In this document: one piece after another, positions 1-64,000 of the stretch
Layout of the letters: each line of letters begins with the position of its first letter
How positions within the stretch are numbered: the stretch's first letter is position 1
Assembly: GCA_047456295.1 (NCBI GenBank)
Contig: CP179887.1
Span: forward strand, 175,159-239,158
Direction: 5' to 3'
DNA from: Candidatus Nealsonbacteria bacterium
GTDB taxonomy: Bacteria > Patescibacteriota > Minisyncoccia > Minisyncoccales > JANBVM01
DNA: 64,000 bases
Notes under the pieces: generated by a model
The model's database searches: none
What the model was told of the DNA's origin: nothing
Seen by the model: the letters and a program-made list of their open reading frames with translations, nothing else
Program-made: the position numbers and the translations under genes

Positions 1-992
1 TGTTTACACTTTGGACATTTACCCTTTTTGTCCTGACGCACAATAAAATAACCTGTCCTGTTAATAACCAGAGCTCCGCATCTCTGGCAGACCGTATCTT
101 CTGAAGCTAAACCAGGAATATTTCCGGTATATACGTATTTTAAACCTGCTTCCTTACCGATATTGTAAGCCTTTTTTAAGGTTTCAATTAAAGTATCAGG
201 CAAATGTTGAAGTTTCCAGGAAATAGCTCCTGAAAACTGGGTGACATGCCAGGGTGTTTCAGGCCCCAGTTCCTCTTTAATAAATTTGGCAATTTCCCTG
301 AACATTTCTTCAGAATCGCTCAAGGTAGGAATTGCCAGGGTTGTGATTTCCAGCCAAACCCCGGACTTTTTCATTAATCTTGCTGTCTCTAAAACAGGTT
401 TGAGTCTGGCCCCGCATTGTTCTTGATAAAATTCATCAGAAAAACTTTTAATATCAATGTTGTTAGCGTCAAGATAGGGGATAACCAGTTTTGCTGATTC
501 TTCTGTCATAAATCCATTACTCACCCAGACATTCTTTAATCCTTGTTTTCTTGCCAGTTTCATGGTGTCTAAAGCATATTCTAAAAATATTGTAGGTTCA
601 GTATAAGTATAGGAAATGCTTGGTAAATTGTTTTTGATGGCCAGGTTGACAATATCTTCTGGAGTCAAATTCTGGCCAAGGATTTCTTTCTTTCCCTTAA
701 ATCCTTGAGAAATAGTATAGTTCTGACAATTCTTGCAGGCAAGATTACATCCCACTGTAGCAATTGATAAAGATTGAGTGCCAGGTAAAAAGTGAAAAAG
801 AGGTTTTTTTTCAATAGGGTCAATGTTTACATCAATGGCTTTTTGGTAATTTAAAGCATACAGCTTTCCATCAATATTTTCTCTGACACCACATATCCCT
901 CTTTTTCCAGGCTCAATTAAACAATAATGGGCGCAATTCCGACATTTCACCTTTTTATTGTCTAATTTATCGTAAAGATAAGCTTCTTTCAT
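1..992 (-). CDS. amrS: AmmeMemoRadiSam-system / PflA-like radical SAM activating enzyme (C-terminus runs off the left window edge)
   Basis: Absent from the ORF track because the window edge truncates it. My translation from the ATG at 990-992 (minus) gives MKEAYLYDKLDNKKVKCRNCAHYCLIEPGKRGICGVREN...SIATVGCNLACKNCQN (CX3CX2C radical-SAM cluster)...CQRCGALV...GKCPKCK. The frame stays open to position 1. Confidence 0.75.
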   Translation of the reverse strand, partial: MKEAYLYDKLDNKKVKCRNCAHYCLIEPGKRGICGVRENIDGKLYALNYQKAIDVNIDPIEKKPLFHFLPGTQSLSIATVGCNLACKNCQNYTISQGFKGKKEILGQNLTPEDIVNLAIKNNLPSISYTYTEPTIFLEYALDTMKLARKQGLKNVWVSNGFMTEESAKLVIPYLDANNIDIKSFSDEFYQEQCGARLKPVLETARLMKKSGVWLEITTLAIPTLSDSEEMFREIAKFIKEELGPETPWHVTQFSGAISWKLQHLPDTLIETLKKAYNIGKEAGLKYVYTGNIPGLASEDTVCQRCGALVINRTGYFIVRQDKKGKCPKCK

Positions 993-1002
993 TTTTTTTG
1001 AT

Positions 1003-2175
1003 TTAATCGCCCCTGACTTTTTTTACGGTTTCAGCTCTCCACTCTTGATATTGGGCAACACTAAGTTCTTTACCGTTTTTTATTTGATAATTTAAATCGC
1101 TTCGGAATCCGCTTTTTATTGCCTGTCCCATCATTGTTAGGGACCCTGAACCACTGCCATAACCAATAATGCAAAGATGCTGACCTTTTTGAATCTGCTC
1201 TAATACAGAAATTAAGGAAATGAAGATTGAGGCATTATAGCAATTACCGATATATAGATTATATCTTAGACCTGGTTCAACCTTTTGTTTAAAGAACTTC
1301 TGGAATTCTGGAAGTTTTCTTGTTTCATCAAGAAACTGTTTAAACCTTTTAAATAAGTCTGGATTGTGCAGACATTGTTCCAATAGAGGAAGAAATTCTT
1401 TGTTTTTGTTTCTCTCATAACGCCACAGGGCAGCTGAAGCCCACACAACCATCTTGGGAAAGGGGGTGTGCATAACAAAGTAATCAATTTCATCTGTTAT
1501 TAGTCCTGATTTTTGATTCTTTATTTTATAATCCTTGACAGACTGAATCATGCATTTTATATAAGCTGGTTTTGTTAAAGGACCGTTAATCTCAGGGAAA
1601 GGAGCTGTTCTTACTGGAACCCTGAAATCTTCTATGTCTTCAGCATATTGGCCGCAACCTCGAAACTGCAAGGTTAACAGTTCGGGGTTGTTTTCTATTC
1701 TTATTGCTATTACTGCAGATCCCTGGGTTACCTGGGCTTTGTCATCTCCATAAAGGGAACGGTCAGCTACAATTACAATAGCAGGTTTTTTGTGGGCTAT
1801 GCTGTATTCACAAGCCAGCAGTAAGGCCTGAACCCCTGCTAAACAGGCGAATTTCAATTGAAAAGGAACCTTTGTAATGTTTAGACCCTTGTTAATGGCT
1901 TTTATTGCTATGATGGCTTTGGACAGATCATTATCTGACTCTGTAGCAAGAATAAACCTGTCCACGTCCTGATAGTGTATTTTCTGGAGAGCCTTGATTA
2001 TTAGCTCTTCCAAAGGGGTATTATATGGTATTCTGGCCCGTATCAGTCCTAATCCTCCATTTACATATTCCAAAGGAAGCTGCTGGTCTTTGGCCATTTT
2101 TTCAGCTTTAATAGACCATTCTGGAATCACTCCTGCTATCTCGCTTATTCCTACTTCTGATGTTCCTGTTTTCAT
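1003..2175 (-). CDS. hydroxymethylglutaryl-CoA synthase family condensing enzyme
   Basis: ORF 1003..2217; the likely start is MKTGTSEVGISE at 2175. HMGS-type catalytic contexts are present: ATESDND (Glu), FACLAGV (Cys), MHTPFP (His), GNCYNAS (Asn). Confidence 0.8.
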   Translation of the reverse strand: MKTGTSEVGISEIAGVIPEWSIKAEKMAKDQQLPLEYVNGGLGLIRARIPYNTPLEELIIKALQKIHYQDVDRFILATESDNDLSKAIIAIKAINKGLNITKVPFQLKFACLAGVQALLLACEYSIAHKKPAIVIVADRSLYGDDKAQVTQGSAVIAIRIENNPELLTLQFRGCGQYAEDIEDFRVPVRTAPFPEINGPLTKPAYIKCMIQSVKDYKIKNQKSGLITDEIDYFVMHTPFPKMVVWASAALWRYERNKNKEFLPLLEQCLHNPDLFKRFKQFLDETRKLPEFQKFFKQKVEPGLRYNLYIGNCYNASIFISLISVLEQIQKGQHLCIIGYGSGSGSLTMMGQAIKSGFRSDLNYQIKNGKELSVAQYQEWRAETVKKVRGD

Positions 2176-2306
2176 TTTTACTTTATTCTTACAAGAACAT
2201 TTAAGAGAGTGTAACATGTTTCTTTAATCTTAAACCATTTTGTCAAAATCCTCAATTCTTTCTAAGGGAATCTTGATTAAACAATAAGACGTGATACAGT
2301 AAAATT

Positions 2307-2876
2307 ATGCGTCACCGAATTTTTATTGCTATTAATATACCTGAAAAAGTTAAAACAACATTGGTCGGTTTTCAATCAAAGTGGCCCGAGCTCCCTATAA
2401 GATGGATAAAAAAACAGAATATCCATATTACCTTGGTTTTTTTGGGTTATATCCAGGATAAAGAAATTCCTGAGGTTTTAAAGATTACAGAACAAATCAG
2501 TCAAAAACACGATTCTTTTTCAATAAATTTAAACAGGATTTGTTATGGTCCGCCAAAAAAAATGCCTGCCAGAATGGTATGGGCAACAGGTGAAATATCA
2601 GAACAATTGGGGAAATTACAAAAAGACCTGGAAGATTCTTTTTTTTCATCTCCTGTTAAAAAAACACATAAATCTAAAAATAGAGCCTATTGTTCCCATA
2701 TAAACTTAGGCAGAATACATCAATGGGAATTCAGGCAGATTGAACCTGAAGAAAGACCTCAAATTGAAGAAGATATTTCTTTGAGTTTTCCAGTAGATTC
2801 AATAGAAATAATGGAGAGTCATTTAAAAAGAACAGGGGCTGAATATGTGGTTTTAAATTCTTTTAAATTAAAATGA
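2307..2876 (+). CDS. thpR: RNA 2',3'-cyclic phosphodiesterase (2H phosphoesterase, LigT/ThpR)
   Basis: 189 aa with two HxT/S motifs (HITLVFLG and HINLGR) at the spacing typical of the 2H superfamily. Confidence 0.8.
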   Translation: MRHRIFIAINIPEKVKTTLVGFQSKWPELPIRWIKKQNIHITLVFLGYIQDKEIPEVLKITEQISQKHDSFSINLNRICYGPPKKMPARMVWATGEISEQLGKLQKDLEDSFFSSPVKKTHKSKNRAYCSHINLGRIHQWEFRQIEPEERPQIEEDISLSFPVDSIEIMESHLKRTGAEYVVLNSFKLK

Positions 2877-4195
2877 AGGTTCATTTTATTGGTATTGGAG
2901 GAATAGGGATTTCAGCTTTAGCCAGATATTATTTATCAAAAGGCCATGAAATAACAGGTTCTGATTTGGTTTTGTCAGAAATTACTGAAGCCCTTAAAAA
3001 ATTAGGAGTTAAAATATATATTGGTTCACACAATGAAAAACATATAGCTTTTGATATTAAAGAGATAATTTATAGTCCGGCTGTAAAACAGGATAATCCT
3101 GAGTTAAAAGCAGCTTACAAGCTACAAAATACAAATCCCAATCTTAAAATAATGAGCTATCCCCAGGCCCTGGGAGAATTAACCAAAAACCATTTTACCA
3201 TTGCTGTGGCTGGAACCCATGGAAAAAGCACGGTGGCAGCAATGACAGGTTTATTATTAATAAAAGCTGGTCTTGATCCTACTGTAATTGTGGGAACAAA
3301 ACTGAAGGAATTTGGTGATTCAAACTGCAGGGTGGGGAAGTCAAAATATTTAGTTATTGAAGCTGACGAACACTTTGCTTCTTTTTTGAATTATTGGCCC
3401 AGGATTGTTGTTCTGACAACCCTTGAGGCTGACCACCTTGATTTTTACATCAATCTGAATAATCTCTTGAAAACCTTTAAAGAGTTTATTTCTCATTTGC
3501 CTGAAGACGGAATCTTGGTGGCAAACAAAGATGATAAAAACATTTCTAAAGTGTTAAAGGATAAAGGCTTAAAATACAAAACCATTTATTATTCTTTAAA
3601 AGATAGAGAGGTTGAAAAACTAAAAGAGATTCTAAAAGTGCCTGGGGAATTCAATGTTTCAAATGCTTTGGCAGCATTGAGCGTTGCACGGGCTTTAAAA
3701 ATCCCAGATAAAACTTGTTTTAAATCTTTGTCTGAATACAGATATTCCTGGCGTAGATTTGAAATCATTAAAGTTTCAAAACCCAAACCATATACTTTAA
3801 TTAATGATTACGGTCATCATCCAACCCAGGTCAGGGTTACCTTAAAAGCTGCCAGGGAAAAATATCCTAAAAAGGAAATCTGGTGTATTTACCAGCCCCA
3901 TCAATATCAAAGAACACATTATCTGTTTGATGAATTTGTCAAAGCCTTTCAGGAGGCTCCTGTAGATAAGTTAATTATTACTGATATTTATAGTGTGGCT
4001 GGCAGAGAAAAACAGGAAATTAAAAAAAAGATAAATAGTGAAAAGTTGGTGAAAGCAGTAAATAAACCTTCTGTAATTTATTTATCTAAAGAAAAAATAC
4101 AAGAATTCTTGGAGAAAAACTTAAAGGGTGGAGAGGTGGTAATAATTATGGGAGCAGGGGATATATATGATTTGAGTTTAAAATTAAAAGTTTAA
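2873..4195 (+). CDS. murC: UDP-N-acetylmuramate--L-alanine ligase
   Basis: N-terminus MKVHFIGIGGIGISALARYY. Mur ligase P-loop AGTHGKST. ATGA overlap with thpR. Confidence 0.93.
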   Translation: MKVHFIGIGGIGISALARYYLSKGHEITGSDLVLSEITEALKKLGVKIYIGSHNEKHIAFDIKEIIYSPAVKQDNPELKAAYKLQNTNPNLKIMSYPQALGELTKNHFTIAVAGTHGKSTVAAMTGLLLIKAGLDPTVIVGTKLKEFGDSNCRVGKSKYLVIEADEHFASFLNYWPRIVVLTTLEADHLDFYINLNNLLKTFKEFISHLPEDGILVANKDDKNISKVLKDKGLKYKTIYYSLKDREVEKLKEILKVPGEFNVSNALAALSVARALKIPDKTCFKSLSEYRYSWRRFEIIKVSKPKPYTLINDYGHHPTQVRVTLKAAREKYPKKEIWCIYQPHQYQRTHYLFDEFVKAFQEAPVDKLIITDIYSVAGREKQEIKKKINSEKLVKAVNKPSVIYLSKEKIQEFLEKNLKGGEVVIIMGAGDIYDLSLKLKV

Positions 4196-4268
4196 AATAA
4201 TATTAATACTCATTCCATACCAATAAAATCAGTTGACATTATAACAACTGGTCTGATAAAATAAAAAT

Positions 4269-4520
4269 ATGAAGAAAAAAAATACTAAAAATACAACAAT
4301 TAACCAATTAGCTAGAATGATAAAGCGTGGTTTTGATGGAGTAGATAAGAATTTTAATAAAGCAGATAAGAGGTTCGATAAAATTGAGACAAAGCTTACT
4401 AACTTGGAAAATGGACAAGAAGAGATAAAACTTAAATTAGATAGAGTAGCATATAGGTTTGAAGTAGAAGAATTGGACCGCCGGCTGAAAAGAGTGGAGG
4501 CTAAATTAGGTTTAAAATAA
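4269..4520 (+). CDS. hypothetical small coiled-coil protein
   Basis: 83-aa K/E-rich ORF with a TTGACA-type promoter upstream and a hairpin plus T-run downstream (about 4543-4575). Confidence 0.5.
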   Translation: MKKKNTKNTTINQLARMIKRGFDGVDKNFNKADKRFDKIETKLTNLENGQEEIKLKLDRVAYRFEVEELDRRLKRVEAKLGLK

Positions 4521-4594
4521 ATAACAATTTAGCAAAATTTTAAAAGGTCGGGATTTATCCCTGTCCTTTTTGTTTTAATAATTATTTAATTATA

Positions 4595-4660
4595 TCAGTG
4601 ATTACTTTACAAATTTAATTTTTAAATTTTTATCTTAAATTCGCCCAAAATTTTGTGCTA
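4595..4660 (+). repeat. copy A of a ~65-bp direct repeat flanking the TrmB-like gene
   Basis: TCAGTGATTACTTTACAAATTTAATTTTTAAATTTTTATCTTAAATTCGCCCAAAATTTTGTG recurs at 5634-5700 with a few substitutions and one indel. Confidence 0.7.
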
Positions 4661-4805
4661 CTAAAAATAGGGGGGTCGAATATATAAAAAAATAAATAAG
4701 TTGAGAAGGGAATGGAAATTTTAAAACTCAAAAGGAAAATCTTAGAATTAAAAGAAAAACTTAAAGAGAAAGAGTAAGTCAGATAAAAATATATAGAGGG
4801 TTGTT

Positions 4806-5540
4806 TTAAATCACCTTCCATAAAGCTGAGAAAAGTGATTTCAACAAGCTGATTATTAGCTTGTTTTCAATTAACAGACCTTCTTGTTTTTTAGAATGAA
4901 AAAAAATAGCTTTATTAAATAAAATCAGGGTTCCCTTTAAATTAGGAATAGGGGAGAACTTTCTTTGAATGTAAGGAAGTTTTGATTTTATATTTAATTC
5001 TTTAGAATAAATTTCTTTAACTTCAATTTTTCCTAATCTTCTTTTGACTTTTCGATAAATCTTATCTCTTTGTTTAATTTCTTTTAAATTTGTTTTAGAT
5101 GACAAAACAAAAATGTCAGATAGGGGAGTAAAAGAAATACTTTCTTGTAATAAACCTATTCCTCCTCTTCCTTTATATGTTTTAATTTCTTCTTTTTCTT
5201 TGGAATATTTAGCTTCCAAAGCTGCAATAATTCTTATAAATTCTCGTTCTCTTTCTTCGATTTCTCTCTTTTGAATTCTTAAAATCCCTAATATTTTACT
5301 TGGGGATTGAGCTACAAAATATCTTTTTTTGTTTTGTTTGATTTCAGTAAATAATTCTTTGTTTTCTAATCTTTTTATAATATCATATGTGGTTGGTCTT
5401 GTGATTTTTGCAAGTTTAGCAATGCTTTTAACTGAAGTAGGTCCCAATCCTAAACCAGCCAAATAAACCTTGACCTCCTTTTCTTTTAAGCCTAATTTCC
5501 TTAATTCTAATTCTATTGGTGAAATCTCTAAGGTAGACAT
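4806..5540 (-). CDS. TrmB-family HTH transcriptional regulator
   Basis: N-terminus LRKLGLKEKEVKVYLAGLGLGPTSVKSIAKLAKITRPTTYDIIKRLENKELF, a TrmB-type winged HTH. Confidence 0.75.
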   Translation of the reverse strand: MSTLEISPIELELRKLGLKEKEVKVYLAGLGLGPTSVKSIAKLAKITRPTTYDIIKRLENKELFTEIKQNKKRYFVAQSPSKILGILRIQKREIEEREREFIRIIAALEAKYSKEKEEIKTYKGRGGIGLLQESISFTPLSDIFVLSSKTNLKEIKQRDKIYRKVKRRLGKIEVKEIYSKELNIKSKLPYIQRKFSPIPNLKGTLILFNKAIFFHSKKQEGLLIENKLIISLLKSLFSALWKVI

Positions 5541-5633
5541 ACTGTTTTATGGTAAGATATTAATTTATTTTGGTCAAATATGTGATGTTAATTAAAAATA
5601 TAAGTTTTAAAAGAAAAAAATCTTAAAATTATG

Positions 5634-5700
5634 TCAGTGATTACTTTACAGAGATTATTTTAACTTTTTATCTTAAATTTGGGTAAAATATTGGGTTGTG
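5634..5700 (+). repeat. copy B of the ~65-bp direct repeat flanking the TrmB-like gene
   Basis: TCAGTGATTACTTTACAGAGATTATTTTAACTTTTTATCTTAAATTTGGGTAAAATATTGGG; same orientation as copy A. Confidence 0.7.
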
Positions 5701-5785
5701 AATAACTTTTGTCAGAAATTCTTGACAAATTTCCTTAAAACAGGATATTATAAAAGTAGAACTTAATATAAAAATATGGACAGAG

Positions 5786-6754
5786 GTGAAAAGTATGGGT
5801 GTTATTAAAAATGATTTGGTAGATGATTCTCGATTAATATTAGAACAAAAACTGATTACTAGATTGTTTAAAACTCAAGATGTTACAAAGGTTAGTAAAA
5901 GAATAGTGGAATTTATAAAAGAGAAAGTTAAGGAGCTGGATAGAGAAGGAATCATAATAGGGTTTAGCGGAGGAATAGATTCTGCCTTGACACTGAAACT
6001 TTGTGTCTTAGCCGTTGGTAATGATAAAGTTTTGGCTCTATACATACCAGAGAAAGATAGTAATCCTTTACACAAGAAACATGCTGAAAAATATGCAGAG
6101 GAGCTAGGAGTTAGATTTAAAGTTATTGATATTACTCCTACTTTAGAGACGCTTGGTATTTATAAATTAATCCCAACAAAGATTTTAGGCAGTAGAAAAT
6201 TGGCAGGAAAACTTTTTAGAACCTATTTCAAGTTAAGTGAGAATAAGTTTAAAGAAAGTTTAGGGGGTTCTTCTAATAAATTTGTTAGAAAAGGGAATGC
6301 TTCTTCTAAAACAAAGCATAGGATAAGAATGGTAATATTATATCTTTTTGGTAGCATAAAAAATTTGTTAGTAGTTGGCGCAGCCAACAAAACAGAAGGT
6401 CAAATTGGATTTTTCGCAAAATGGGGAGTTGATCATGCAGCGGATATTATGCCAATAGGGTGTCTTTATAAAACGCAAGTGATAGAGCTTGCAAGGTATC
6501 TTAAAGTACCAAAAGAAATAATTAATAAATCGCCCAGCCCTGACTTAGTACCGGGTATAACAGATGAATACGTTATTGGTATGCCTTATGAGATTCTCGA
6601 TTTAATATTATTTGGTATAGAAAAAGGATTATCCGTAGAAAAAATTTCTTCGTATCTTGATGTTTCTCCTGAGAAGATTGAAAGAGTTTTAGACTGGAGA
6701 AAAAGATCAAAGCATATGAGAGAGTCACCATACCTACCAGATTTTGAATTTTAA
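5786..6754 (+). CDS. nadE: NAD+ synthetase (PP-loop ATP pyrophosphatase)
   Basis: GFSGGIDSALT PP-loop and NadE-like length and architecture. The start could instead be the ATG at 5798. Confidence 0.8.
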   Translation: MKSMGVIKNDLVDDSRLILEQKLITRLFKTQDVTKVSKRIVEFIKEKVKELDREGIIIGFSGGIDSALTLKLCVLAVGNDKVLALYIPEKDSNPLHKKHAEKYAEELGVRFKVIDITPTLETLGIYKLIPTKILGSRKLAGKLFRTYFKLSENKFKESLGGSSNKFVRKGNASSKTKHRIRMVILYLFGSIKNLLVVGAANKTEGQIGFFAKWGVDHAADIMPIGCLYKTQVIELARYLKVPKEIINKSPSPDLVPGITDEYVIGMPYEILDLILFGIEKGLSVEKISSYLDVSPEKIERVLDWRKRSKHMRESPYLPDFEF

Positions 6755-6793
6755 AACAACGAGGCTAAAGAAGCTATCTAGCCTCCTTTTTTA

Positions 6794-8116
6794 TTGCCAA
6801 TGGTAAATAATTATTATAAAATAAACTTAAAGAAGGAAAGTCGTTCTATGTTGGAGACTACTAAGGGTTCCCGGACTCTTTATTTAAGGTTTCAGATAAT
6901 TACTGCTTTCATCGTGGTAATAGGCCACTGGATTGTTGTTTTATTGAATATTTGGAAACCCCCAAAGGCTATCCCCACAAAAGTTTTATTATATTTCGGG
7001 GTCCCCATTGTTTTATTTTTTTTATATTTTACTTCCGTTAAAAAAATATTTTCCCAACGATTCGGGGATGCAGTTCAAAATTGTATCCTAGTTTTATTAA
7101 TAAGTACTTTTGGTTTCTATTATGGCGGTGGTATTGGTGGAGACTTTGTTTTTCTATTTCTTTTATTAATAGCTTTTTCCAGCTTACTTTTAGACCCTTT
7201 TATTCCTCTTCTTACTGCTGGATTAACGAGCTCAATTATTGTTGGTGAATTTATTTTAACCATTGACCTTACCCATCTTTCTTATACCCTTTTAATAAAA
7301 TCTCTTTTACAAGTCATGTCCTTTTTTATTGTGGGTTGGCTTAGTTCTGGTTTTGTTAAAAAAACGCTGGCAGAACAAAAAATTACTCAGAAGCTTGAAA
7401 AAGCATATAGAGAGTTAAAAAAGTTGGATGAGGCAAAATCAGAGTTTATCTCAATTGCCTCCCATCAGCTAAGGACGCCTTTGACAGCAATTAAAGGATA
7501 TATCTCCATGATACATGATAGAACCTATGGAGTTCCCCCGGAAAAAATGGAAAAACCCCTTAGACATATTTACATTTCTGCTGAAAGATTGATAAAATTA
7601 GTTAGTGAGCTCTTAAATATCTCAAGAATTGAAGCTGGAAAGATAAAGACAGAGCTTGAAATATCCTCCCTAGAAGATATAATTAATAGTGTAATAACAG
7701 AATTAAAAAGTTTAGTTAAAGAGAAAGACCTTTATTTAGAGTTTAAAAAAGGAAAAGAACCCTTACCAAAGATTTCAATAGATAAAGAGAAAATGAGGCA
7801 GGTTATTCTCAATATAATAGATAATGCAATAAGATATACTAAAGAGGGAGGAATAACAGTAAGATGTAAAAAGAAAGAAAACACATATCAGGTTAAAGTC
7901 TCAGATACAGGGGAGGGAATGACTAAAAGAGAAATATCTGATTTATTTAAAAGTTTCAGTCGGGGTAAGGCTGGTAAAAAAGGCTGGGTAGAAGGAGCAG
8001 GCTTGGGTCTATATATTGCCAAAAAATACGTGGACATGCACAAAGGAAAGATCTGGGCTAAAAGCCAAGGAAAAGGGAAAGGTTCAAGTTTTTACATAGA
8101 ATTACCCATACAATAA
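6794..8116 (+). CDS. membrane sensor histidine kinase
   Basis: Multiple N-terminal TM helices, H-box SHQLRTPLTAIKGY, N-box DNAIRYT, G-boxes DTGEGM and GAGLGL. Confidence 0.9.
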   Translation: MPMVNNYYKINLKKESRSMLETTKGSRTLYLRFQIITAFIVVIGHWIVVLLNIWKPPKAIPTKVLLYFGVPIVLFFLYFTSVKKIFSQRFGDAVQNCILVLLISTFGFYYGGGIGGDFVFLFLLLIAFSSLLLDPFIPLLTAGLTSSIIVGEFILTIDLTHLSYTLLIKSLLQVMSFFIVGWLSSGFVKKTLAEQKITQKLEKAYRELKKLDEAKSEFISIASHQLRTPLTAIKGYISMIHDRTYGVPPEKMEKPLRHIYISAERLIKLVSELLNISRIEAGKIKTELEISSLEDIINSVITELKSLVKEKDLYLEFKKGKEPLPKISIDKEKMRQVILNIIDNAIRYTKEGGITVRCKKKENTYQVKVSDTGEGMTKREISDLFKSFSRGKAGKKGWVEGAGLGLYIAKKYVDMHKGKIWAKSQGKGKGSSFYIELPIQ

Positions 8117-8118
8117 AT

Positions 8119-8490
8119 ATGAAAAAGAAAAAAATACTTATCATTGAAGATGAAAAAATCTTATCTGAGATGTATAAGGATAAATTCACCAAGGTTGGAT
8201 TTGAAGTAATTTCAGCTTTTGATTCAGAGGAAGGCTTAAAATTGACCAAAAAAGAAAAACCGGATTTAATTATCTTAGACATCCTCCTTCCTAGAGAAAA
8301 CGGAGTGGTTTTCTTGAACTGGTTGAAAGCAGACCCTGAAATATCTTCTATTCCAGTAATAGTGTTTTCAAATTACGATGACCCGGAAACAAGAAAGCGG
8401 GCATCTAAATTAGGGATAAAAGACTATTTGATTAAGGCTGATTATACACCCAAGGCTATTGTAGAAAAGGTAAAATCATATCTTAAATGA
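8119..8490 (+). CDS. single-domain response regulator (receiver only)
   Basis: 123 aa with KILIIEDE...DLIILDILLP receiver motifs and no output domain. It sits 2 nt after the kinase gene. Confidence 0.9.
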   Translation: MKKKKILIIEDEKILSEMYKDKFTKVGFEVISAFDSEEGLKLTKKEKPDLIILDILLPRENGVVFLNWLKADPEISSIPVIVFSNYDDPETRKRASKLGIKDYLIKADYTPKAIVEKVKSYLK

Positions 8491-9890
8491 AGCGCATTTT
8501 AAGCTCTGAGGCAACAAAATATCTTGGAAAAAAGATTAAAGTTTGCGGTTGGGTCCATAGCATAAGGTCTCACGGCAAAATCATGTTCATTGACCTCCGA
8601 GATAAAGGAGGGCTTTTACAATTGGTCTTTACTCCAAAGAATAAAGATGTTTATAAAACAATTCAAACATTGGGTTCAGAATGGGTGATTGAAGTTGAAG
8701 GAAAGATTCAAAAAAGACCTAAACAAATGATAAATCCCAAGATTGAAACAGGAAAAATAGAACTCTTGCCAGAAAAAGTGAAGATTCTTTCTCAGGCAAA
8801 AACCCTGCCTTTTCCTGTTGATACTCCAGGTTATGAAATAAGTGAAGAAAAAAGGTTGAAATATCGCTATCTGGATTTGAGAAGAAAGAGAATAAGGACA
8901 AATCTGGAGGTGCGTCAGAAAGTCATTAAATTCATGAGGGATTTCCTGCAAAAACAAGGTTTTTTAGAAGTAGAAACCCCTATCTTAACCAAATCCACTC
9001 CTGAAGGGGCTAGAGATTTTTTGGTTCCTGCAAGATTGCATCCTGGAAGGTTTTATGCTCTTCCCCAAAGTCCTCAGCAATACAAACAGCTCTTAATGGT
9101 TTCTGGTATTGAAAAGTATTTCCAGATTGCCAGATGTTTTCGAGACGAGGATCCCAGGGGTGATCGTCAGGCAGAATTTACCCAGTTAGACATTGAAATG
9201 TCTTTTGCTGAACAAGAAGAAATCTTAAGTTTGATAGAGGAACTTTATACTTCAATGGTTAAAAAACTATTTCCTGAAAAGAGAATCCTAAAGACTCCTT
9301 TCCCCAGAATCACATATAAAAAAGCTATGGAAAAATATGATAGTGATAAGCCTGATTTAAGGAGAAATAAAAAAGATGTCAATGAGCTGGCTTTTGCTTT
9401 TGTTGTTGATTTTCCTCTCTTTGAATGGAAGGAATCAGAGAAAAGATTTGATGCTGTGCATCATCCTTTTACCCGTCCAAAAGAAGAGGATATTAAAAAA
9501 ATAAAGAAAAACCCTGACAAAATCCTGGCCCATCAGTATGATTTTGTTTTAAACGGCTATGAAATCGGGGGAGGAAGCTTGAGGATTTATAATCCAAAGA
9601 TGCTGGAAGCAATCTTTGAGATAATGGGACATAAAAAACAAGAAATAAGAAAAAGGTTTGGTCATTTGTTGGAAGCATTTGAATACGGGGTTCCTCCCCA
9701 TGGTGGAATTGCTTCGGGAATTGACAGGTTTTTAGCAATCATTCAGGGTGAGCCTAATATTAGAGAAGTGATTGCTTTTCCCAAGACCGGAGAAAATAGA
9801 AGCCTGATGATGGATGCTCCGGCTGAAGTTGAGAAAAAACAATTAAAAGAATTACATATTAAGATTGAAAAAACCAGAAAAAAACATTAA
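8487..9890 (+). CDS. aspS: aspartate--tRNA ligase, bacterial type but lacking the GAD insertion domain
   Basis: OB-fold N-terminus and class II motifs (FYALPQSPQQYKQLLM, FRDEDPRGDRQAEFTQLD). SDKPDLR is followed after about 15 aa by VVDFPLFEW, where bacterial AspRS carries an insertion of about 120 aa. Confidence 0.9.
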   Translation: MKRILSSEATKYLGKKIKVCGWVHSIRSHGKIMFIDLRDKGGLLQLVFTPKNKDVYKTIQTLGSEWVIEVEGKIQKRPKQMINPKIETGKIELLPEKVKILSQAKTLPFPVDTPGYEISEEKRLKYRYLDLRRKRIRTNLEVRQKVIKFMRDFLQKQGFLEVETPILTKSTPEGARDFLVPARLHPGRFYALPQSPQQYKQLLMVSGIEKYFQIARCFRDEDPRGDRQAEFTQLDIEMSFAEQEEILSLIEELYTSMVKKLFPEKRILKTPFPRITYKKAMEKYDSDKPDLRRNKKDVNELAFAFVVDFPLFEWKESEKRFDAVHHPFTRPKEEDIKKIKKNPDKILAHQYDFVLNGYEIGGGSLRIYNPKMLEAIFEIMGHKKQEIRKRFGHLLEAFEYGVPPHGGIASGIDRFLAIIQGEPNIREVIAFPKTGENRSLMMDAPAEVEKKQLKELHIKIEKTRKKH

Positions 9891-9924
9891 ATTAAAGATT
9901 ATTTAAGGCTGACTTTTAGGTTTA

Positions 9925-10845
9925 ATGAGTAAAAATTTAAATTTCTTTCTGACGGCCCTGGTGGCAACCATATTCTTAGGATGGGGGATAAATGTTTCCC
10001 AGGAAAACTTGGAGGATTTTTTTTATGCTCAAATATCCCAGCCTTTTGTGGAAATTAGTTTGGTTAAAATACCCCCTAAATCCCAAAAACCAAAACCTGA
10101 GCTTCAGCTAGAATCAGCATTGTCAGTTAAAATTAATAAGTTTGGTAAGCAAAGGGTTGTTTTTAGAAAAGATGCTGTAAGGTCCCTGCCCATTGCCTCT
10201 TTAACAAAGTTGATGACAGGCCTCATTATTCTTGAAAACACGCCCCAGGATGATTTTAATTTCTCCAGAGCAATAACCATATCAAAAGAGGCAGCTAACC
10301 AAAATGACGTGCCTGTTTATGGTAATCTAAAACAAGGAGAGGTTTTTACAGTAAAAAAACTTTTAAGACTGATGCTTGCTTATTCAAGCAATGATGCAGC
10401 TTTTGCCCTTTCTGATATTGTGGATAATAAGGGTTTTATTGAAAGAATGAATCAAAAGGCAAAAGATTTAGGGCTTGAAAATACCTATTTTGTAAATTCC
10501 AGCGGTCTGGACCCTCAAGATCCAAAACAAATACCAAACTATTCCACCAGCCAGGACTTAATGACCCTTGCCAAATATATTCTTGAAAAATACCCTTTAA
10601 TATTTGAACTTTCTTTAAGCCAGGAACCTTATCCAACCCAAAACGGACTTTCTGATTTATCTCTGCCAGAAGAGCAACGATTTATAGGGGGGAAAACAGG
10701 TTATACTGAAAAAGCAGGAGGATGCATGCTCTCAATCATACAAGATGAAGAACAAAATCATTTCATTAGTGTGATTCTGGGCACTGATTCACCAATAGAC
10801 CGGGTTAAAGAAATGCAAAAATTAATAGACTGGTTAAATACATAA
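9925..10845 (+). CDS. serine-type D-Ala-D-Ala carboxypeptidase (S11, PBP5/6-like)
   Basis: N-terminal TM/signal segment; SxxK (ASLTK), SxN (SSND) and KTG (KTGYT) motifs. Confidence 0.85.
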   Translation: MSKNLNFFLTALVATIFLGWGINVSQENLEDFFYAQISQPFVEISLVKIPPKSQKPKPELQLESALSVKINKFGKQRVVFRKDAVRSLPIASLTKLMTGLIILENTPQDDFNFSRAITISKEAANQNDVPVYGNLKQGEVFTVKKLLRLMLAYSSNDAAFALSDIVDNKGFIERMNQKAKDLGLENTYFVNSSGLDPQDPKQIPNYSTSQDLMTLAKYILEKYPLIFELSLSQEPYPTQNGLSDLSLPEEQRFIGGKTGYTEKAGGCMLSIIQDEEQNHFISVILGTDSPIDRVKEMQKLIDWLNT

Positions 10846-11925
10846 ATGACCCTTTTCACTTTTAATATAATCAGGCTCTTGTTCTTGTCTGTCTTAACAG
10901 CTGGTATTTCTTTGATTTGGGCTCGTGTCTTGATAGGTGTTTTAAAAAGAATCAAATTCTGGAAAAAACAGGCAAGAAGAAAAACAATAACCAATGACGA
11001 AGCAACTGTTTTTTATTCCTTGCATAAAGAAAGGGAGGTTAGCGTCCCCCGGGCAGGGGGAATATTAATCTGGCTTTCTGTGCTGCTCGTCATATTCTTG
11101 TTCCTTGGATTGTCTTATCTTCCCAATCCCTGGTGGTTTAAAAATATAAATTTTCTATCCCGGAATGAAACCTGGCTGCCTTTACTCACCCTGGTGGCAG
11201 GCTCTATCATTGGACTGATTGATGATGTCTTAACTGTTTATGGGAAAGGAAAATATGTTGGCGGAGGAATGAGCTTTAGTAGAAGACTGATAATGGTTGT
11301 TTTAATCGGATTGGTTGGAGCATGGTGGTTTTATTTCAAACTTGATTGGAACACAATCCATATCCCTCTTGTTTTTAATTTCCCTGAAGGAATCAATCTA
11401 TTTATTGGTCCCTGGTATATCCCTCTTTTTGTTCTGGTAATGGTAGCTTCCTGGGCAGGGGGAGTGGTTGACGGTCTAGATGGATTGTCAGGCGGTGTTT
11501 TTGCTTCTATTTTTGGTGCTTTTTCAATTATTGCTTTTAGCCAGGGAAAAGCAGATCTAGCCACCTTTTGCGCCATCATCGGTGGAGCTATATTTGCTTT
11601 TTTGTGGTTTAACATTCCGCCAGCTAAATTCTATATGGGAGAAACAGGAATCTTGGGCCTAACCTCAACAATGGCTGTTATTGCTTTTTTAACAGATTCT
11701 GTATTGGTCTTGCCTTTGATTGCCGGGGTACTGGTTATTGAGGTAGGTTCAATCATCTTACAGCTTCTGTCTAAAAAATACCTTGGTAAAAAGATATGGC
11801 TGTGCACCCCTATCCATCATCATTTTGAAGCCAAAGGCTGGCCTGCTTATCAGGTAACCATGAGGTTGTGGATTATTAGTTTTGTTTTTGCCATCTTAGG
11901 GGTAGCCATCCGTTTGTTGGGATAA
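10846..11925 (+). CDS. mraY: phospho-N-acetylmuramoyl-pentapeptide transferase
   Basis: Polytopic membrane protein with GLIDD, DGLDGLSGG and TPIHHHFE motifs. Confidence 0.93.
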   Translation: MTLFTFNIIRLLFLSVLTAGISLIWARVLIGVLKRIKFWKKQARRKTITNDEATVFYSLHKEREVSVPRAGGILIWLSVLLVIFLFLGLSYLPNPWWFKNINFLSRNETWLPLLTLVAGSIIGLIDDVLTVYGKGKYVGGGMSFSRRLIMVVLIGLVGAWWFYFKLDWNTIHIPLVFNFPEGINLFIGPWYIPLFVLVMVASWAGGVVDGLDGLSGGVFASIFGAFSIIAFSQGKADLATFCAIIGGAIFAFLWFNIPPAKFYMGETGILGLTSTMAVIAFLTDSVLVLPLIAGVLVIEVGSIILQLLSKKYLGKKIWLCTPIHHHFEAKGWPAYQVTMRLWIISFVFAILGVAIRLLG

Positions 11926-11926
11926 T

Positions 11927-13300
11927 ATGAAAGCTCAATATCTCAGGAAAAAATATCCAATATTTGTCTATAATAATTATTCTTACAAGATTTCTAATAA
12001 AAATTTAGAAATTTTTTTTGATTTTAAAATTAAACCTGATATTGTTTTCAAACCCAGGGTAACCATATTAGGTATAAAAAAACCTGAAGTTAAAAAACAG
12101 GTATTGGACAACTTAATCTTTCATTTAGGTTTAATTGAGCTCTTGAGTTATTGGAAATCAACCTGTTCGCCAGAAATTCAAATTAAGGCAGGAAGCCTGA
12201 ATAAAGACCAGATTAAATGGTGGAAAGATTTAATAATCAATGGTATGGGCCAGTTTTTTTATGAAAACAGGATTAACTGGAAAATCCCTGAATTTTTAAA
12301 AATCATCCCTCGAAAAACAAATTCCTCTACAGTGATTTTTAAAGGGAAATTAAAAAACCAGGTCTTAGTACCAGTTGGAGGAGGAAAGGATTCAGCAGTT
12401 ACCCTGGAAATGTTGAAAAAAGCAAAAAAAGACATTTACTGTTTTTCTTTGAATCCAACGAAAAATGCAATAAAACTAATGGAAATTGCTGGTTGTGACA
12501 AACAAATCATTGTAAAAAGGAACATTGACCCCAGATTATTAGAACTGAATCTTGAGGGATTTTTAAACGGCCACACTCCTTTTTCAGCTTATCTGGCTTT
12601 TTTAAGTGTTCTGGTTTCTGTAATCTTTGGGCAAAAATACATTGCTTTTTCAAACGAAAGGAGTTCAAATGAAGGAAACCTAAGGTATCTGGGAAGAGAA
12701 ATCAATCATCAGTATTCAAAGACTTTTGATTTTGAAAAAAAGTTCAAGAAATATTCAAAGAAATATTTAGTAAAACAGGCTGAGTATTTTAGTTTTCTGA
12801 GACCCTTATATGAAATTCAGATTGCCAAATTATTTTCTCAATATCCTAAGTATTTTAAATCTTTTTTAAGCTGCAATGAAGCTTACAAAACTTACTCTGG
12901 CACTAAAAAACAAACTGGAAAATGGTGTAATAGGTGTCCCAAGTGTCTTTTTATCTTTTTGTGTTTCTATCCCTTCATAAATGAAAAAGAATTAATTAAA
13001 ATCTTTGGACAAAACCTTTTTGAAAAAAAGGGGTTGTTGTCTTTGATAAAAGAATTGATTGGTGAAAAGAAATTCAAGCCTTTTGAATGCGTGGGCACAA
13101 AAAAAGAAAGCTTGACAGGTTTTTATTTAAGCTGGAAAAAAGCTAGAAAAAAAGGAAAAACCTTGTCTTTTCTTTTAAAATATTTTGAAAATACTATTTT
13201 ACCTAAATATCCTGATCTGGAAAAAGATTCTAAAAAAATGATTAATTCCTGGAACAATCAACATGATCTACCTGAAAATTTTGTAAAAATACTTAAATAG
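11927..13300 (+). CDS. PP-loop (QueC-like) ATPase-family protein embedded in the mur cluster; candidate MurL-type epimerase
   Basis: 457 aa with a VPVGGGKDSAVT PP-loop-like motif and a C-terminal Cys cluster WCNRCPKCLF. It starts 1 nt after the mraY stop. Confidence 0.55.
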   Translation: MKAQYLRKKYPIFVYNNYSYKISNKNLEIFFDFKIKPDIVFKPRVTILGIKKPEVKKQVLDNLIFHLGLIELLSYWKSTCSPEIQIKAGSLNKDQIKWWKDLIINGMGQFFYENRINWKIPEFLKIIPRKTNSSTVIFKGKLKNQVLVPVGGGKDSAVTLEMLKKAKKDIYCFSLNPTKNAIKLMEIAGCDKQIIVKRNIDPRLLELNLEGFLNGHTPFSAYLAFLSVLVSVIFGQKYIAFSNERSSNEGNLRYLGREINHQYSKTFDFEKKFKKYSKKYLVKQAEYFSFLRPLYEIQIAKLFSQYPKYFKSFLSCNEAYKTYSGTKKQTGKWCNRCPKCLFIFLCFYPFINEKELIKIFGQNLFEKKGLLSLIKELIGEKKFKPFECVGTKKESLTGFYLSWKKARKKGKTLSFLLKYFENTILPKYPDLEKDSKKMINSWNNQHDLPENFVKILK

Positions 13301-13357
13301 TTGACATATTTAAGTAGTTTTGTTATAACATAAAAAAATACAAGAGGTGGTAGTTGT

Positions 13358-13672
13358 TTGACTGCACAACACATAAAAATAGAAGGGAGAGTAGAGATAG
13401 TAAATAAAAAAATATTTATTCACAACTTTCCGATTAAATTAACAGAAGGTCATCACATTTCCTTTACCTCACCTCTCTTCTTGGGAAACCAGGAATGGAA
13501 GTTAAAGAGAATGGGAGTGGGGGAACCAGGGGTTTCTATTGTTAAGAAAATCCTAGCTATTGATGGTGTGAAAAAACTCTCTATCTACTATCATAACTAT
13601 TTAGAGATAGAGACTGAAGGAAACACAAAAACTATTGCAAATGCAATAAAACTTCTAGTTAGTTCTTTATAG
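13358..13672 (+). CDS. hypothetical small protein, paralog of 14435..14728
   Basis: TTG start after RBS AGAGGTGG and a TTGACA promoter at 13301. The C-terminus ILAIDGVKKLSIYYHNYLEIET resembles LLEIPGVSEVLISANYLRIWIR of the 97-aa protein (Nfu_N-like pattern). Confidence 0.55.
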   Translation: MTAQHIKIEGRVEIVNKKIFIHNFPIKLTEGHHISFTSPLFLGNQEWKLKRMGVGEPGVSIVKKILAIDGVKKLSIYYHNYLEIETEGNTKTIANAIKLLVSSL

Positions 13673-13696
13673 AGCGGTTTAACTGCTCTTTTTTTA
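13671..13696 (+). terminator. rho-independent terminator
   Basis: AGAGCGG-TTTAA-CTGCTCT stem-loop followed by T7. Confidence 0.7.
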
Positions 13697-13729
13697 TTTT
13701 TATTTTAGGAGCAATTCTTCCTTTGACAG
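13681..13729 (+). repeat. terminator-arm/promoter repeat, copy 1
   Basis: AACTGCTCTTTTTTTATTTTTATTTTAGGAGCAATTCTTCCTTTGACAG is nearly identical to 14338-14385. Its first 27 nt recur at 14791-14817. Confidence 0.8.
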
Positions 13730-13829
13730 GGTTTTTATACTCCTTTCATTAATCATATTAGCTGGATAATATTATATGAACCAGTACAGAAGATTGACAT
13801 ATGACCCAAGAATAATATAATAAAAGTGT

Positions 13830-14054
13830 ATGAGAAGACAATTTACAGCGATTTATAAAAAAAGAGGGAGGTGGTATTTAGGTTGGGTTGAGGAAATTCC
13901 AGGGGTTAATACACAGGGAAAAACTCTTAAAGAGGTGAAAGAAAATCTCAAAGAGGCACTTTTGTTAATTTTAGAAACTAATCGGATTATTAATAAAAAA
14001 GAAATTTCTAAGGGCAGGGTTATTCGCGAGCCACTATCGATCTCTTTAAAATGA
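13830..14054 (+). CDS. hicB: HicB-family antitoxin (N-terminal domain only)
   Basis: 74 aa; YLGWVEEIPGVNTQGKTLKEVKENLKEAL matches the HicB/UPF0150 fold signature. TTGACA-N16-TATAAT promoter at about 13793-13820. ATGA overlap with hicA. Confidence 0.7.
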   Translation: MRRQFTAIYKKRGRWYLGWVEEIPGVNTQGKTLKEVKENLKEALLLILETNRIINKKEISKGRVIREPLSISLK

Positions 14055-14251
14055 AGCGCAAATACTTAATTAAGCATCTTATTAAAAATAGGTGTATTTT
14101 TATCAGAGAAGGCGCAAGACATAGCGTCTTTTTTAATCCTTTAATAAAGAAAACTTCTACTGTTCCCCGTCATAAAGAGATTGATGATTTTTTAGCAAAG
14201 AAAATTTGTCGAGATTTGGGTATAGAATCAATTAAAAAGAGGAGGAAATAA
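14051..14251 (+). CDS. hicA: HicA-family mRNA interferase toxin
   Basis: 66 aa with the pattern KYLIKHLIKNRCIFIREGARHSVFFNP...VPRHKEIDDFLAKKICRDLGI, typical of HicA (YcfA-like). Confidence 0.75.
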   Translation: MKRKYLIKHLIKNRCIFIREGARHSVFFNPLIKKTSTVPRHKEIDDFLAKKICRDLGIESIKKRRK

Positions 14252-14337
14252 ACAAAGTATAATTTATCTCTTTCTTGTCTTTTTTCTCCGGTCTCTAGCG
14301 AGAGAAAAAATATTACGAAAAAAGAACAAGGGCAGTT

Positions 14338-14385
14338 AACTGCTCTTTTTTTTATTTATTTTAGGGGCAATTCTTCCTTTGACAG
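14338..14385 (+). repeat. terminator-arm/promoter repeat, copy 2
   Basis: AACTGCTCTTTTTTTTATTTATTTTAGGGGCAATTCTTCCTTTGACAG. Its TTGACA, 17 nt and TATAGT form the promoter of the 97-aa gene. Confidence 0.8.
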
Positions 14386-14434
14386 AATTTTAAAAATCTA
14401 TTATAGTATAAATATTAGAAATAGGTGAAAGAAA

Positions 14435-14728
14435 TTGAACGTAGTAAAAGAAATTAGAATAGAGTTTCCGAAATATTCAGTTTTTTCCCGAATATACATT
14501 ACGAATAATAATATCTCAAATTTCCAGATTAGTGAGTTTGCGCAGTTTGCAAGAATGCTTGTTGCTCATAAAGACTTTGAAAAACTAGGGGATATCAAGG
14601 ATCTTCTTGAAATCCCTGGTGTTTCAGAGGTATTAATATCAGCTAATTATCTTAGGATATGGATTCGGGCAGGGTTTAGATGGGAAGATGTAGAACCCTC
14701 CATAATTGAATTCTTCTACCAAGCTTAG
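14435..14728 (+). CDS. hypothetical small protein (Nfu_N-like C-terminus), paralog of 13358..13672
   Basis: TTG start after AGGTGA. Hairpin GAGCAG...CTGCTC plus T-run downstream. Confidence 0.55.
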   Translation: MNVVKEIRIEFPKYSVFSRIYITNNNISNFQISEFAQFARMLVAHKDFEKLGDIKDLLEIPGVSEVLISANYLRIWIRAGFRWEDVEPSIIEFFYQA

Positions 14729-14790
14729 GATAAAAACTGTCTTAAAGTTCTTTAAAACAAATAATTAATGACGAGCAGTGTTATAATTTA

Positions 14791-14817
14791 AACTGCTCTT
14801 TTTTTTATTTATTTTAG
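14791..14817 (+). repeat. terminator-arm repeat, copy 3 (partial)
   Basis: AACTGCTCTTTTTTTTATTTATTTTAG lies directly upstream of murD. Confidence 0.75.
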
Positions 14818-14845
14818 TCAAATTTTATGTTATTTTAAAAGTAGG

Positions 14846-16165
14846 ATGAAACTGAAACATTTAGAAAAAAGAAAAATATTAATTTTGGGTCTGGGATTAG
14901 AGGGAATAGACAGCTTTATTTTTTTGAAGAAGATTTTTCCCAAAAAGGTTTTGGGAGTAGGGGACAGGCTGAGTTTAGAGGAATTAAACAATCAGACCAG
15001 AAAACTAATTAAGGAAAACAAAGAGGTCAAACTTCATTTGGGAAAAGATTATCTCAAAGCCCTTAAAAAATATGACATTATAATCAAATCTCCGGGAATT
15101 CCTCCCAGAAGAATAAAACCCTTTTTAACAAAAAAACAAGAGGTTATATCCTCAACCAAGATTTTCTTTGATAACTGCCCGGGTAAGATTGTGGGAATTA
15201 CAGGTACAAAAGGAAAAAGCACTACTTCTTCCTTAATTTATAAAATCTTAAAAGAGAACCTTATTAAAGCTTATCTGGTGGGAAATATAGGAAAGCCAGC
15301 ATTATCTTTTTTGCTGTTAGCTAAACCAAATAATGTGTATGTTTATGAACTTTCCAGTCATCAGCTTTTAGATGTTAAAAAAAGCCCCCAGATTGCTGTT
15401 TTTTTAAATATCTATCCAGAACATTTAGATTACTACCAGGGTTTTAAAGAATACGTAAAAGCTAAAGCCAATATCGCTAAATATCAAAATAAAGAAGATT
15501 TTCTGGTTTACAATTCTGAAGATAGAATTGTCAAAGGAATTGCCCAAAAATCTAAAGCAGAGAAAATTTCCATCAATTCGGTCAAGATTAAAAATATCAA
15601 TACTCATCTGAAAGGAAAATTTAACCTCCAGAACATAAAAGCTGCAATGGCTGTGGGAAGAATCTTTAAGATTTCAGACAAAAACATTATTAAAGCTATT
15701 AAAAGATTCAAGCCTCTGCCCCATAGACTAGAATACATAGGAGTCTACAAAGGTATTAAATTTTATAACGATGCTTTAGCTACCATCCCAGAAGCTACCA
15801 TGGCTGCCTTAGATACCCTGGGACAAGATGTTCAAACCATATTCCTGGGTGGATTTGATAGGGGAAGAAAGTTTGATAAATTGGTAAAAAGGATTTCAAA
15901 AAGTAAAATAAAGAATATCATTTTATTTCAAACAACCGGAGATATAATTTGGAGAGAGATAATCTCTCAAAAAAAGGAAAAGCAATTTAAGGTTTTTATA
16001 GTACAAAACATGGAAGATGCGGTAAAATTAGGTTTTGGATTTACCAAAAAGGGTAAAATCTGTCTGCTTTCCACTGCTTCTCCCAGCTTCGGTCTTTTCC
16101 GGAATTATAAAGAAAAGGGTAACTTATTCAAGAAATACATTAAAAAACATGGCAAAGCAAGGTAG
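14846..16165 (+). CDS. murD: UDP-N-acetylmuramoyl-L-alanine--glutamate ligase (MurD family)
   Basis: Mur ligase P-loop GITGTKGKSTT; MurD-like N-terminal Rossmann segment ILILGLGLEG. Confidence 0.9.
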   Translation: MKLKHLEKRKILILGLGLEGIDSFIFLKKIFPKKVLGVGDRLSLEELNNQTRKLIKENKEVKLHLGKDYLKALKKYDIIIKSPGIPPRRIKPFLTKKQEVISSTKIFFDNCPGKIVGITGTKGKSTTSSLIYKILKENLIKAYLVGNIGKPALSFLLLAKPNNVYVYELSSHQLLDVKKSPQIAVFLNIYPEHLDYYQGFKEYVKAKANIAKYQNKEDFLVYNSEDRIVKGIAQKSKAEKISINSVKIKNINTHLKGKFNLQNIKAAMAVGRIFKISDKNIIKAIKRFKPLPHRLEYIGVYKGIKFYNDALATIPEATMAALDTLGQDVQTIFLGGFDRGRKFDKLVKRISKSKIKNIILFQTTGDIIWREIISQKKEKQFKVFIVQNMEDAVKLGFGFTKKGKICLLSTASPSFGLFRNYKEKGNLFKKYIKKHGKAR

Positions 16166-17261
16166 AAGATGTGATTACATTTTGGTTACTATTACAGGTT
16201 TTTTAATAATCTTTGGAATTGTTGTCTTGGCCAGTGCTTCAACCTCTGTTTCCCTGCAAAAGTTTGGCACCACCTATTATCTGCTGGTTCATCAATTATT
16301 GCTGGCTTTGGTTCCTGGAATTCTGTTGGCTTTCTTGTTTTCAAAGATTCGTCTCAGTTTTTTTAAAAAGAAAGCACCCTTTTTTCTTTTCCTGAGTTTA
16401 TTATTAATGACAATGGTTTTTTTGCCTGTCATAGGAATGAAGTCTAGAAAGGCAGCCAGATGGATTTCATTGGGACCCATTTCTTTCCAACCGTCTGAGT
16501 TCTTAAAACTTACCTTTATACTTTATCTTGCCAGTTGGCTGGAGAGTAGAAATAGAATAACTTCATCCAAATTCAAAAAAAAATCCAAAGAGAATTTAAT
16601 TGCTTTTTTGGCAATCATTGGTTTGATAACCCTGCTTTTGGTCTTGCAATCAGATATCAGTACCTTAGGGGTAATTTTAGCTTGTGCCATGTTAATGTAT
16701 TTTTTTGCAAAAACACCGTTCTGGCACAGCATCTTAATAGTTCTGGTGGGCATGGGCAGTTTATTTGCCTTGATCAATCCTGTCCCTTACCGACTGGAAA
16801 GGGTCCTGGTGTTTTTAAACCCGGAAACAGATCCCATGGGAATAAGCTATCAGATAAAACATGCTTTAATTACTGTGGGTTCAGGAGGCATTTCTGGTTT
16901 GGGTCTGGGCATGTCCCAGCAAAAGTCCGGTCTTCTGCCCCATCCCATATCTGATTCAATCTTTGCTATCTTAGCTGAGGAAACAGGATTTATTGGATCT
17001 GCCATTTTAATTTTTCTCTTCTTGCTGTTTTTGTGGCGAGGTTATAAAATTGGAAAAGAAAGTAGTAGTCTGTTTTCCCGACTGACAGCCTTGGGAATAA
17101 CATCCTGGATCTTAATCCAGGCATTTGTCAATATAGGTTCCATGGTCGGAATCATTCCTTTAACCGGCATTCCCCTGCCTTTTGTCAGTTATGGAGGGTC
17201 AGCATTAATCACAGAACTTGCTGGAATAGGAATATTGTTGAATATTTCAAAACAAAACTAG
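16149..17261 (+). CDS. ftsW: SEDS-family peptidoglycan polymerase / lipid II flippase FtsW
   Basis: The ORF opens at 16035 inside murD. The plausible start is MAKQGRRCDYILV at 16149. Motifs PSEFLK and PLPFVSYGGSAL, about 10 TM segments. Confidence 0.9.
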   Translation: MAKQGRRCDYILVTITGFLIIFGIVVLASASTSVSLQKFGTTYYLLVHQLLLALVPGILLAFLFSKIRLSFFKKKAPFFLFLSLLLMTMVFLPVIGMKSRKAARWISLGPISFQPSEFLKLTFILYLASWLESRNRITSSKFKKKSKENLIAFLAIIGLITLLLVLQSDISTLGVILACAMLMYFFAKTPFWHSILIVLVGMGSLFALINPVPYRLERVLVFLNPETDPMGISYQIKHALITVGSGGISGLGLGMSQQKSGLLPHPISDSIFAILAEETGFIGSAILIFLFLLFLWRGYKIGKESSSLFSRLTALGITSWILIQAFVNIGSMVGIIPLTGIPLPFVSYGGSALITELAGIGILLNISKQN

Positions 17262-17291
17262 GAGTTTCAATTAAATTTCAAACATATATTT

Positions 17292-18419
17292 ATGAAAATT
17301 TTATTTACAGGCGGCGGTACCGGAGGCCATGTTTTACCAATAATAGCCATTGTCAGAGAGATAAGGAAGTTTTCTCCAAAGCAGAAATTTGATTTTTTTT
17401 ACATTGGTCCAAGGGACGAATTTAATAAACTCCTGCTTTCCCAGGAAGACATAAAGGTAAAAGAAGTATTAGCTGGCAAAATCAGAAGATATGTCAACTT
17501 AAAGAGTGTTTTTGAAAACCTGATAGATGTGCTGTTTAAAATACCCCTGGGTGTCTTACAAGCCTTTTTCCGCATCTTTTTTCTGAACCCTGACCTGATT
17601 TTCTCAAAAGGAGGTTTTGGTTCTGTCTCTACTGTAATAGCTGGTTGGATGCTGGGGGTACCCATATTCTTACACGAAGCTGATGCAGTCCCTGGACTGA
17701 CCAATAGGCTTTTAGCTAGGTTTTCTGTAGAGATATTTATTTCTTTTCCTAAAACCCCTTTTTTTCCTGAAGGGAAAATGATTCTGGTGGGAAATCCAAT
17801 CAGGAGAGAAATTCTGGGAGGATTAAAAAAAGAAGCTCTGGGTTTTTTAAAATTAACTGGAGAAAAGCCTGTTATCCTGGTTTTGGGCGGTTCCCAGGGA
17901 GCCCAAAGGATAAATGATAAAATCCTGGAGATATTACCCCTATTCTTAAAAGAGTTTGAACTCATTCATCAGTGCGGAGAAAACAATTTTAAGCAGGTAA
18001 AAGCTGAAGCAAAAGTAATGATAAGCAAAGATCTAGAAAAGTATTACCATTTATTTCCCTTTTTAAAAGAACAGGAGTTAAAAAGGGCTTATGCAGCCTG
18101 TGATTTGGTGGTTTCCAGGGCAGGATCAGGCACCATATTTGAAATAGCAGCTGTAGGAAAACCCTCTGTTTTAATCCCTTTGCCTGAATCAGCTCAAAAA
18201 CATCAATTTAAAAATGCCTATACCTATGCTGCCAATGGAGCTGCATTAGTACTGGAGGAAGAAAATTTCACTCCTCGTTTTTTTCTGGAGAAACTAAAAT
18301 ATCTCTCTTCTCATCCTGAAGAATTAGAAAAAATGAAGAATGCTGCCCAGGAGTTTGCCAATCCTCTGGCAGGAAAAACAATTGCTGGATATATATTATC
18401 TTATCTTTCCCCCAGCTAA
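17292..18419 (+). CDS. murG: UDP-GlcNAc:lipid I N-acetylglucosaminyltransferase
   Basis: MKILFTGGGTGGHVLP N-terminus and GT28 architecture. Confidence 0.92.
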   Translation: MKILFTGGGTGGHVLPIIAIVREIRKFSPKQKFDFFYIGPRDEFNKLLLSQEDIKVKEVLAGKIRRYVNLKSVFENLIDVLFKIPLGVLQAFFRIFFLNPDLIFSKGGFGSVSTVIAGWMLGVPIFLHEADAVPGLTNRLLARFSVEIFISFPKTPFFPEGKMILVGNPIRREILGGLKKEALGFLKLTGEKPVILVLGGSQGAQRINDKILEILPLFLKEFELIHQCGENNFKQVKAEAKVMISKDLEKYYHLFPFLKEQELKRAYAACDLVVSRAGSGTIFEIAAVGKPSVLIPLPESAQKHQFKNAYTYAANGAALVLEEENFTPRFFLEKLKYLSSHPEELEKMKNAAQEFANPLAGKTIAGYILSYLSPS

Positions 18420-18498
18420 TGTTATTTTATTTTAAAGAATCACTTTAAAATTCATTAAGGGATTGACTTAATAAAGAGCATGTTTCAAAATAAAATTG

Positions 18499-20085
18499 AT
18501 GAATCCTGAACAGCTTCAGCTTTCCAAGCCAGACGGAATAAGGGTGAGGCTTGCCCCTTCTCCCACTGGTTTTTTGCATATCGGAACGGCCAGGGTAGCC
18601 CTGTTTAACTATCTGTTCGCTAAAAAAAACCAGGGTTCTTTTATTGTTAGAATTGAAGATACAGATCAAAAAAGGTCGAAGCCAGAATATGAAAAAGACA
18701 TTATTGAAAGCTTAAACTGGCTGGGAATTAAACCAGACGAGGCACCTGATAAGGAAGGGGGTCACGGACCTTACCGCCAATCTGAAAGAAAAGAGTTTTA
18801 TGCAAAGTACTTAAAAAAATTATTGGAACAAGACAAGGCTTACTATTGTTTCTGTTCAGAAGAAGAATTAGAAGCCCAGAGACAGTATCAATTATCAATA
18901 GGGGAGGCTCCCCGTTATTCAGGCAAGTGTGTTAATCTATCAAAAGAAACTGTAGAGAAATATCTGGCAGAAAAAAAACAGTATGTCATAAGGTTCAGGG
19001 TACCTGCAAAAAAAGTAGTGTTTGAAGATTTAATCAGGGGGAAGGTGGAGTTTGATGCTTCTTTAATGGGGGACATGGTTATTGCCAAAGACCCATCCAC
19101 TCCATTGTATAACTTTGCCTGTGTTGTTGATGATTTTGAGATGAAGATTTCTCACGTAATAAGAGGGGAAGACCATATTCCCAACACTCCAAAACAGATT
19201 TTACTCCAAAAAGCCCTGGGTCTCAGCCGTCCAAAATATGCTCATTTGCCCTTAATCCTTGGGCCTGACAGAAGGAAACTTTCAAAGAGACATGGAGTTG
19301 TTTCAATCTCAGATTATAGGAAACAGGGTTATCTGCCAGAAACACTTATTAATTTTATGGCTCTCTTGGGCTGGAATCCTGATACTGAAAGAGAAATCTA
19401 TTCAATGAATTCTTTGATTAAAGAGTTTTCCCTGGAAAAGGTCCAGAAATCAGGAGCTGTTTTCAACATCAAAAAACTGGATTTTTTAAACGGATTCTAT
19501 ATCCGCCAGAAATCTCTGGAAAGATTGACAACAGCCTGTCTTCCTTATTTAATTGAGGAAGGATTAATTAATCCTGTATTTGGAGAGAGACAGTATCCGC
19601 CAGCTTATGGAGGAAAAGAGATTGTTCAAGAATATACAGTGTCTGAAACAGGAAAAAAAATAGGTTTTGACCTGCTCCAAAAAATTGTTTCCATTTATCA
19701 GGAAAGATTAAAAAAGCTTTCTGAAATTCCTGAATTAACAGATTGTTTTTTCAAAGACAAGCTCCAGTATGATAAAGATTTGTTAAGATGGAATAAGATG
19801 TCAGATGAAGAACTGAAAACTTCTCTTGATAGATTAAGTAATGTATTGTCTGAAATAAAACCAGAGGATTTTAACAAAAATAATTTAGGAGAAGTTTTAT
19901 TAAGAGAAGCAGAAGATTTTGGAAAGCAAATCAAAAAGATAGGGGATAGGGGATACCTGTTATGGCCCCTGAGGGTAGCTTTAACAGGTAAGAAGGCTTC
20001 AGCTAGTCCCTTTGATATAGCTGATATCTTGGGAAAAGAAAAAACATTAAAAAGAATAAAACAAGCTAAACAATTAATATTATGA
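18499..20085 (+). CDS. gltX: glutamate--tRNA ligase
   Basis: HIGH-type (LHIGTAR) and KMSKS-type (KLSKRH) motifs, 528 aa. The ATG at 18499 follows an in-frame TTG. Confidence 0.92.
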   Translation: MNPEQLQLSKPDGIRVRLAPSPTGFLHIGTARVALFNYLFAKKNQGSFIVRIEDTDQKRSKPEYEKDIIESLNWLGIKPDEAPDKEGGHGPYRQSERKEFYAKYLKKLLEQDKAYYCFCSEEELEAQRQYQLSIGEAPRYSGKCVNLSKETVEKYLAEKKQYVIRFRVPAKKVVFEDLIRGKVEFDASLMGDMVIAKDPSTPLYNFACVVDDFEMKISHVIRGEDHIPNTPKQILLQKALGLSRPKYAHLPLILGPDRRKLSKRHGVVSISDYRKQGYLPETLINFMALLGWNPDTEREIYSMNSLIKEFSLEKVQKSGAVFNIKKLDFLNGFYIRQKSLERLTTACLPYLIEEGLINPVFGERQYPPAYGGKEIVQEYTVSETGKKIGFDLLQKIVSIYQERLKKLSEIPELTDCFFKDKLQYDKDLLRWNKMSDEELKTSLDRLSNVLSEIKPEDFNKNNLGEVLLREAEDFGKQIKKIGDRGYLLWPLRVALTGKKASASPFDIADILGKEKTLKRIKQAKQLIL

Positions 20086-20498
20086 CAAAAACAACAAAAA
20101 TTTTAACAATATTTTTAATATCTGGTTTGGTTTTTACAAATTTATCTCTTGCCCAACAAGATGGTTTTCAGGCTCCAGAAACCCTAGAGGAGATTCAAGA
20201 AATAGGGGAGCAGGCATATGAAAAAGGGAAGCAGGAACTGCCAGGTATTTTAGAAAGGATCTGGCAAGAAAGCGTTTTGCCCGTATGGAAGAAAATGTAT
20301 GACTGGTTCATGGTTAATATCTGGCCTAAAATCGAGGGTTTCTTTAAGAGAGAGGTTCGACCCCGGGTTGAACAAGAAATAGAAAAAAGGAAACCCATTA
20401 TTGAAGAAGAATTTGAAAAAGAGAAACAGGAAATGAAAGAAGAACTACCCAAGGTTACTAAAAGTCTCTGGGAAAGATTTAAAGAATTGTGGAAATAA
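20082..20498 (+). CDS. secreted E/K-rich hypothetical protein
   Basis: Signal-peptide-like N-terminus KILTIFLISGLVFTNLSLAQQ. ATGA overlap with gltX. Confidence 0.6.
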   Translation: MTKTTKILTIFLISGLVFTNLSLAQQDGFQAPETLEEIQEIGEQAYEKGKQELPGILERIWQESVLPVWKKMYDWFMVNIWPKIEGFFKREVRPRVEQEIEKRKPIIEEEFEKEKQEMKEELPKVTKSLWERFKELWK

Positions 20499-20624
20499 AG
20501 AGAATTGATAAAGAAATTGATGCAAAAAGGTTAATATATAAAGCTAACTCTTTTTTTATATAGCCTGATAAGGTATCTTATCTGATATTTAAATACATAT
20601 AAAAAAGTCGAGGATAAAAGAAAT

Positions 20625-20738
20625 CTCTAATAATCTAAAGAAGGGATCAAAAGGAGAAAAGAAATAAATAGATTAACATTGTGCGACATTTATTAGGTGA
20701 TAAAGAACCGTTAGGGTAGGGAACTAATGGTTTTTTTA
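20625..20738 (+). repeat. repeat unit U1 (box A, core ATTGTGCGACATTT at 20678-20691, conserved terminator hairpin at 20706-20738); left inverted repeat of the recombinase module
   Basis: The reverse complement of 20671-20737 matches 22779-22845 at 57 of 66 aligned positions by hand alignment. Similarity continues outward (GGAGAAAAG / GGAGAGAAAG, GATC). Confidence 0.8.
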
Positions 20739-20767
20739 TTCTTCAAGGTTTTTGTTACAATGAAAAT

Positions 20768-21616
20768 ATGAGTAAAGTTAAATTCCATCCTTATACCGAA
20801 GAATTTAAAAAAAATTTTGAAAAAGAGAGAGAAAGAATTAAAAAAGTTTTGCCTGAAGATGAAGTACACCATATTGGAAGCACGGCTATTCCCAGAGTAG
20901 GTGGGAAGGGAATTATAGATATTTTAGTTGCCCTGCAGGACTGGGAAAAAAGGGAAGGAGCAATTGAAAAATTAAAAAATTTGGGATTCACTCATATTCA
21001 CCCAGAAGAAAACGGAAGAGTCTTTCTAAGTAAAATAGGGGAGACAAAATATAGAGACACTCATATTCATCTTGTAGAAAAGGGCAATGAAGATTATATT
21101 GAAAAATTACTTTTCCGAGATTTTCTTAGAAGAAATAAAAAAGAGGCTGAAAAGTACCATAAATTAAAACACGAATGGGAGAGGGAAGCAAAAGGGGATA
21201 GGGATAGATATGGAAAATTAAAAAAATCCTATATCGAAAATATTATAAGACGAGCCAAAGAGAAGAGGGAAGTCTTTTTAAAAAAGTACTTAAGTTATTT
21301 AGGACAAAAGGTAAAAGCTATTATAGACAGGCCTTTAGGCAGTAAACATCCTGATTTTAACATTGTTTATTCTGTAAATTATGGATTTTTACCAAAAACA
21401 GAGGCTTTTGACGGAGATGAAATTGATGTTTATGTTTTAGGAGTTGAAAAACCAATAACAAGTTTTGAAGGAGAAGTAATTGCAGTTATTCATAGGTTTG
21501 ACGATAATGAAGACAAACTGGTCGTAGCTCCAGAAGGCAAAGAATTTACTGATCAGGAAATTAGAGATTTAACAGATTTTCAAGAAAAGTATTTTAACTC
21601 GGAAATAATTAAGTAG
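20768..21616 (+). CDS. GrpB-family protein fused to a short inorganic-diphosphatase-like domain
   Basis: The N-terminal half has HHIGSTAIPRVGGKGIIDILV (GrpB/UPF0157). The C-terminal ~110 aa has IDRPLGSKHP...VNYGFLPKTEAFDGDEIDVYVLG...DNEDKLVVAP (family I PPase-like core). Confidence 0.7.
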   Translation: MSKVKFHPYTEEFKKNFEKERERIKKVLPEDEVHHIGSTAIPRVGGKGIIDILVALQDWEKREGAIEKLKNLGFTHIHPEENGRVFLSKIGETKYRDTHIHLVEKGNEDYIEKLLFRDFLRRNKKEAEKYHKLKHEWEREAKGDRDRYGKLKKSYIENIIRRAKEKREVFLKKYLSYLGQKVKAIIDRPLGSKHPDFNIVYSVNYGFLPKTEAFDGDEIDVYVLGVEKPITSFEGEVIAVIHRFDDNEDKLVVAPEGKEFTDQEIRDLTDFQEKYFNSEIIK

Positions 21617-21658
21617 TTAATAGTGAGAATAATACATACATATTAGCTAGGGAAGTAC

Positions 21659-21686
21659 TTGACACCGTCCTTTGGGACGGTACAAT
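21659..21686 (+). promoter_or_regulatory. near-consensus sigma70-type promoter facing the recombinase gene
   Basis: TTGACA (21659-21664), 16-nt spacer CCGTCCTTTGGGACGG (itself a hairpin), TACAAT (21681-21686). Confidence 0.6.
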
Positions 21687-21701
21687 ATAGATAGAGAAAG
21701 A

Positions 21702-21727
21702 GTCGCACAATGTAGGTTAAGCGACAT
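21702..21727 (+). repeat. core copy S2 inside the recombinase leader (GTCGCACAATGT...GCGACAT)
   Basis: GTCGCACAATGT is identical to 12 nt of the U1 core on the opposite strand. It is followed 9 nt later by the inverted half GCGACAT. Confidence 0.65.
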
Positions 21728-21822
21728 ATAATATATATGGCAAAAGGGTTCCATTAGAACCCCTCCCCCGGATGCTCAATTTTTGCTCTCAGGGGAGAGG
21801 TAGAAAATATAAGAAATTTATT

Positions 21823-22779
21823 ATGAAAAAATCAAACACACCAATTATAAAACATATCCCCGACTTTTTAGATTATTGTGAAGTAGAAAAAGGATTATCT
21901 GATAAAACCCAGGAAAACTACCAGCGCTACCTCCAGAAGTTTGTCTCCTGGCTAAAAAGGGCAAAAAAAGAAGATTTAAAGCCCCATCAGCTCACTACAG
22001 ATGATATTTGGGGTTATCGGCTCTATTTATCAAGATTTAAGCATTATAAGGGTAAACCCCTGAAGAAGATAACCCAGAACTACTATTTAATCGCCCTGAG
22101 AGCCCTTCTAGGCTATTTTACAGCCAAAGATATAGTTTCATTGCCTGCTGATAAAATAAAGCTCCCAAAAGACGCTAAAAAGGCAAAAACAGTCAAATTC
22201 CTCAATTTAGAGCAAGTTGAGAAGCTTTTACTAGCTCCTGGCACCAAAAGCCCTATTGGTTTAAGAAATAAGGCTATTTTGGAAGCACTTTTCTCAACTG
22301 GTTTGAGAATAGCTGAATTAGTGGCTCTTAATAAAGAACAATTTGCCAACATAGAAAACAAAAAAGGATTGGAGCTCAGTGTTATTGGTAAAGGAGGTCA
22401 TCCCCGAACAGTCTATTTTTCAGAAAGAGCTTTATCTTGGCTCAAAAAATATTTGGAAACAAGAAAAGACAAAGAAAAAGCCCTATTTATCAACTATAGA
22501 TCTAAAAAGGGCGCAGACGCCCGCTTAACGTCTCGTTCTATAGAAAGAATCGTTAAAAAATATGCAATCTTAGCCGGTATTCCTATATTTACCACTCCCC
22601 ATACCCTTCGTCACAGTATGGCGACTGATCTTTTAACTCAAGGTGTTGATTTAAGAACCATCCAAGAATTTTTGGGCCACAAAAACATCGTCACAACCCA
22701 AATATATACTCACGTAACAAGCAAGCGCCTTCGAGACATTCACCGCAAATTTCACAGCGGGAAGAACCTAAAAGAATAA
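21823..22779 (+). CDS. tyrosine site-specific recombinase (XerC/XerD-like integrase family)
   Basis: N-terminal SAM-like domain (DFLDYCEVEKGLSDKTQENYQRYL). Catalytic contexts GLRIAEL (Arg), HTLRHS (His-x-x-Arg), LGH and IYTHV (Tyr). The ORF opens at 21772, but MKKSNTPII at 21823 is the more plausible start. Confidence 0.9.
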   Translation: MKKSNTPIIKHIPDFLDYCEVEKGLSDKTQENYQRYLQKFVSWLKRAKKEDLKPHQLTTDDIWGYRLYLSRFKHYKGKPLKKITQNYYLIALRALLGYFTAKDIVSLPADKIKLPKDAKKAKTVKFLNLEQVEKLLLAPGTKSPIGLRNKAILEALFSTGLRIAELVALNKEQFANIENKKGLELSVIGKGGHPRTVYFSERALSWLKKYLETRKDKEKALFINYRSKKGADARLTSRSIERIVKKYAILAGIPIFTTPHTLRHSMATDLLTQGVDLRTIQEFLGHKNIVTTQIYTHVTSKRLRDIHRKFHSGKNLKE

Positions 22780-22783
22780 AAAA

Positions 22784-22880
22784 ACCGTTAGTTGCCTACC
22801 CTGACGGTTTTTTCTCATTTACTAAATGTCGCACAATATTAATCTTCAAACTTTCTCTCCATTCCGATCTTTATTTATTC
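22784..22880 (-). repeat. repeat unit U2 (hairpin 22784-22810, core AAATGTCGCACAAT at 22824-22837, box A 22861-22880); right inverted repeat
   Basis: See U1. On the minus strand it sits between the stop of the 233-aa gene and the hairpin. Confidence 0.8.
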
Positions 22881-22892
22881 TAAAATATATCT

Positions 22893-23594
22893 TTAACCAA
22901 TAAAATTTATCAGCAACTTATCTAAACTCTCTGGTACAGCATCGCCTGAACAAACACATGGTATTTCAACCAATCCAACATTTGTTCTCTCGGTCTTAAT
23001 TTTTATTCTTTGTGAATCGTAAATTCTAGCTCTAATTAGCGGTTTGTTTCTATAAAGACCATTATGATTTGCATGCCTTGCAGTCGGACCCTGCTGTGCC
23101 AAATCGAAGTTTCCTTTGTCAACGATCTCAATCTCTGATGGAAAAAATATTCTGAAAGTAGGATTATTTGCGCTTATTACACCCTTATTATGTAACCAGA
23201 ATTCAATTTGGCATTCTTCACCTGCCCGCAAGTCAATTTGATTTTGGTTTTTTACAAAAGTTACATATAAATTAGGAGTTTGATTTTGTCTAACAACAAC
23301 GTCTTCTGAAATAATCTTTAAGCTTCTTGCGACAGAATCCAGAGTAATACTTGTTGATTTTAACTCTTCTATTTGTTTCCGTGATACTTCAATCGTCTCT
23401 CTAGTCGAAATATCCATCTTTCTGAAAGTCTGCAATGCTATAGCTAACATAGCACATACTCCCAGCAATCCAAGAAGCAAATTTACGACAGTTATATTCT
23501 TTATCTTAAAATAAAAAATAAATATAAGAATAAGAAGAATAATAACTGTAAGCCAAAGTAGATGAAGCATAATATTTTTCTTTAGTTTATCCAT
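22893..23594 (-). CDS. hypothetical 2-TM membrane protein with a soluble C-terminal domain
   Basis: 233 aa with two N-terminal hydrophobic helices. It lies 17 nt downstream of the GIY-YIG gene. Confidence 0.6.
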   Translation of the reverse strand: MDKLKKNIMLHLLWLTVIILLILIFIFYFKIKNITVVNLLLGLLGVCAMLAIALQTFRKMDISTRETIEVSRKQIEELKSTSITLDSVARSLKIISEDVVVRQNQTPNLYVTFVKNQNQIDLRAGEECQIEFWLHNKGVISANNPTFRIFFPSEIEIVDKGNFDLAQQGPTARHANHNGLYRNKPLIRARIYDSQRIKIKTERTNVGLVEIPCVCSGDAVPESLDKLLINFIG

Positions 23595-23611
23595 AGATGA
23601 TAATTAATATC

Positions 23612-23905
23612 TTAGTAGACATTATGGGGAGGATTGTATCTGGTTCTCCAAAAGCTCTCTAAAGCTTTAGCGTCGTCTTCCGTTCTAGTTTCATACCAAT
23701 CAAAAAAAATAACCCCAGGTATATCTTTGGATTTAAAATGTTCAAGAATCCTTTCCTTTAGTCGCCCGACACCGGCCTTGCCAACATATAAAATACCTCC
23801 GATCCTAGTGTTACTTCTTAGTGTGTATACACCACACGTATCAGGCACACTATCTATATTTTCTCTTTCCCATTGCAAAATGCCAGATTTCTTGATAAAT
23901 GTCAT
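23612..23905 (-). CDS. minimal GIY-YIG nuclease-domain protein
   Basis: 97 aa: GVYTL...ILYVGKAG...RLKERI...DAKALE...RYNP. Paralog of 60886..61158. Confidence 0.7.
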   Translation of the reverse strand: MTFIKKSGILQWERENIDSVPDTCGVYTLRSNTRIGGILYVGKAGVGRLKERILEHFKSKDIPGVIFFDWYETRTEDDAKALESFWRTRYNPPHNVY

Positions 23906-23996
23906 GTAATTAGTTTATAATTATTTGTTTAAATTTCTCAATTAATTCCTCAACCTTTTTATATGTTTTGTATTTAAATATCGTAGAATATACCTT

Positions 23997-24053
23997 CTGC
24001 GACATTTAAGTTCGAGCCTTGTCTTCCCGCGCATCGTGGACGATGTTCGAACC
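23997..24053 (+). repeat. repeat unit U3 (core TGCGACATTTA plus GC-rich hairpin)
   Basis: The 11-mer TGCGACATTTA is identical to U1. It is followed by the nested hairpin GTTCGAG...CATCG-TGGA-CGATG...TTCGAAC. Confidence 0.55.
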
Positions 24054-24067
24054 TATTTAGTTAAGGG

Positions 24068-24541
24068 TTAAGTTTTCTTTTTTATTTCTTCAGCTAACTT
24101 TTTGAGCTCGGCAATATCAATTTTTGGTCCTAATTGAGTAGAAATATATCCCTGGTATTTATTAAAAAATACTTTCTCCTTCCCCCACATCTCTCTAAAT
24201 TTCTCAGTTATACCGTGTAAAGGATAAAGTTTAATATGAGCATGGTTTATTCCCATTCCTTCCATAACCATTGCAACTCTTTTTACATCCAAACCTTTTT
24301 CTAAGATTTTTACAACTTTTTTAGTGGTTTTCATGAATCTTTGGTAGACATCTTCTTCCATATCAAAAACATAAGAATCATAATGTTTCTTTGTTAAAAG
24401 TAAAGTCATTCCTTTTGTATTAGGATTAACATCTAAGATTGCAAGAAATTCTTTGTCTTCCCAAATTTTAGCTGAATCAATTTCTCCTTTTATAATTTTA
24501 CAAAATATACACTGTTCCATTTCTATTTCAGTTTCTTTCAC
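24068..24541 (-). CDS. HIT-family nucleotide hydrolase/transferase
   Basis: CIFCKIIKGEI...LDVNP...GINHAHIKLYP (histidine-triad variant). Confidence 0.8.
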   Translation of the reverse strand: MKETEIEMEQCIFCKIIKGEIDSAKIWEDKEFLAILDVNPNTKGMTLLLTKKHYDSYVFDMEEDVYQRFMKTTKKVVKILEKGLDVKRVAMVMEGMGINHAHIKLYPLHGITEKFREMWGKEKVFFNKYQGYISTQLGPKIDIAELKKLAEEIKKKT

Positions 24542-24544
24542 AGT

Positions 24545-25048
24545 TTATTTTGAGATTTTAATTAATTGTGAAAATTTCTTTTTTCGAATCTTCTTATCCA
24601 TTTTTAACACATACTCCCAGGCTTCTTTCCACTTATAAATAGGAGCCTTGGGGTGATTCATCTCTCTATTTACCATTTCTTCTGTAAATTCATTACCATA
24701 TAACTGTTCCCAAACATCATATAAAATCAAATTAATTTGTTTGTGTTGCTCAAAAGAATCATTATGGTGTATATTGTTTCCATAAAGTAATCGATGACAC
24801 AATTCGTGCACTAAAAGTCCTTTTCTATATTTCTCAGGAAAATAAGCATTTAATGAAAGAGGGTGTGAACGACTTATTCTTTCGTAGATAATGGCATTTA
24901 TGCTTTTCTCATTAAACTCTAAACCACTAATTTCTTGCATAACATTCGTTATTCTTTTTCCCTCTCTATCCCATAATGCCTGCCATTTTTCTGTTTCTAA
25001 AATTAATTCTTTTTTATCCCAGCCAGGGCGAAATTTTATTTTTAACAT
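24545..25048 (-). CDS. hypothetical protein with an HExxH motif (possible zinc metallohydrolase)
   Basis: 167 aa with LLVHELCHRLLYG. It lies 3 nt upstream of the HIT gene. Confidence 0.5.
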   Translation of the reverse strand: MLKIKFRPGWDKKELILETEKWQALWDREGKRITNVMQEISGLEFNEKSINAIIYERISRSHPLSLNAYFPEKYRKGLLVHELCHRLLYGNNIHHNDSFEQHKQINLILYDVWEQLYGNEFTEEMVNREMNHPKAPIYKWKEAWEYVLKMDKKIRKKKFSQLIKISK

Positions 25049-25405
25049 ATTACTTCATTATACTAAAAAAGAGTTGGGAGCTCAAAGCAACTGTTTTTAT
25101 TTAAATAAATTCTATGAAATCACACAAAATACCTTGTGAGACTAAAATGGTGAGATTCTCTAAGAAGAATAAATCCGCCTAACAGTAAGCTTGGTTTTTT
25201 ACTGCAAATCATCCCCCACCCGAGATGTCTTGGGATATAAATTGGGTGTCTTTATTTTATATCTCTACTAGTTGAACTGTACTAAAGTCTGATTAGTTAA
25301 GACTCTGGAATAAAAAATGGACGTTTAATTTACTAAAACGTCCTCTATAGAATTTCTTTAATTCTTAAAGAAATATTTTCTTCTATTTTTTTTAAAAAGT
25401 TTTCA

Positions 25406-25678
25406 TTACACATTAAACGCTTTTCTAAAATCCGTATATATTTCTGTGTAACCACATTTCTTACAAGCTATAATGCTTACTGGGTATTTAGGCACTATAC
25501 ATACTGGATTGTTTGGTTCTTCTGGATATTTTTTCACCCAGCTTCTGAAATCTCCCATGCCATAAAATAAACCCTTCATCGTTTCTCCATCACAACGAAA
25601 ACATTTCTTTGGAGGAGGAAACGTTTCAAACTCTAAATCTTTCTTTGCAATCTGTTTTCTTTCTTCCAAATTATTCAC
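25406..25678 (-). CDS. hypothetical zinc-ribbon protein
   Basis: 90 aa with CFRCDGE...CKKCGYTE. Hairpin plus T-run terminator at about 25316-25350 on the minus strand. Confidence 0.5.
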   Translation of the reverse strand: MNNLEERKQIAKKDLEFETFPPPKKCFRCDGETMKGLFYGMGDFRSWVKKYPEEPNNPVCIVPKYPVSIIACKKCGYTEIYTDFRKAFNV

Positions 25679-26097
25679 CTCAAATTTATACTGCTTAGAG
25701 TATAAACCCGAGTTTAAAAATTGTCAATTTATTGTACTGGTTCACATGCATCTGAACCTAAGCAGTCAAAAAGTAAAATGACTATCCCCTGAAATGAAAA
25801 GGAAGGTTTTTTCAGGAACAAAGAGTCCCATTTCGGTGACTAGTGATAACTATAACCAAAAAAAACAAAAAGTAATTAAAGTCTAAATAATAATTATTAC
25901 CTCTTACATTTTTGTAGAGATTAAGTTCAATTTAATAGTATGATATTCTTTGCAATCCTAACCGTACCTTCATTTCAATATAAAATAGATATCATTGTTG
26001 TGGTACAAAATTTAATAATAGGTTGAATAAAGGCAATATTGACAAAATTTAAAATACTATTAGGGTTACTAATAGAACTATTAAAATAAAATATGAG

Positions 26098-27189
26098 GTG
26101 GTTAAAATTCAGAACAATCAGAAGAAAGAGAAACCTTCCTATAGAAAACATAGTGAACATTTCATACTACAATGGCACATTACGGCAAAATGCCCAAACC
26201 AATGTTTACACTGTTATCTGCGTGATCCTGAGACATATAATTCAGAAATTAATAAGGAATTAAAGTTTAATGACTGTATAAAAATAATCGATGATTTTTC
26301 GGAAACGGTAAAAAGGTGGGATATAATTGGAAGAATTAACTTCACTGGAGGAGATCCTCTTCTAAGACCAGATGTATTTGATCTTATAAGTTATGCAAGG
26401 AGAAAAGATCTAACAGTAGGAATTCTAGGAAATCCAGAGTGCATAGATTTCGAGACTGCAAAAAAACTAAAGGATTTAGGAGTTTTACGTTACCAAGTGA
26501 GTATCTGTGGAATGAAAGAAACCCATGATAGAATAGTTTCTCCAGGAAGTTTTGAACGAACCTTAAGCGCAATAGACATTCTTAACGAGGTAGGACTTCC
26601 ACCTGTGGTTATGTTTACGGTAAGTAAACAAAATGCGGATGAATTACTGGAAGTGATAGATTTAGTTGTTCAGAAAAAAGTATTTTTATTTGGATTTACT
26701 AGACTAGTACCTATTGGCTCAGGGAAACAGCTTCTGGATGATTTGTTAACTCCAGATGAACACAGAAAACTTTTACTAAAAGTTTTTAAGAAGTATAAGC
26801 AATTAGAAGAAGATAATTGTATGACTTCTTTCGGTAAGAGGGATTCTTTGTGGGCATTAATTTATCGTGAGAAAGGATTTTTTAAAACTGTCGAAAACGA
26901 CAATAAAACAATATATGGAGGTTGTGCTGTCGGAATCTCTAGTCTCGCCGTATTAGCAGATGGAACTGTTTATCCCTGCAGACGTTTACCAATCAAAATA
27001 GGAGAGATACCCAAAGAAAAAATAAGAGACATTTTTGTAAAATCTGTTAAGCTAAACGAGTTGAGGAACGTCAATAATATGGAAAAATGTAGCAAATGTG
27101 AATTATTACAATATTGTAGAGGGTGTCCAGCAATCGCTTATGCAGTTCACGGTAACTTTTTCTCTCCAGACCCACAATGCTGGAAGTAA
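26098..27189 (+). CDS. radical SAM / SPASM-domain peptide-modifying enzyme
   Basis: CPNQCLHCY (CX3CX2C) near the N-terminus. C-terminal auxiliary-cluster cysteines GGCAVG...YPCRR...CSKCELLQYCRGCPA...PQCW. Confidence 0.85.
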   Translation: MVKIQNNQKKEKPSYRKHSEHFILQWHITAKCPNQCLHCYLRDPETYNSEINKELKFNDCIKIIDDFSETVKRWDIIGRINFTGGDPLLRPDVFDLISYARRKDLTVGILGNPECIDFETAKKLKDLGVLRYQVSICGMKETHDRIVSPGSFERTLSAIDILNEVGLPPVVMFTVSKQNADELLEVIDLVVQKKVFLFGFTRLVPIGSGKQLLDDLLTPDEHRKLLLKVFKKYKQLEEDNCMTSFGKRDSLWALIYREKGFFKTVENDNKTIYGGCAVGISSLAVLADGTVYPCRRLPIKIGEIPKEKIRDIFVKSVKLNELRNVNNMEKCSKCELLQYCRGCPAIAYAVHGNFFSPDPQCWK

Positions 27190-27220
27190 ACTGGACTTAA
27201 TCCTAATTAATCACAAGTAC

Positions 27221-27248
27221 TTGACAAAAACCTTTGGTAAGATAAAAT
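27221..27248 (+). promoter_or_regulatory. candidate promoter of the small Cys-rich peptide gene
   Basis: TTGACA (27221-27226), 16 nt, TAAAAT (27243-27248). Hairpin AAATAGCT...AGCTATTT follows at about 27252-27280. Confidence 0.4.
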
Positions 27249-27321
27249 AAAAATAGCTGATAACAATATTTAGCTATTTAAAATTATAATAATTAATAAT
27301 TACGAAAGGAGGTTATCAAGA

Positions 27322-27438
27322 ATGAGCGATAGAGATTTTTTTGCTGAAAGATATTATTTTTGGAAAAAGACAAAAGATAGGCATGTTGAGATTGCATGTA
27401 GCGATATTTACTGTGATAATTGTACAGGTTGTGATTAA
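27322..27438 (+). CDS. 38-aa Cys-rich peptide, candidate RiPP precursor (not in ORF track)
   Basis: AAAGGAGG lies 9 nt upstream of the ATG. Translation: MSDRDFFAERYYFWKKTKDRHVEIACSDIYCDNCTGCD. It starts 132 nt after the rSAM/SPASM stop and has its own terminator. Confidence 0.6.
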   Translation: MSDRDFFAERYYFWKKTKDRHVEIACSDIYCDNCTGCD

Positions 27439-27451
27439 AAAAAATCAAAGT

Positions 27452-27490
27452 CCTATTAAAGTATTTTTTATTCTTAATAGGCTTTTTTTT
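27452..27490 (+). terminator. rho-independent terminator after the peptide gene
   Basis: CCTATTAA...TTAATAGG stem followed by CTTTTTTTT. Confidence 0.65.
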
Positions 27491-27534
27491 ATATTTTTAA
27501 TAAATAAAAAAATGCCCAATAAAAGGCATTTCAT

Positions 27535-28152
27535 TTAATTAATTCTTTTTGCGATCACTAGTGCTATCGCATGTCTATGAACGGGTCCCTTTCCATGTTT
27601 TTGGGGGCTGGTAAAGAATTCCTTATAGTGAATAATTTGCCAATTTTTATAAAACTTCTTTAGTTGGTTTTTCTTGAATAAATAAGGGAAATTTTTTTTG
27701 GGATTATCCTCAGTAAAAACAGATATAAGGTTAAAGCCAGAAACTTCAGTATGTTTTTTAATTTTCTTAATTATTCTTTTAACCTCTCTTTCTTTTAGAA
27801 AGTGCAGAAGTGAAAGTGCTAAGACTATATCATACTTTTCTTGGAAATTAAATCGATTAACGTTACTTAAAATAGCTTTAATCTTAAGATTCTCTTTCTC
27901 ATTTAAACTTCTAAGTTTCCGTATTGCTTTTTCGGAAAAGTCCACTCCGGTGACGTTGAATCCACGTTTAGCAAAACAAATAGCATTCCTTCCTTCTCCA
28001 ACACCTAGATCTAAAACTTTTCCAGGACCTTTTTTATTTTTTAAAAATTCTTCGACTATCTTTTCTGCTTTTATTCCCCAAAAGCAATCTTCTACTTTAT
28101 ATAATTCGTTAAAATATTCCTTCCTAAATTTCTGATTCACTGATAGTACCAC
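27535..28152 (-). CDS. class I SAM-dependent methyltransferase (TehB-like)
   Basis: VLDLGVGEGRNAICFAKRGFNVTGVDFS motif I / post-I. GTG start. Confidence 0.8.
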   Translation of the reverse strand: MVLSVNQKFRKEYFNELYKVEDCFWGIKAEKIVEEFLKNKKGPGKVLDLGVGEGRNAICFAKRGFNVTGVDFSEKAIRKLRSLNEKENLKIKAILSNVNRFNFQEKYDIVLALSLLHFLKEREVKRIIKKIKKHTEVSGFNLISVFTEDNPKKNFPYLFKKNQLKKFYKNWQIIHYKEFFTSPQKHGKGPVHRHAIALVIAKRIN

Positions 28153-28455
28153 CTATTGATTATTATTAAGAACTGTTATAACTGTACAATCAAAATACCA
28201 TTCCGTCAAGAATATGGTCAGGATCTACCCCTTCTCCGAGAGAGCTCCTAGATTATAAATGCTAAATGTTTGTGTCTAAAACAAGAACACTATAAAAAAG
28301 TACAAGAGCACTTAATTAAGTATTGTAATTTGATTTATTTGTTGTTGTTTAATTTTCATTTACTTTTAAATAAATTAAAGATATTGTCATAGTCAAAATT
28401 CCTAAAAAAAATACCGTGTTTTTGATTTTGATATAACACGGTTTTTTATAGTTTT

Positions 28456-28887
28456 TTAACTATTTTTTTTGTGAAAATAAACAAGTCTATCTCTAATCTT
28501 TTGTAAGTAACAGAACTCAGAAGGCAAACGTAGTTTAAAAATCACGTTCATCATCTCTGGATATGATGAATTGATGCTAGAAATAGTGAAAAGTTCGTCT
28601 ATCTCTTTATCTATAAGTTGGATTGCGAGCTTATAATCATTTCTTCTTAATTCTAGTCTTGCTTTCTCGTACGTGGTTATTCTTTCTTTTAATGAAATTA
28701 ACTCTTTATTTATCTTTCTTGACTGAACTTTTGACAACAACTTCGAAATAATCAATTTTAGCCAAAAAGAAGAGGATGACTCCATTAAGAATAATTCTAT
28801 CTCTCTTTTCTTTCTTTCGTTTGATAAAACTTCTCTTTGTAACAAGGTTTGTTCTTTTTTAAAATAGCTCGTTACTTCTTCAATCAA
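28456..28887 (-). CDS. hypothetical coiled-coil protein
   Basis: 143-aa ORF with a terminator hairpin ACCGTGTT...AACACGGT downstream (about 28411-28447). No recognisable motif. Confidence 0.45.
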   Translation of the reverse strand: MIEEVTSYFKKEQTLLQREVLSNERKKREIELFLMESSSSFWLKLIISKLLSKVQSRKINKELISLKERITTYEKARLELRRNDYKLAIQLIDKEIDELFTISSINSSYPEMMNVIFKLRLPSEFCYLQKIRDRLVYFHKKNS

Positions 28888-29156
28888 ATCATTACTAATC
28901 TTTCCTCACCCCTATTTAAGATTTTTATAAAAATTATACAATAGTCTATTGCTTTTTAGAATAAGAAAAGAAAAAAGTCAATAGCGAGTGGTAATCTGAC
29001 AGTATAGCACTATGTTAAATATAACTCACAATATAGATAAATTTAATTGTTCAAACTAAAGAAAAATGATTAAGATTACATTTGAAGAAAGGTTTAAGTA
29101 TATATAAGATATCAAGACTATAGGGTTTCTCAAAATTTAAAATTAGCCGTTTTTCA

Positions 29157-29185
29157 CCGTTTTAAAACGGGAGATGTCGCACAAC
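29157..29185 (-). repeat. repeat unit U4 (core GTTGTGCGACATC plus palindrome CCGTTTTAAAACGG)
   Basis: The plus strand reads CCGTTTTAAAACGGGAGATGTCGCACAAC. The 11-mer TTGTGCGACAT is shared with U1. Confidence 0.55.
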
Positions 29186-29436
29186 ATAGATTATCTGACA
29201 TCTACACACATTATTTGCCTGACAGCATCCAATATGGATTGACTTATTTAGAACAGTATGCTATTATTCTAGTCAGATTATAAGTCGAGCATTTAAACAA
29301 TCTTTCTAAATAAAGATCGGAAAATAGAACGGCTTAGTAATCAAAAGGTCGCTTTTTAATTTAAAATTCTAACTAAGCGTTCAAATAAGTTTTGAGTTTC
29401 AGAACTTAAAACTTAGATTTACGATCTTAATTTAGT

Positions 29437-29625
29437 ATGTTTAATGACTTCAGAGATCGTCCAAGGAGAGATTTTTCTCCCCGAAAGATGTACCAGGGAA
29501 ATTGGAAATGTGCTGATTGCGGAAAAGAGATAACCGAACTTCCATTTGAGCCTTCAGCAGACAGACCAATTTACTGCAGGGAGTGTCATGCCAAACGAAG
29601 ACCTCCTCAAAGATCCAGGTACTAG
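29437..29625 (+). CDS. CxxC-x17/18-CxxC zinc-ribbon protein
   Basis: 62 aa with WKCADCGKEITELPFEPSADRPIYCRECHAKRR. Long leader upstream. Confidence 0.7.
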   Translation: MFNDFRDRPRRDFSPRKMYQGNWKCADCGKEITELPFEPSADRPIYCRECHAKRRPPQRSRY

Positions 29626-29640
29626 ATCAGAATAATAAAG

Positions 29641-29666
29641 CCCCGCAAGAATTTTGCGGGGTTTTT
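29641..29666 (+). terminator. rho-independent terminator
   Basis: CCCCGCAA-GAATT-TTGCGGGG followed by TTTTT. Confidence 0.8.
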
Positions 29667-29788
29667 AGTTACATTGATTCCTTGAAATCCTAAAATTCGT
29701 TTTAATTTAAAACACGGCAATTGTCAGAATTCAGGAAATTCCATAAAAGTTTAGATAAACTTAAAGTTTAAAATACCTATTGGTAATT

Positions 29789-30574
29789 TTAATTATGGAG
29801 TTCTATTCCTCGTACCCTTATATCTTCTGAGGAAATGATGTTTTTGCATTCTTTAATAAACTCTAAAAACTTCTTTCTATCTCTCAAAATATTATAACTC
29901 TGGGGAAATCTATCCCTTAGTACATCCATAAATTCTTTCCCGGCTCCTCTTGTATTAATCATTTCAAACCAATAATAATCAGCGAATTTTTTAGTTTTTT
30001 TAATTATCTCTCTCAAATTTATCAAGCCTGGAATTATCGGACTAATAAAGGCATAAGTGGATATTCCTTTATCTTTAAGGGTTTTTAAGACTTCTATCCT
30101 TCTTTTATTTGAGGGTGAAAACGGTTCAAAAATATGTTTTGAGCTATTACTGAAGCTATTTATGGTTAAACCAACTTCAATATTCTTAAATTTTTTGAAA
30201 AGCCCTAAGTCTCGCAGAATCAAATCTGACTTTGTTTGAATGGAAAGTTTTATTCTTTTATCCAAATTTTCTAATATTTGCCGGGTTATTTTTAGTCTTT
30301 TCTCAATATGCTGATAAGGATCAGAGATAGAACTCATATAAACCCAATCATCAACATATCTTCCTTTTACTAGTTCTGGGGCATTTATTTTTACTTCCAC
30401 CCAGGTTCCCCATTTTCCGTAATGACTTGGACGCCATTTAGATATAAATTTAGCATAACAATAAAGACAAGCATGCTGGCAACCAACATATTGATTAATT
30501 ACCCATTTTACTCCTGGAATTTTGCTTCTGGTAAAAATTGACTTAGCTTTAACCTTAATCACTCTAATTTTCAT
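29789..30574 (-). CDS. SPL/DNA-photolyase-like radical SAM protein
   Basis: VINQYVGCQHACLYCYA (CX3CX2C), 261 aa, SplB-like family pattern. Confidence 0.75.
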   Translation of the reverse strand: MKIRVIKVKAKSIFTRSKIPGVKWVINQYVGCQHACLYCYAKFISKWRPSHYGKWGTWVEVKINAPELVKGRYVDDWVYMSSISDPYQHIEKRLKITRQILENLDKRIKLSIQTKSDLILRDLGLFKKFKNIEVGLTINSFSNSSKHIFEPFSPSNKRRIEVLKTLKDKGISTYAFISPIIPGLINLREIIKKTKKFADYYWFEMINTRGAGKEFMDVLRDRFPQSYNILRDRKKFLEFIKECKNIISSEDIRVRGIELHN

Positions 30575-30586
30575 ATTTCCATATTA

Positions 30587-30648
30587 CCAAAATCCCCTAG
30601 CCAACAGGAATAGGGTGATTTTTTCCTCCTCGATAAATGTCGTACAAT
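30587..30648 (-). repeat. repeat unit U5 (core ATTGTACGACATTTAT plus hairpin)
   Basis: The minus strand reads ATTGTACGACATTTATCGAGGAGGAAAAAATCACCCTATTCCTGTTGGCTAGGGGATTTT. The core matches U1 at 16 of 17 positions. Confidence 0.65.
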
Positions 30649-30680
30649 CTGAAGCCAGCAAAGAGTTTATTTTAAATCCT

Positions 30681-30941
30681 TTATCTCTCTAATTTTTTTA
30701 ACAAAGCATAAACTATATTGTTTACATCATGAGGGCTTAGTGACAATTCACCTTTTCTTCCTTTCTCCAGGAGAACTCTTCCCTTCTTGAGACGTTCAAG
30801 GGTCTTTTTTCCGCTATGATACCACAAGGTCTTTTTCCCTGATTCTTCAATTTTCTCTATCTCTTCTTCTAAAGCTTTTAGAGATCCTTTGTAAGGAAAG
30901 GGGTGTAAATAATAATCTTTTTCAGTAAAGTTTTTTTCCAT
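30681..30941 (-). CDS. hypothetical small protein (tandem paralog 1)
   Basis: 86 aa. Shares EIEKIEESGKKTLWYH...TLERLKK...DVNNIVYALL with the adjacent gene. Confidence 0.55.
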   Translation of the reverse strand: MEKNFTEKDYYLHPFPYKGSLKALEEEIEKIEESGKKTLWYHSGKKTLERLKKGRVLLEKGRKGELSLSPHDVNNIVYALLKKLER

Positions 30942-30968
30942 ATAATTATTAGCCTGTTTTTTTAAGTA

Positions 30969-31211
30969 TCAGTTTTGTTTTTCTTCAAGTTGATCTAATA
31001 AAACATAAATGATGTTGTCTACATCCTGGGGAGTTAAATTCTTCCCTTCTTCTTTTTTCAAACGCTCAAGGGTTTCCTGGGCACCATGATACCACAAGGT
31101 TTTCTTCCCAGAGCTTTCAATTTCTTCCATTTCTTTTTTAAAGAATTTTAAAACCTTCTCATAATACCTGAGATACAAAATGTAATCTCTTTGTGTAAAT
31201 TTTGTTTTCAT
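30969..31211 (-). CDS. hypothetical small protein (tandem paralog 2)
   Basis: The ORF opens at 31274; the likely start is MKTKFTQRDY at 31211. EMEEIESSGKKTLWYH...TLERLKK...DVDNIIYVLL. Confidence 0.55.
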   Translation of the reverse strand: MKTKFTQRDYILYLRYYEKVLKFFKKEMEEIESSGKKTLWYHGAQETLERLKKEEGKNLTPQDVDNIIYVLLDQLEEKQN

Positions 31212-31477
31212 AATTATTTCAACAATATATTCTATTATACTAAAAAACCTTAAAAAATAAAAAAAACGGATCACTGATGTTATACATCTCTCCGTTGTCT
31301 TGATGTTAAAGGCATTTTATACAGTGTTATCTTTCTCAAGATAAAAAATCTTCTTCTTTTAAATATACAAATAAGCTATATTGTCTAAAAAATAAAACCC
31401 ACTTATAAAAATCATTTATAGAAAAACTTAAAACCTACTTTAATTATAGCAGGTTTTTCATTGTTTATTTTATTTTA

Positions 31478-31654
31478 TTAATCTCTTTCTTGCTTAATCT
31501 GGTATTTTACCCCTATATAGGGGTTTAAAGGGTCTAAAGGATTAAGGTGATTACATTCGCATTTCGCAAATAATCTTCCTTTTTTCTCTACCACCTTAAA
31601 CTTTACAAGCATATTACCACATCTGGCACAAAAGGGAATCTTATTTTTTTTCAT
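31478..31654 (-). CDS. 58-aa zinc-ribbon protein (not in ORF track)
   Basis: My translation: MKKNKIPFCARCGNMLVKFKVVEKKGRLFAKCECNHLNPLDPLNPYIGVKYQIKQERD. GGTGAGGTGAG lies directly upstream, and a hairpin plus T-run lies downstream (about 31430-31460). Confidence 0.4.
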   Translation of the reverse strand: MKKNKIPFCARCGNMLVKFKVVEKKGRLFAKCECNHLNPLDPLNPYIGVKYQIKQERD

Positions 31655-31749
31655 CTCACCTCACCATTTATAATTATAATTTTTATAAAGACCTATCTCT
31701 ACTTTAAATATACAAAATTATCTAAAACTTTTCAATATTATCTTAAAAT

Positions 31750-31797
31750 AAAAACCGTTACTTCCCCACCCTAACGTCTTTTGTCAATTAATAAAGC
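31750..31797 (-). repeat. repeat unit U6 (conserved hairpin plus right flank, core replaced)
   Basis: The minus strand reads TTTATTAATTGACAAAAGACGTTAGGGTGGGGAAGTAACGGTTTTT, versus U1 TTTATTAGGTGATAAAGAACCGTTAGGGTAGGGAACTAATGGTTTTT. Similarity stops where the core would begin. Confidence 0.65.
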
Positions 31798-31915
31798 TTA
31801 AGATATACCCCTTGTTTGTGATAAAGGTCAAGAGAGATTCTCAGGATTCACTTGCATTATGTAACCATTTTTAGTTAAAGTTACATATTATTAATAGACA
31901 CAACAAAATAGAGTA

Positions 31916-32464
31916 ATGTATCAGCAAGATAGCCAAGAATTCAAGATATTTGTCGAAAAAGCTCAAAATGGCAGCAAGGATGCCTTTCGAGAAATCTTCG
32001 ATCGTCTGAGCAATAGGTTCTTTGCCTATATTTTTTCTCGTACCTCAAACAGAGATGATGCCTTAGATATTGTCCAAGAAACGTTCATTGAACTCTGGAA
32101 CGCTCTAAATAAATTTCAGTACAGATCAGATAAAGCATTCTATGGTTTCATTTTCACCATCATTAAACGAAAGCTTTCCAGATACTATAAATACAAACAC
32201 AGGGTTGTCCCTCTTGATAATCTCAGTGAAAAACACATAAGCCAATCTAAGATAAAACAAGAAGACTACCGATTTATGCTAAAGCATGTGAACGCCCTTG
32301 GGCCAAAATATCAGGATCTCTTGAGGCTCCGCTACTGGTCTGAAATGACCTTCGCTGAAATTGCATCTGTGTTAAATATTACAGAAACAACTGCCAAGGT
32401 CCGGCATCACCGAGCCTTAAAAAAATTAAAAACTAATTTAAACAAAGACAATTATGACTTCTAA
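31916..32464 (+). CDS. ECF-type RNA polymerase sigma-70 family factor
   Basis: 182 aa with region 2 (DALDIVQETFIELW) and a region 4 HTH (MTFAEIASVLNITETTAKVRHHRALKKL). Confidence 0.85.
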   Translation: MYQQDSQEFKIFVEKAQNGSKDAFREIFDRLSNRFFAYIFSRTSNRDDALDIVQETFIELWNALNKFQYRSDKAFYGFIFTIIKRKLSRYYKYKHRVVPLDNLSEKHISQSKIKQEDYRFMLKHVNALGPKYQDLLRLRYWSEMTFAEIASVLNITETTAKVRHHRALKKLKTNLNKDNYDF

Positions 32465-34034
32465 TACTGAAAATATTGAAAAAAAACTAAAGATGGTACA
32501 ACCAAAACCGCTTACTCAAGCTGAAAAAAATGTACTTTGGCTTAAGATTGAAAAAGGTATTAAAGAGGATGTTCGACAACATTCCTATTTTCCTCAACCA
32601 TTAATATTCTTTGGGTTAAGGCCCAGGTTTGTCTTTGCTTCACTTTTGATTGTTGTTCTCCTGGGAGGCTCTGTTGCAACAATGGCAGCTTCAGATAATG
32701 CTAAACCAGGCGATATCCTCTACCCTATTGATATTATGCTTGAGAAGGTTCAACTTGTATTTTCAACAAACAGAAAAAAAGACTCTCTCTACATTCAATT
32801 TGCTGAAGAACGACTCAGTGAGGCAAAAATAATTTTAGCTTTCGTGGAGTCTGATGATTTTGATATCTCAGATGAAGCAACCACAACACCACCTATAAAA
32901 GAGAGGAAATCCCAGAAATTTAACCTTAAAAGAATAAAAAGAGCTGGTAATGCTTTAACCATTGCTCTTGAAAATTTAGAGCAAACAAAAATTATCTTTG
33001 AAGAAAAAGGAAATATGGTTGCAATGCTGGCAATAGATAAAATTATTGAGGAACTAACAGGACTTGCAGAAAACCATGTATCTGATTTGGATAATTTTGA
33101 AACAGAAATCGAATATAACGATGAAAAAAAACTAGAAATAAAAACCTCTCGTGATAAGCTCAAGATTAAATTTAATTTGGGTCAAGAAAAGAAATATCAA
33201 AGAAGAGGAGAGGAGATTGAGATGGAGACCGAGCTTGAAAATGATGACGAAAATGAAAATAGTAACCAGCAAGGAGAACAAGGCCGTGAAAAAGTTACTA
33301 TCTGTCATATTCCACCAGGTAATCCTGACAAGGCACATACAATAATAGTGGCAAGGGCAGCTGTAGAAACCCATTTGAACCGCGGAGATATTCCCGGTCC
33401 ATGCGAGGAAGATACTGCAACTTCAACCTCAGACACCATAGCACCTCTCATTTCAGAGATTGCTTCAAATGCCTCTACAACCATGGCAGAGATAAGCTGG
33501 GATACAAACGAACCTTCAGATTCTAAGGTTTGGTACAGCACCACCACACCACTTGTTATTTCAGAAACTACTCCCTTTGTTACCTCAACTGATTTGGTAA
33601 CGAACCACACTGTATCTTTATCAAATCTCACTGCAAGTACAACATATTACTTTATTGTTAGCTCAACTGATGCAGCTGGCAATTTTGTAACCTCAATACA
33701 ATCTTCATTTACAACACTTCCAGAAGAACAAGAACCTGAAGATACAACACCTCCCACCTTAACTAATATAATGGCAACGAGTACAATTGCAACCTCAACC
33801 TTTATCTCCTGGAAGACTGATGAGAAAGCAACAAGCAAGGTTTGGTACGGGTCATCAACCCAGCTTACCATCTCAACTTCTACACCTATGGTAGAAAATT
33901 CTGACTTAGTCTTTAATCACTCTTTACAAATTACAGGACTTACAGCCAGCAGTACATACTATTACATTGTTTCTTCTTCAGATGAATCTGGAAATACTGC
34001 TACATCAAGTGAATTCTCCTTTACCACTCTCTAA
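32454..34034 (+). CDS. single-pass membrane protein, putative anti-sigma factor with two extracellular FN3-like repeats
   Basis: Overlaps the sigma gene by 11 nt. TM segment FVFASLLIVVLLGGSVATMAA, motif ICHIPPGNPDKAHTIIVARAAVETHLNRGDIPGPC, and two ~100-aa repeats ending SSFTTL / FSFTTL. Confidence 0.7.
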   Translation: MTSNTENIEKKLKMVQPKPLTQAEKNVLWLKIEKGIKEDVRQHSYFPQPLIFFGLRPRFVFASLLIVVLLGGSVATMAASDNAKPGDILYPIDIMLEKVQLVFSTNRKKDSLYIQFAEERLSEAKIILAFVESDDFDISDEATTTPPIKERKSQKFNLKRIKRAGNALTIALENLEQTKIIFEEKGNMVAMLAIDKIIEELTGLAENHVSDLDNFETEIEYNDEKKLEIKTSRDKLKIKFNLGQEKKYQRRGEEIEMETELENDDENENSNQQGEQGREKVTICHIPPGNPDKAHTIIVARAAVETHLNRGDIPGPCEEDTATSTSDTIAPLISEIASNASTTMAEISWDTNEPSDSKVWYSTTTPLVISETTPFVTSTDLVTNHTVSLSNLTASTTYYFIVSSTDAAGNFVTSIQSSFTTLPEEQEPEDTTPPTLTNIMATSTIATSTFISWKTDEKATSKVWYGSSTQLTISTSTPMVENSDLVFNHSLQITGLTASSTYYYIVSSSDESGNTATSSEFSFTTL

Positions 34035-34258
34035 AAATAGAAACCCTTAGAGTTTTCTCCCTAAAGGCATTCTGCTTAGGTTTAATTTTGTATTTTTTGA
34101 ATTATTCTCCTGTTTTATTCTGACAAAACAACTAAAATAAAAAACATCTTCCTCAAAATAAAAAGCCCAAGGATGGGCCTTTTTACCCAGTTCTAGATTA
34201 AGATATTTCAAGGGTAAAGTTATAGTTTTAAAGACTAAGTCCCTTGCCTTTAAAATAT

Positions 34259-34495
34259 CTAATCTCCCAAACCCTCATCCGGCACTATCTTCTTTATTCT
34301 TTCTCTCTCATGTTCTCTTCTCTCTTCTCTTATTTCTTTCTTAATTCTTCTTGCTAAAAGAAATCTCTCCCATCTTTTTCTTATTATATCCATTAATCCT
34401 TGCTTTTTCTCCCTATTATCCTCTTCCATCTTTAACCAGTTTAAATTTCCTGTCCTGGAGTATATTAGTTCTTTTACCCGCATATTTGTACCCAC
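34259..34495 (-). CDS. hypothetical R/E-rich small protein
   Basis: 78-aa ORF with a GTG start and no motif. Weak support. Confidence 0.3.
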   Translation of the reverse strand: MGTNMRVKELIYSRTGNLNWLKMEEDNREKKQGLMDIIRKRWERFLLARRIKKEIREERREHERERIKKIVPDEGLGD

Positions 34496-34686
34496 AACCA
34501 GTTAATTAAGAATAAGCCGACCTTTAATACTTCTTTTGTTTTTTTAGAAAAACATTGTTTATGGATAATTTATATATTATCTAAATGTGAGCTCGTTTCC
34601 ATAAAATGTCAAGTTAAAATAATCAAACCTCACTTTAAATACAAAAAAAACTTGACTTAATGCTACAAAAGTTTTATAGCATAAAT

Positions 34687-35829
34687 ATGGAATCTCTACT
34701 GTCGCTTATCATTATTATTGCCTTTATTATAACCTTCTCTTATCTGGGGCCCTTTTCAGATAGTAATTCGAAAAATCTGCAGCAAGCAAGTATTTCTCAG
34801 ACCCAAAATGATATTCCTATAAATCAGATAACACCACCTGCGCCAAAACCTAAACAACCTGTTGTTTTAATTGATACCCGTATAACTTCAGGTCCCGAGG
34901 AAGGAGAAATTATAGAAGAAACAAATAAGGTTGTTTTTGAGTTTGAAGCCCAAATTTATTCAGGACAAATCAAGGGAAAGATGTTGTTTGAAACAAAAAT
35001 TGAAGGATTTGATGAGGACTGGAAAAAAACCTCTTCTAAAAAGAGAATTGTAATCCTTCCTTCAGGACCCAAGGAATATACCTTTTTGGTCAGAGGAAAA
35101 ATAAATGATTTTGTTGATCCCACCCCAGCCAAGATAACCTTTAAAATAAATCTCTCTCCTTATTTTAAAAAAGTAAGGATTGCCACTATCAAAACTGAAA
35201 CCTTTTATTCTCCTTCTTTAATAACCTTAAGCACTAATCTAAAAAAAGAAGAAGAAATAAACATCAGTGGTTGGCATATTAGGGGAAAAGCAAACAGCTT
35301 TGTTATTCCTCCAGGAATAGAAAAATATTATCCTGGTTACGGTCCGGTTCCTGAGGAAAGCATTTTTGTAAAACAAGGCGATAGAATATATCTGTCTGCC
35401 AGCTCAAATCCTCTGGGAAAAAATAGAAATTTCCGGCCCAATAAATGCCTGGGTTATTTAGCCAACTATCACGATTTTATTATCCCCTTGCCAAAAAAAT
35501 GCCCAAAACCAACAAGAGAAGAAATTTCTCACCTTAACCCATGTTGCCAAGAGTTTATTCTCCGCCTCAATAGATGTCAAATCCCTGATTATTCTAATAA
35601 TATTAGGATTTCCCTTGACTCAGAATGTGTATCTTATCTTGATAAAAACTTTAACTATGGTGGCTGTTTTTACCAATATTCCAGAGATAAAGACTTCTTG
35701 GGAAAGAATTGGCATATTTACTTAAATAGAAATATCATCGTTAGTAATGATTGTGACACACTTTATTTACGGGACCAAAATGGTTTGTTTATAGATAAAT
35801 ATTCTTATGGACGAGCTGTCTGTCAATAG
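34687..35829 (+). CDS. membrane-anchored protein with a lamin-tail-like domain and Cys-rich C-terminus
   Basis: The ORF opens at 34660; the likely start is MESLLSLIIIIAFIITF. INISGWHIRGKANSFVIPPG...GDRIYLSA resembles an LTD fold. Eight or more Cys in the last 130 aa. Confidence 0.65.
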   Translation: MESLLSLIIIIAFIITFSYLGPFSDSNSKNLQQASISQTQNDIPINQITPPAPKPKQPVVLIDTRITSGPEEGEIIEETNKVVFEFEAQIYSGQIKGKMLFETKIEGFDEDWKKTSSKKRIVILPSGPKEYTFLVRGKINDFVDPTPAKITFKINLSPYFKKVRIATIKTETFYSPSLITLSTNLKKEEEINISGWHIRGKANSFVIPPGIEKYYPGYGPVPEESIFVKQGDRIYLSASSNPLGKNRNFRPNKCLGYLANYHDFIIPLPKKCPKPTREEISHLNPCCQEFILRLNRCQIPDYSNNIRISLDSECVSYLDKNFNYGGCFYQYSRDKDFLGKNWHIYLNRNIIVSNDCDTLYLRDQNGLFIDKYSYGRAVCQ

Positions 35830-35894
35830 ATGTTCTGGCTAAATACTTTGAACAAATAAAGATTCTGTTATTATATTCTTAACTGAATTAAAAT

Positions 35895-35931
35895 AAAAAA
35901 ACCGTTAGTTTTATCCTCTAACGGTTTTTTT
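35895..35931. repeat. repeat unit U7 (conserved hairpin only; bidirectional terminator)
   Basis: AAAAAAACCGTTAGTTTTATCCTCTAACGGTTTTTTT has the same stem as the U1/U2/U6 hairpins (AACCGTTAG...CTAACGGTT). Confidence 0.6.
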
Positions 35932-35955
35932 AGTATTAATATAAAATAACTCTTC

Positions 35956-36138
35956 CTATCTCTTTCTTTTTTTCTGAAATAGTCTCCATTCTTTAAAACC
36001 AATAATAGCTAATCCTGCCAAGCATATCATTACCAACATTGTCAGGAAGGTTGATTGACCAATCTCTTCCCAAGCCATAAGCAAACTAGCTAATAAGCCT
36101 TGTGGCATTTTTTCCACTGAAGCGATAATGAGGAACAC
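35956..36138 (-). CDS. hypothetical small membrane protein
   Basis: 60-aa ORF with one hydrophobic helix FLTMLVMICLAGLAIIGF and a K/R tail. Weak support. Confidence 0.3.
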   Translation of the reverse strand: MFLIIASVEKMPQGLLASLLMAWEEIGQSTFLTMLVMICLAGLAIIGFKEWRLFQKKRKR

Positions 36139-36367
36139 TTCAGGAAACTTGCCGAATTATCTCTCAACATCTGTCAATAGTGAGCTGTGGGTAAGTCTCC
36201 CTTTACGCCAAGTAAACTCTCGGCCTTGACAAGAACAGGTAAGGGTCTTGACAGGGGTGTCAGGAAGATGATAATATCATATCAAGAAGTCCTTACCGTA
36301 GCTTAGGTTTCGGTAAGTAACAAGAAGGCCATTTGGCCTTTTTGTTTTGTATTGTTATAATCGAAAC

Positions 36368-36916
36368 ATGAGAAGAGTAGCTGTGTTTATAGATAATAGT
36401 AATATTTTTCACTGTTTGCATAATCTGAAAAAAATTGACGGAAAGTGGATTTGTCTTTATAATCCCTTAATTTTAGCTCAAAAATTAGCTGGAGACAGAC
36501 AACTTGTTTATGTTGGATTTTATTGTTGTCACCCGCCTTCATATCTTTTAGGAGAAGGGGGTTATAGCGAGACAAAATACAAAAAAGCAATGAAATATTA
36601 TGGAGCTATCGAGAAAATGCCTGAAGTAACAATAAAATATGGTTATCTTAAGGGTAGTAAGGGAAATCTTGTAGAAAAGAATTTAGACACTCAAGTCTCC
36701 TCTGATTTATTAACGAAAGCAGATGAATATGATACTGCAATCATTGTATCTAATGATGGCGACTATGTGAGCCCAGTATTGGGAGCAAAAAATAAATTTA
36801 ACAAAAAAATTGAAGTGGCTTATTTCAAGGGGCTACTTTCTATGAATCTTGGAAGAGTGTGTGACGTACCCAGAAGATTAAGACCTTCTTATTTCGTCAA
36901 AATAGATTTACCATAA
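36368..36916 (+). CDS. NYN-domain (LabA-like, PIN-related) putative RNase
   Basis: MRRVAVFIDNSNIFH...IIVSNDGDYVSPV. TATAAT lies at 36355-36360, only about 7 nt before the ATG. Confidence 0.75.
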   Translation: MRRVAVFIDNSNIFHCLHNLKKIDGKWICLYNPLILAQKLAGDRQLVYVGFYCCHPPSYLLGEGGYSETKYKKAMKYYGAIEKMPEVTIKYGYLKGSKGNLVEKNLDTQVSSDLLTKADEYDTAIIVSNDGDYVSPVLGAKNKFNKKIEVAYFKGLLSMNLGRVCDVPRRLRPSYFVKIDLP

Positions 36917-36970
36917 AAAACCTTCTTCCTCAACTTCAAAATAGATATCTAACAATCACAAAATTATAGA

Positions 36971-37279
36971 TTATTCAGAAAGGACTCCCTTCAACCACTT
37001 TGAATATTTTTTACTAACCCTGCCTAAGGGAATTTCCAAAATACAGGGAACCTCATAACCATGGTTTTTTAAAATAAAGCTTTCAATCTTTTTAAAGTTT
37101 TTCTTTTGGGTCTTAATAATTACTGCCACCTCCTTGTCTTTGACAATCTTTCTCTGCCAAGAATAAATGGAATCAATGGGAAAAATGTTAACGCAGGCAG
37201 CTAATTTTTTCTGGATCAGCTTTTTTCCAATTTCCCTGGCTTCTTTTTTATTTTTAAAAATAGAATAAATAAGAATCAT
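36971..37279 (-). CDS. cutA: divalent-cation tolerance protein CutA
   Basis: MILIYSIFKNKKEAREIGKKLIQKKLAACVNIFP...YSWQ... matches the CutA1 pattern. The ORF opens further upstream at 37357. Confidence 0.8.
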   Translation of the reverse strand: MILIYSIFKNKKEAREIGKKLIQKKLAACVNIFPIDSIYSWQRKIVKDKEVAVIIKTQKKNFKKIESFILKNHGYEVPCILEIPLGRVSKKYSKWLKGVLSE

Positions 37280-37384
37280 GTTTTTATCTATTTTAACAAT
37301 AATCTCTTTTCCAAGAATTCTCAAGAAATTAAAAATGATTGGAGCAATTCCAATCACGTTTCAAAACAAAATTAAATAAAAGCT

Positions 37385-38062
37385 TTACTTTCCAAACCTT
37401 CTCTGCCTCCTAGCATACTCTGAAAGAGCCTTGTTTAAGTCTTCCTTATTAAAACCCGGCCAGTATTTTTTTAAAAAATAAAGTTCTGAATAAGCTGCCT
37501 GCCATATTAAAAAGTTAGAAAGCCGCTGCTCTTTGCCTGTTCTAATAACCAAATCCAGATCAGAAGTCCAGAGGTTTTTGGAGATTAATTTTTCACTGAT
37601 TCTTTTTGGAGAGATTTTACTTTTAACGATTTTTCTTACAGCCTCAACAATCTCTCCCCTCCCTCCGTAACTGAGGGCGAAGTTTAAAATCATTTTTTTG
37701 TTCTTTCTGGTTGTTTTTTCAGCTTTTTCCACTGCTTCCCGGACAGATTCAGGCAACCTCTCCCTTTCTCCGATTACCCTCATCTTAATACCGTGTTTGG
37801 CCATTTCTTTTACATCAACTGTCATGGCTCTTTTGGCCAGAACCATTAAATAATCAACCTCTTTTCTTGACCTTTTCCAGTTCTCGGTTGAGAAGATAAA
37901 TAAGGTCAAGACCTTTATTCCCTTTTCTTTACACCATTTTGCCACTTCTTTTATCTTTCCCAAACCTCTCCTGTGTCCTTCAAAAGCAGGCAAACCCCTT
38001 TCCTTTGCCCATCTCCTGTTTCCGTCTAAAATAATGCCCAGATGTCTGGGGATTTTTTTCAT
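37385..38062 (-). CDS. uppS: isoprenyl transferase (undecaprenyl-diphosphate synthase family)
   Basis: HLGIILDGNRRWA...RTGKEQRLSNFLIWQAAYSELYF. Confidence 0.92.
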   Translation of the reverse strand: MKKIPRHLGIILDGNRRWAKERGLPAFEGHRRGLGKIKEVAKWCKEKGIKVLTLFIFSTENWKRSRKEVDYLMVLAKRAMTVDVKEMAKHGIKMRVIGERERLPESVREAVEKAEKTTRKNKKMILNFALSYGGRGEIVEAVRKIVKSKISPKRISEKLISKNLWTSDLDLVIRTGKEQRLSNFLIWQAAYSELYFLKKYWPGFNKEDLNKALSEYARRQRRFGK

Positions 38063-38065
38063 ATC

Positions 38066-39004
38066 CTAGAATAAAAAATCATTTTCTATTTTAATATTTT
38101 TGGGTAAAAACCAAGGAATCTTAAAGCCAGAAAGATAAACCAATTTAGTGCCAATCTTTGAAAAAATAATCCTTGGCAAAAAGAATTTCTTCAACTCCTT
38201 CCTATATTTTAAGAAATCTGGGAAACTTTTCAATAAGATGTCAGCTGCCATCAATCCCCACACAACCCCTCCTCCTGACCAGGGTTTGGTCAAGCCTGCT
38301 GCGTCGCCACAGAGGGTAACTGCAGGGTCAGAAGGGACTATAAATCCCTGGGGAACCAGAGCTGAATTTATTTTTTCCAAATGAATGTTTCTTTGTTTTA
38401 AAAATTTATCAAAGATTACTCTGGCCCTGTTCATTTTTTCAATGATGCCATATTCTATTTCTTCTCCCCTGGGAATCTTCCACAAAAACCCTTGTTTGGT
38501 CGGCCAGGTCTCAACAAAATTTGAAGAATCTTTCTTAACAATGAATCCCTGAATTCCCAGACGAAACCAGGGGTTTTTTAATTTTAAAAGCTTTCTGATT
38601 CCAGAGACAGCTCCGTCACACCCTATTATCCTATCAAACCCTTTGGGAAAAGAATCAATTTTCTTATTTAAAATAATCTCTGCCCCGGCTTTTTCAGCTA
38701 AAGGCAAAACCAGTCTGTCTAATTCATCATGCCTCATAACAAAGAATTTCTTTGAAAATCTGAGCTTTACTGTTTTTTTGGGAAAATGTAAAAGGGCGTA
38801 TTCTATCTGGTTCTGAATCAGATTCTGGCTTCCAGGAATAAAATCTAATATTCTTTGGGAAAAGAGTCCGGAACAAGCCTGCTTTCCAATCTTTTTATTC
38901 TTTTCAAATAAGGTTACCTTAAATCCCTTTTCAGATAATTTCCAGGCCAGATAAATCCCGCAAATCCCTGCTCCAACAATGGCTGTTTTTTGGTTTTTGT
39001 TCAT
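38066..39004 (-). CDS. FAD-dependent oxidoreductase (geranylgeranyl-reductase-like)
   Basis: KTAIVGAGICGIYLAWKLSEKGFKVTLFEK dinucleotide-binding motif. Start at 39004 or 39028. Confidence 0.75.
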   Translation of the reverse strand: MNKNQKTAIVGAGICGIYLAWKLSEKGFKVTLFEKNKKIGKQACSGLFSQRILDFIPGSQNLIQNQIEYALLHFPKKTVKLRFSKKFFVMRHDELDRLVLPLAEKAGAEIILNKKIDSFPKGFDRIIGCDGAVSGIRKLLKLKNPWFRLGIQGFIVKKDSSNFVETWPTKQGFLWKIPRGEEIEYGIIEKMNRARVIFDKFLKQRNIHLEKINSALVPQGFIVPSDPAVTLCGDAAGLTKPWSGGGVVWGLMAADILLKSFPDFLKYRKELKKFFLPRIIFSKIGTKLVYLSGFKIPWFLPKNIKIENDFLF

Positions 39005-39167
39005 AAAAAACATTCTCTTTGTACTCAATTCTTACGGGTTCCTTTTCTTGCTGTTTGGCTATAATATAACCTAGAGCAAAAGAAAGTAAAGAAATCAAAA
39101 TAACACCAACCAATAAAACTATGTCATCCTGATGCTCCTTGAAAAACTGAATTAAGTTTAACGACAT
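38931..39167 (-). CDS. possible small membrane protein overlapping the reductase start
   Basis: 78-aa ORF with the helix IVLLVGVILISLLSFALGYII. It overlaps the next gene by 74-98 nt, which lowers confidence. Confidence 0.35.
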   Translation of the reverse strand: MSLNLIQFFKEHQDDIVLLVGVILISLLSFALGYIIAKQQEKEPVRIEYKENVFYEQKPKNSHCWSRDLRDLSGLEII

Positions 39168-39172
39168 CAGCT

Positions 39173-40795
39173 TTATTTCCTAATACAGGCTTTAATAAAC
39201 TCTTTAAACAATGGATGAGGTCTCAGGGGTCTTGCTTGAAATTCAGGATGAAATTGGGTTCCAAGAAAAAATGGATGATTCTTAATCTCAATTATCTCGA
39301 CCAGGTCTTTTTTAGGATTAATTCCAGCTAAAATCATTCCTTTTTTCTCCAGTCTCTCTCTGAATTCATTGTTTAATTCATAGCGGTGGCGGTGGCGTTC
39401 AAAAACATATTCCTTATTTCCATAAGCCTTAAAACTCCTAGTGTGTTTTTTAAGTTTACATTTATAAGCACCCAGTCTCATTGTCCCACCGTATCGTTTT
39501 TCCTTCAAGAGTGCTTTTTGGTCTAACATTACATCAATCACCGGGTATTTGGTTTTTTTTGAAAACTCAGTAGAATTTGCTTTTTTTAAACCGCAGACAT
39601 TCCTGGCAAATTCAATCACAGCTAACTGCATGCCCAGACAAAGACCCAAAAAAGGAATCTTATTGATTCTGGCAAATTTAATTGCTTTTATCTTTCCCTC
39701 AATTCCCCTGTTTCCAAAACCACCGGGAATGATAATACCGTCGTAATCCTTGAGTTCCTTTAAAGACCTGGGTGATTTTTCATATTTTTCAGCAGACAGC
39801 CAGAATATCTCTGGTTTTCTTTTCAAGGAATAAACAGCGTGCTTTATTGCCTCAATGATTGAAATATAAGAATCCATCAGGGTAAATTCTCCTGTCATGA
39901 AATATTTCCCCACCATGCCGATCCTAACAGGTGTCCTGGCAGTCTTGATTGCCTTTACTAATTTTTTCCAGTCTTTTAAATTCCGCTTTCTTGATCTTAA
40001 GCCAAATTTATTCAATATCCTGTTTCCCAGATGTTCTTTCTCAAAAATAGCGGGGACCTCGTAAATCGATTTGGTGTTGGGAGCTGAAATAACGTCTTCC
40101 TTTCGCACGTTACAGAATATTGAAATCTTCCTTTTCCTGGGTTCGTCCAAAGGAAGCCTGGCCCGACCCAGAATAATATCAGGTTGAATTCCTGCCTCAT
40201 TTAAAAGCTTGGCTGCTGTCTGGGTGGGTTTGGTCTTCATTTCTCCTATGGTTTCAGGGATGGGCAGATAGGAAACTAAAATAAAGATTACTCCCTTGGG
40301 ATTTTGCAGCTTCATCATTCTGGCTGCCTCCAAAAACAACATGTTCTGGTATTCGCCTACCGTCCCCCCAATCTCAATTAAGGTAAAGTCAGCCTTGCTC
40401 TTTTTGGTTGCTCTTTTAATTCTTAAAATAACCTCATTTGGAATGTCAGGAACCACTTCAACACACCGCCCATCATATTCCAGGTTTCTCTCCCTGTTAA
40501 TGACGGTCTGATAAACCCTGCCTGTGGTAATGTAGTTGTCTGTTGTTAAGGTTTCATCTAAAAACCTCTCGTAATTTCCAATGTCCTGGTCACACTCTGT
40601 ACCGTCATCCATAACAAAAACTTCCCCATGTTCTGTGGGGTTCATTGTTCCGGCATCGACATTGATATAGGGGTCGATTTTAATGGCAGTGACCTTAAAA
40701 CCTTTTGACTTTAAAATCCTTCCTATGGAAGCTGTTGCCACTCCTTTGCCGACCCCGGACATTACGCCGCCGGCAACAAATATAAATCTTGGCAT
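39173..40795 (-). CDS. pyrG: CTP synthase
   Basis: MPRFIFVAGGVMSGVGKG N-terminus. Glutamine amidotransferase motifs GLCLGMQ and HRHRYE. Confidence 0.95.
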   Translation of the reverse strand: MPRFIFVAGGVMSGVGKGVATASIGRILKSKGFKVTAIKIDPYINVDAGTMNPTEHGEVFVMDDGTECDQDIGNYERFLDETLTTDNYITTGRVYQTVINRERNLEYDGRCVEVVPDIPNEVILRIKRATKKSKADFTLIEIGGTVGEYQNMLFLEAARMMKLQNPKGVIFILVSYLPIPETIGEMKTKPTQTAAKLLNEAGIQPDIILGRARLPLDEPRKRKISIFCNVRKEDVISAPNTKSIYEVPAIFEKEHLGNRILNKFGLRSRKRNLKDWKKLVKAIKTARTPVRIGMVGKYFMTGEFTLMDSYISIIEAIKHAVYSLKRKPEIFWLSAEKYEKSPRSLKELKDYDGIIIPGGFGNRGIEGKIKAIKFARINKIPFLGLCLGMQLAVIEFARNVCGLKKANSTEFSKKTKYPVIDVMLDQKALLKEKRYGGTMRLGAYKCKLKKHTRSFKAYGNKEYVFERHRHRYELNNEFRERLEKKGMILAGINPKKDLVEIIEIKNHPFFLGTQFHPEFQARPLRPHPLFKEFIKACIRK

Positions 40796-40796
40796 A

Positions 40797-41243
40797 TTAC
40801 TTTTCCTCTGCCACTATTACTGTTATGTCTGCTTCTAGATTGTGTTCAAACTTAATTTTAATGGGAAACTCTCCAAGACTCTCAATGGTCTCTGGAAGTT
40901 CAATCTGGCTTTTTTTAACATTAAAACCCATTTTTTTAATTTTTTCATAAATTTTTTGAGAGGTAATTGATTCAAACAACTGGCCTTCCTCACCCAGCTT
41001 AACAGAAATTACTACTTCCTGTCCTGCCATACTGCTGGCTAATGCCTGAATCTTTTTTAACTCCTCTTCTGCTTTTTCTTTTTCTTTTTCTTTCTGAAAT
41101 TCTAATTTTTTTAACTCTTGTTCTGTGGCTGCTTTGGCCAAACCCTGAGGAATCAAAAAGTTTCTGGCATAACCATCTTTGACTTCTTTAACCTCGTATT
41201 TTTTTCCTACATTTTCAACGTCTTTGAGAAATATGACCCGCAT
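40797..41243 (-). CDS. rplI: 50S ribosomal protein L9
   Basis: [36 protein letters not shown]. Confidence 0.93.
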
Positions 41244-41257
41244 ATTAAATTAGTGTA

Positions 41258-42439
41258 CTATAAACTTTTAATTATCTCAATAGCTTTGTCTAATTGAGGA
41301 TCCCTTTCCTGCTCATAATCTTCCTCGGTTATTTCTATTTCAATGTCTGGTTCCAATCCCCTATCTGTAATAAGCTGTCCTTCTGGAGTATACCATTTTG
41401 CCACTGTAATCTTTAAACTGGAACCGCCCCTTAATTTTTCCAATTCCTGAACCGAACCCTTGCCAAAGGACTTCTTCCCTATCAACAATATACCTCGATT
41501 GTCCCTTAAAGCCCCAGCTAGAATTTCAGAACCTGAAGCAGAACCTTCATTTATTAATATCACAATCTTATAATCTAAAAATCCTGAGTTTCCTTCAGCC
41601 TTGTATTCTTTTTTATTTCCGTTCCCGAAATCCTCAATTACAACAATGTTTCCTTTTTCCAAAAACCAACCTGCAATATCCTGGGCTACCTCCAGATAAC
41701 CACCGGGATTGTTCCTCAAATCCAGGATTATCTTTCTGGCTGAACTATCCAGGATTTCAAAACCTGCTTTTCTGAAATCAAAAGCAGCCTTTCCACTGAA
41801 CTGGTAGAGTTTTAAATAAGCAATGTCATCATCTATTATTTCCCATTTCAAAGAAGGAACCTCAATAACGCCCCTGGTAATTTTAACTTCCTTGGTTTTT
41901 TCCCAGTCTTTCCGATAAATGGTCAAAGCCACCTCAGTTCCTTTAGGTCCCCTGATCAAATCAACAACTTCTTCAATGCTCAAATCAGCTGTCAGGGTGT
42001 CATCAACCTTGATAATCTTATCACCTGCCAGCAAGCCTGCTTTCTGGGCAGGGGTTCCCTCCAAAGGCGCTATTACCTGCAGCTGGCCCTTTCTGATTCC
42101 TATTTCCATTCCCACTCCTTCAAAAACACCTTTTACGTCTTCAATAAATCTTTTTGTGTCTTCTGGAGACAGAAACAAGGTATAAGGGTCTTCCAGAGAT
42201 TTCACCATGCCTGAAATGGCTCCGTAAATCATTTCCTGGCTATCAAATTTTTCTTTGTCTACAAATTTCTCCTGGAGTTTATGATAAGCCTCCCAGAAAA
42301 GAGAGAAATCAAGGTCCTGGGGCGGACAGACCTCACAAACCTTCTGAACATCTCCTGTCCAGAATCCCAGACCAAAAACCCCCAGGATTACAACAGCTAA
42401 GAATATTAAATTTATTTTTATTTTATTTTGAAAAAACAT
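41258..42439 (-). CDS. S41-family C-terminal processing peptidase with PDZ domain
   Basis: N-terminal TM anchor, PDZ (PAQKAGLLAGDKIIKVD), and catalytic region INEGSASGSEILAGAL...GKKSFGKGS. Confidence 0.88.
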   Translation of the reverse strand: MFFQNKIKINLIFLAVVILGVFGLGFWTGDVQKVCEVCPPQDLDFSLFWEAYHKLQEKFVDKEKFDSQEMIYGAISGMVKSLEDPYTLFLSPEDTKRFIEDVKGVFEGVGMEIGIRKGQLQVIAPLEGTPAQKAGLLAGDKIIKVDDTLTADLSIEEVVDLIRGPKGTEVALTIYRKDWEKTKEVKITRGVIEVPSLKWEIIDDDIAYLKLYQFSGKAAFDFRKAGFEILDSSARKIILDLRNNPGGYLEVAQDIAGWFLEKGNIVVIEDFGNGNKKEYKAEGNSGFLDYKIVILINEGSASGSEILAGALRDNRGILLIGKKSFGKGSVQELEKLRGGSSLKITVAKWYTPEGQLITDRGLEPDIEIEITEEDYEQERDPQLDKAIEIIKSL

Positions 42440-42523
42440 CCTAATAATATTCTTTTTATCAAATTTTAAATTAAAAGTCTATTCTGGTTTGTCAATATGA
42501 ACAGCTAGTTCTTACATAAAAAG

Positions 42524-42594
42524 TGGGTCCACTAGGATTCGAACCTAGATTAATAGCTTAAAAGGCTACTACTCTACCATTGAGTTATGGACCC
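42524..42594 (-). tRNA. tRNA-Lys (anticodon UUU)
   Basis: The minus strand GGGTCCATAACTCAATGGTAGAGTAGTAGCCTTTTAAGCTATTAATCTAGGTTCGAATCCTAGTGGACCCA folds as a cloverleaf. Acceptor GGGTCCA/TGGACCC, anticodon loop CTTTTAA, T-arm CTAGG-TTCGAAT-CCTAG. CCA is not encoded. Confidence 0.9.
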
Positions 42595-42679
42595 TATATA
42601 ATAATATTTTACTACTTTAAAGGTAAAAATCAACTAATAAACAGTTGATTTTAATCAAAACTAATGTAGTGAAATTTTA

Positions 42680-43759
42680 TTACATCCCTTCTCTTTTCAA
42701 TTCCTTCAGTAATTCTTTTTGCTTTTTGGTAAGTCCTTTTGGAGTCTTTATGATTAATTCAATATAAAGATTTCCCCTTCCCCGGCCTGAAAAGTGAGGA
42801 ATTCCTTTTTTGGAAATCCGCAATATCTTGCCTGACTCAGTACCTGCTGGAACCTTTAACAGAATCTTCTTTCCTTCCAAGACAGATACCTCTATTTCAT
42901 CACCCAGGGCTGCCTGAGAAAAAGAAATGGGTAATACAGTATATAAATCATCCCCTGTTCTCTGAAAAATCGGGTGTTTCTTTATTAAAATCCTGATGTA
43001 TAAATCTCCTGGCTTTCCTCCTTTCCTGCCAGCACTTCCCCTTGCTTCAACCTTAATTATCTGATTGGTATCTACTCCAGCTGGTATGAAAACATTAATC
43101 TTTTCCCTGCCCTTGATCCTTCCCTCTCCCTGGCAGACATTACAGGGTTTTTCAGGTTTGTATCCTTCTCCCCCGCATTCAGGACACACAATGTATTTGG
43201 TAAATGTGCCCAAAAATGTCTTTTTAATCTGCTGGACCTGACCTGTGCCCCGACAGGAGAAACATTCCCTGGTTCTGGTACCAGGCTCAGCTCCCTTTCC
43301 CTGACATCTGGGACATACGTTCATTTTCTCCAACACTATTGTCTTTTCTTTTCCTTCCAATACATCTTCCAATGAAACCTCCATCTCGATTTTAATATCC
43401 TTTCCTTTTTTAAAATCTCTTCTTTTACCAGAAGTACCATAACCGAATATCTCTTTTAACATCTCTTCCAAATCGTCAAAACCAAATTCAAAGTTGATGT
43501 CCGGCCTTCCCCACCCCCATTGAAAATCAAATCCTGGATGGGTACCCGTTCTTTCAAACACATTTCCAAAATTATCGTACTGGGCTCTTTTTTCCTTATC
43601 TGAAAGAATCTGATAAGCTTCATTTATCTCTTTGAATCTCTTCTCGTCTCCTCCGTCCTTATCTGGATGATATTTGTGAGCCAGCTTGTAATAAGCTTTC
43701 TTTATCTCTTGTGGAGTAGCTTTTTTAGAAACACCTAAGATTTTATAATAGTCTCTCAT
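42680..43759 (-). CDS. dnaJ: molecular chaperone DnaJ
   Basis: J-domain with HPD (KYHPDK) and four CxxCxG zinc-finger repeats. Confidence 0.95.
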
Positions 43760-43761
43760 GT

Positions 43762-45660
43762 TTATTTTTCTTTATATTCCCCTTCTTCGGTTTTGGGTTG
43801 TTTTGGGGTTTCAGATTTCTTTTCTTCAGCTGCTTTCTTGTACATTTCAGCTCCAATCTTTTGAATCGCCTGAGATAATTCAGAAGTCTTGTTTTTAATA
43901 TCCTGTATATTATCACCTTCCTTTACTTTTTTCAAACCCTCAATCTTTTCTTCAATTTCCTTTTTGGTGTCTGAAGAAACCTTGTCTCCCAGTTCTCTCA
44001 AGGTCTTCTCTGAAGTATAAATCAGGTTGTCAGCCAGATTCTTTGCCTCAATGAATTCTCTTTTGTTTTTGTCTTCTTCAGCATGCAGTTCAGCTTCTTT
44101 TTTCATCTCTTCTATCTCTTGTTTTGAGAGACCGATGGAACCCTCAATCCTGATTGACTGAGAGATAGCAGTAGCTTTGTCTTTTGCTGTTACTGACAAA
44201 ATTCCATTGGCATCAATGTCGAAGATAACCTCTATCTGGGGAAGTCCTCTGGAAGCAGGAGGAATCCCGCTTAACACAAATTTACCCAGGGACCTGTTAT
44301 CAGCTGCCATTGGTCTTTCACCCTGTAAAACATTTATCTCAACCGATGTCTGATTGTCAGCTGCAGTTGAAAATATCTGGGTTTTTGAAGTAGGAATAGT
44401 GGTGTTCTTTGAAATCATAATGGTATGTACTCTCCCTAAGGTCTCAATCCCCAGAGACAAAGGCAACACGTCCAATAACAAAACACTCTTTATGTCTCCT
44501 TCAGGCGCTCTTCCTTCTTGTTTTGCCCTTAATATTTCAGCTTCAATGGCAGCTCCCATTGCCACCACCTCTTCAGGATTAATGGATTTGTTGGGCTCTT
44601 TGCCAAAATAATTCTTAACCGCATCTCTTACAGCCGGGGTCAGGGTAGTACCGCCAACCAGAACAATTTCATCAATTTCTTCCTTTGTCAGTTTTGCTTC
44701 TTTCAGGGTTTTTTTAACTCTTTCAACTGACCTTTCAACCAAATCTCTGATCAGGTTGTTAAACTGGGTCCTTGTTATTTTATAATACAGATGTTTGGGT
44801 CCTGCACTGTCAGAAGAAATAAATGGAAGGTTAATCTCTGTTTCCATTGCTGAAGACAATTCTATCTTGGCATTCTCTGAAGCCTCTTTTAATCTCTGTA
44901 AAGCCAAAGGGTCTTTTGATATATCTATCCCCTGTTCTTTTTTGAATTTATCCACAATCCAATCAATTATTTTCTGGTCAAAGTCATCCCCTCCCAAATG
45001 GGGCTCTCCTCCTGTTGCCATAACCTCAACCGTATCAGGAGAAACATTCAAGATAGAGATGTCAAAGGTCCCTCCTCCAAAATCATAAACAACAACCCTC
45101 TCTGATTTCTTTCTTCCCAGACCATATGTCAGGGCAGCTGATGTGGGTTCATTAATGATTCTTAAAACCTTGAACCCGGCAATCTCTCCGGCTGTCCTGG
45201 TTGCCTTTCTCTGAGAATCATCAAAGTTAGCAGGACAGGTAATGACAGCTGAATTTACTTTTTCACCTGTCTTTTCTTCTGCGTCCAGTCTTAGTTTCTG
45301 TAAAATCATTGAGGAAATTTCAATTGGGCTGTACCATTTATCCCCCATCTTTACCTCGACCCCCTTGTCTTTTCTCTCCCTTGTTTCATAGGGCAGTCTT
45401 TTTAATTCCTTCTGAACCTCAGGATCAGAATGTCTCCGACCAATGAATCTTTTTACTGAATGAATTGTGTTTTTGGGATTGGTAATGGCCTGTCTCTTTG
45501 CCAAGATACCAACAAGTCTTTCTCCATTTCTTGCTATTGCCACAACAGAGGGTGTTAAAACAGACCCCTCCCTGTTCTCCAGGCATTTGGGTTCACCCTG
45601 TAAAACAGTAGCCATTTTGGAGATGGATGTGCCCAAATCAATACCTAAAATTTTAGCCAT
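43762..45660 (-). CDS. dnaK: molecular chaperone DnaK (Hsp70)
   Basis: [17 protein letters not shown] and VLVGG Hsp70 signatures; 632 aa. Confidence 0.97.
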
Positions 45661-45782
45661 AAATAGTATATACGCTTAAACATAAGAATATTAAAATAAA
45701 TGCTCCAATGTTTAAATAATTAAATGTTTTATTATTAAGCTGTTTTTGTTCCCTTAACCTTTATTTTAAAAAAAAGTTAAGA

Positions 45783-46073
45783 TTAATCCTTCCCTACATT
45801 AAATCCTATTTTTTCTTTAGGGGCTTGACCCTCCTTAATCTTGCCGAATTTCTCTTCATATTTCTCCATGTTTTCCTGAAGGGTCCTATTCATCCTCTTT
45901 AAGTGTCCTGGGTTCATAATTACCCTTGAAACCAACATTCCTCCTGGTGGGGCATTCAAGAAAAAATCTAGAATAAATTCCTCTTTATTGTGAATAATCT
46001 GCATCAGGTTTGAATAAACCCCTTTCAGATCTTCATTTCTTGCCCTTATCTTAATTTGTTTTTGTTCTTGCAT
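45783..46073 (-). CDS. DUF3467-like small protein
   Basis: 96 aa with GVYSNLMQIIHNKEEFILDFFL...VSRVIMNPGHLKRM. Sits between grpE and dnaK. Confidence 0.6.
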   Translation of the reverse strand: MQEQKQIKIRARNEDLKGVYSNLMQIIHNKEEFILDFFLNAPPGGMLVSRVIMNPGHLKRMNRTLQENMEKYEEKFGKIKEGQAPKEKIGFNVGKD

Positions 46074-46091
46074 ACTTTTACTTATTTTTTA

Positions 46092-46604
46092 TTATTTCAC
46101 AACCTTTACCTTTGCTGGCCGCAAAATCTTACCATGGATTTTGTAACCTTTCTGAACTTCTTCAATTATTGTTCCAGAAGCCACATCGGGTTTTTCAACC
46201 GCCTCCACAATTTCCTGAAAATTGGGATTAAATGTTTTACCCTTGTATTCTATCTCTTCAATCCCCTGGCTTTTTAAAATATCCTCAATCTGGGTTTTAA
46301 TCTGCAGCAATCCCTTTACATTCTTACTGGTTTTCAGTTTTTCAGGTATTTTCTTTTCAGCCAAATAAAAATTGTCTAAAATGGATAGAAACTTCAGAAC
46401 CAATCCCGTGTCAGCATATTTAATAATCTCTCCCACCCTTTCCATCTCCCCTTTTTTATAGTTTAAAAAATCTGCCCTTTCTCTCTGCCAGCCTGCCAGA
46501 TATTCATCTTTTAACTTCTGGCATTCTTTTAACTTTTGTTTAACCTCCTGCAGGGATAATTTTTTATCCTTCTTGTCTTTTTTTTCTCTTTCCATATTAC
46601 TCAA
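46092..46604 (-). CDS. grpE: nucleotide exchange factor GrpE
   Basis: Coiled N-terminus then YLAGWQRERADFLNYKKG and a C-terminal beta domain HGKILRPAKVKV. Confidence 0.9.
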   Translation of the reverse strand: MSNMEREKKDKKDKKLSLQEVKQKLKECQKLKDEYLAGWQRERADFLNYKKGEMERVGEIIKYADTGLVLKFLSILDNFYLAEKKIPEKLKTSKNVKGLLQIKTQIEDILKSQGIEEIEYKGKTFNPNFQEIVEAVEKPDVASGTIIEEVQKGYKIHGKILRPAKVKVVK

Positions 46605-47307
46605 GGCCCTCTAACATCTTTGCTATACAGTTAATCAAGCTGATGTTCTTCCCGTAGGGCATTCTTTTTGGTCCCAGCAAAGAAACAATACCTTCTTCTT
46701 TATCGGGAAAATGACACCTGGTGGTAATGATGCTAAAATCATTGGCTTTGCTAAAAGGATTCTCTTTACCGATGTAAACTTTAATTTCTGAATCCATATT
46801 GAAATTCTTAACATCCTTTTCAAAATTCTTTAAAAATTCCGTGAAATGGAAAACAAAATCCTTTTCTTCAAATTCAGGTTCTCTTAATATTTCTTCCCAC
46901 CCTTCTTTCCAGAAAAAGTCTTTTTCAAAAAGATGAATGGCTGCCAGATTTGAGGAAGCCATAGCCAGAAACCTTGACAGATGAGCAACAAACCTGAAGA
47001 TATCTTCCTTTTCCTGTTCTAACATCTCCTCTATCTTAAAGACATCTTCAAGTTCTGAAATTCCTTTTTCCAATAAATTATCAACAAAAAACCTGTAACC
47101 TTTGTCTGTTGGTATTCTTCCTGCTGAAGTATGGGGTTGATAAAGAAAGCCTGACTCAGTTAATCTCTGCATCTCACTCCTTATGGTTGCGGGACAAACC
47201 TTAAAATCATAGTTTTTCTCTATGAGTTGAGAACTAACAGGATGGGCAGAGTTAATGTGTTCTTCAATCACTCTCTCCAGTATAGATTTTTGTCTTTCAG
47301 TTATCAT
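46597..47307 (-). CDS. hrcA: heat-inducible transcription repressor HrcA (short form)
   Basis: MITERQKSILERVIEEHINSAHPVSSQLI winged-helix N-terminus. About 236 aa from the ATG at 47307 (the ORF opens at 47364). CIRCE lies upstream. Confidence 0.85.
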   Translation of the reverse strand: MITERQKSILERVIEEHINSAHPVSSQLIEKNYDFKVCPATIRSEMQRLTESGFLYQPHTSAGRIPTDKGYRFFVDNLLEKGISELEDVFKIEEMLEQEKEDIFRFVAHLSRFLAMASSNLAAIHLFEKDFFWKEGWEEILREPEFEEKDFVFHFTEFLKNFEKDVKNFNMDSEIKVYIGKENPFSKANDFSIITTRCHFPDKEEGIVSLLGPKRMPYGKNISLINCIAKMLEGLE

Positions 47308-47366
47308 TATATTTATTATAATAACCCTGTTGATGAATTCAACAATAATATTATAGCAAACCAAAA

Positions 47367-47393
47367 TTAGCAGTCAATATCTTCAAGTGCTAA
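47367..47393. promoter_or_regulatory. CIRCE operator (HrcA binding site)
   Basis: TTAGCAGTC-AATATCTTC-AAGTGCTAA versus the consensus TTAGCACTC-N9-GAGTGCTAA. It lies just upstream of hrcA-grpE-dnaK-dnaJ. Confidence 0.85.
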
Positions 47394-47541
47394 TTCCATT
47401 ATTGTATCCCATGGCAAGCTTTTTTAAATTATAGTAAGATAAATAAAGATTAACTATTTTAAATTATTGATAATTCTCAGGTAAGGCTTTTAGTGCTTTT
47501 CTTAAAGAAAAATACCTTAAAGTTGCTACCTGACAAATCCA

Positions 47542-48459
47542 ATGAAAAAAATCATTAAAGGACAAAAGGTTAAGTGGATAGACATTCAAAAACCTACCAA
47601 GAAAGACCTTAATTTTCTCAGAAAAAAGTTTAATATCCACCCTTTGGTTTTAGACGAACTGGTAAATCCAGGATACAGACCAAAAGTAGACCATCATAAG
47701 GATTATATCTTTTTGATTCTTTATTATCCTGTTTACAGTCAAGAAGAAAGAGAAACCACCCACCGGGAATTAAACATCATTGCCACCAAGGATACCCTAA
47801 TCACCAGCCATTACAAATCCATCCCTCCACTTAAAACACTCTTCAATAATTGCAGAGCTTATGAGGAAGCCAGAAAAAGTTACATGGGAGAAGGACCAGG
47901 ACAGCTCCTCTATTATGTCTTGAGCTCTTTCTGGAGAAACTGCCTTACGAAACTCCAACAAATAAACAAAAGAATCTACAGGATAGAGAAAGAAATCTTC
48001 AGTGGAAGAGAAAAAGAAATGGTTCTGGAAATCTCTCTGGTAAAAACAGACATTATTAATTTCTGGAGGATAATCGAGCCCCAGAACGAGGTCTTAGATT
48101 CTCTTTCAAAAGAAGGAATAGAATTTTTTGGAAAAAACCTCTTGGCTTACTTTTCTGACCTTTCAGGAACCTATGACCAGGTCTTGAATGGTCTGGAAAG
48201 CCACAAACAAGTCATCTCAGCCCTGGAAGACACAAACCAGTCTTTGCTTTCCAGCAGGATCAACGAGATTATGAAGATATTAACCATCTTTTCTGTAGTC
48301 TTGCTTCCCTTAACCCTTATTTCTTCCATCTGGGGAATGAATTTCCCAAGGTCGCTTCCTCTTACCTACTCTTCCCTGGGTTTCTGGATAATCCTAATTC
48401 TTATGTTTTTTTTAATGTTAGGCATGATTGCTTATTTTCATAAAAAGAAATGGCTATAA
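47542..48459 (+). CDS. corA: CorA-family magnesium/cobalt transporter
   Basis: Two C-terminal TM helices with the GMNF signature (IWGMNFP). Confidence 0.88.
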   Translation: MKKIIKGQKVKWIDIQKPTKKDLNFLRKKFNIHPLVLDELVNPGYRPKVDHHKDYIFLILYYPVYSQEERETTHRELNIIATKDTLITSHYKSIPPLKTLFNNCRAYEEARKSYMGEGPGQLLYYVLSSFWRNCLTKLQQINKRIYRIEKEIFSGREKEMVLEISLVKTDIINFWRIIEPQNEVLDSLSKEGIEFFGKNLLAYFSDLSGTYDQVLNGLESHKQVISALEDTNQSLLSSRINEIMKILTIFSVVLLPLTLISSIWGMNFPRSLPLTYSSLGFWIILILMFFLMLGMIAYFHKKKWL

Positions 48460-50042
48460 CAAAAAAAGATGTATTCTTATTGTTGTTGATAGTACTCACA
48501 GCTGTTTTCTTTAGAACATGGCAGTTACATTTAATTCCTCCTGGACTTTATCCTGATGAAGCAATTAATGGAAATGATGCTCTGGATACCTTAAAAACCA
48601 GAGATTTTGAACTGGTTTATCCTGAAAATAACGGAAGGGAAGGACTCTTTATATGGCTTATTTCTGCTTGTTTTTCAATCTTTGGCATTAGTATCTGGTC
48701 GCTAAGAATAGTGGCATCATTTGTAGGAATCATAACAGTTCTTGGTCTCTATTTATTAACCAGAGAATTATTCTCTCTTGTTCAAAACCACAAGCTTCAA
48801 TCTTCAATAATTGGGCTGTTTTCAAGCTTTTTCTTGGCTGTCTCTTTCTGGCACATAAATTTCTCTCGCATTGCCTTTCGGGGAATCCTGGTTCCTTTTC
48901 TGCTGGTTTTTTCTTTTTATTTTTTGCTTAAAGGTTTCCTTTCTCAAAAAAAGTTTTATTTTATCATTACCGGAATATTGCTGGGACTGGGTCTTTATAC
49001 CTATACCACCTTCAGGATGGCACCCTTATTACTAATTGTTTTTTTAATCCCCTGGTGGTTAATTTACAAAAAACAAAAATCAGAAAAGAAATTCTTTAAA
49101 CTGACGCTATGCCTTTTAGTGTCTGCTATGGTTGTTGTTCTGCCTTTGGCTGTCTATTTTATTCAAAACCCTCAGTTTTTTATTGGCAGGACTTCTCAGA
49201 TATCAATCTTCAGCCAGCCCAATATCCCAGAATCATTTATAAAGAGCCTGATTTCTCACCTGGGAATGTTTAATTTCTACGGAGACGGTAATTGGCGCCA
49301 CAATCTTTCAGGTTCTCCTCAATTGTTCTGGCCAGTAGGAATCTTATTCCTGCTCGGATTTATTATTTCAATAAAAGAATTAATAAGCTCAATTAAAAAG
49401 AAGAATTATAACTTGTTCTTTGTTCATTGCCTGCTCTTGAGCTGGTTTTTAATAATGCTTTTGCCAGCTGCCTTAACCTATGAAGGAATCCCTCATGCCC
49501 TGCGCACCATTGGAGTCATACCTGTAGTTTACATCTTTGCCGGACTGGGTGCCTGGCAGAGCTTTCACTGGATTGAGAAAAACAGCAAAAACAAAAAATT
49601 ATTAGTATCAGGTTGTGTTTTATTCCTGCTGCTGGTATTAATCTTCCAGTTTAACAAATACTTCATTAATTGGGGTTCTCATCCTGAAACCAGGAATGCT
49701 TTTTCAAACGATATTGTCCAAATCGGGAATTACTTAAATTCCCTGCCCCCTCAAACCCAGAAGATTGTGATTGTCAACCTGTCAGGGGTTTTTGTACCCC
49801 AACTAGAGGGAGTTCCCATGCCAGCGCAAATAATAATGTTTATTGAAAATGCAAAATATGGAAAAACCCAGTCCCTTTATTTATTACCAGAAGAGATAGA
49901 TAAAATTAGAGTAAAGGAAAAAGAAACGATAATAATCCCAATGGGGTATGAGCAGAGTTTGCTCAATAAGTTCTCACAAAGGTTTCCCCAAGGAAAACTA
50001 CAAAAAAAAGACAATATCTGGTTTTACAAGATAAAGCCCTAA
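48450..50042 (+). CDS. GT-C fold membrane glycosyltransferase (ArnT/PMT, GT39/83-like) 1
   Basis: 530 aa, polytopic, with the first-loop motif LYPDEAINGNDA. Confidence 0.75.
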   Translation: MAITKKDVFLLLLIVLTAVFFRTWQLHLIPPGLYPDEAINGNDALDTLKTRDFELVYPENNGREGLFIWLISACFSIFGISIWSLRIVASFVGIITVLGLYLLTRELFSLVQNHKLQSSIIGLFSSFFLAVSFWHINFSRIAFRGILVPFLLVFSFYFLLKGFLSQKKFYFIITGILLGLGLYTYTTFRMAPLLLIVFLIPWWLIYKKQKSEKKFFKLTLCLLVSAMVVVLPLAVYFIQNPQFFIGRTSQISIFSQPNIPESFIKSLISHLGMFNFYGDGNWRHNLSGSPQLFWPVGILFLLGFIISIKELISSIKKKNYNLFFVHCLLLSWFLIMLLPAALTYEGIPHALRTIGVIPVVYIFAGLGAWQSFHWIEKNSKNKKLLVSGCVLFLLLVLIFQFNKYFINWGSHPETRNAFSNDIVQIGNYLNSLPPQTQKIVIVNLSGVFVPQLEGVPMPAQIIMFIENAKYGKTQSLYLLPEEIDKIRVKEKETIIIPMGYEQSLLNKFSQRFPQGKLQKKDNIWFYKIKP

Positions 50043-50054
50043 ACCATCAAAAAA

Positions 50055-51617
50055 ATGAAAAATTTTCTTAAAATCTTAAAACACCCTCTAATTTGGATAA
50101 TTCTTCTAGGCTTTTCTTTTAGATTTTATGGAGTAAAAAGCTTTCCTGTATTGCATGATGAAATTATGAGCATTTTGGATGGAGTGAACAAAACAAAGGA
50201 ATCGCTGATTCATTTCTTTTATATTGCTTCTTTAGAAAATACCTTAGGAATAATGCCCTTTTATTTTTGGGTAGAGCGCTTATTTACCGATAACATAGGA
50301 GTAAATAATTGGGGACTAAGGGTGTTTCCTTTAATATCAGGGATACTAACTATATATCTGGCATATTATGTAATAAAAAAACGGTTTAATAAGAATATTG
50401 CACTTTTATCCTCTTTTATTGTAGCTTTTTCAGATATATTTATATGGGTAACTTCTAAAGCCCAATTTTTTGAAGTTATTCTTGTTCCATTAAGTTTTTT
50501 AATTTTCTTTTTTTTAACCTCCGAAAATAAGAATAAATTTTACTGGTCTTCTTTATTTATTACATTAATGCTCTTTACTTATTTTGGAAAGGGATTATTT
50601 TTTCTGTTTTGCTTTTTTCTCTGGTATGCTCTTTGTAAAATATTTGACTTGAGTAGACTTAAAATAAAATGGACTGAAATTATTTCAGTGACTAAAAAAG
50701 AATTAATACAATTTTCGAGTTTTTTTCTACTTCCTCTAGTTTGGATTATTTCTGCCCATTTTATAGTGTTTTCAAAAGGGCCAATTTATAATGTAGTGGG
50801 GTTAGGCAAAATCAATAATATTTGGGAGATATTATATTTAACAACTTTTGGATATGGTATCCACGCTAAACAGTTTTTAGCAGGTTCTCCTCGGGATGCA
50901 TTTTTAGTTTTCGATAATATCCATATTTGGCCAATAACTGGTTTACTTTTCATCCCTTTCCTCTTTGGATTAGTATTTTTAATTTATGAAATAATTATCC
51001 ACTGGAGAAAAAGTAATAATTTGTTATTTAAAAGAGATACTTTCCTTTTAATTTTTGCTCTAATTCCATTTCTTTTCATAATTTTTAGAGGGATAATTAG
51101 TGCTAGATTTCATCTTTTATATTTCTTGCCTTTTGTAGTTATTTCATCAATGGGTTTATCTCAAGTAGCTTATCTTTTCGAAACCAATAAAAATAAAATC
51201 TTATATCCTATTTTTATTTTAACTTTAGGAATTTATGGATCATATATAAGTTCATGGAAAAATTGGTATTATTTTGTTTTCAATTGGAGTCTTTTCTATA
51301 AGTTGTGTGGCATTGTGTTTGGTTCGATTATGTTTTACTGCACAATAGGATTTCTTATTAAAATTAATAAAAAGATATTTGTCAGAAGTTTCATTGGGGT
51401 ATTTTTATTTTTTTTGATAATAATCAATTTTTTCTTTGGCCCCATTGTGTGGGGTATCAATGCACCTTGGGCTCCGGCATCCGATAATAAATTAAATTAT
51501 TTAGAAGGTAACGAAGAATCAATAATTAATTTTGCTTTAAAGCAAAATAAACCAAACATTTGTTATAAACTTCCTAAAAATTGGAAAGAAATATGTTTAG
51601 ATCGTTTTAATCAGTAA
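50055..51617 (+). CDS. GT-C fold membrane glycosyltransferase-like protein 2
   Basis: 520 aa, polytopic, with first-loop HDEIMSILDG. More divergent than the other two. Confidence 0.6.
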   Translation: MKNFLKILKHPLIWIILLGFSFRFYGVKSFPVLHDEIMSILDGVNKTKESLIHFFYIASLENTLGIMPFYFWVERLFTDNIGVNNWGLRVFPLISGILTIYLAYYVIKKRFNKNIALLSSFIVAFSDIFIWVTSKAQFFEVILVPLSFLIFFFLTSENKNKFYWSSLFITLMLFTYFGKGLFFLFCFFLWYALCKIFDLSRLKIKWTEIISVTKKELIQFSSFFLLPLVWIISAHFIVFSKGPIYNVVGLGKINNIWEILYLTTFGYGIHAKQFLAGSPRDAFLVFDNIHIWPITGLLFIPFLFGLVFLIYEIIIHWRKSNNLLFKRDTFLLIFALIPFLFIIFRGIISARFHLLYFLPFVVISSMGLSQVAYLFETNKNKILYPIFILTLGIYGSYISSWKNWYYFVFNWSLFYKLCGIVFGSIMFYCTIGFLIKINKKIFVRSFIGVFLFFLIIINFFFGPIVWGINAPWAPASDNKLNYLEGNEESIINFALKQNKPNICYKLPKNWKEICLDRFNQ

Positions 51618-51629
51618 TTAACTTTAATC

Positions 51630-53372
51630 ATGAGTAATAAAACTGTCTCCATTTTAGCTGGAATATTACTTACAACAGTATTTCTACTTTGCGTTTTCAG
51701 TATGAAAGATGATTCAACCACAATGGATGAATTGTCCCATATTCCAGCAGGTTATTCTTACCTGTCCCAAAAAGACTTCAGAATAAATCCAGAACATCCT
51801 CCTTTAATTAAAGACCTGGCAGCTTTTCCTCTTTTATTCTTAGACCTCAATTTTCCATCAGATTCTCATTCCTGGACCACTAATGTAAACGACCAATGGG
51901 TATTCGGCTGGGAGTTTTTATACAATATCGGGAATAACCCTGACCAGATTATGTTCTGGGCCCGTCTGCCCATGGTCTTTATTCTTGTCTTCCTGGGATG
52001 GTTTTTGTTTTGGTGGACAAAAAGAGAATTTGGCAAACAAACAGCTATATTTGTTTTAACCCTTTTTTCTTTTTCTCCAAATTTCCTGGCTCACGGTAGA
52101 CTGGTCACAACCGATGTGGGAGCCACCCTAGGATTTGTGTTAGCTACTTATTTCTGGTTAAGGTTTATTAAAAACCCTTCAAAAAAGAACGTTGTTATAG
52201 CAGGTCTTATCCTTGGACTCTGTCTGCTGTTTAAATTCTCTCTCATTCTTTTGGTTCCTTTCTTTGGCATAATCACCATTGTTTTTGCCATATTAAAAAA
52301 ACAATCTGTTTTAAAATATGTTGCTCTTTCAATTCTGGCAGGAATAATAGGAATAATATTTGTGATATTACCCGTTTACCAAATACATGTTTTAAACTAT
52401 CCTTTGGAAAAACAGCTGTCAGACACAAAAACCATCTTAGAATCTTCTCCCCTGGGTCCTTTAAAAGACCTTTGTATCTTTATGGCAGACAAACCAATAT
52501 TGAGGCCTCTTGCTCATTATCTTTTAGGACTCTTGATGGCTACCCAGAGGACTGCTTTTGGAAATACGGTTTATTTTATGGGTATGATTTCAGCTTCAGG
52601 CTGGTGGTATTATTTCCCTGTTGTATATTTTCTAAAGGTTCCTCTGTCATTCCATATATTAACCTTGATTTCTCTGTTTTCAATCTCTATCTTGGTTAAA
52701 AAACCTTTCTGGATTAATACCAAAGAAAGAATTAAAAAATGCATTCTGGATAACTTCACCGCATTTTCCATGCTGGTCTTTCTGCTGATATATTGGATAA
52801 CCTCTATTTCAGGAAATCTTAATATCGGGGTAAGACATATCCTGCCTGTCTTTCCCTTCACTTATATCCTGGTTGCTTTAGGCTTAAATTCTGCAATCAA
52901 AGAAATAAAAAAACCTGTTTTTAAAAAAGCAGGGATCTCTTTAATTTTAATACTTATTTTCTGGTATGTTTTCTCTTCTTTAAATGTTTACCCCTTTTAT
53001 CTATCTTATTTCAATGAAATAGCTGGAGGTCCTGATAATGGATACAAATACGTGGTTGACTCAAATTATGACTGGGGACAGGATTTAAAAAGATTAACCA
53101 GATGGCTCAAAGAAAACAATATTGAAAAGATAAAGGTTGATTATTTTGGAGGAGGAGACCTAGCTTACTATCTGGGAGACAAATGGGAGAGATTTGATCC
53201 TTTACAAGGCCCTCAAAAAGGATGGCTGGCAGTATCTGTTGGCCAGCTTCAGGGAGGCAGGGGAAATCCTGTCCCTGGTTTTGACCAGCCATCAGGTTAT
53301 TACAAGTGGTTAAACAAATACACGCCTGTTGCTAAAGCTGGCAAATCAATATTTATCTACTACATAGATTAA
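51630..53372 (+). CDS. GT-C fold membrane glycosyltransferase (phospholipid-carrier dependent, PMT-like) 3
   Basis: 580 aa with first-loop TTMDELSHIPAGYSY and a soluble C-terminal domain. Confidence 0.75.
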   Translation: MSNKTVSILAGILLTTVFLLCVFSMKDDSTTMDELSHIPAGYSYLSQKDFRINPEHPPLIKDLAAFPLLFLDLNFPSDSHSWTTNVNDQWVFGWEFLYNIGNNPDQIMFWARLPMVFILVFLGWFLFWWTKREFGKQTAIFVLTLFSFSPNFLAHGRLVTTDVGATLGFVLATYFWLRFIKNPSKKNVVIAGLILGLCLLFKFSLILLVPFFGIITIVFAILKKQSVLKYVALSILAGIIGIIFVILPVYQIHVLNYPLEKQLSDTKTILESSPLGPLKDLCIFMADKPILRPLAHYLLGLLMATQRTAFGNTVYFMGMISASGWWYYFPVVYFLKVPLSFHILTLISLFSISILVKKPFWINTKERIKKCILDNFTAFSMLVFLLIYWITSISGNLNIGVRHILPVFPFTYILVALGLNSAIKEIKKPVFKKAGISLILILIFWYVFSSLNVYPFYLSYFNEIAGGPDNGYKYVVDSNYDWGQDLKRLTRWLKENNIEKIKVDYFGGGDLAYYLGDKWERFDPLQGPQKGWLAVSVGQLQGGRGNPVPGFDQPSGYYKWLNKYTPVAKAGKSIFIYYID

Positions 53373-54212
53373 TCATTCTTCTTTCTCTATATATTTAAAG
53401 GGAGCTAAATTCCCGAATCTCAAGTCAATATATTCCAAATCTTTTCTTTTATCTAAAGGAATGTATTTTTCCAAAACTGCTTTCAGTTTTGTGAACTGCC
53501 AATACAGGTCTTTTTTAGGGTTAAAATAAATCTCAAAACCATCTAAAACCCTGACATTTATTCTTTCCTCAGAAACAATTAAAATATCTCCAATTAAAAT
53601 ATCTGAATTTTCTAATTCTGAGAAAATCTCCAGAATCTTGGAAACTAAATCTGTTTCTATTACTTTTTCCCCTATTGCTGATTTATTTTCTGAATCAGGG
53701 CTTTTAATTTTCGGCAGCTGGAAATTATTATCCAAAACCATCTCAAAAACTATTCCTTCCCTGTCCAATAAAAAACATTCCTCTCTGATTAACCGGATTT
53801 CTTCATTATCAGATTCATAATCTTTACAAAAGGTTGCTACCTCAACCCTCTCTTCAACAATACAATCTATTGTATCGGGAAGGACTTGCTTTAATCTTAC
53901 CTTTCCCACCTTGGAAAACTCATTTAAAATATCTTCTTTTGTTTTATTTAAATCTGCCAAAAAGATATTCTTCTCAAGAAAAAACAATTTTTTTTCTGCC
54001 AGTTCTCTTTCAATAACCTTGACAATCTCTTGTTTTGAAACCTTTTCATTACCAGAAATTATTATGTTTTCAACCTGAAAAAAACTTGAAAAAACCAATA
54101 AATACACAACTAAAACAGAAAAAACAAAAACAAAAAAAGTTGACCAGAAATACTTTTTTTTGAAAAATGGTTGTTTCTTCTTAATTCTGTGGGGTTTGCG
54201 GTATTTTCTCAT
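53373..54212 (-). CDS. ftsQ: FtsQ-like cell-division protein (TM anchor plus POTRA)
   Basis: N-terminal TM segment FWSTFFVFVFSVLVVYLLVF, then FQVENIIISGNEKVSKQEIVKVI (POTRA_1). Confidence 0.7.
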   Translation of the reverse strand: MRKYRKPHRIKKKQPFFKKKYFWSTFFVFVFSVLVVYLLVFSSFFQVENIIISGNEKVSKQEIVKVIERELAEKKLFFLEKNIFLADLNKTKEDILNEFSKVGKVRLKQVLPDTIDCIVEERVEVATFCKDYESDNEEIRLIREECFLLDREGIVFEMVLDNNFQLPKIKSPDSENKSAIGEKVIETDLVSKILEIFSELENSDILIGDILIVSEERINVRVLDGFEIYFNPKKDLYWQFTKLKAVLEKYIPLDKRKDLEYIDLRFGNLAPFKYIEKEE

Positions 54213-54225
54213 GATAAATCAAAAT

Positions 54226-54248
54226 ACATATTGTATTATACAATATGT
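54226..54248. promoter_or_regulatory. perfect palindrome upstream of the ftsQ-like gene
   Basis: ACATATTGTA-TTA-TACAATATGT lies 14 nt upstream of the start codon. CAATATGT recurs at about 54294. Confidence 0.35.
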
Positions 54249-54338
54249 GTTGAGAATTAGACAAAGCGTGTCATAAGGCTCTAACAATATGTCTTGTTGG
54301 ACGCTATAAGGGCCGACTCAGAACATTTAACCAATTTA

Positions 54339-54367
54339 AAAGCCGAGTAGGTTTTACTCGGTTTTTT
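54339..54367. terminator. bidirectional rho-independent terminator ending the minus-strand nuclease operon
   Basis: AAAAGCCGAGTA-GGTTT-TACTCGGTTTTTT lies 21 nt beyond the stop of the SbcC-like gene. Confidence 0.8.
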
Positions 54368-54387
54368 GGTTTTTATTATTTCTGAAA

Positions 54388-56814
54388 TTAGGTAATCTCT
54401 GCTATTTCCAGAATCTTATCAGCAAACTTGTCGCAATAATCATGACAAGTGAATATTAATACCTGATGGTTTTTCGATAATTTCTTGCAGAGTTCTAAAG
54501 TTTTCATTCGTCTATCTTTATCAAAATGAGTAAATGGATCATCCATAAAGATTGGTGGATTTTTGTTGGGAACAAGAATCTCCGTCAAGGCAAATCTTGC
54601 AGCTAAATAAAGCTGATCAATGGTTCCACTCGAAAGTTCCTGTGAAGAGCTACTGACATCTATCCAATCATCTTTCTTATCGGACCATAATACAATGTCT
54701 AAATTTTCTCCAAGTTTTATTTTACTGTACTTTCCAGCTGTAATATGCGATAAGCTTTTTCCAATTTTTTGACTCAATGTTTTTGAAATATCTTTAATAG
54801 TTTGAACTCTGGCTTTCGATATCATATCCATAACTATATCATTAATCCCGGTCTTTCTGTTTAATTTATAGATTTCTTTTTCTTTAAAGGTAACTTTTTC
54901 TTCGAGTTCCGCAACATCTTCAACTCCTATTCTTTTATTTTCCTTAATAACCATCTCTGAAAAACTTTTTTTTGCTTCTAAATTCGGGGTGGCCTCTTTA
55001 AGGTTTTTGAGCTCCCCTTCTTTTCTTATAAATTTTTCAGATGTACACTTAAACATCTCTAATTCATCTAACTCAGCTTTACAAATTGCTAGCTCCTTAA
55101 CAACTTTCTCCTGTTCTTTTTTCAAATCGTCTTCTTTTTTTAACTCTTTTAACGCACCTAAACTTTCATTTGTCGATCCTTTTAATTCTTCACGCTTTTT
55201 TTCTAATCTTTCTACTTCTTTTTCCAAAACTTTTATTTCTTTATCCGTAAGTGAATAATTTTTTAATTTAGCTAATTCTTTGTTTAACAACTTTATCTCT
55301 TCACTATATTTCTTTCGCTCAGTCTTTATTTTTTCTAATGTCCCGTCACCTAAAATCGTTTTGTATTCTATACTTTTTTTACTTTTTGATTCTTCCAATC
55401 TTCGAAGTTCATTCCAAGCATTTTTAAGATATTTAACGTTCGCAACTTCATATCTTTTGAATAAAGATTTTAGAACGCTTTTTTTCCGACGAAGCTCTTC
55501 AAATAATTTTTGAATCTCTTCCTTTTTATTTGAAATATCAATATTGACTAAATCTTTAACTCTGAGATTTATAAGTGATTTCCCAGATATTTTCAGCTTG
55601 TTTTTAGCTTTTAATTCCTGGGTTTTTTTAGGGAGATTATCAATTTTAAAAGAAAGTTTCAATTTTTTGTTTGGGACTAAGGAGACTACTATTCCTTGTG
55701 ACGAAAGCGCTTTTTCAAAATCCTCTATTTCTTTCGGTAACGAGAGAGCGTTATTATAATCTTTCTCATCAATTTGTTTTTTTTGAGAAATTTTCGTTTC
55801 AATATTTACCATCTCTTCTTTTAAAAGATCGATTTTCTTAATATCTTCTAATAATTTCTTTTCGTCTTTTACGTAACTATTCTTTTTGTCAATAATGTCA
55901 AGGAAAGATTTGCCTTTATCAAGATTTTCTTTTTTAATCTTCAGTTTTTCTTCAATTTTATTCAACTCTTTAGAGTCTCTACTAAGTTTTTCTTTGGCTG
56001 TCTTTCCCCTTTTTTTTATTTTTGCTAGTTCATTATATTTACTCGATAACTCATCAAAGTGTTTTTTACTATTAATATATTTCTTTGCATTTTCTATAGC
56101 TTTTGTTTTAATTTTAATATTTTCTTTCAGTTTCGGTAATTTCTCCGAAATTCGAGATAGTTCAATTCTATGTTCCTCTAGTTCGCCGACTTTGTTTTTT
56201 AACTCCCTGAGTTGAATACCTAATTTATGTAATTCATCTTCTGATTTTTTGATCGGCCCAAGATTTTTAAGCCCTCCCTTCTTTAATCCTCTATTTTCTT
56301 TTTCTAATAGCTTTAAAAGTTCACTTAGATCAACGCCACCACCTGAAATCTTTTCATCTAAAAGCGTTTTAATTTCGGGTAGTCCGCTATCAATCTTCTT
56401 GATTTCATCCTGAGTTATACATATTGTTGATATAAAACACTTCTCGGAAGGTAATCCTATTAACTCAATAAGTTTTTCTTGAATCCTTTTTTTATCCTTT
56501 AAAGTTAATCCCCTCGGTAGAGTTAAAATATTCTTTTTGTCTTCATAATCTCTTGTAAGAATGAAAGTTTCTTTCCCGCGTTGAAGATGTAACTCTATCA
56601 GAAATAATTTATCTGATTTCCATCTTTTTTGTACTTTAACGTCTGAACTAGTAGTGGTGGCGTCTCCAAAAATAGAAAGCTTTATCGCGCTCAATAGTGA
56701 TGACTTTCCTGATTCGTTTGGTCCTTTTAATACAATAAGGCCCTGAGGAAGATCCTGATCAAAGGTTTTTAAGTTGCGGAAGTCTTTAATCTTTATTTTT
56801 TTGATAATCATCAA
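54388..56814 (-). CDS. sbcC: SMC/Rad50-like coiled-coil ABC ATPase (SbcC / YhaN-like), no CxxC zinc hook seen
   Basis: Walker A GPNESGKSS, about 550 aa of K/E-rich coiled coil, signature LSSGTIDQLYLAARFAL, Walker B PPIFMDDPF. Confidence 0.85.
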   Translation of the reverse strand: MMIIKKIKIKDFRNLKTFDQDLPQGLIVLKGPNESGKSSLLSAIKLSIFGDATTTSSDVKVQKRWKSDKLFLIELHLQRGKETFILTRDYEDKKNILTLPRGLTLKDKKRIQEKLIELIGLPSEKCFISTICITQDEIKKIDSGLPEIKTLLDEKISGGGVDLSELLKLLEKENRGLKKGGLKNLGPIKKSEDELHKLGIQLRELKNKVGELEEHRIELSRISEKLPKLKENIKIKTKAIENAKKYINSKKHFDELSSKYNELAKIKKRGKTAKEKLSRDSKELNKIEEKLKIKKENLDKGKSFLDIIDKKNSYVKDEKKLLEDIKKIDLLKEEMVNIETKISQKKQIDEKDYNNALSLPKEIEDFEKALSSQGIVVSLVPNKKLKLSFKIDNLPKKTQELKAKNKLKISGKSLINLRVKDLVNIDISNKKEEIQKLFEELRRKKSVLKSLFKRYEVANVKYLKNAWNELRRLEESKSKKSIEYKTILGDGTLEKIKTERKKYSEEIKLLNKELAKLKNYSLTDKEIKVLEKEVERLEKKREELKGSTNESLGALKELKKEDDLKKEQEKVVKELAICKAELDELEMFKCTSEKFIRKEGELKNLKEATPNLEAKKSFSEMVIKENKRIGVEDVAELEEKVTFKEKEIYKLNRKTGINDIVMDMISKARVQTIKDISKTLSQKIGKSLSHITAGKYSKIKLGENLDIVLWSDKKDDWIDVSSSSQELSSGTIDQLYLAARFALTEILVPNKNPPIFMDDPFTHFDKDRRMKTLELCKKLSKNHQVLIFTCHDYCDKFADKILEIAEIT

Positions 56815-56815
56815 T

Positions 56816-57940
56816 TTAAAGCTTTAATTTTCCTAGAAGCAGTGCAACTCCCTTTCTGAGCGCTTCGTCATATATTCCTTTTCTTTCTTCTGGTAACTTT
56901 TTAATTTCTTCTTTTAAAATTTGAATAAAATTATAGCCGATTGTTTTTGCAGGAAAAAGGTTATCCACGTTTGTTGGAATATCAGAATGTACTTTTGAAG
57001 AGTCTATTCTTAAAAAAGCGAAATTATTATTTAGTTCATTCTCTAGTTCAAAAAAATCAATAGAGTTATCCAAGCCTACTAAACCCTTTAAATGAAATCT
57101 TACTATTTTATCCTTTCCTTGATAATCAAGAATTTTCTTTTTAAGACTATCGGCCGTAGGATAGACTGAAGTATCAATATTAATTTCTTTCCAATCATAT
57201 TTACCTGTCTTTATTTTTTCTATGTTACAGATTTTTTTATCTAATTCTATTAGTAGTACAAAACCAGATTTATCTCTGTCTTCAAATTGTAATGTTTCAG
57301 GTGAGCCTGAATACCACGCTTTTGTTTTGCCAAGGGAATACTCGGCGCATTTATGCCAATGTCCTAAAGCTATATAATCCATTCCGCTATTCTCAATCTC
57401 CTTTTGATTAATTATATACTCATTCGGATTATACTTCCCTTCTATCTTTATGGAACCGTGAGCTAAAGCAATATTTAGAGCCGTTTCTTTACTTGGCTTT
57501 AATCCTTTTAACGGTGACTCTGAACCAAAATTTGTTATATTTGCTTTACTATGAACAGCAATATCTAACTCTTTAAAAATCTTTGTGGTTGGTTTTGGAT
57601 CTTTTAAAATAGAAACATTTCCTAAGTTATGAATAAATTCATCACGCCTATATACCGAACTTGAATCATAACAATCATGGGTTCCCGGAATTATACAAAC
57701 AGTGATTCCTTTTAATTTTTTAAAATTGTCTATAACGTATCCCAGTAAATCTGAAGAAACCTTGTTTGAATCAAATAAATCTCCAGATATTAATAATAAG
57801 TCTATTTCTTTCTCTATTGCTAACTCAATTATGTTCGAGAATGTATTTTTAACTGTTTCTCGAAGCTCTTTTCCAAACTCAGAAAGAAATTTAAATTCTC
57901 TTCCTAGATGTAAATCTGCAGTATGTAAGATCTTAATCAT
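56816..57940 (-). CDS. sbcD: Mre11/SbcD-like metallophosphoesterase nuclease
   Basis: ILHTADLHLG, SGDLFD, GTHD and GHWH calcineurin-like motifs. Its stop lies 1 nt before the ATPase start. Confidence 0.85.
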   Translation of the reverse strand: MIKILHTADLHLGREFKFLSEFGKELRETVKNTFSNIIELAIEKEIDLLLISGDLFDSNKVSSDLLGYVIDNFKKLKGITVCIIPGTHDCYDSSSVYRRDEFIHNLGNVSILKDPKPTTKIFKELDIAVHSKANITNFGSESPLKGLKPSKETALNIALAHGSIKIEGKYNPNEYIINQKEIENSGMDYIALGHWHKCAEYSLGKTKAWYSGSPETLQFEDRDKSGFVLLIELDKKICNIEKIKTGKYDWKEINIDTSVYPTADSLKKKILDYQGKDKIVRFHLKGLVGLDNSIDFFELENELNNNFAFLRIDSSKVHSDIPTNVDNLFPAKTIGYNFIQILKEEIKKLPEERKGIYDEALRKGVALLLGKLKL

Positions 57941-58020
57941 AGATTTTTATTCTCATTTTAATTTTAAAATTCATATTTTTGCTTTCTATTTTTTAAAAAA
58001 TTTTAGATTGCTGTATTTGT

Positions 58021-58836
58021 TCATTTTTTTGATTTTTTTAATTTTCCGCCTATAATTTCAAAAGCTTTTTTAATTTTCTTAAGGGTTTCCGAGTAATCTT
58101 CATTCCCTGTTTCAATTCGAAAGGGCTCGTAGTCAATGATACGAGAGTTTTCATCCATAATATGAACACCAATATCAAAAGATGTCCTATGGGGAGCTAA
58201 CCAAGAAAACTGACGACCTCTATATTTGAAGCCCACATAACTTTGAGTCGCATATTCTTCAATGTTCTCCCCAATATTTTTAATCTCTTTTCTAATTTTC
58301 TCAAAGAGTGGTCTAAGGGGCTTTTTCATTACATAGTTTTTCAACTCTTCAATTGTTTTTGGTCTCGAGGGAGCTTTTTCGACCTCAGGTAAAGAAACCT
58401 GATGGTAACATAGTCCCTGTTTCCCTTCATTTGTAGAAAGCACTGTGTGCTCATAAAGTTCTATATCTGGAACTACAAGAGTGCTAAGTCTCCTAATATC
58501 ATCAGAGAAATTCTCTGCAATCAATACTATGCGTGGATGCTCATTGGGGTCAATTTTCTTATCAGGAAACATCCCTGCAATAATATATCTTTCTTGATCT
58601 ATTGTATTGTAATACCTTAGTGCTTGAAATAAAATATTTTCATCTTCCTGGAGTTTAACTTCAATAATCACAAGACGACCACCACTATCTACGCATAAAA
58701 AATCAGGTATCCCTTTCAGGCTGTCAAATTCGTATTTAATAAGAATCAACCCCTCTTCAAGAGCGTCAAGTTCTTTTTCTATTAAGCTGTGTAGTTCTTT
58801 TTCGTCTTTTATCTTAATTTTCTTTAGTATCGCCAT
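58021..58836 (-). CDS. PD-(D/E)xK nuclease, NucS/DUF91 (Shedu-like) N-terminal domain plus uncharacterised C-terminal domain
   Basis: LEEGLILIKYEFDSLKGIPDFLCVDSGGRLVIIEVKLQ...FQALRYY (D...ExK...Q..Y). Confidence 0.7.
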   Translation of the reverse strand: MAILKKIKIKDEKELHSLIEKELDALEEGLILIKYEFDSLKGIPDFLCVDSGGRLVIIEVKLQEDENILFQALRYYNTIDQERYIIAGMFPDKKIDPNEHPRIVLIAENFSDDIRRLSTLVVPDIELYEHTVLSTNEGKQGLCYHQVSLPEVEKAPSRPKTIEELKNYVMKKPLRPLFEKIRKEIKNIGENIEEYATQSYVGFKYRGRQFSWLAPHRTSFDIGVHIMDENSRIIDYEPFRIETGNEDYSETLKKIKKAFEIIGGKLKKSKK

Positions 58837-58897
58837 ATTTTATTTCTCAATTAATTTTTCGACCTATTTCTCCAATTTCTGGTTAAATTTTGATTTT

Positions 58898-59710
58898 CTA
58901 TTTTTGTTTAGACAGTTCTTTAATAAAATTTTCAAGCAACAAAGCACTTAATGCGATTTGCCTTTTATCTAAGCGTGAAACAGTTTCATATAAAGTTAAC
59001 TTTTTCCGTTTTTTCGTTTTTTTCTGAGACACTATCCAGACAACACCATCTAAGATTGCTACTCGGAGAGCTTTCTTTCCTTTGTTTTTAATAAAAGCAA
59101 TTGTTTCTCTGAATCCTTTATGTTGAGTCCCTCCGCTTGCAGTAATGAATTTAGCCTCGCCGATTATAAAACGATCTTTTATTCTTAAAACCATATCAAG
59201 ACCTTTTTGTCCACGATAACCTAATTCTTCTTTTGCAAATTTCTTCAATGTAGCATCACCGCCATCTAATATTGCAATATTCTTGTATTTTAAAAAATTA
59301 TCTTTAGCTAAAACAGGATATCCTAGCACGGATAGCCATTTTTTAAACATCTGCCCTAATTGACGAGAAGGAGATTTAGGTCTACTTGCCCCTATAAAAA
59401 TTTCCTTTAGGCCCATGCTGAATAGTCTTTTTCCTATACGCTGAATTGTTTTTGGATTCTTATCTAATGCTTTTCGATCTTTTCTCAAGAAACCAATATA
59501 AGGATCGTCTATGGGAAACCTTTTAAGCTCCAATAAAGCCGAGATTAGATTTTTCTTATTTCTGGTCTTAAATACCTTTTTGATTCTTTCTTTTTCTTCT
59601 GGCTCTATCTTTCTCGGTAAGGTTAAATCAATAGGATATATTTTCGTTAAATTATCAAGATATTTCTCAGAACTAGCCAAAGTTATGCTCTTTTTGACCC
59701 ACTTATTCAT
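58898..59710 (-). CDS. putative type II restriction endonuclease (PD-(D/E)xK)
   Basis: 270 aa with GLDMVLRIKDRFIIGEAKF (D...EAK). One-nt overlap with the methyltransferase gene. Confidence 0.55.
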   Translation of the reverse strand: MNKWVKKSITLASSEKYLDNLTKIYPIDLTLPRKIEPEEKERIKKVFKTRNKKNLISALLELKRFPIDDPYIGFLRKDRKALDKNPKTIQRIGKRLFSMGLKEIFIGASRPKSPSRQLGQMFKKWLSVLGYPVLAKDNFLKYKNIAILDGGDATLKKFAKEELGYRGQKGLDMVLRIKDRFIIGEAKFITASGGTQHKGFRETIAFIKNKGKKALRVAILDGVVWIVSQKKTKKRKKLTLYETVSRLDKRQIALSALLLENFIKELSKQK

Positions 59711-60882
59711 TATAATAATTGTTGATTATTAACAGGATTAATTTTATTAAAATATATATAATTTATAAATTTGTAAACAAAATCAAAAGATACTCTTTTT
59801 CTGTTATTGTCTCGATAATTCGTCAGAAAGAGCGATAAATATTGGTCTCTCATTTTATTTAATTCTTGATTAAAAATATCGATAATCTTTTTTTGTTTTG
59901 CAATGGGGATTTTCTCCTTGAAAATAAGATGAATCATATGACGCGAAGATTCTTTGCTTATTAAACATTTAACGCCATATTTCCTTATATCTTCAAGAGA
60001 AATCTTGCCATTCTCCGTACCACTATCAATTGCTTTTAAGAAAATTATGTTTGACTTTATCGCATTGTAGAAATCTTCGGAAACTTTTATTGTTTTAGTA
60101 TCTTCTATGTGATTATGTGCAATTGGTATCTCTATCTGGCCTCTTTCTTCATCAACATCTTTTTCAACTAATCTATAAATCCCTAGCTCATTTTTTTGAT
60201 TCTTAATAGTATCTAAAAAATCACCGTGTATGTTCCAAGAACAATTCCTTTTTAATTTAATATTCAATATTTTATTCCCTGGATAAATACGCGTCTTAAT
60301 AGAGAATCTATCGTTTAGAGGATTTTTCTTCTTTTTATAATAGAACGCTATTACATTATTGGTGGTATCAGAAAAAACTGGATGTGTAAAATAATTCATT
60401 TCTACTATCTCAAATTTATGAAAGAATATATTTTTAATTTTTCTTGAATTTCTAGCCGATAAAAAATTTATTGGAACAATAACAATCCCCTCTTCGCTAT
60501 TAAGAATAGAGGAAAGAGAAATTTGGTATAAATCTTCAAATTCAAACTTGCTGAAATACTTTCGCTTTGTCTTTTTATTAGCTTTGTTAATGTTTAAATA
60601 AGGAGGATTAGTTAGAACAAATTTGTACTTTAATGGATTTAAGAGACTATCATTTAAAAAAACATCTTTGCCATTTATGCATCTGTTATCAATATCGTAA
60701 CCTATTACCTTTTTTGCTTTGTTGCGTCTTGCCCAATCAATTAAATCTCCTTCTCCAGCAAAAGGATCAACAATTTCTTTGCCTTCAATATATTTATCCA
60801 AATTTTTCAAAATGTAATTTGAATTTTTAGTCAAAAACTGCCCAAGTTGCTTTTTTTGTTTTATTGCTTGTTGTGATGACAT
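59710..60882 (-). CDS. N6-adenine DNA methyltransferase (gamma class, TaqI/Eco57I-like)
   Basis: LGQFLT (motif X), DPFAGEGDL (motif I), LTNPPYL (motif IV), and a C-terminal target-recognition region. Confidence 0.85.
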   Translation of the reverse strand: MSSQQAIKQKKQLGQFLTKNSNYILKNLDKYIEGKEIVDPFAGEGDLIDWARRNKAKKVIGYDIDNRCINGKDVFLNDSLLNPLKYKFVLTNPPYLNINKANKKTKRKYFSKFEFEDLYQISLSSILNSEEGIVIVPINFLSARNSRKIKNIFFHKFEIVEMNYFTHPVFSDTTNNVIAFYYKKKKNPLNDRFSIKTRIYPGNKILNIKLKRNCSWNIHGDFLDTIKNQKNELGIYRLVEKDVDEERGQIEIPIAHNHIEDTKTIKVSEDFYNAIKSNIIFLKAIDSGTENGKISLEDIRKYGVKCLISKESSRHMIHLIFKEKIPIAKQKKIIDIFNQELNKMRDQYLSLFLTNYRDNNRKRVSFDFVYKFINYIYFNKINPVNNQQLL

Positions 60883-60885
60883 ACC

Positions 60886-61158
60886 TTAAATATATTTCTG
60901 TTTTGGATTATATTTATCACGATATATTTTTTCCCATCTCTTCGCTTCTTGAGTACTACTTGTTGATTTATATCTAATAGTAGTAATGCCACGTTTAGTG
61001 TTTAATTGCTGTTTGATGCGGGTTTGTAAATTACCAGCATCTGCACTACCTACATACGGCAAATTATTCCCTCTATATAATAAATAAGCTCCTGACTGAT
61101 TGGGAATATCAGATAAGTTTTTAATTGTTGGTCTTAATTTTTTACTTAATTTTGCCAT
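60886..61158 (-). CDS. minimal GIY-YIG nuclease-domain protein
   Basis: 90 aa: GAYLLY...LPYVGSA...LQTRI...EAKRWE...KYNP. It ends 3 nt before the methyltransferase start. Paralog of 23612..23905. Confidence 0.7.
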   Translation of the reverse strand: MAKLSKKLRPTIKNLSDIPNQSGAYLLYRGNNLPYVGSADAGNLQTRIKQQLNTKRGITTIRYKSTSSTQEAKRWEKIYRDKYNPKQKYI

Positions 61159-61190
61159 AATTTGAATTCTAATTTATTTAATTAACATAT

Positions 61191-61802
61191 TTATAACTTT
61201 TTAATCATTTTACCGATCATTTGCATTTCATCAGTAAAAAGAATAATTTTATATTTAGGATTTTCCGGCTTTAAAAATTGATATGGGGGTTTGTCGTGGG
61301 AAATAAATCGCTTGACAGTAGTGCCATCAGGAGTCCGGACTAAAACAATATCTCCAGAAGAAAACTCATTTGTTTTTTTGAATAAAATCAAATCCCCGTC
61401 CTCGATACCAGCCCCTATCATTGAATCTCCAATAATTCTTGTGACGATTACATCATCAGAAATAATTTCTGTATCTTTTGATAAAGGCATCCAAGCATCA
61501 ATCTCTTCTATGGCTTCAGCAAAATCACCTGCTGAGGTAAAACCAACTATTGGCACTAAGGGTCTGACATTGATCGCTTTATAACCTTTCTTGAGAATTT
61601 TAATACCGCGAGCCAAAGCCTCACTTCTTTTAATGGTCCCTTGTTTCTTTAGTTTAGTCAAAAGGTCAATAATTGACTGATTTGAAGAAACATTTAACCT
61701 TTCTCTCATCTCCTCAAAAGTTGGTGGATAGCCAGTATCTTTTATATATTCGTAGATAATAGATAATAGTTCTTTTTGTCTTTTCGTAATATTTTTCTTC
61801 AT
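61191..61802 (-). CDS. lexA: LexA-type repressor (wHTH plus S24 autopeptidase)
   Basis: TKRQKELLSIIYEYIKDTGYPPTFEEMRERLNVSSNQSIIDLLTKL (LexA DNA-binding domain), GDSM (Ser) and VKRF (Lys). The ORF opens at 61814, but that ATG overlaps the predicted -10, so 61802 is preferred. Confidence 0.85.
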   Translation of the reverse strand: MKKNITKRQKELLSIIYEYIKDTGYPPTFEEMRERLNVSSNQSIIDLLTKLKKQGTIKRSEALARGIKILKKGYKAINVRPLVPIVGFTSAGDFAEAIEEIDAWMPLSKDTEIISDDVIVTRIIGDSMIGAGIEDGDLILFKKTNEFSSGDIVLVRTPDGTTVKRFISHDKPPYQFLKPENPKYKIILFTDEMQMIGKMIKKL

Positions 61803-61812
61803 ATCTTCTATC

Positions 61813-61842
61813 ATAATACCCGACTGTTTAGTCGGGTGTCAA
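61813..61842 (-). promoter_or_regulatory. lexA promoter with a palindromic operator in the spacer
   Basis: The minus strand reads TTGACA-CCCGACTAAACAGTCGGG-TATTAT. The palindrome ACCCGACT-N4-AGTCGGGT (61818-61837) fills the 18-nt spacer. Confidence 0.6.
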
Positions 61843-61920
61843 TGTGTTAGACTGTGGATAACTTTCTCATGTATTCACAACCTCCTTCTGGTTTTTCTTA
61901 ATTTTTCTTATCAACTGAAT

Positions 61921-63258
61921 TCAATCTAATTTTTCTTCAATTGTGTAGTTTAAATTAAGAACATTTTGAATAAAAAATGCGTGCCAATTTTTATATACTC
62001 GTATAGACACTTTATTTATTTTAGACACTTCACTATCACTAAATTTATTAATTTCGTTTTTCACAGAATCGCATAGTTTTGCGATGTCAGAAAAAAATAC
62101 ATACTTATTAGGTATTTTGATCGTATCCAAAAAACCTCGTTCAATATTCTTTGGAATTTCGTCTAAATTTCTCTTCCAATATTTTTTCTCTCTATTGCTA
62201 ACAGGATTAACCCTTGACACCATGAAATCTTTCTTCCATTTATAGAAAACTTTCACCGCATCTTCGAAAAGATAACTAGAGATAATTGCTAAATCCAAAT
62301 CAGATCGTTTATGCATTAGTTGACCATATTTTTGAGGTGCGAGCGAATAGCCCAATCTTGCGCTTCCAACGAGCACGACATTTTTAGGGTGGATTTTAAG
62401 ACTTGACGCAATGAATTCTCTTAAATTCTCATAAAATAGAGACGATTTTTGAAATGACGCAGGAATTCCTTCTGATAAAAAACCACGCAAAAGAGCTTCT
62501 TTTCCTTTTTCATCAAGCATTTTTCCTGCTTCTATGAAATTTCGCGGGGATGGATATCTGTCAATAAGCTTTTTATTTACTTCAGATCCTGGCAATAAAA
62601 AATCACGTTTTTGATCTATTTCAACTCTTGTTGTAAGTAAAGCTTTTTCCAACAAAGAAGCTATTTTGTGTCTCCTCTTTTCGAATGATTTTTTCCATTG
62701 ATCTGATTCAATGATTTGTTTTGGGTACCGAATTCTTGTAATTAGTCCTGCAGCCTGCTTAAGAGATAATGTTTCTAGATTACACTTTAAGTCATCGCAT
62801 GCTTTTTCAATTCCTTTCATCTGATAACCAAAATAAGCTATATTAAAATAAATCCCTAACACTTCTTTTTTTCTTAAAACATCTTTGACACATACGGCTA
62901 ATAATATTTCATGGATTTTTCGTCTGATAGTCCGTTCATATCTATTTGTGACAACTCTTATTAATTGTTGCTCTATGGTGCTACCTCCCTGTATTGTTCT
63001 ATGTCGTATATAATACCAAATTACTCGCAGAAGAGCCTTTAAGTCTATGCCTTTATGAGAAAAAAACCTTTCATCCTCTGCTACAACAAGTGCCCGAAAT
63101 AAAATTGGAGGAATTTTTTTCGACAACCTTTTATAATAATAGATAGCTTTTTCCCTTCTTAACCTTAAACGAAGAGCAAAAAGCTCTTCTTTTAATAACA
63201 TATATGCTACTTTATGAAGAATTCTACTCAGAACATCAATACTGTTTGTCTTTTCCAT
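61921..63258 (-). CDS. fusion protein: GT51 peptidoglycan-glycosyltransferase-like domain (no TM anchor) plus minimal nucleotidyltransferase-fold domain
   Basis: All five GT51 motifs are present: EDERFFSHKGID, GGSTIEQQ, RKIHEILLA, KKEVLGIYFN, RRHKIASLL. The C-terminal half has VVLVGSARLGYS-x14-SDLDLAII (a GS...DxD NTase signature). No hydrophobic helix in the first 60 aa. Confidence 0.7.
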   Translation of the reverse strand: MEKTNSIDVLSRILHKVAYMLLKEELFALRLRLRREKAIYYYKRLSKKIPPILFRALVVAEDERFFSHKGIDLKALLRVIWYYIRHRTIQGGSTIEQQLIRVVTNRYERTIRRKIHEILLAVCVKDVLRKKEVLGIYFNIAYFGYQMKGIEKACDDLKCNLETLSLKQAAGLITRIRYPKQIIESDQWKKSFEKRRHKIASLLEKALLTTRVEIDQKRDFLLPGSEVNKKLIDRYPSPRNFIEAGKMLDEKGKEALLRGFLSEGIPASFQKSSLFYENLREFIASSLKIHPKNVVLVGSARLGYSLAPQKYGQLMHKRSDLDLAIISSYLFEDAVKVFYKWKKDFMVSRVNPVSNREKKYWKRNLDEIPKNIERGFLDTIKIPNKYVFFSDIAKLCDSVKNEINKFSDSEVSKINKVSIRVYKNWHAFFIQNVLNLNYTIEEKLD

Positions 63259-63286
63259 AGTAATAAAGTAAGTAATTTAGTTTGTA

Positions 63287-64000
63287 CTACAACCCCCTCC
63301 TTATCTTCCTTAAACTTTCAATAATAAACGATAGCCAATACTTCTTATTTATCACAAAGTCTTGGGTTTTAACGTATTCTTTGCTTTTACCGCCGAAACC
63401 TTTTTTGAATAAACTCAAACCAAGCCATGGGTGTTTTTTAGCATTATCAGATACAATTCCCCAAAAATTAAATTTCTTACATCCTTTTCTCTTGGCTTGT
63501 TTGATTGCTTCCCAAAGCAATAAATATGAAACAGGAATTTTTGGATGTTTAAGTGAACTAGCACCGTGATGATAAAATCCTATACCCTGCCAGAAAATAA
63601 AAATTCCTGAAGCAACTACTTCATTATTATACTTTCCTAGCAAAATTGAAATCTGACCATCATTAGAAAAAGCTTTAAATTCATTTTTTAAATAATTAAG
63701 CGAAAAAGGCGTAAAATGCTGACGCGTTTTAGTTAGTTGATACAACCGGTTAAACTCTCCAACATCATTACTCGAAATAATTTCAACATTTTCTTTAATT
63801 GCTTTTTTAATAAGATACCTTGTGGTTTTTCGCATATTCTTCAATAATTCATTTTCGCTTGGAGTAATATCAAGCTCCCAGGTTAATTCTGGATGAATAT
63901 GAATTGGTGCATTTCTAAAACCTAATTTTTTAAAAATCTGTTTGTTTTCCTCATTTTTTAACCAAATAGGCGCAATCCTAATAAAACTCACTCCTTCCTC
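63287..64000 (-). CDS. FemAB-family aminoacyl-tRNA-dependent peptidoglycan peptidyltransferase (N-terminus beyond the window)
   Basis: RKTTRYLIKKA...FYHHGASS...PVSYLLLWEAIKQAKRKGCKKFNFWGI...GLSLFKKGFGG. The frame is open to the right window edge. Confidence 0.75.
   Translation of the reverse strand, partial: EEGVSFIRIAPIWLKNEENKQIFKKLGFRNAPIHIHPELTWELDITPSENELLKNMRKTTRYLIKKAIKENVEIISSNDVGEFNRLYQLTKTRQHFTPFSLNYLKNEFKAFSNDGQISILLGKYNNEVVASGIFIFWQGIGFYHHGASSLKHPKIPVSYLLLWEAIKQAKRKGCKKFNFWGIVSDNAKKHPWLGLSLFKKGFGGKSKEYVKTQDFVINKKYWLSFIIESLRKIRRGL

Follow-up and report, generated by a model that had tools for sequence, protein, structure and literature searches.

The gene at positions 11927-13300 of the window, by which we mean the whole 64,000-nucleotide stretch of DNA that was analysed, very probably encodes a relative of MurL that works with a MurD of the MurD2 type in an ultra-small bacterium of the CPR. 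The partner would be the MurD encoded 1.5 kb downstream, and L-Glu would be converted to D-Glu by the ATP-driven MurL after its attachment to the cell-wall precursor. With the inversion taking place on the precursor, the cell would need neither free D-glutamate nor a glutamate racemase. A MurL-type route to D-Glu had been put forward in the first-pass annotation of this DNA, and the analysis described here supports that interpretation. The features of the locus are the following.

10846-11925, + strand: mraY, phospho-MurNAc-pentapeptide transferase (TIGR00445, E 4.2e-46; PF00953)
11927-13300, + strand: murL, 457 aa, ATG start, matched over its full length by NF041275
13358-13672, + strand: putative small ORF of 104 aa, TTG start; genome G005 has a homologue in its own murL-murD interval
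13830-14054, + strand: HicB-like antitoxin (PF21748, E 2.3e-6)
14051-14251, + strand: HicA toxin (PF07927, E 3.3e-9)
14435-14728, + strand: small ORF of 97 aa, TTG start, weakly Nfu_N-like (PF08712, E 1.3e-5, below the cut-off); genome G008 has a homologue in its own murL-murD interval
14846-16165, + strand: murD (TIGR01087, 308.3 bits against a cut-off of 211.95)
17292-18419, + strand: ORF of 375 aa, the second after murD, taken from the ORF list with translations

The start of murL, as was seen at first reading, falls 1 nt after mraY: the TAA stop codon of mraY ends at 11925, a single base intervenes, and the ATG of murL begins at 11927. The placement of murD downstream of murL also stands, but the two genes are not adjacent, as they are separated by a spacer of 1,545 nt with four small ORFs, the HicB/HicA pair among them. 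Hairpins resembling terminators occur in the spacer along with strong promoter-like sites, and murD is without translational coupling to murL in this genome. The related murL-murD loci that were searched showed no counterpart of the HicB/HicA pair, and kinship of the two TTG-start spacer ORFs with each other was not detectable (E 1.1). As a separate observation, the mur cluster has been invaded by both the HicAB pair and repeated terminator units. The two ORFs that follow murD, read from their translations only, are putatively murG and ftsW.

The assignment to the MurL family comes from a profile search. The model NF041275 (MurL_Xanthmoales) matched the protein with an E value of 3.4e-80, residues 12-456 being aligned to model positions 9-443 of 447, at a score of 269.7 bits that does not reach the equivalog cut-off of 700 bits. 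The homology to MurL, which the first-pass annotation could not confirm, is therefore present over the full length, though under that cut-off. The cut-off was set for the Xanthomonadales, one order of the Gammaproteobacteria; since it was fitted to a single order, the shortfall weakens the case for a same-function equivalog under the rule of NCBI, not that for membership of the MurL family. The same model, searched against the genome, returned murL as the sole copy. The families PF26298 and PF26299, which the Atlas names MurL_epimerase_C and MurL_N, are precomputed on every one of the 120 best relatives listed, one of them 96% identical, and the Atlas model of the protein aligns to MurL clusters with a TM of 0.98. 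With regard to current labels, NCBI records give CPR murL genes as "hypothetical protein", and some JGI records give homologues as QueC.

Comparison with the assayed MurL and MurD2 was made through the NCBIfam model and through E. coli numbering, which for MurD was calibrated on H183, K198 and K115. A review (PMC8788868) names four residues by which MurD2, the L-Glu ligase, differs from E. coli MurD, and describes the double mutation E197D/R358K of X. oryzae MurD2 as leading to the use of D-Glu. Alignment of the downstream MurD to E. coli MurD gave the following residues at these positions.

15419-15421, + strand: E192 (E. coli D182; X. oryzae E197)
15860-15862, + strand: R339 (E. coli K348; X. 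oryzae R358)
16082-16084, + strand: P413 (E. coli A414; X. oryzae P433)
16088-16090, + strand: F415 (E. coli L416; X. oryzae F435)

The pocket thus carries all four MurD2 residues of PMC8788868, namely Glu, Arg, Pro and Phe where E. coli MurD has D182, K348, A414 and L416, in agreement with the earlier suggestion that this MurD might be a MurD2. P413 and F415 are the less diagnostic of the four, as F or Y also occurs in MurL-lacking relatives. Unlike MurD2 by name, the protein is filed under the general murD equivalog TIGR01087 (NCBIfam, 308 bits). We predict from these residues that the MurD downstream of murL is of the MurD2 type and would act as an L-Glu ligase.

The genome (689 kb in a single contig, 97.16% complete) gave no match at E <= 1 to the glutamate racemase murI (TIGR00067, PF01177) or to a class-IV aminotransferase (PF01063, the D-amino-acid aminotransferase fold). 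Controls for TIGR00067, PF01177 and PF01063 matched in 11, 14 and 13 of 14 genomes, respectively. The first-pass annotation had looked to a missing murI for corroboration, and at this threshold murI is indeed missing; the lack of a detected murI or class-IV aminotransferase is a point of likeness to the X. oryzae MurL system. Neither alanine racemase (Alr) nor Ddl, the D-Ala-D-Ala ligase, was found in the genome, where an apparent Ddl match is a biotin carboxylase. A search of 41 genomes of the order turned up no Alr, and Ddl in just three of them, all without MurL. With Alr and Ddl likewise undetected, the absent D-amino-acid genes may partly reflect dependence on a host and not a replacement route. 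A link between the presence of MurL and the loss of Ddl across the phylum was considered and rejected, as Ddl occurs in 27 of the 66 MurL-bearing and 189 of the 335 MurL-lacking genomes (counted by hand at a threshold of E <= 1e-30). Absence of Ddl characterizes certain lineages.

The MurL route prevails in the Nealsonbacteria-like order, being present in 30 of the 41 genomes searched. Residues of MurD vary with it: in a sample of 30 related genomes with MurD, which are kin and so do not represent independent events, all 22 that bear MurL (the window included) have E182 and R348, and the eight that lack MurL have D182 in seven cases and A in one, with K348 in six. In a quick tree, no more than one change of the MurL label is required by the branches that are well supported. 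Over a wider sample of 401 Patescibacteria genomes, each at least 90% complete, full-length MurL occurs in 66 (E <= 3.9e-63) and murI over its cut-off in 123, and the two occur together in none; 13 of the 66 MurL-bearing genomes have only weak partial matches to the racemase superfamily. A racemase in the MurL-bearing genome G031 was rejected as murI, being of the asp_race/cysteate-racemase type. In two MurL-lacking relatives, G024 and G040, a murI-type gene adjoins murD, in the way that murL does in the majority of relatives.

Physical linkage extends beyond the order. The 80 murL loci kept for analysis come from CPR bacteria and other uncultured lineages, and in 64 of them murD comes after murL on the same strand or shares its reading frame. 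Among the best 150 cluster representatives, 36 are at least 741 aa long, 35 with Mur-ligase domains and one with MurB domains, and the MurL-MurD fusion recurs in many lineages. This ties the family to murD rather than to unrelated pathways, co-occurrence with which had been named at the outset as counting against a MurL. In species-representative genomes of other phyla, MurDs directly downstream of murL have E182 in 58 of 64 cases and R348 in 61 of the 63 with a residue there, the pair being present in 56; the exceptions are D182 in four, G182 in two and K348 in two. One fused protein, L092, has D at position 182. Members of the MurL family occur in Acidobacteria, Bacteroidales, Clostridia and others as well.

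These data bear on an alternative in which the enzyme, though of the MurL family, has another job, for example with some other intermediate of the stem peptide, or peptides that are recycled or scavenged, as its substrate, and in which the D-Glu used by MurD comes from a host. The failure to find Alr and Ddl in the genome suggests a wide reliance on outside D-amino acids, as this alternative would have it, and murL and murD lie 1.5 kb apart with promoter-like sites of their own. Three relatives of good quality (G022, G033 and G038) possess MurD, and neither MurL, murI nor a class-IV aminotransferase was found in them; thus, another source of D-Glu exists in the order. We nevertheless regard the alternative as distinctly improbable, because the MurD of the window carries the full set of MurD2 residues, the E/R pair tracks MurL without exception in the 22 related genomes, fusions of MurL to MurD occur in many lineages, and not one of the 401 genomes combines a full-length MurL with murI over its cut-off. 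A decaying or unused murL, which would be in keeping with the very small genome and with the invasion of the cluster by the HicAB pair and the terminator units, is very improbable indeed: the frame is intact and of full length, every family-invariant residue is kept, the protein is 58-72% identical to full-length matches in the genomes of its own taxonomic family, its predicted structure is very confident (pLDDT 95.1, pTM 0.94), and another D-Glu route was not found in the genome.

The predicted structure of the MurL relative has the following parts.

11927-12352, + strand: N-terminal domain (MurL_N region), residues 1-142, with invariant F41, G68, E71, Y75, W76, K77 and N114
12353-12988, + strand: QueC-like PP-loop ATP-pyrophosphatase domain, residues 143-354 (structural alignment, Foldseek)
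12377-12394, + strand: PP-loop motif GGGKDS, residues 151-156, predicted binding site of the ATP alpha/beta-phosphates
12872-12946, + strand: cysteines C316, C334, C337 and C340 (CNRCPKC), invariant in 39 sequences
13088-13090, + strand: C388 of the conserved KPFECVGT motif, a candidate for the acid/base that inverts C-alpha

The N-terminal domain was folded on its own with a pLDDT of 90.0, and a structural search with it gave no clear known fold. Its best matches (Z up to 6.4) were to a protein of artificial design and to subdomains of RNase H-like or sugar-kinase-like type; this Z lies within the stated noise level of the tool, and no fold is therefore assigned. For the MurL model, the top match in Foldseek was QueC (3bl5_A, E 6.8e-5). 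Alignment with VIA-align gave a Z of 13.1 both for Cap9 (9nto_B; rmsd 2.2, 165 residues aligned, model residues 144-348) and for QueC (3bl5_A; rmsd 3.4, 182 residues aligned, model residues 143-354). The search of PDB sequences found no solved structure of a MurL and only a weak match to the PP-loop of TtuA (E 0.014), to which GGGKDS aligns. The GGGKDS and CxxCxKC motifs that had been read in the 457-aa protein at first are both there, and in 39 family members their conservation exceeds chance. These sequences, from many phyla, have G153, D155, C316, C334, C337, C340 and C388 as invariant residues. In the PP-loop, G152 and K154 are conserved to at least 90%, and for the KPFECVGT motif P385 is invariant along with C388, and G390, T391 and E394 are conserved to at least 90%. 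The cluster C334-N-R-C337-P-K-C340 is present, and the four-cysteine set lies inside the part aligned to QueC. By analogy to the cysteine cluster of QueC, which we take to have a zinc role, C316, C334, C337 and C340 are probably a structural zinc site.

That the protein is itself QueC, or else some PP-loop enzyme that modifies nucleosides or tRNA, and is located in the mur cluster by chance, is hardly credible: the sub-threshold Pfam matches (QueC PF06508, 18.5 bits against a cut-off of 22, and tRNA_Me_trans), the QueC-like core fold and the QueC label of some homologues at JGI are set against a TIGR00364 score of 13.7 bits for a cut-off of 150.3 beside the 269.7 bits of the full-length MurL match, an extra N-terminal domain of 142 residues and a C-terminal helical part that both lie beyond the coverage of QueC, the murD that follows in 64 of 80 loci, and the 36 long fusions examined, all of them with Mur enzymes.

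For a MurL acting together with MurD2, we infer an adenylation site, a zinc site, catalytic residues and an oxazolone step as follows. ATP would bind at the PP-loop (GGGKDS) of the QueC-like domain, and the enzyme would adenylate the free alpha-carboxylate of the terminal L-Glu with release of PPi. The activation would acidify the alpha-proton, possibly by way of an oxazolone in whose formation the Ala-Glu amide takes part, and the C-alpha centre would then be reprotonated from the opposite face. C388 is a candidate for the acid/base of this inversion. The activity of X. oryzae MurL is described in PMC8788868 and PMC5808125, and the literature on the Xanthomonas, Micromonospora and Salinispora enzymes is the source for the reaction as such, for the consumption of one ATP with AMP as product, and for the L-to-D direction being the only one. 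The QueC-like fold predicted for residues 143-354 fits this AMP-forming reaction. A broader proposal, which we consider unlikely, is that the order may build its wall without making any free D-amino acid at all; D-Glu would arise on the precursor, and D-Ala-D-Ala would be made by a novel on-precursor route or be replaced by a different stem peptide, rather than being obtained by simple scavenging. Under that proposal, the invariant C388, H216, H261 and K265 would be the candidate proton handlers.

Among the closest known systems is the MurL of X. oryzae (2017), described in the reviews PMC8788868 and PMC5808125. Its original discovery made use of the D-Glu auxotroph E. coli WM335. The protein of the window has in common with X. 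oryzae MurL homology over the full length and a MurD-type partner. The sizes are also near (457 aa for the window protein against 447 model positions). The differences from X. oryzae MurL are that the score is well under the equivalog cut-off, that murD is 1.5 kb off behind inserted genes, and that the host is a Nealsonbacteria-like CPR bacterium. The CPR is a group absent from the published list of the distribution of MurL. With QueC (3bl5, 2pg3) and with the QueC-like Cap9 and QatC (9nto, 9y01), which belong to anti-phage systems, MurL shares the PP-loop core and a C-terminal cysteine cluster, but the Z of 13.1 over 165-182 residues is accompanied by only 15-17% identity, and the scores against the QueC models fall below their cut-offs. 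QueC also activates a carboxylate with ATP. MurL differs from it in the added N-terminal domain and C-terminal helical part, in its substrate, and in an outcome that is epimerization and not nitrile formation. MurI, the usual source of D-Glu, likewise supplies the D-Glu of the stem peptide, but it has an unrelated fold, works reversibly on the free amino acid, and requires neither a cofactor nor ATP. MurI activity is reported for Ca. Saccharimonas aalborgensis, also of the CPR (Penalver et al. 2024).

The literature searched contained no paper linking MurL/MurD2 to CPR/Patescibacteria, and no assayed CPR MurL was found in it. The MurD2/MurL route itself is already known, and it is far more widespread than that literature says. 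A 2021 review portrays the route as confined to relatively few genera and suggests that narrow-spectrum antibiotics be aimed at it; the presence of MurL in 30 of 41 genomes of the order, in 66 of 401 Patescibacteria and in further phyla weakens the narrow-spectrum premise. Reviews describe MurL as being without known domains, and the QueC-like PP-loop fold, along with the short list of invariant residues, provides a concrete and testable mechanism for the family. For the CPR, the assignment of MurL fills a gap in metabolic reconstructions.

The first-pass annotation had described, between mraY and murD, a 457-aa ORF with a GGGKDS PP-loop and a cysteine cluster, and had proposed it as a possible MurL-type source of D-Glu. 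All three elements are present in the sequence, with GGGKDS at residues 151-156 and the cluster reading C334-N-R-C337-P-K-C340. The interval of one nucleotide behind mraY was likewise correct, as the mraY stop codon TAA ends at 11925 and a single base precedes the murL ATG at 11927. The placement upstream of murD was right, with the precision that the two genes are not adjacent: a spacer of 1,545 nt with four small ORFs separates them. The two ORFs 3' of murD read like ftsW and murG, going by their translations.

Features of the murL-murD segment of the window
Immediately 5' of murL: mraY (TIGR00445, E 4.2e-46)
11927-13300, + strand: murL-like ORF, ATG start, 457 aa
13358-13672, spacer: small ORF, 104 aa, no function assigned
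13679-13695, 14336-14352 and 14789-14805: three copies of the terminator-like unit TTAACTGCTCTTTTTTT
13830-14251, spacer: HicB-like gene (PF21748, E 2.3e-6) and HicA gene (PF07927, E 3.3e-9)
14435-14728, spacer: small ORF, 97 aa, sub-threshold Nfu_N match
From 14846, downstream of murL: murD (TIGR01087, 308.3 bits vs cut-off 211.95)

The 457-aa protein is matched by NF041275 of NCBIfam ('MurL_Xanthmoales', UDP-N-acetyl-alpha-D-muramoyl-L-alanyl-L-glutamate epimerase) at E 3.4e-80, with residues 12-456 aligned to model positions 9-443 of 447. Homology to MurL, left for checking by the first-pass annotation, is thus borne out over the full length, though at 269.7 bits the match lies under the equivalog cut-off of 700 bits; this sub-equivalog score is one of the main points against the MurL reading. 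In a Pfam scan the PP-loop matches, QueC (18.5 bits vs 22) and tRNA_Me_trans, were all sub-threshold. A genome-wide search found a single MurL gene. Relatives were sought among 5.8 billion proteins, which gave at least 8,000 candidates, and the 120 best all carry precomputed PF26298 and PF26299, which are MurL_epimerase_C and MurL_N in the ESM Atlas (Pfam 38.1). Those of the 120 with an NCBI name are all 'hypothetical protein', from Candidatus Nealsonbacteria or Patescibacteria; some have the name QueC from JGI. In the ESM Atlas the protein sits with MurL clusters of Actinomycetota, Saccharimonadota, Acidobacteriota, Bacillota, Bacteroidota and Pseudomonadota, and some of those are fusions with Mur-ligase domains. 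An exhaustive HMMER search over 1.84 billion cluster representatives returned 1,222 at E <= 1e-30 and 2,017 at E <= 1e-10.

Four residues near the glutamate set E. coli MurD apart from the MurD2 of X. oryzae, and the E197D/R358K double mutant of the latter becomes a D-Glu ligase (PMC8788868). The window MurD was aligned to E. coli K-12 MurD, with the numbering fixed on K115, E157, H183 and K198 (the literature numbering is that of the gene minus the initiator Met).

Residues near the glutamate in E. coli MurD, X. oryzae MurD2 and the window MurD
D182; E197; E192
K348; R358; R339
A414; P433; P413
L416; F435; F415

All four MurD2 residues are present in the window MurD, which by this alignment is of the MurD2 type, as had been suspected. 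Within the family and order, the window's MurL finds a match in 30 of 41 genomes (window included). For MurD the comparison set numbered 30, the window and the murD regions of 29 relatives (G010 and 28 others); G030 was omitted, its best Mur-ligase locus having no MurD-grade match, and the other relatives outside the set mostly had weak murD matches or contig-end cuts. E182 and R348 (E. coli numbering) occur together in 22 of 22 MurL-bearing genomes, the window included. In the eight MurL-lacking genomes, position 182 is D in seven and A in one (G021), and position 348 is K in six, R in one (G038) and N in one (G021). In a quick maximum-likelihood tree the MurL-lacking MurDs sit among the MurL-bearing ones and four label changes are needed. 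The well-supported branches force only one change, so the genome counts above are not independent events. PF01177 exceeded its cut-off in 3 of the 41 genomes (G024, G040 and G031). The position beside murD holds murL in most relatives, whereas in G024 and G040 (loci L017 and L018), both without MurL, a murI-type racemase gene adjoins a murD with the canonical D182/K348. The racemase of the MurL-bearing G031 was rejected as murI, being of the asp_race/cysteate-racemase type (TIGR00035 146.8 vs TIGR00067 44.5 bits).

The window's own genome consists of a single 689,429-bp contig, rated 97.16% complete. The murI check proposed by the first-pass annotation agreed with the MurL reading: a six-frame search of this genome at E <= 1 gave no match to the glutamate racemase models (TIGR00067; PF01177), nor to the class-IV aminotransferases (PF01063, D-amino-acid aminotransferase fold). 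In 14 control genomes TIGR00067, PF01177 and PF01063 matched in 11, 14 and 13, respectively. In a sample of 401 Patescibacteria genomes with completeness of 90% or more, the MurL profile had matches in 108 (E <= 1e-3), full-length in 66 (E <= 3.9e-63) and otherwise weakly and in the PP-loop region alone. TIGR00067 matched 159 at E <= 1e-5, 123 of them over its cut-off. None of the 66 full-length MurL genomes of this sample has a murI over that cut-off, and 13 have weak partial matches (E 6.5e-15 to 8.2e-6); the overlap expected under independent assortment is about 20 vs the 0 observed, a test that relatedness inflates. About half of the 401 genomes have neither gene. Among the main points against the MurL/MurD2 reading are three relatives (G022, G033 and G038, 96-100% complete) that have a MurD with D182, K348 in two and R in G038, and in which no MurL, murI or class-IV aminotransferase was found.

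The sources of D-Ala gave a further point against. The genome has no alanine racemase match (TIGR00492 or PF01168), and TIGR00492 matched 0 of the 41 genomes of the order. A search of this genome for D-Ala-D-Ala ligase also found none, the sole candidate being actually a biotin carboxylase. A MurF-like ligase (249 bits) lies just beyond the window's end. TIGR01205 matched 3 of the 41 genomes, all three without MurL. The missing Ddl is a lineage trait not linked to MurL, because Ddl occurs in 27 of the 66 MurL-bearing Patescibacteria genomes. The finding of neither Alr nor Ddl in the genome counts among the main points against.

An alignment of nine MurLs, run against a single genome for each GTDB species, matched at least 600 stretches, at least 584 of them encoding a relative. 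The best 80 were kept and, by MAG labels, include many CPR lineages, Acidobacteria, Rokuibacteriota, Methylomirabilia, Binatia and Bacteroidales, together with Clostridium, Lachnospiraceae, Delta- and Gammaproteobacteria, Actinomycetota and one cyanobacterium. A MurD match lies 3' of murL on the same strand, or in-frame, in 68 of these 80; several of the remaining 12 loci stop just past murL, and at least two have murD farther off. In the 64 MurD matches long enough for scoring, position 182 is E in 58, D in four and G in two, position 348, occupied in 63, is R in 61, and E182 and R348 coincide in 56 of 64, some of these genomes being also in the set of 30. The handful of exceptions to the E/R rule is counted against the reading. 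Fusions recur: 36 of the best 150 cluster representatives have at least 741 aa, 35 of them with Mur-ligase domains and with MurL at either end, and P0175 (791 aa) has MurB domains N-terminal to MurL. In the Patescibacteria sample 14 of 66 MurL matches sit in open frames of at least 774 aa, and G015, of the same order, has an 846-aa frame with both MurL and MurD. In the representative P0157 (932 aa), as in P0175, MurL is joined to another cell-wall enzyme, here a Mur ligase that has the PF01225 catalytic domain and lies ahead of MurL.

In the spacer, the HicB-like/HicA toxin-antitoxin pair appears to have entered the cell-wall cluster recently, because a search of related murL-murD loci found no counterpart. 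One copy of TTAACTGCTCTTTTTTT lies 3' of every small-gene unit; the 64-kb window has no further copies, and three were reached in 0 of 100 shuffles. Two copies run on into a 53-nt stretch, 85% identical, with a TTGACA box, and promoter-like sites follow at 13794-13821 (12/12 match) and 14379-14407 (11/12 match). These repeated units suggest small gene cassettes inserted successively. murL and murD are loosely linked in the window, the spacer containing terminator-like and promoter-like sites, and this looseness is another of the main points against. The 104-aa and 97-aa ORFs, which have no detectable similarity to each other, have homologues between murL and murD in G005 (L030, 2300-1986) and G008 (L033, 1904-2221), respectively, each at E about 5e-12.

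The AlphaFold2 model of the protein (39-sequence alignment) has pLDDT 95.1 and pTM 0.94. Its best Foldseek match in the PDB is QueC (3bl5_A, E 6.8e-5, TM by target 0.69), with QatC, QueC 2pg3, TtuA and Cap9 further among the top matches. In an all-against-representatives structural search, Cap9 (9nto_B; Z 13.1, rmsd 2.2, 165 aligned, model 144-348) and QueC (3bl5_A; Z 13.1, rmsd 3.4, 182 aligned, model 143-354) led, followed by other PP-loop ATP pyrophosphatases at Z about 10. When the first 142 residues were modeled by themselves (pLDDT 90.0), no structure matched above Z 6.4. Among the residues invariant in the 39 sequences are the PP-loop G153 and D155, along with H216, S246, H261, Q262, S264, K265, E270, R292, S315, C316, N317, W333, C334, C337, K339, C340, P385 and C388. 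In QueC, which activates a carboxylate by adenylation, zinc is bound by four cysteines, and four invariant cysteines of the present protein may make a similar zinc site. MurL, said to 'lack known conserved domains', uses one ATP, forms AMP and acts in the L to D direction only (PMC8788868, PMC5808125). The modeled carboxylate-adenylating PP-loop fold is consistent with this chemistry. In peptide synthesis, activated N-acyl amino acids are well known to racemise through oxazolones; the adenylate may go through an oxazolone, and the alpha-proton may be handled by C388 or by His/Lys residues.

The MurL pathway and enzyme family were reportedly described by Feng et al. in 2017. Both are known, and NCBIfam and Pfam 38.1 carry curated models. 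The taxa listed in print are genera of Xanthomonadales plus three alphaproteobacterial and four rare actinomycete genera (PMC8788868), to which a review of 2018 adds weak orthologues from cyanobacteria, a fungus and an amoeba (PMC5808125). In the open-access literature searched (subscription journals lie outside it), no paper ties MurL or MurD2 to CPR/Patescibacteria. Judged by its sequence, the window gene is a further member of the known MurL family.

What the first reader, a model, noticed from the sequence alone, without database searches (positions are those of the whole stretch)
20606..35940. Cassette-like accessory region punctuated by a conserved recombination-type core and hairpin next to a tyrosine recombinase
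Within 15 kb I see six copies of a core with consensus ATTGTGCGACATTTAT. They lie at 20678-20691 (+), 21702-21713 (-), 22824-22837 (-), 23997-24008 (+), 29173-29185 (-) and 30635-30648 (-). There are also four copies of one specific hairpin, AACCGTTAGGGTAGGGAACTAACGGTTTTT, at 20706, 22784, 31750 and 35895. The usual layout is gene stop, then core, about 12 nt, then hairpin. Copy U6 (31750-31797) keeps the hairpin and the flank TTTATTA..TGA.AAAGA but diverges exactly where the core begins, as expected at a crossover point. The copies separate small, functionally unrelated gene groups in mixed orientation. This resembles integron attC or pdif-module logic, but the sites and recombinase are non-canonical.
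Basis: partly seen in the sequence, partly recalled or inferred. Interest (0 to 1): 0.8.

Follow-up and report, generated by a model that had tools for sequence, protein, structure and literature searches.

The report
Xer/dif terminus site with gene islands
The repeated "core" is most likely the chromosome-unlinking (dif-type) recombination site of a tiny Patescibacteria (CPR) bacterium, sitting beside its conserved Xer recombinase where the two replication arms appear to meet, and the accessory genes around it are insertions that piled up at that site.

Summary
The core is real, but it is not a new cassette recombinase system. Its full form is a 20-bp sequence, TTAATATTGTGCGACATTTA. That sequence is identical in dozens of Patescibacteria genomes and usually occurs once per genome. 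It lies -2 to about 1,700 bp beyond the stop codon of a highly conserved XerC/D-family recombinase, on the opposite strand. Gene orientation and GC skew switch sign at this point.

The window holds one perfect copy (22823-22842, -) and an inverted near-perfect copy (20673-20692, +). Together they bracket a GrpB-pyrophosphatase gene and xer. A core-derived element sits at the xer promoter (21702-21725). Degenerate direct copies or relics lie at 29171, 30634 and about 31783. The copy at 23989 is no better than chance.

Relatives show an "empty" state, xer-site-UppS, with only 8-23 bp between site and UppS. The window has 14.5 kb there. Homology with relatives breaks exactly at the relic cores. 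A phage contig carries the exact 20-mer.

Best reading: a dif/Xer module at the replication terminus that has accreted islands, in the manner of IMEX elements or dif modules. The inverted second site, the promoter element and a covarying hairpin with a conserved loop are unusual. No recombination was shown directly.

The parts
20673..20692 (+). Left, inverted dif-like site TTAACATTGTGCGACATTTA (19/20). Its outer TTAAT arm faces the left chromosome arm.
   Evidence: An equivalent + strand copy lies 217-1154 bp upstream of xer in 12 of 32 genome loci and in 9 of 35 assessable metagenome loci. In these left copies the outermost 3 nt are degenerate, while the inner 17 nt and the following TTAGGTG are conserved.
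20706..20738 (+). Hairpin with loop GGTAGGGAA and a T-run, placed after the left site. It probably terminates the GltX-ORF138 operon.
   Evidence: Across 19 examples the stem has compensatory changes at 6 of 9 pairs (0 of 500 shuffles reach this), and the loop positions G, G, G, A, A are invariant.
20768..21616 (+). Cargo gene between the left site and xer: a GrpB / inorganic pyrophosphatase fusion (282 aa).
   Evidence: Pfam. This slot holds unrelated genes in other species. It is absent in relatives where ORF138 lies 127-400 bp from xer.
21659..21686 (+). Promoter-like site of xer: TTGACA, 16 nt, TACAAT.
   Evidence: Best promoter-like match in the region, 11 of 12. The same layout is seen upstream of many orthologues.
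21702..21725 (+). Core-derived promoter element GTCGCACAATGTAGGTTAAGCGAC, just downstream of the promoter. It shares ATGTCGCACAAT with the core on the minus strand. Inferred to be a Xer autoregulation site.
   Evidence: Conserved in nearly all orthologous xer upstream regions. The substitutions seen break the pairing rather than compensate for it (my reading of the sequences; no pair-count test was run), which favours a DNA site over an RNA stem. The DNA fold z-score is -3.3.
21823..22779 (+). xer: a XerC/D-family tyrosine recombinase of 318 aa. The true start is 21823, not the 21772 given by the ORF list.
   Evidence: In the alignment to E. coli XerD the R, K, HxxR, H and Y residues are all present.
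22780..22812 (-). Hairpin with loop GGTAGGCAA between the xer stop codon and the site. It would act as a bidirectional terminator.
   Evidence: DNA fold z-score -2.95.
22823..22842 (-). Principal dif-like site TTAATATTGTGCGACATTTA (20/20). The proposed anatomy is TTAATAT | TGTGCG | ACATTTA.
   Evidence: The identical 20-mer follows the xer stop by -2 to 1413 bp, on the opposite strand, in 32 genome loci, and in 60 metagenome loci with a median distance of 94 bp. Most hit genomes have a single locus. GC skew changes sign here.
22843..29170 (.). Island A. It contains ORF233, a GIY-YIG-like gene, HIT, ORF167, ORF90, a radical-SAM/SPASM gene, a TehB-type methyltransferase and ORF143. No recombinase gene is present, and GC is 29-32%.
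   Evidence: The island is absent from relatives in which the site is 8-23 bp from UppS.
29171..29190 (-). Degenerate dif-like relic TCTATGTTGTGCGACATCTC, in direct orientation with the principal site.
   Evidence: Homology of about 90% with L002 starts exactly here and runs through the zf_Tbcl_2 leader; there is none on the island side. The L002 counterpart is a 19/20 site. The same variant occurs in L027.
30634..30653 (-). Degenerate dif-like copy TTCAGATTGTACGACATTTA (3 mismatches), in direct orientation and followed by a different hairpin.
31750..31815 (-). U6, a former dif junction. It keeps a family hairpin (loop GGTGGGGAA) and both site flanks, with 16 nt of core deleted.
   Evidence: L009 and L014 have xer, hairpin, intact site, AGCTTAATATAAGG, TTGCATAATGTAACC..., then the sigma gene. 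The window has the same flanks and the same sigma-gene leader, minus TGTCGCACAATATTAA.
35895..35930 (-). Related hairpin (stem CCGTTAG/CTAACGG, loop AGGATAAAA) with no recognisable core. It may be an old junction or simply a convergent terminator.
   Evidence: D5; z-score -4.66. No core is detectable next to it.
29191..36970 (.). Further modules between the relics and the conserved CutA-UppS backbone: zf_Tbcl_2 plus a radical-SAM gene; ORF86/ORF101/ORF58; sigma-70 family factor (weak match to the ECF model)/ORF526/ORF389; and an NYN-domain gene.
   Evidence: In other genomes zf_Tbcl_2 (L139, L073), the sigma gene (L009, L014, L099) or UppS (L048, L075, L077) lies directly beside an intact site.

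Best explanation
The 20-bp core is the dif-type site at which the adjacent Xer recombinase resolves chromosome dimers in this Candidatus Nealsonbacteria (Patescibacteria/CPR) genome. Gene and site form one module at the convergence of the two replication arms.

Inferred mechanism. Xer monomers bind the two imperfectly inverted 7-bp arms, TTAATAT and TAAATGT, and exchange strands across the 6-bp centre TGTGCG. The core-derived element just downstream of the xer promoter lets Xer limit its own transcription. The hairpin beside each site terminates the convergent transcripts and may also have an accessory role.

Origin of the accessory DNA. Because the site is a standing recombination target, DNA carrying a look-alike site integrates there, as IMEX elements and Acinetobacter dif modules do. 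Each insertion leaves a second site in direct orientation, often with its own hairpin. Those extra sites then decay (29171, 30634) or lose the core outright (about 31783), which fixes the module in place. The window's 14.5-kb accessory stretch is a stack of such modules.

The inverted left copy and its cargo gene form a further module on the other side of xer. Its role is unresolved.

Shown: sequence conservation, position, copy number, synteny, breakpoints, and intact catalytic residues. Inferred: binding, strand exchange, autoregulation and the mode of insertion.
For: RECOMBINASE
- It has the Phage_integrase and SAM_1 domains.
- XerD, XerC and XerA models score 223, 221 and 198 bits.
- The best solved relative is E. 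coli XerD, and the R, K, HxxR, H and Y residues align.
- More than 100 orthologues are 80-86% identical.

SITE
- A scan of 185,579 species genomes found 51 stretches. About 37 are Patescibacteria, nearly all with one locus per genome. The rest are variant hits in other phyla.
- In 32 of 32 loci holding an xer orthologue, the identical 20-mer lies on the opposite strand, -2 to 1413 bp past the stop codon.
- The metagenome scan found at least 120 loci. Sixty have xer convergent upstream. Another 5 have the perfect copy as the left site. About 10 belong to a lineage with two tandem xer paralogues.

TERMINUS-LIKE POSITION
- Cumulative GC skew in the window peaks at 21-22 kb, and genes converge there.
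- The flank right of the site has negative skew in 31 of 32 loci, and the left flank exceeds the right in 30 of 32.

CONSERVED FRAME
- The order MurG-GltX-ORF138 > xer > site < UppS-FADox-PyrG recurs across relatives.

INSERTIONS AT THE SITE
- The distance from site to UppS is 8-23 bp in 7 relatives and 0.9-6 kb in 12 others. In the window it is 14,546 bp.

BREAKPOINTS AT CORES
- Searches place homology breakpoints exactly at the relic cores.

DIRECT-REPEAT MODULES WITH NO RECOMBINASE GENE, IN RELATIVES
- L002 11500/19708 flanks 8.2 kb.
- L003 11231/19521.
- L062 11403/12547 flanks a desulfoferrodoxin and a rubrerythrin gene.

PHAGE
- Phage contig L161 carries the exact 20-mer between its small-terminase gene and a groEL-like gene.

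PROMOTER ELEMENT
- The core-derived element at the xer promoter is conserved across orthologous loci.
Against: - Only 20 bp are conserved, not the usual 28. The dyad is weak: arms match at 5 of 7 positions, and the best register scores 6 of 10.
- The terminus position rests on local skew and gene orientation. These are not independent of each other, and whole-genome skew and the origin could not be examined.
- No FtsK gene lies in the window.
- A second, inverted copy in about a third of genomes is not expected of a plain dif site.
- L061 has the xer orthologue but no site within 10 kb.
- About ten contexts, including Saccharibacteria ones, have the site with no xer nearby.
- Whether this genome has a second Xer is unknown.
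- No population-level junction, inversion or excision was observed. The only independent assembly of this strain is collinear.
- The relics at 30634 and 35895 have no comparative support.
Confidence: 0.77

Rival explanations
1. This is a dedicated cassette-capture system, integron-like. A specialised recombinase would insert and excise gene cassettes at folded attC-type sites.
For: - Unrelated small gene groups are separated by core copies.
- Each core has a hairpin beside it.
- The cargo gene between the left site and xer differs between species.
Against: - The integron-integrase model scores 97 bits against a cut-off of 265.
- The recombinase is a conserved, syntenic, housekeeping-type Xer.
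- The core does not fold as single-stranded DNA; only the neighbouring terminator-like hairpin does.
- Most genomes have one site and no cassettes.
- There is no attI/Pc layout.
Confidence: 0.04
2. The inverted pair 20673(+)/22823(-) is an inversion switch. Xer would flip the 2.1-kb segment carrying grpB and xer, or larger segments between inverted copies, as Xer-like recombinases do at Mycoplasma and Ureaplasma phase-variable loci.
For: - The inverted pair bracketing xer recurs in about a third of relatives.
- In L029, L036 and L011 the xer/site module is mirrored relative to UppS-PyrG.
Against: - Each repeat carries its own terminator, and xer has its own internal promoter, so flipping would change no obvious expression.
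- The perfect copy is almost always the one beyond the 3' end of xer. Frequent flipping would not preserve that.
- The outer arm of left copies is degenerate.
- Both available assemblies of this strain have the same orientation.
Confidence: 0.12
3. The sites are polar replication-termination (Ter-like) sites forming a fork trap. The neighbouring gene would be autoregulated by its own site, as tus is by TerB and rtp by its terminators.
For: - The site is asymmetric.
- Apart from the promoter-element copies and one weak copy in L062, all + copies lie left of xer and all - copies lie right of it, that is, opposed polarity around the skew switch.
- A copy lies in the promoter of the adjacent gene.
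Against: - The adjacent protein is a complete tyrosine recombinase, not a Tus- or RTP-like protein.
- Most genomes have a single site, which cannot trap forks from both sides.
- Homology breakpoints and a core deletion at the sites indicate recombination, not fork arrest.
Confidence: 0.05
4. The core and hairpin are a generic terminator or REP-like dispersed repeat with no link to recombination.
For: - The hairpins end in T-runs and sit after genes.
- Two family hairpins, at 31750 and 35895, lack a core.
Against: - The strict core gives one locus in most hit genomes, and that locus is beside xer wherever an orthologue is present.
- In 562 kb of loci, 13 of the 23 loop-pattern matches lie within 40 nt of a core on the same strand. 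About 18 of the 23 are true family members. The orphan members lie in the variable regions near sites.
- No core copy and no family hairpin occurs in the other 48 kb of the window.
Confidence: 0.02

Closest known systems
Single-recombinase Xer modules: XerS/difSL (streptococci, lactococci) and XerH/difH (Helicobacter, Campylobacter)
   Same: - The recombinase gene lies immediately beside its site, which the review PMC5357621 calls a possible hallmark of single-recombinase systems.
- The site is asymmetric, and one arm is better conserved than the other.
- Only one xer gene is found at the locus and in the window.
   Different: - The protein is XerC/D-like: 318 aa, scoring 223 and 221 bits on the XerD and XerC models.
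- It is not XerS-like (114 bits against a cut-off of 267), and XerH is only a distant match (E = 5e-12).
- The site sequence is unrelated to difSL and difH. It lies downstream of the gene and convergent with it.
- The inverted second copy, the promoter element and the conserved-loop hairpin have no counterpart that I know of in these systems.
- A sister lineage has two tandem xer genes before the same 20-mer.
XerCD/dif with IMEX elements (Vibrio CTX/TLC/VGJ phages, Neisseria gonococcal genetic island)
   Same: - A housekeeping Xer site near the terminus is used as an integration target.
- Islands lacking their own recombinase are flanked by the site and a degenerate direct copy.
- A phage carries the site sequence.
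   Different: - xer is adjacent to the site, whereas xerC and xerD are unlinked to dif in E. coli and Vibrio.
- Each junction often carries a hairpin as well.
- Several fossil junctions stand in series, and one of them was inactivated by a precise core deletion.
- Integration has not been demonstrated.
Acinetobacter pdif / dif modules
   Same: - Discrete gene modules are bounded by Xer sites, including pairs in inverted orientation.
- The modules contain no recombinase gene.
- The same modules are found in different neighbourhoods in different genomes.
   Different: - This system is chromosomal and terminus-linked, not plasmid-borne.
- In this case one module contains xer itself.
- The sites are 20 bp of conserved sequence with a different consensus.
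- The host phylum is different.
Integron (IntI / attI / attC)
   Same: A tyrosine recombinase lies next to an array of unrelated small gene groups separated by repeats that have secondary-structure potential.
   Different: - The IntI signature is absent.
- The core is a conventional double-stranded site and does not fold.
- Gene orientations are mixed and there is no common promoter.
- The recombinase is the syntenic housekeeping Xer.
Mycoplasma/Ureaplasma Xer-type invertases (e.g. Xer1 at vpma; cf. PMC3599477, listed)
   Same: A Xer-family recombinase gene lies adjacent to short sites in inverted orientation.
   Different: - No surface-antigen gene family is present.
- No promoter is gained or lost on inversion.
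- The principal site occurs once in most genomes scanned and sits at the skew switch.

Membership tests
Xer/dif chromosome dimer resolution system | Xer-family tyrosine recombinase with the catalytic residues R, K, HxxR, H/W, Y | tested here: met
   Pfam and NCBIfam. The alignment to E. coli XerD (1a0p) shows GLRIAEL, GKGGHPR, HTLRH, LGH and IYTHV. The scores fall below the XerC and XerD equivalog cut-offs, so it is neither of those specifically.
Xer/dif chromosome dimer resolution system | Site made of two imperfectly inverted arms (about 11 bp) around a 6-8 bp central region | tested here: inconclusive
   The best register is 7-6-7, TTAATAT | TGTGCG | ACATTTA, with arms matching at 5 of 7. 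Only 20 bp are conserved, and the positions where the outer 4 bp of 11-bp arms would lie carry no information.
Xer/dif chromosome dimer resolution system | One principal copy per chromosome, conserved across related species | tested here: met
   Nearly all Patescibacteria genomes hit have one locus, including the complete genomes CP179888 and CP179889. The 20-mer is identical across loci whose Xer is 69-84% identical. About a third of genomes add an inverted second copy at the same locus.
Xer/dif chromosome dimer resolution system | Located at the replication terminus (GC-skew switch, opposite oriC) | tested here: inconclusive
   Locally, skew changes sign and genes converge, both in the window and in 30-31 of 32 loci. 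Whole-chromosome skew and the origin position could not be examined, and skew is confounded by gene orientation.
Xer/dif chromosome dimer resolution system | Recombinase binds and recombines the site; control by FtsK | not testable with these tools
   This needs biochemistry or genetics. No ftsK gene is present in the 64-kb window.
Single-recombinase Xer module (XerS/XerH type) | The recombinase gene is adjacent to its site | tested here: met
   The median distance from stop codon to site is about 45 bp in genome loci and 94 bp in metagenome loci.
Single-recombinase Xer module (XerS/XerH type) | It is the only Xer recombinase in the genome; the protein belongs to the XerS or XerH family | tested here: not met
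   Family membership is not met: XerS scores 114 bits against a cut-off of 267, and XerH is only a distant match. Whether a second Xer exists outside the window was not testable. None was found in the window or within 10 kb either side in six relatives.
IMEX (integrative mobile element exploiting Xer) | The element lies at dif, flanked by dif and a dif-like copy in direct orientation | tested here: met
   Window: 22823(-), 29171(-) and 30634(-). L002: 11500(-) and 19708(-). L003: 11231(-) and 19521(-). L062: 11403(-) and 12547(-).
IMEX (integrative mobile element exploiting Xer) | The element encodes no recombinase of its own | tested here: met
   No integrase, resolvase or transposase domain was found in the window ORFs between 22.8 and 37 kb, nor in the called genes of the L002, L003 and L062 islands.
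IMEX (integrative mobile element exploiting Xer) | Demonstrated Xer-dependent integration or excision; a free circular or phage form carrying attP | tested here: inconclusive
   Phage contig L161 carries the exact 20-mer in an intergenic region, and phages L183, L197 and L202 carry tandem inner-core copies. These contigs are partial, their hosts are unknown, and no junction data exist.
pdif / dif modules (Acinetobacter) | Modules bounded by Xer sites in inverted orientation, carried on plasmids, with XerC and XerD arms | tested here: not met
   An inverted pair bounds the grpB-xer module. However, the context is chromosomal and the site consensus is different. This is an analogy in logic, not membership.
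Integron | IntI-type integrase, attI/Pc, and attC sites that fold as single strands | tested here: not met
   Integron-integrase models score 97 bits (cut-off 265) and 57 bits (cut-off 435). The core is unpaired in single-strand folds.

The most novel reading that the evidence does not exclude
In this branch of the Candidate Phyla Radiation the housekeeping Xer/dif module may double as an active gene-acquisition platform at the replication terminus.

In that reading, phages and recombinase-less modules integrate at a composite site made of the 20-bp core and a conserved-loop hairpin. xer itself sits inside a module bounded by inverted sites, which could be exchanged by double crossover or flipped. 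Xer controls its own level through a core-derived promoter element. Surplus sites are then disarmed by decay or by deletion of the core.

The hairpin loop RGTAGRGAA resembles the FtsK-orienting motifs GGGNAGGG and GAGAAGGG. That resemblance is recalled from my own knowledge, not tested here. If real, the hairpin could be an accessory element that sets the direction from which the translocase activates recombination.
Probability: 0.3. Interest if true: 0.75.

Novelty: new variant of a known kind. Interest (0 to 1): 0.6.

Why it matters
1. It gives Patescibacteria a concrete dif site and a cognate Xer. Four literature searches found no paper on this. The site would also be a sequence marker for the replication terminus in these small, uncultured genomes. 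That helps with genome finishing, replication-rate estimates and detecting misassembly.

2. It locates where these streamlined genomes take up foreign DNA. In the window, 14.5 kb of accessory genes sit at a place where relatives have 8-23 bp.

3. Three features are testable departures from textbook Xer/dif: an inverted second site around xer, a core-derived element at the xer promoter, and a covarying hairpin with a conserved loop.

4. Phage contigs carrying the site suggest that CPR phages may integrate without an integrase of their own.

Tried and rejected
- Rfam, at gathering threshold on the whole window and at E <= 1 on 20.4-36.6 kb, found nothing at the cores, the hairpins or the zf_Tbcl_2 leader.
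- Single-strand folding showed that the core does not fold, so an attC-like or CTX-like folded site was rejected.
- A KOPS-like strand-skew test in the window was uninformative. GGGNAGGG is 10:3 toward the site, but base skew alone explains that, and the top skewed words are A-rich coding words.
- Recent duplication or gene conversion does not explain the 84-nt inverted repeat. Left-right flank identity within genomes (0.58) equals that between genomes (0.56).
- PHROGs and PADLOC gave no informative hits on the island proteins, only generic radical-SAM, HIT and methyltransferase similarity.
- The viral scan with the strict pattern found only two contigs, both with a TACAAC variant, probably unrelated. 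The 16-mer viral scan (34 hits) is near my rough estimate of chance, apart from the L183/L188/L197/L202 group.
- The exact-protein look-up with the ORF-list start (21772) failed. The true start is 21823.
- I looked for FtsK or DnaA in the window to anchor the replication map. Neither is present.
- Strain-level variants of this organism were sought among the metagenome loci. The closest are only about 65-80% identical in DNA, so no population-level junctions could be examined.
- The copy at 23989-24008 was rejected as unsupported.

Full report
1. WHAT IS IN THE SEQUENCE

The window is low-GC DNA (about 29-39%). A + strand cell-wall and division cluster (Mur ligases, MraY-type transferase, FtsW, MurG), followed by GltX, runs up to about 20.5 kb. 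A - strand block (CutA, UppS, an FAD oxidoreductase, CTP synthase, L9, CtpB, DnaJ, DnaK) runs from about 37 kb onward.

Its 9-mer heart occurs 8 times with up to 1 mismatch, against 2.3 expected.

It brackets a GrpB/pyrophosphatase fusion gene and a tyrosine recombinase gene. Each arm holds the core, a spacer of about 12 nt and the hairpin.

2. IDENTITY OF THE RECOMBINASE

- The true start codon is 21823, giving 318 aa.
- The organism is a Candidatus Nealsonbacteria (Patescibacteria) with a contig of 689 kb.
- The protein has more than 100 orthologues at 80-86% identity.
- It scores almost equally on the XerD (223 bits), XerC (221) and archaeal XerA (198) models, all below their equivalog cut-offs. 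It scores far lower on XerS (114) and integron-integrase (97) models.
- Its closest solved relative is E. coli XerD, and all catalytic residues align.
- It is the only such gene in the window.

3. THE CORE IS A CLADE-WIDE 20-MER TIED TO XER

In relatives the conserved unit is TTAATATTGTGCGACATTTA.

A strict, four-fold degenerate pattern was scanned across one genome for each of 185,579 species. It gave 51 stretches. About 37 are Patescibacteria, nearly all with a single locus per genome, and they include two complete Nealsonbacteria chromosomes. The remainder are variant sequences in unrelated phyla.

In all 32 non-redundant loci that contain an xer orthologue (69-84% identity), the identical 20-mer lies on the opposite strand, from -2 bp (overlapping the stop codon) to 1413 bp downstream. 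The typical distance is about 45 bp.

- 60 have xer convergent upstream (median distance 94 bp).
- 34 are too short to judge.
- Of the other 26, five have the perfect copy on the upstream side of xer.
- About ten belong to a lineage with two tandem xer paralogues (about 50% and 32% identical to this Xer) before the same 20-mer.
- About ten, including Saccharibacteria contexts and a phage contig (see section 7), have no xer nearby.

4. POSITION

Cumulative GC skew in the window peaks at 21-22 kb, where + strand genes meet - strand genes.

Across the 32 loci, the flank beyond the site has negative skew in 31, and the left flank exceeds the right in 30. This is the signature of a replication terminus. 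Two cautions apply: skew and gene orientation are not independent, and I could not examine whole chromosomes.

The frame MurG-GltX-ORF138 > xer > site < UppS-FADox-PyrG is conserved. In three loci (L029, L036, L011) the xer/site module is mirrored relative to UppS-PyrG.

5. ANATOMY OF THE SITE AND ITS COMPANIONS

Information content drops to zero immediately outside the 20 bp in the downstream copies. The best dyad register is TTAATAT | TGTGCG | ACATTTA, with arms matching at 5 of 7 positions. That is compatible with a tyrosine-recombinase core site, but it is weaker and shorter than a textbook 11-6-11 dif.

The core does not fold as single-stranded DNA.

The hairpin beside it is a genuine conserved structure. 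In 19 examples, 6 of 9 stem pairs show compensatory changes (0 of 500 shuffles reach this). The 9-nt loop RGTAGRGAA has five invariant positions. Of the 23 loop-pattern matches in 562 kb of loci, about 18 are true family members. Thirteen of the 23 lie within 40 nt of a core on the same strand, and the orphan members lie in the variable regions near sites.

Upstream of xer, nearly every orthologous locus has a TTGACA/TAYAAT promoter followed by GTCGCACAATGTAGGTWAAGCGAC. This shares ATGTCGCACAAT with the core. The substitutions seen there break the potential stem rather than compensate for it. That is my reading of the sequences, not a formal pair count. I therefore read the element as a DNA binding site, probably for autoregulation by Xer.

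6. THE SECOND, INVERTED COPY

Twelve of 32 genome loci and 9 of 35 assessable metagenome loci have a + strand copy 217-1154 bp upstream of xer, as the window does.

- Its outermost three bases are degenerate, while the inner 17 nt, the following TTAGGTG and the canonical hairpin are conserved.
- Flank identity between left and right copies within a genome (0.58) is no higher than between genomes (0.56). Both units are therefore maintained by selection; the repeat is not a recent duplication.
- The gene(s) between this copy and xer differ among species: GrpB-pyrophosphatase here, and unrelated ORFs elsewhere.
- Genomes without the copy have ORF138 only 127-400 bp from xer.

7. THE ACCESSORY REGION IS A STACK OF INSERTIONS AT THE SITE

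The distance from site to UppS stop codon is 8-23 bp in seven relatives and 0.9-6 kb in twelve. In the window it is 14,546 bp, the largest seen. GC content is lowest (29-32%) in this stretch. It contains no recombinase or transposase gene.

Three internal junctions have comparative support.
(a) 29171-29190 (-) is a degenerate copy. About 90% homology with L002 begins exactly at it and runs through a 250-nt leader to the zf_Tbcl_2 gene, with no homology on the island side. The L002 counterpart is a 19/20 site.
(b) U6 (31750-31815) keeps a family hairpin and both flanks of a site, and is followed by the same sigma-gene leader as in L009 and L014. There, an intact site sits between xer and the sigma gene. 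In the window exactly 16 nt of core, TGTCGCACAATATTAA, are missing.
(c) 30634-30653 (-) is a copy with 3 mismatches and its own hairpin.

All of these are in direct orientation with the principal site.

In other genomes zf_Tbcl_2, the sigma operon or UppS each lie directly beside an intact site. The same modules therefore occupy the site-proximal position in different lineages.

Relatives also show modules that have no recombinase gene and are flanked by direct copies:
- 8.2 kb in L002 (UvrD-type helicase, methyltransferase, LexA/S24 repressor);
- a similar island in L003;
- a desulfoferrodoxin and rubrerythrin gene pair in L062;
- further pairs of direct copies in L030 and L055.

Phage contig L161 (large and small terminase, a portal/adaptor-like protein, major head protein, GroEL-like protein) carries the exact 20-mer in an intergenic region. 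Related phages L183, L197 and L202 carry one or two inner-core copies upstream of their terminase genes.

8. INTERPRETATION

The simplest account is a dif/Xer module at the terminus that serves as an integration target. Its "integron attC" and "non-canonical recombinase" ideas were not.

What is shown: conservation, copy number, linkage to xer, local terminus signature, insertion relative to an empty state, homology breakpoints at cores, and intact catalytic residues.

What is inferred: that Xer binds and recombines the site, that the promoter element mediates autoregulation, that the islands entered by Xer recombination, and any role for the inverted copy or the hairpin loop.

9. WEAKNESSES

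- The dyad is weak.
- The terminus assignment is local only.
- One orthologous locus (L061) has no site within 10 kb.
- Some site contexts lack xer.
- Whether a second Xer exists in this genome is unknown.
- No population-level inversion or excision junction could be examined. The only other assembly of this strain is collinear, and the nearest metagenome relatives are only about 65-80% identical in DNA.

10. NOVELTY

Four literature searches found nothing on dif or Xer in Patescibacteria or Nealsonbacteria. The kind of system is well known (reviewed in PMC5357621; the archaeal case is PMC2958812).

I class this as a new variant of a known kind: a xer-linked dif site in the CPR with an inverted partner site, a core-derived promoter element, a structured companion hairpin, and serial fossil junctions.

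Noticed in passing
window 29191-29436 (and L002 19728-20020): The 250-nt region between the relic site and the start codon of the small zinc-finger gene (zf_Tbcl_2, 29437-29625) is about 90% identical to its L002 counterpart. The Xer proteins of the two genomes are only 83% identical. It may be a structured leader or regulatory RNA. Rfam gave no hit.
   Followed up: partly
window 20715-20723 and 22792-22800; alignment A1: The conserved hairpin loop, with its closing G, reads GRGTAGRG. This resembles the FtsK/SpoIIIE-orienting motifs GGGNAGGG and GAGAAGGG, a resemblance recalled from my own knowledge. On its strand the motif points away from the adjacent site. A strand-skew test in the window could not separate this from base composition.
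   Followed up: partly
L161 7799-7818; L183 614-678; L197 7612; L202 86: Low-GC tailed-phage contigs carry the site. L161 has the exact 20-mer between its small-terminase gene and a groEL-like gene. L183 has two inner-core copies 49 nt apart, and L197 and L202 have one each, all upstream of the terminase genes. These may be phages that integrate via the host Xer. The contigs are partial and the hosts unknown.
   Followed up: partly
L103, L162, L138, L114, L139, L073, L099: A sister lineage has two tandem xer paralogues (about 50% and about 32% identical to this Xer) immediately before the identical 20-mer, in the same GltX ... UppS frame. This bears on whether the window's system uses one recombinase or two.
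   Followed up: partly
L029, L036, L011: The xer/site module is mirrored relative to the UppS-PyrG block: UppS and PyrG lie upstream of xer and are co-oriented with it. An inversion of the module in evolution would produce this arrangement.
   Followed up: partly
L061 10958-11500: This xer orthologue (81% identical, with the promoter element intact) has no recognisable 20-mer within 10 kb on either side. It is the one clear exception to the linkage between xer and the site.
   Followed up: partly
window 13358-14830: The cell-wall gene cluster is interrupted by a stretch of repeated sequence with copies about 450-660 bp apart (copies at 13681, 14338, 14791; D11, D12). The stretch holds small ORFs, including a pair at 13830-14251 that looks like a HicB/HicA antitoxin-toxin pair. 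That is judged by eye from the translations, not tested.
   Followed up: no
L002 7141-8742: A reverse-transcriptase gene (RVT_1, 533 aa) sits between the ORF138 homologue and the left site. It could be a group II intron or a retron lying next to the module.
   Followed up: no
L003 1-9870: A prophage-like block (tail tube, NUMOD3, lytic transglycosylase) ends directly at the xer promoter in complete genome CP179888. No left site was detectable at the junction.
   Followed up: no
window 30681-30941 and 30969-31274: Two adjacent small ORFs (86 and 101 aa) are paralogues, 71% identical in DNA over 97 nt (D2). Neither has a family match.
   Followed up: no
window 24008-24060: Next to the unsupported core at 23989 lie two motifs resembling a tRNA T-loop (GTTCGAGCC and GTTCGAACC), which could be a tRNA-fragment attachment scar. 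ARAGORN and Rfam report nothing here.
   Followed up: no

Follow-up and report, generated by a model that had tools for sequence, protein, structure and literature searches.

We found that the 28 bp at positions 21700-21727 of the window (the whole stretch of DNA analysed, 64,000 nucleotides of a Candidatus Nealsonbacteria genome) very probably constitute the chromosomal dif of a single-recombinase Xer system, and that the adjoining gene, xer, very probably encodes the recombinase acting on it. This reading was drawn from sequence comparisons. The unit would run in the order promoter, ~11-13 nt, the 28-bp site, a leader of variable length, and xer (Table 1). The initial annotation had seen here a binding site for the recombinase shortly after the promoter, which was correct as a sequence identity but missed the main role of the segment, namely that of a dif-type site with both arms, located at the replication terminus and at a fixed spacing from the promoter.

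The two arms of the site agreed at 7 of 11 positions when one was reverse-complemented, and both shared the outer ATGTCGC. The site ended 95 nt before the xer ATG, and its layout was that of a two-arm recombination site (~28-31 bp in all, imperfect inverted arms of ~11 bp, and a centre of 6-11 bp). Arms of 11 bp around a 6-bp centre are described for the dif sites of E. coli, B. subtilis, and archaea (PMC5357621). Since dif arms are inverted repeats, the GUCGC/GCGAC pairing that had been read as an RNA stem is accounted for by the site itself. When the whole genome was searched with up to five mismatches, 21700-21727 was the only full site recovered. The core 12-mer GTCGCACAATGT at 21702-21713 (+) formed part of the left arm, and the exact 12-mer was present at only two places in the genome, here and at 20676-20687 (-). 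The 12/12 identity that had been claimed with the flanking cores therefore held for the left flank, which was identical, but not for the right flank (22828-22839, +), which matched at 11 of 12 positions. With up to two mismatches, eight matches to the 12-mer were counted in the window versus 1.24 expected, and none of 100 shuffles reached eight.

Table 1. Positions of the features discussed, in window coordinates.
Feature	Position	Strand	Description	Basis
84-nt inverted repeat, left arm	20670-20753		Partner arm at 22762-22845	86% complementary
Left flanking core	20673-20689	-	Inverted, left arm only: ATGTCGCACAA + TGTTAA	No matching second arm
G-rich motif	21648-21656	+	TAGGGAAGT, variant of (T)AGGGGAG, just upstream of the -35	Candidate FtsK-orienting (KOPS-like) word or promoter-upstream element
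Sigma-70-type xer promoter	21659-21686	+	TTGACA 21659-21664, 16-nt spacer, TACAAT 21681-21686	11/12 consensus match
Promoter-spacer hairpin	21664-21681		Stem ACCGTCC, loop TTTG, stem GGACGGT	Stem of at least 5 bp in 14 of 23 relatives
dif-type site, 28 bp	21700-21727	+	GAGTCGCACAA / TGTAGG / TTAAGCGACAT; two 11-bp arms, 6-bp centre, GTCGC dyad	Read from sequence
Leader hairpin, lineage-specific	21746-21762	+	GGGTTC-CATTA-GAACCC	Minimum-free-energy fold
C-rich tract	21760-21769	-	CCCCTCCCCC; minus strand GGGGGAGGGG, contains GGGGAGGG, points to the site	Strand-skewed word
Purine tract	21792-21800	+	GGGGAGAGG; can pair with the C-rich tract	Minimum-free-energy fold
xer	21823-22779	+	Tyrosine recombinase, 318 aa, XerD-like	Pfam, NCBIfam, structure match
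Terminator-like hairpin after xer	22785-22807	+	Bounded by an A-run and a T-run; lies within the right repeat arm (22762-22845)	Sequence, inverted repeat
Right flanking core	22826-22842	+	Left arm only: ATGTCGCACAA + TATTAA	No matching second arm
Second, degenerate dif-like site	29174-29201	+	ATGTCGCACAA / CATAGA / TTATCTGACAT; two 11-bp arms, 6-bp centre	Differs at 6 positions from the closest relative's 28-mer

The position of the site was examined in the complete contig, a single molecule of 689,429 bp from a genome 97% complete. The genome-wide cumulative GC skew had its maximum at window position 21742 in 100-bp bins and at 21748 at 1-bp resolution, the latter 21 nt past the dif-type site, and its minimum at genome position 536,982. 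Genes were oriented on the plus strand to the left of the site and mostly on the minus strand to its right. Among the relatives with 30-40 kb of flank around xer, the local skew maximum was 0.1-2.3 kb from the genome's own site in five out of five. dif sites are described as tracking the GC-skew shift point (PMC3025954), and 21700-21727 was found at that point.

The product of xer matched Phage_integrase (PF00589, 3.3e-40) together with a SAM-like N-domain, and it was the one PF00589 match in the entire 689,429-bp genome, so that a single recombinase of this type is encoded. Its nearest solved structure was E. coli XerD (1a0p, 1.5e-40), with XerH (PDB 5jjv) a distant match (E 4.7e-12). The TGLR, GKG, HxLRH, GH, and YTHV motifs lined up with XerD 1a0p and contain what we take to be the catalytic Arg, Lys, His-x-x-Arg, His, and Tyr, which places the protein in the Xer group of tyrosine recombinases. 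The top NCBIfam models were XerD (223.1 bits against a cut-off of 329.6), XerC (220.7 against 335.15), and XerA (197.4 against 220), and the XerS model scored 112.8 bits against 267; Xer was below the equivalog cut-off of all four and was assigned to none of them. On the strength of the XerS score, the recombinase was judged not to be XerS. The genome also encoded FtsK, with PF01580 (5.2e-61) and the gamma domain PF09397 (6.3e-29) in one 732-aa frame. In the proposed mechanism, FtsK would pump DNA toward the site at the terminus after replication, and Xer, bound on both arms, would resolve chromosome dimers at 21700-21727. Recombination activity at the site is predicted.

We further compared the xer locus across relatives. 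Xer was found in 39 of the 41 genomes searched (G000 included), in some genomes as weaker matches only, and the best 33 matches were 60-97% identical over nearly their full length. Of 30 loci drawn from the genomes of the order, 27 carried a site of two 11-bp arms and a 6-bp centre within 260 nt upstream of xer; of the remaining three, L025 lacked DNA upstream of the gene, while no site was seen over that distance in L022 or L024. A second set was built from named Patescibacteria/Parcubacteria records (Candidatus Nealsonbacteria, Parcubacteria, Paceibacterota, Staskawiczbacteria, and others) and overlapped the 30-locus set in part; here the two-arm site lay within 300 nt upstream of xer at 71 of the 79 usable loci out of 80. 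The patterns used thus found no site at 8 of 79 named-record loci and 3 of 30 order loci, and linkage of the site to the recombinase gene was evident in both sets. The site took the form ATGTCGCACAA-TGTAGG-T(T/A)AAGCGACAT in close relatives and GGTTCGCATAA-TTATAC-TTAAGAGAACT in distant ones, and the distant sites (TTCGCATAA...) resemble classical dif left arms. In most relatives the order was gltX, a 138-aa ORF, and then directly the promoter. The gap between the -10 hexamer and the site was 11 nt at 33 and 9-13 nt at 48 of the 53 named-record loci with a detected promoter, and 13 nt in the window. As read from these alignments, the predicted promoter, the site, and xer are a conserved unit with fixed promoter-site spacing across an order of Patescibacteria.

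The TTGACA-N16-TACAAT promoter of the initial annotation was present in the sequence and is one of 70 matches of this grade (11/12) on both strands of the 689-kb genome. Transcription of xer is predicted to start near 21693, and from the order of promoter, site, and xer the transcript would begin a few bases before the site. The leader of ~130 nt that had been described, from this predicted start to the ATG at 21823, was likewise recovered, 21823 being where the alignments of the relatives begin. The ATG at 21772, which would give the longest ORF, was rejected as the start of xer: the proteins of the relatives all aligned starting with the Met at 21823, and in L003, the closest relative, the corresponding place in the leader lacked an ATG. 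The purine tract of the leader was separated from the ATG by 22 nt, more than a normal ribosome-binding site would allow, and was weakened in the closest relative.

One might read TTGACA...TACAAT not as the xer promoter but mainly as a hairpin terminating the gene upstream. Transcription of xer would then come from another place, such as the TATAAT at 21727-21732, which overlaps the site at its end. The spacer between the two hexamers did hold a perfect stem of at least 5 bp in 14 of 23 relatives (shuffles gave a mean of 1.3 and a maximum of 5), the stem sequences differed as expected of compensatory change, TTATTAT followed the hairpin in most of them, and the hexamer at 21727 is a perfect one. 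However, TTGAC was unchanged in 23 of 23 aligned relatives with the -10 retained at promoter spacing, the hairpin in the window was followed by ACAATATAG, which has no T-run, and the partner of the 21727 hexamer at -35 distance, as read from the sequence, matched at only 3 of 6 positions. Promoter and terminator roles are moreover compatible with each other, and we consider it improbable that the segment is mainly a terminator. We hold as extremely improbable that the ~130-nt leader is a functional structured RNA, whether it would act in cis on xer translation, through masking of the purine tract by the C-rich tract, or would display the site sequence to the recombinase. It is true that the pairings listed in the initial annotation, GUCGC/GCGAC, GGGTTC-CATTA-GAACCC, and CCCCTCCCC...GGGGAG, all appeared in the minimum-free-energy fold, and that relatives' leaders of 40-130 nt folded somewhat better than dinucleotide shuffles (mean z -1.31, with z < -2 in 12 of 43). 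An extra arm-like 9-mer was present in 9 of 69 unique leaders of at least 25 nt among the relatives, several of them within long hairpins, and the best-folding leaders had long hairpins in which an additional arm-like stretch pairs with its complement. On visual inspection, hairpins that differed in sequence also followed the site in some relatives only (L003, L008, L017, and L009). The leader of the window itself contained no extra arm-like 9-mer, and its folding energy was within the range of dinucleotide-preserving shuffles, both for 21693-21825 (z -1.69, 15 of 200 shuffles as good) and for 21728-21825 (z -1.08, 26 of 200); mononucleotide shuffles, which inflated z (-4.3 for this leader), had been dropped in favor of these. 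Leader length past the site varied from 2 to 252 nt overall (2-173 nt in the 30-locus set and 5-252 nt in the named-record set), and several relatives were nearly leaderless, with 5 (L015), 4 (L030), or 2 nt (L031) separating the ATG from the site. Applied to the 8 longest leaders that could be compared, RNAalifold returned 8 pairs, all in the dyad of the site and none compensatory, and did not recover the hairpin at 21746-21762; this is weak negative evidence, because the MAFFT alignment of such unlike leaders was poor. No Rfam family matched 21500-21950, whether at the gathering score or with E relaxed to 1, and the window as a whole yielded only a tRNA; ARAGORN reported only a tRNA-Lys at 42523. 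To our knowledge, no tyrosine recombinase uses an RNA partner. Neither conserved length, sequence, or pairs nor an energy or family match, as would mark a structured cis-regulatory leader, was found. Because the leader was neither conserved nor covarying, the structured and site-displaying RNA of the initial annotation was given up; the RNA-display reading is not supported, and the leader past the site appears to have no conserved role.

The repeated cores raise a further alternative, in which a site-specific switch, operating by inversion or excision, uses all three. The 84-nt repeats would then bound a 2-kb invertible or mobile segment that carries the GrpB-pyrophosphatase gene, the promoter, and the recombinase, with the internal site serving inversion or excision and not dimer resolution. 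The flanking cores were indeed situated at the outer ends of the 84-nt inverted repeat, and the left arm of the repeat duplicated, in inverted form, the final 18 nt of xer together with the terminator hairpin and the left-arm site. A 1.1-kb piece with the inverted unit and the GrpB-pyrophosphatase fusion gene was located in the window between the 138-aa ORF and the promoter. Six of 27 relatives had the inverted one-arm unit upstream as well, at -316 to -1047, and in a close genome (G005, with an Xer 97% identical) the interval from the inverted upstream copy to the promoter was occupied by other genes, with several more arm sites within 12 kb. Against such a switch, the flanking copies are one-armed. 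The recombinase gene is the genome's only PF00589 gene, is conserved across an order, and stands in conserved synteny behind gltX and the 138-aa ORF, and the site is on the GC-skew maximum here and close to the local one in the relatives with sufficient flank. The two NCBIfam invertase models, whose cut-offs are 221 and 222 bits, gave 60 and 56.2 bits, so that neither the model scores nor the one-arm flanking sites were those of a tyrosine-type invertase switch (Fim-like or shufflon). Inversion of dif against the replichores would be harmful, which also counts against this alternative. Taken together, we regard a working switch as very improbable. One-arm units were also found 40-60 nt past the xer stop in 10 of 27 relatives, and five of the seven left-arm matches in the genome (up to one mismatch) were within window positions 20679-30647. 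Further arm-like sites near the terminus were seen at 20679, 22826, 23978-24005, 29174-29201, and 30637, and a block 86% identical to genome G005 began exactly at the 29174-29201 site. This cluster looks like a record of insertions next to dif. With these further arm-like sites near the terminus, the dif-type site is not alone, and some of the others could join other reactions.

We also asked what the G-rich and C-rich words around the dif-type site may represent. The most strand-skewed 7-mers with at least 50 copies in the genome were TAGGGGA (63:9) and AGGGGAG (78:14). GGGGAGGG was distributed 15:1 between leading and lagging strands genome-wide, and GGGNAGGG 67:23. The E. coli KOPS word is given as GGGNAGGG (PMC2965235), a word that GGGGAGGG fits. 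Copies converged on the site from 21648 (+) and 21760 (-). Within 90 nt to the left of the site, 21 of 27 relatives had a G-rich word on the top strand and 2 of 27 had one on the bottom strand, the word before the -35 being TAGGGGAGT in the closest relative; within 90 nt to the right, in the leader or early gene, 12 of 27 had it on the bottom strand and 2 of 27 on the top strand. Because 81% of coding bases are co-oriented with replication, skew is hard to separate from transcription. Only 16 of 78 leading-strand AGGGGAG copies were ahead of a start codon, and in genes transcribed against replication the G-rich word favored the leading strand 12:6, whereas GAAGAAG followed the gene (9:33); the counts are small. 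A same-strand GGGGAG to the right of the site, at 21792, speaks against polar words. GGGTAGGG in the loop of the repeat hairpin was rejected as a guide word, being unskewed (8:5), which also counts against polar words. Our tentative suggestion is that both the G-rich word preceding the -35 and the leader's C-rich tract may be DNA-level polar words converging on the site and not RNA elements. If they are guide words, the C-rich "stem" is explained as a DNA feature.

The geometry of the site also bears on the expression of xer. Kept 9-13 nt behind the -10 hexamer, the dif site would be the first thing transcribed. Autoregulation is reasonable, since Xer bound from about +8 would sit in the path of RNA polymerase, and it is possible, though far from assured, that transcription of xer is reduced by Xer occupying about +8 to +35. 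The support for autoregulation comes from the geometry of the site, whose conserved spacing points to some coupling. In Tn3-family res/TnpR, TnpR being a serine recombinase, and in mini-F ResD/rfsF, recombination sites also serve as operators. The present site may be like these in that it overlaps the start of the transcription unit of its own gene, so that occupancy would set the level of expression, but res/TnpR and ResD/rfsF belong to plasmid or transposon resolvases, and the site described here belongs to a chromosomal dif system. A broader proposal, which we think unlikely, is that dif would be a combined recombination site and operator that couples the level of Xer or the access to dif to occupancy, and that it may also anchor an Xer-driven cassette platform at the terminus of such tiny genomes, in which exchangeable genes would lie between one-arm sites joined to copies of the end of xer. 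Some relatives have additional arm hairpins in the leader.

The module was compared with known systems. XerS/difSL of streptococci and lactococci is described as one recombinase with its site beside the gene, at the terminus, and dependent on FtsK (PMC5357621, PMC2965235, PMC2731167). The unit studied here is similar, with one Xer, a site shortly before the ATG and on the skew maximum, and an FtsK gamma domain. It differs in its site, which is 28 bp with a 6-bp centre versus 31 bp with an 11-bp centre in difSL, and in the fixed promoter-site distance, a feature missing from the descriptions of XerS/difSL consulted. XerH/difH of Helicobacter and Campylobacter also combines a single recombinase with a site near its gene, which is presented as a possible hallmark of single-recombinase systems (PMC5357621). 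The present unit shares this arrangement, but XerH was only a distant structural match, and the arms and centre of difH differ. As in XerCD/dif of E. coli and CodV-RipX/dif of B. subtilis, the site has 28 bp, 11-bp arms, a 6-bp centre, and a location at the point where GC skew shifts, and the best solved relative of Xer is E. coli XerD. Those systems, in contrast, use two recombinases encoded away from dif, whereas one recombinase is encoded beside the site here, and the outer ATGTCGC found on both arms sets this site apart from theirs. Some archaea have an xerA/dif module (PMC5357621), which resembles the present unit in its single recombinase, 11-bp arms, and 6-bp centre, with the XerA model reaching 197 bits against its cut-off of 220. 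Unlike XerA, which is FtsK-independent and whose site is often not opposite the origin, this unit occurs with an FtsK gamma domain and has its site on the skew maximum. Among integrating mobile elements exploiting Xer (IMEX), the attP of TLC phage is described as homologous on the XerC side and centre and divergent on the XerD side (PMC5357621). The flanking cores resemble it at the sequence level, having one arm and the centre and no matching second arm, but unlike TLC attP they are mutually inverted and fused to a copy of the xer end and terminator. The module thus appears to work like XerS/difSL and XerH/difH, while by score the protein is outside those families and the site has the classical 28-bp form.

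A targeted literature search of limited coverage found no publication on dimer resolution in Patescibacteria. The analysis would locate the replication terminus and the dimer-resolution site in an uncultured Nealsonbacteria-like Patescibacteria genome, and would extend the single-recombinase module with its site beside the gene across an order. For annotation, the repeated cores are explained without a new RNA or mobile element. The parts that merit a second look are the spacing fixed to the promoter, the spacer hairpin, and the one-arm repeats. Together, our results describe ordinary biology in a new lineage, in which the fixed promoter-site spacing provides a straightforward opportunity to test whether a dif site may also control its own recombinase.

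The dif-type site and the xer gene, encoding the sole tyrosine recombinase of this 689-kb genome, were found to be flanked by the two arms of an inverted repeat at the replication terminus. Each 84-nt arm of the repeat consisted of the end of the xer gene, a bidirectional terminator hairpin, and a dif-like site with one arm only, and the two copies enclosed a gene for a GrpB-pyrophosphatase fusion together with the promoter-dif-xer unit. Relatives also carried this repeat unit (xer end, terminator hairpin, and one-arm site), there with other genes in the slot. The position holding the GrpB-pyrophosphatase gene in the window was empty or otherwise filled in relatives.

Features around the dif-xer locus (window coordinates)
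Feature	Position	Strand	Description
84-nt inverted repeat, two arms	20670-20753 and 22762-22845
GrpB-pyrophosphatase fusion ORF, 282 aa	20768-21616		GrpB domain (1.2e-37); partial inorganic pyrophosphatase domain (2.3e-10)
Promoter-spacer hairpin	21664-21681		Fills the xer promoter spacer that separates -35 from -10
Small ORF, 97 aa	23612-23905	-	Weakly similar to GIY-YIG nucleases, with scores under the Pfam cut-offs
Degenerate dif-like site	23978-24005		Two 11-bp arms and 6-bp centre; near terminus
Degenerate dif-like site	29174-29201		Two 11-bp arms and 6-bp centre; near terminus
Cys-rich ORF, 62 aa	29437-29625		Inside the block common to the window and G005

The window was compared with G005, a close relative whose Xer is 97% identical. 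The window DNA between 22843 and 29174 had no match in the 40-kb region of G005, and the block at 29174-29671 was 86% identical to that genome, with its left edge exactly at the second degenerate dif-like site. The stretch adjoining dif may be a variable island; the 97-aa ORF lies in this variable zone right of xer. G005 (G005:C1, loci L034 and L035) also carried a short fragment resembling the Xer N-terminus about 1 kb downstream of xer, near the intact gene, with 59% identity over residues 2-42 and one stop. The fragment is a further sign of earlier rearrangement at the terminus.

The spacer of the xer promoter formed a perfect stem of at least 5 bp in 14 of the 23 relatives, with differing stem sequences, compared to a mean of 1.3 and a maximum of 5 relatives in shuffles. 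This hairpin may be the terminator of the upstream gene, nested inside the xer promoter. Between dif and the xer start, the loci of some relatives (L055, L049, L045, L080, L019, L071, and L108) possessed long hairpins, each consisting of an extra dif-arm-like sequence and its own complement.

Across the whole genome, the words most skewed between replication strands were AGGGGAG (78:14), TAGGGGA (63:9), and GGGGAGGG (15:1). (T)AGGGGAG and GGGGAGGG are candidate FtsK guide words of this lineage.
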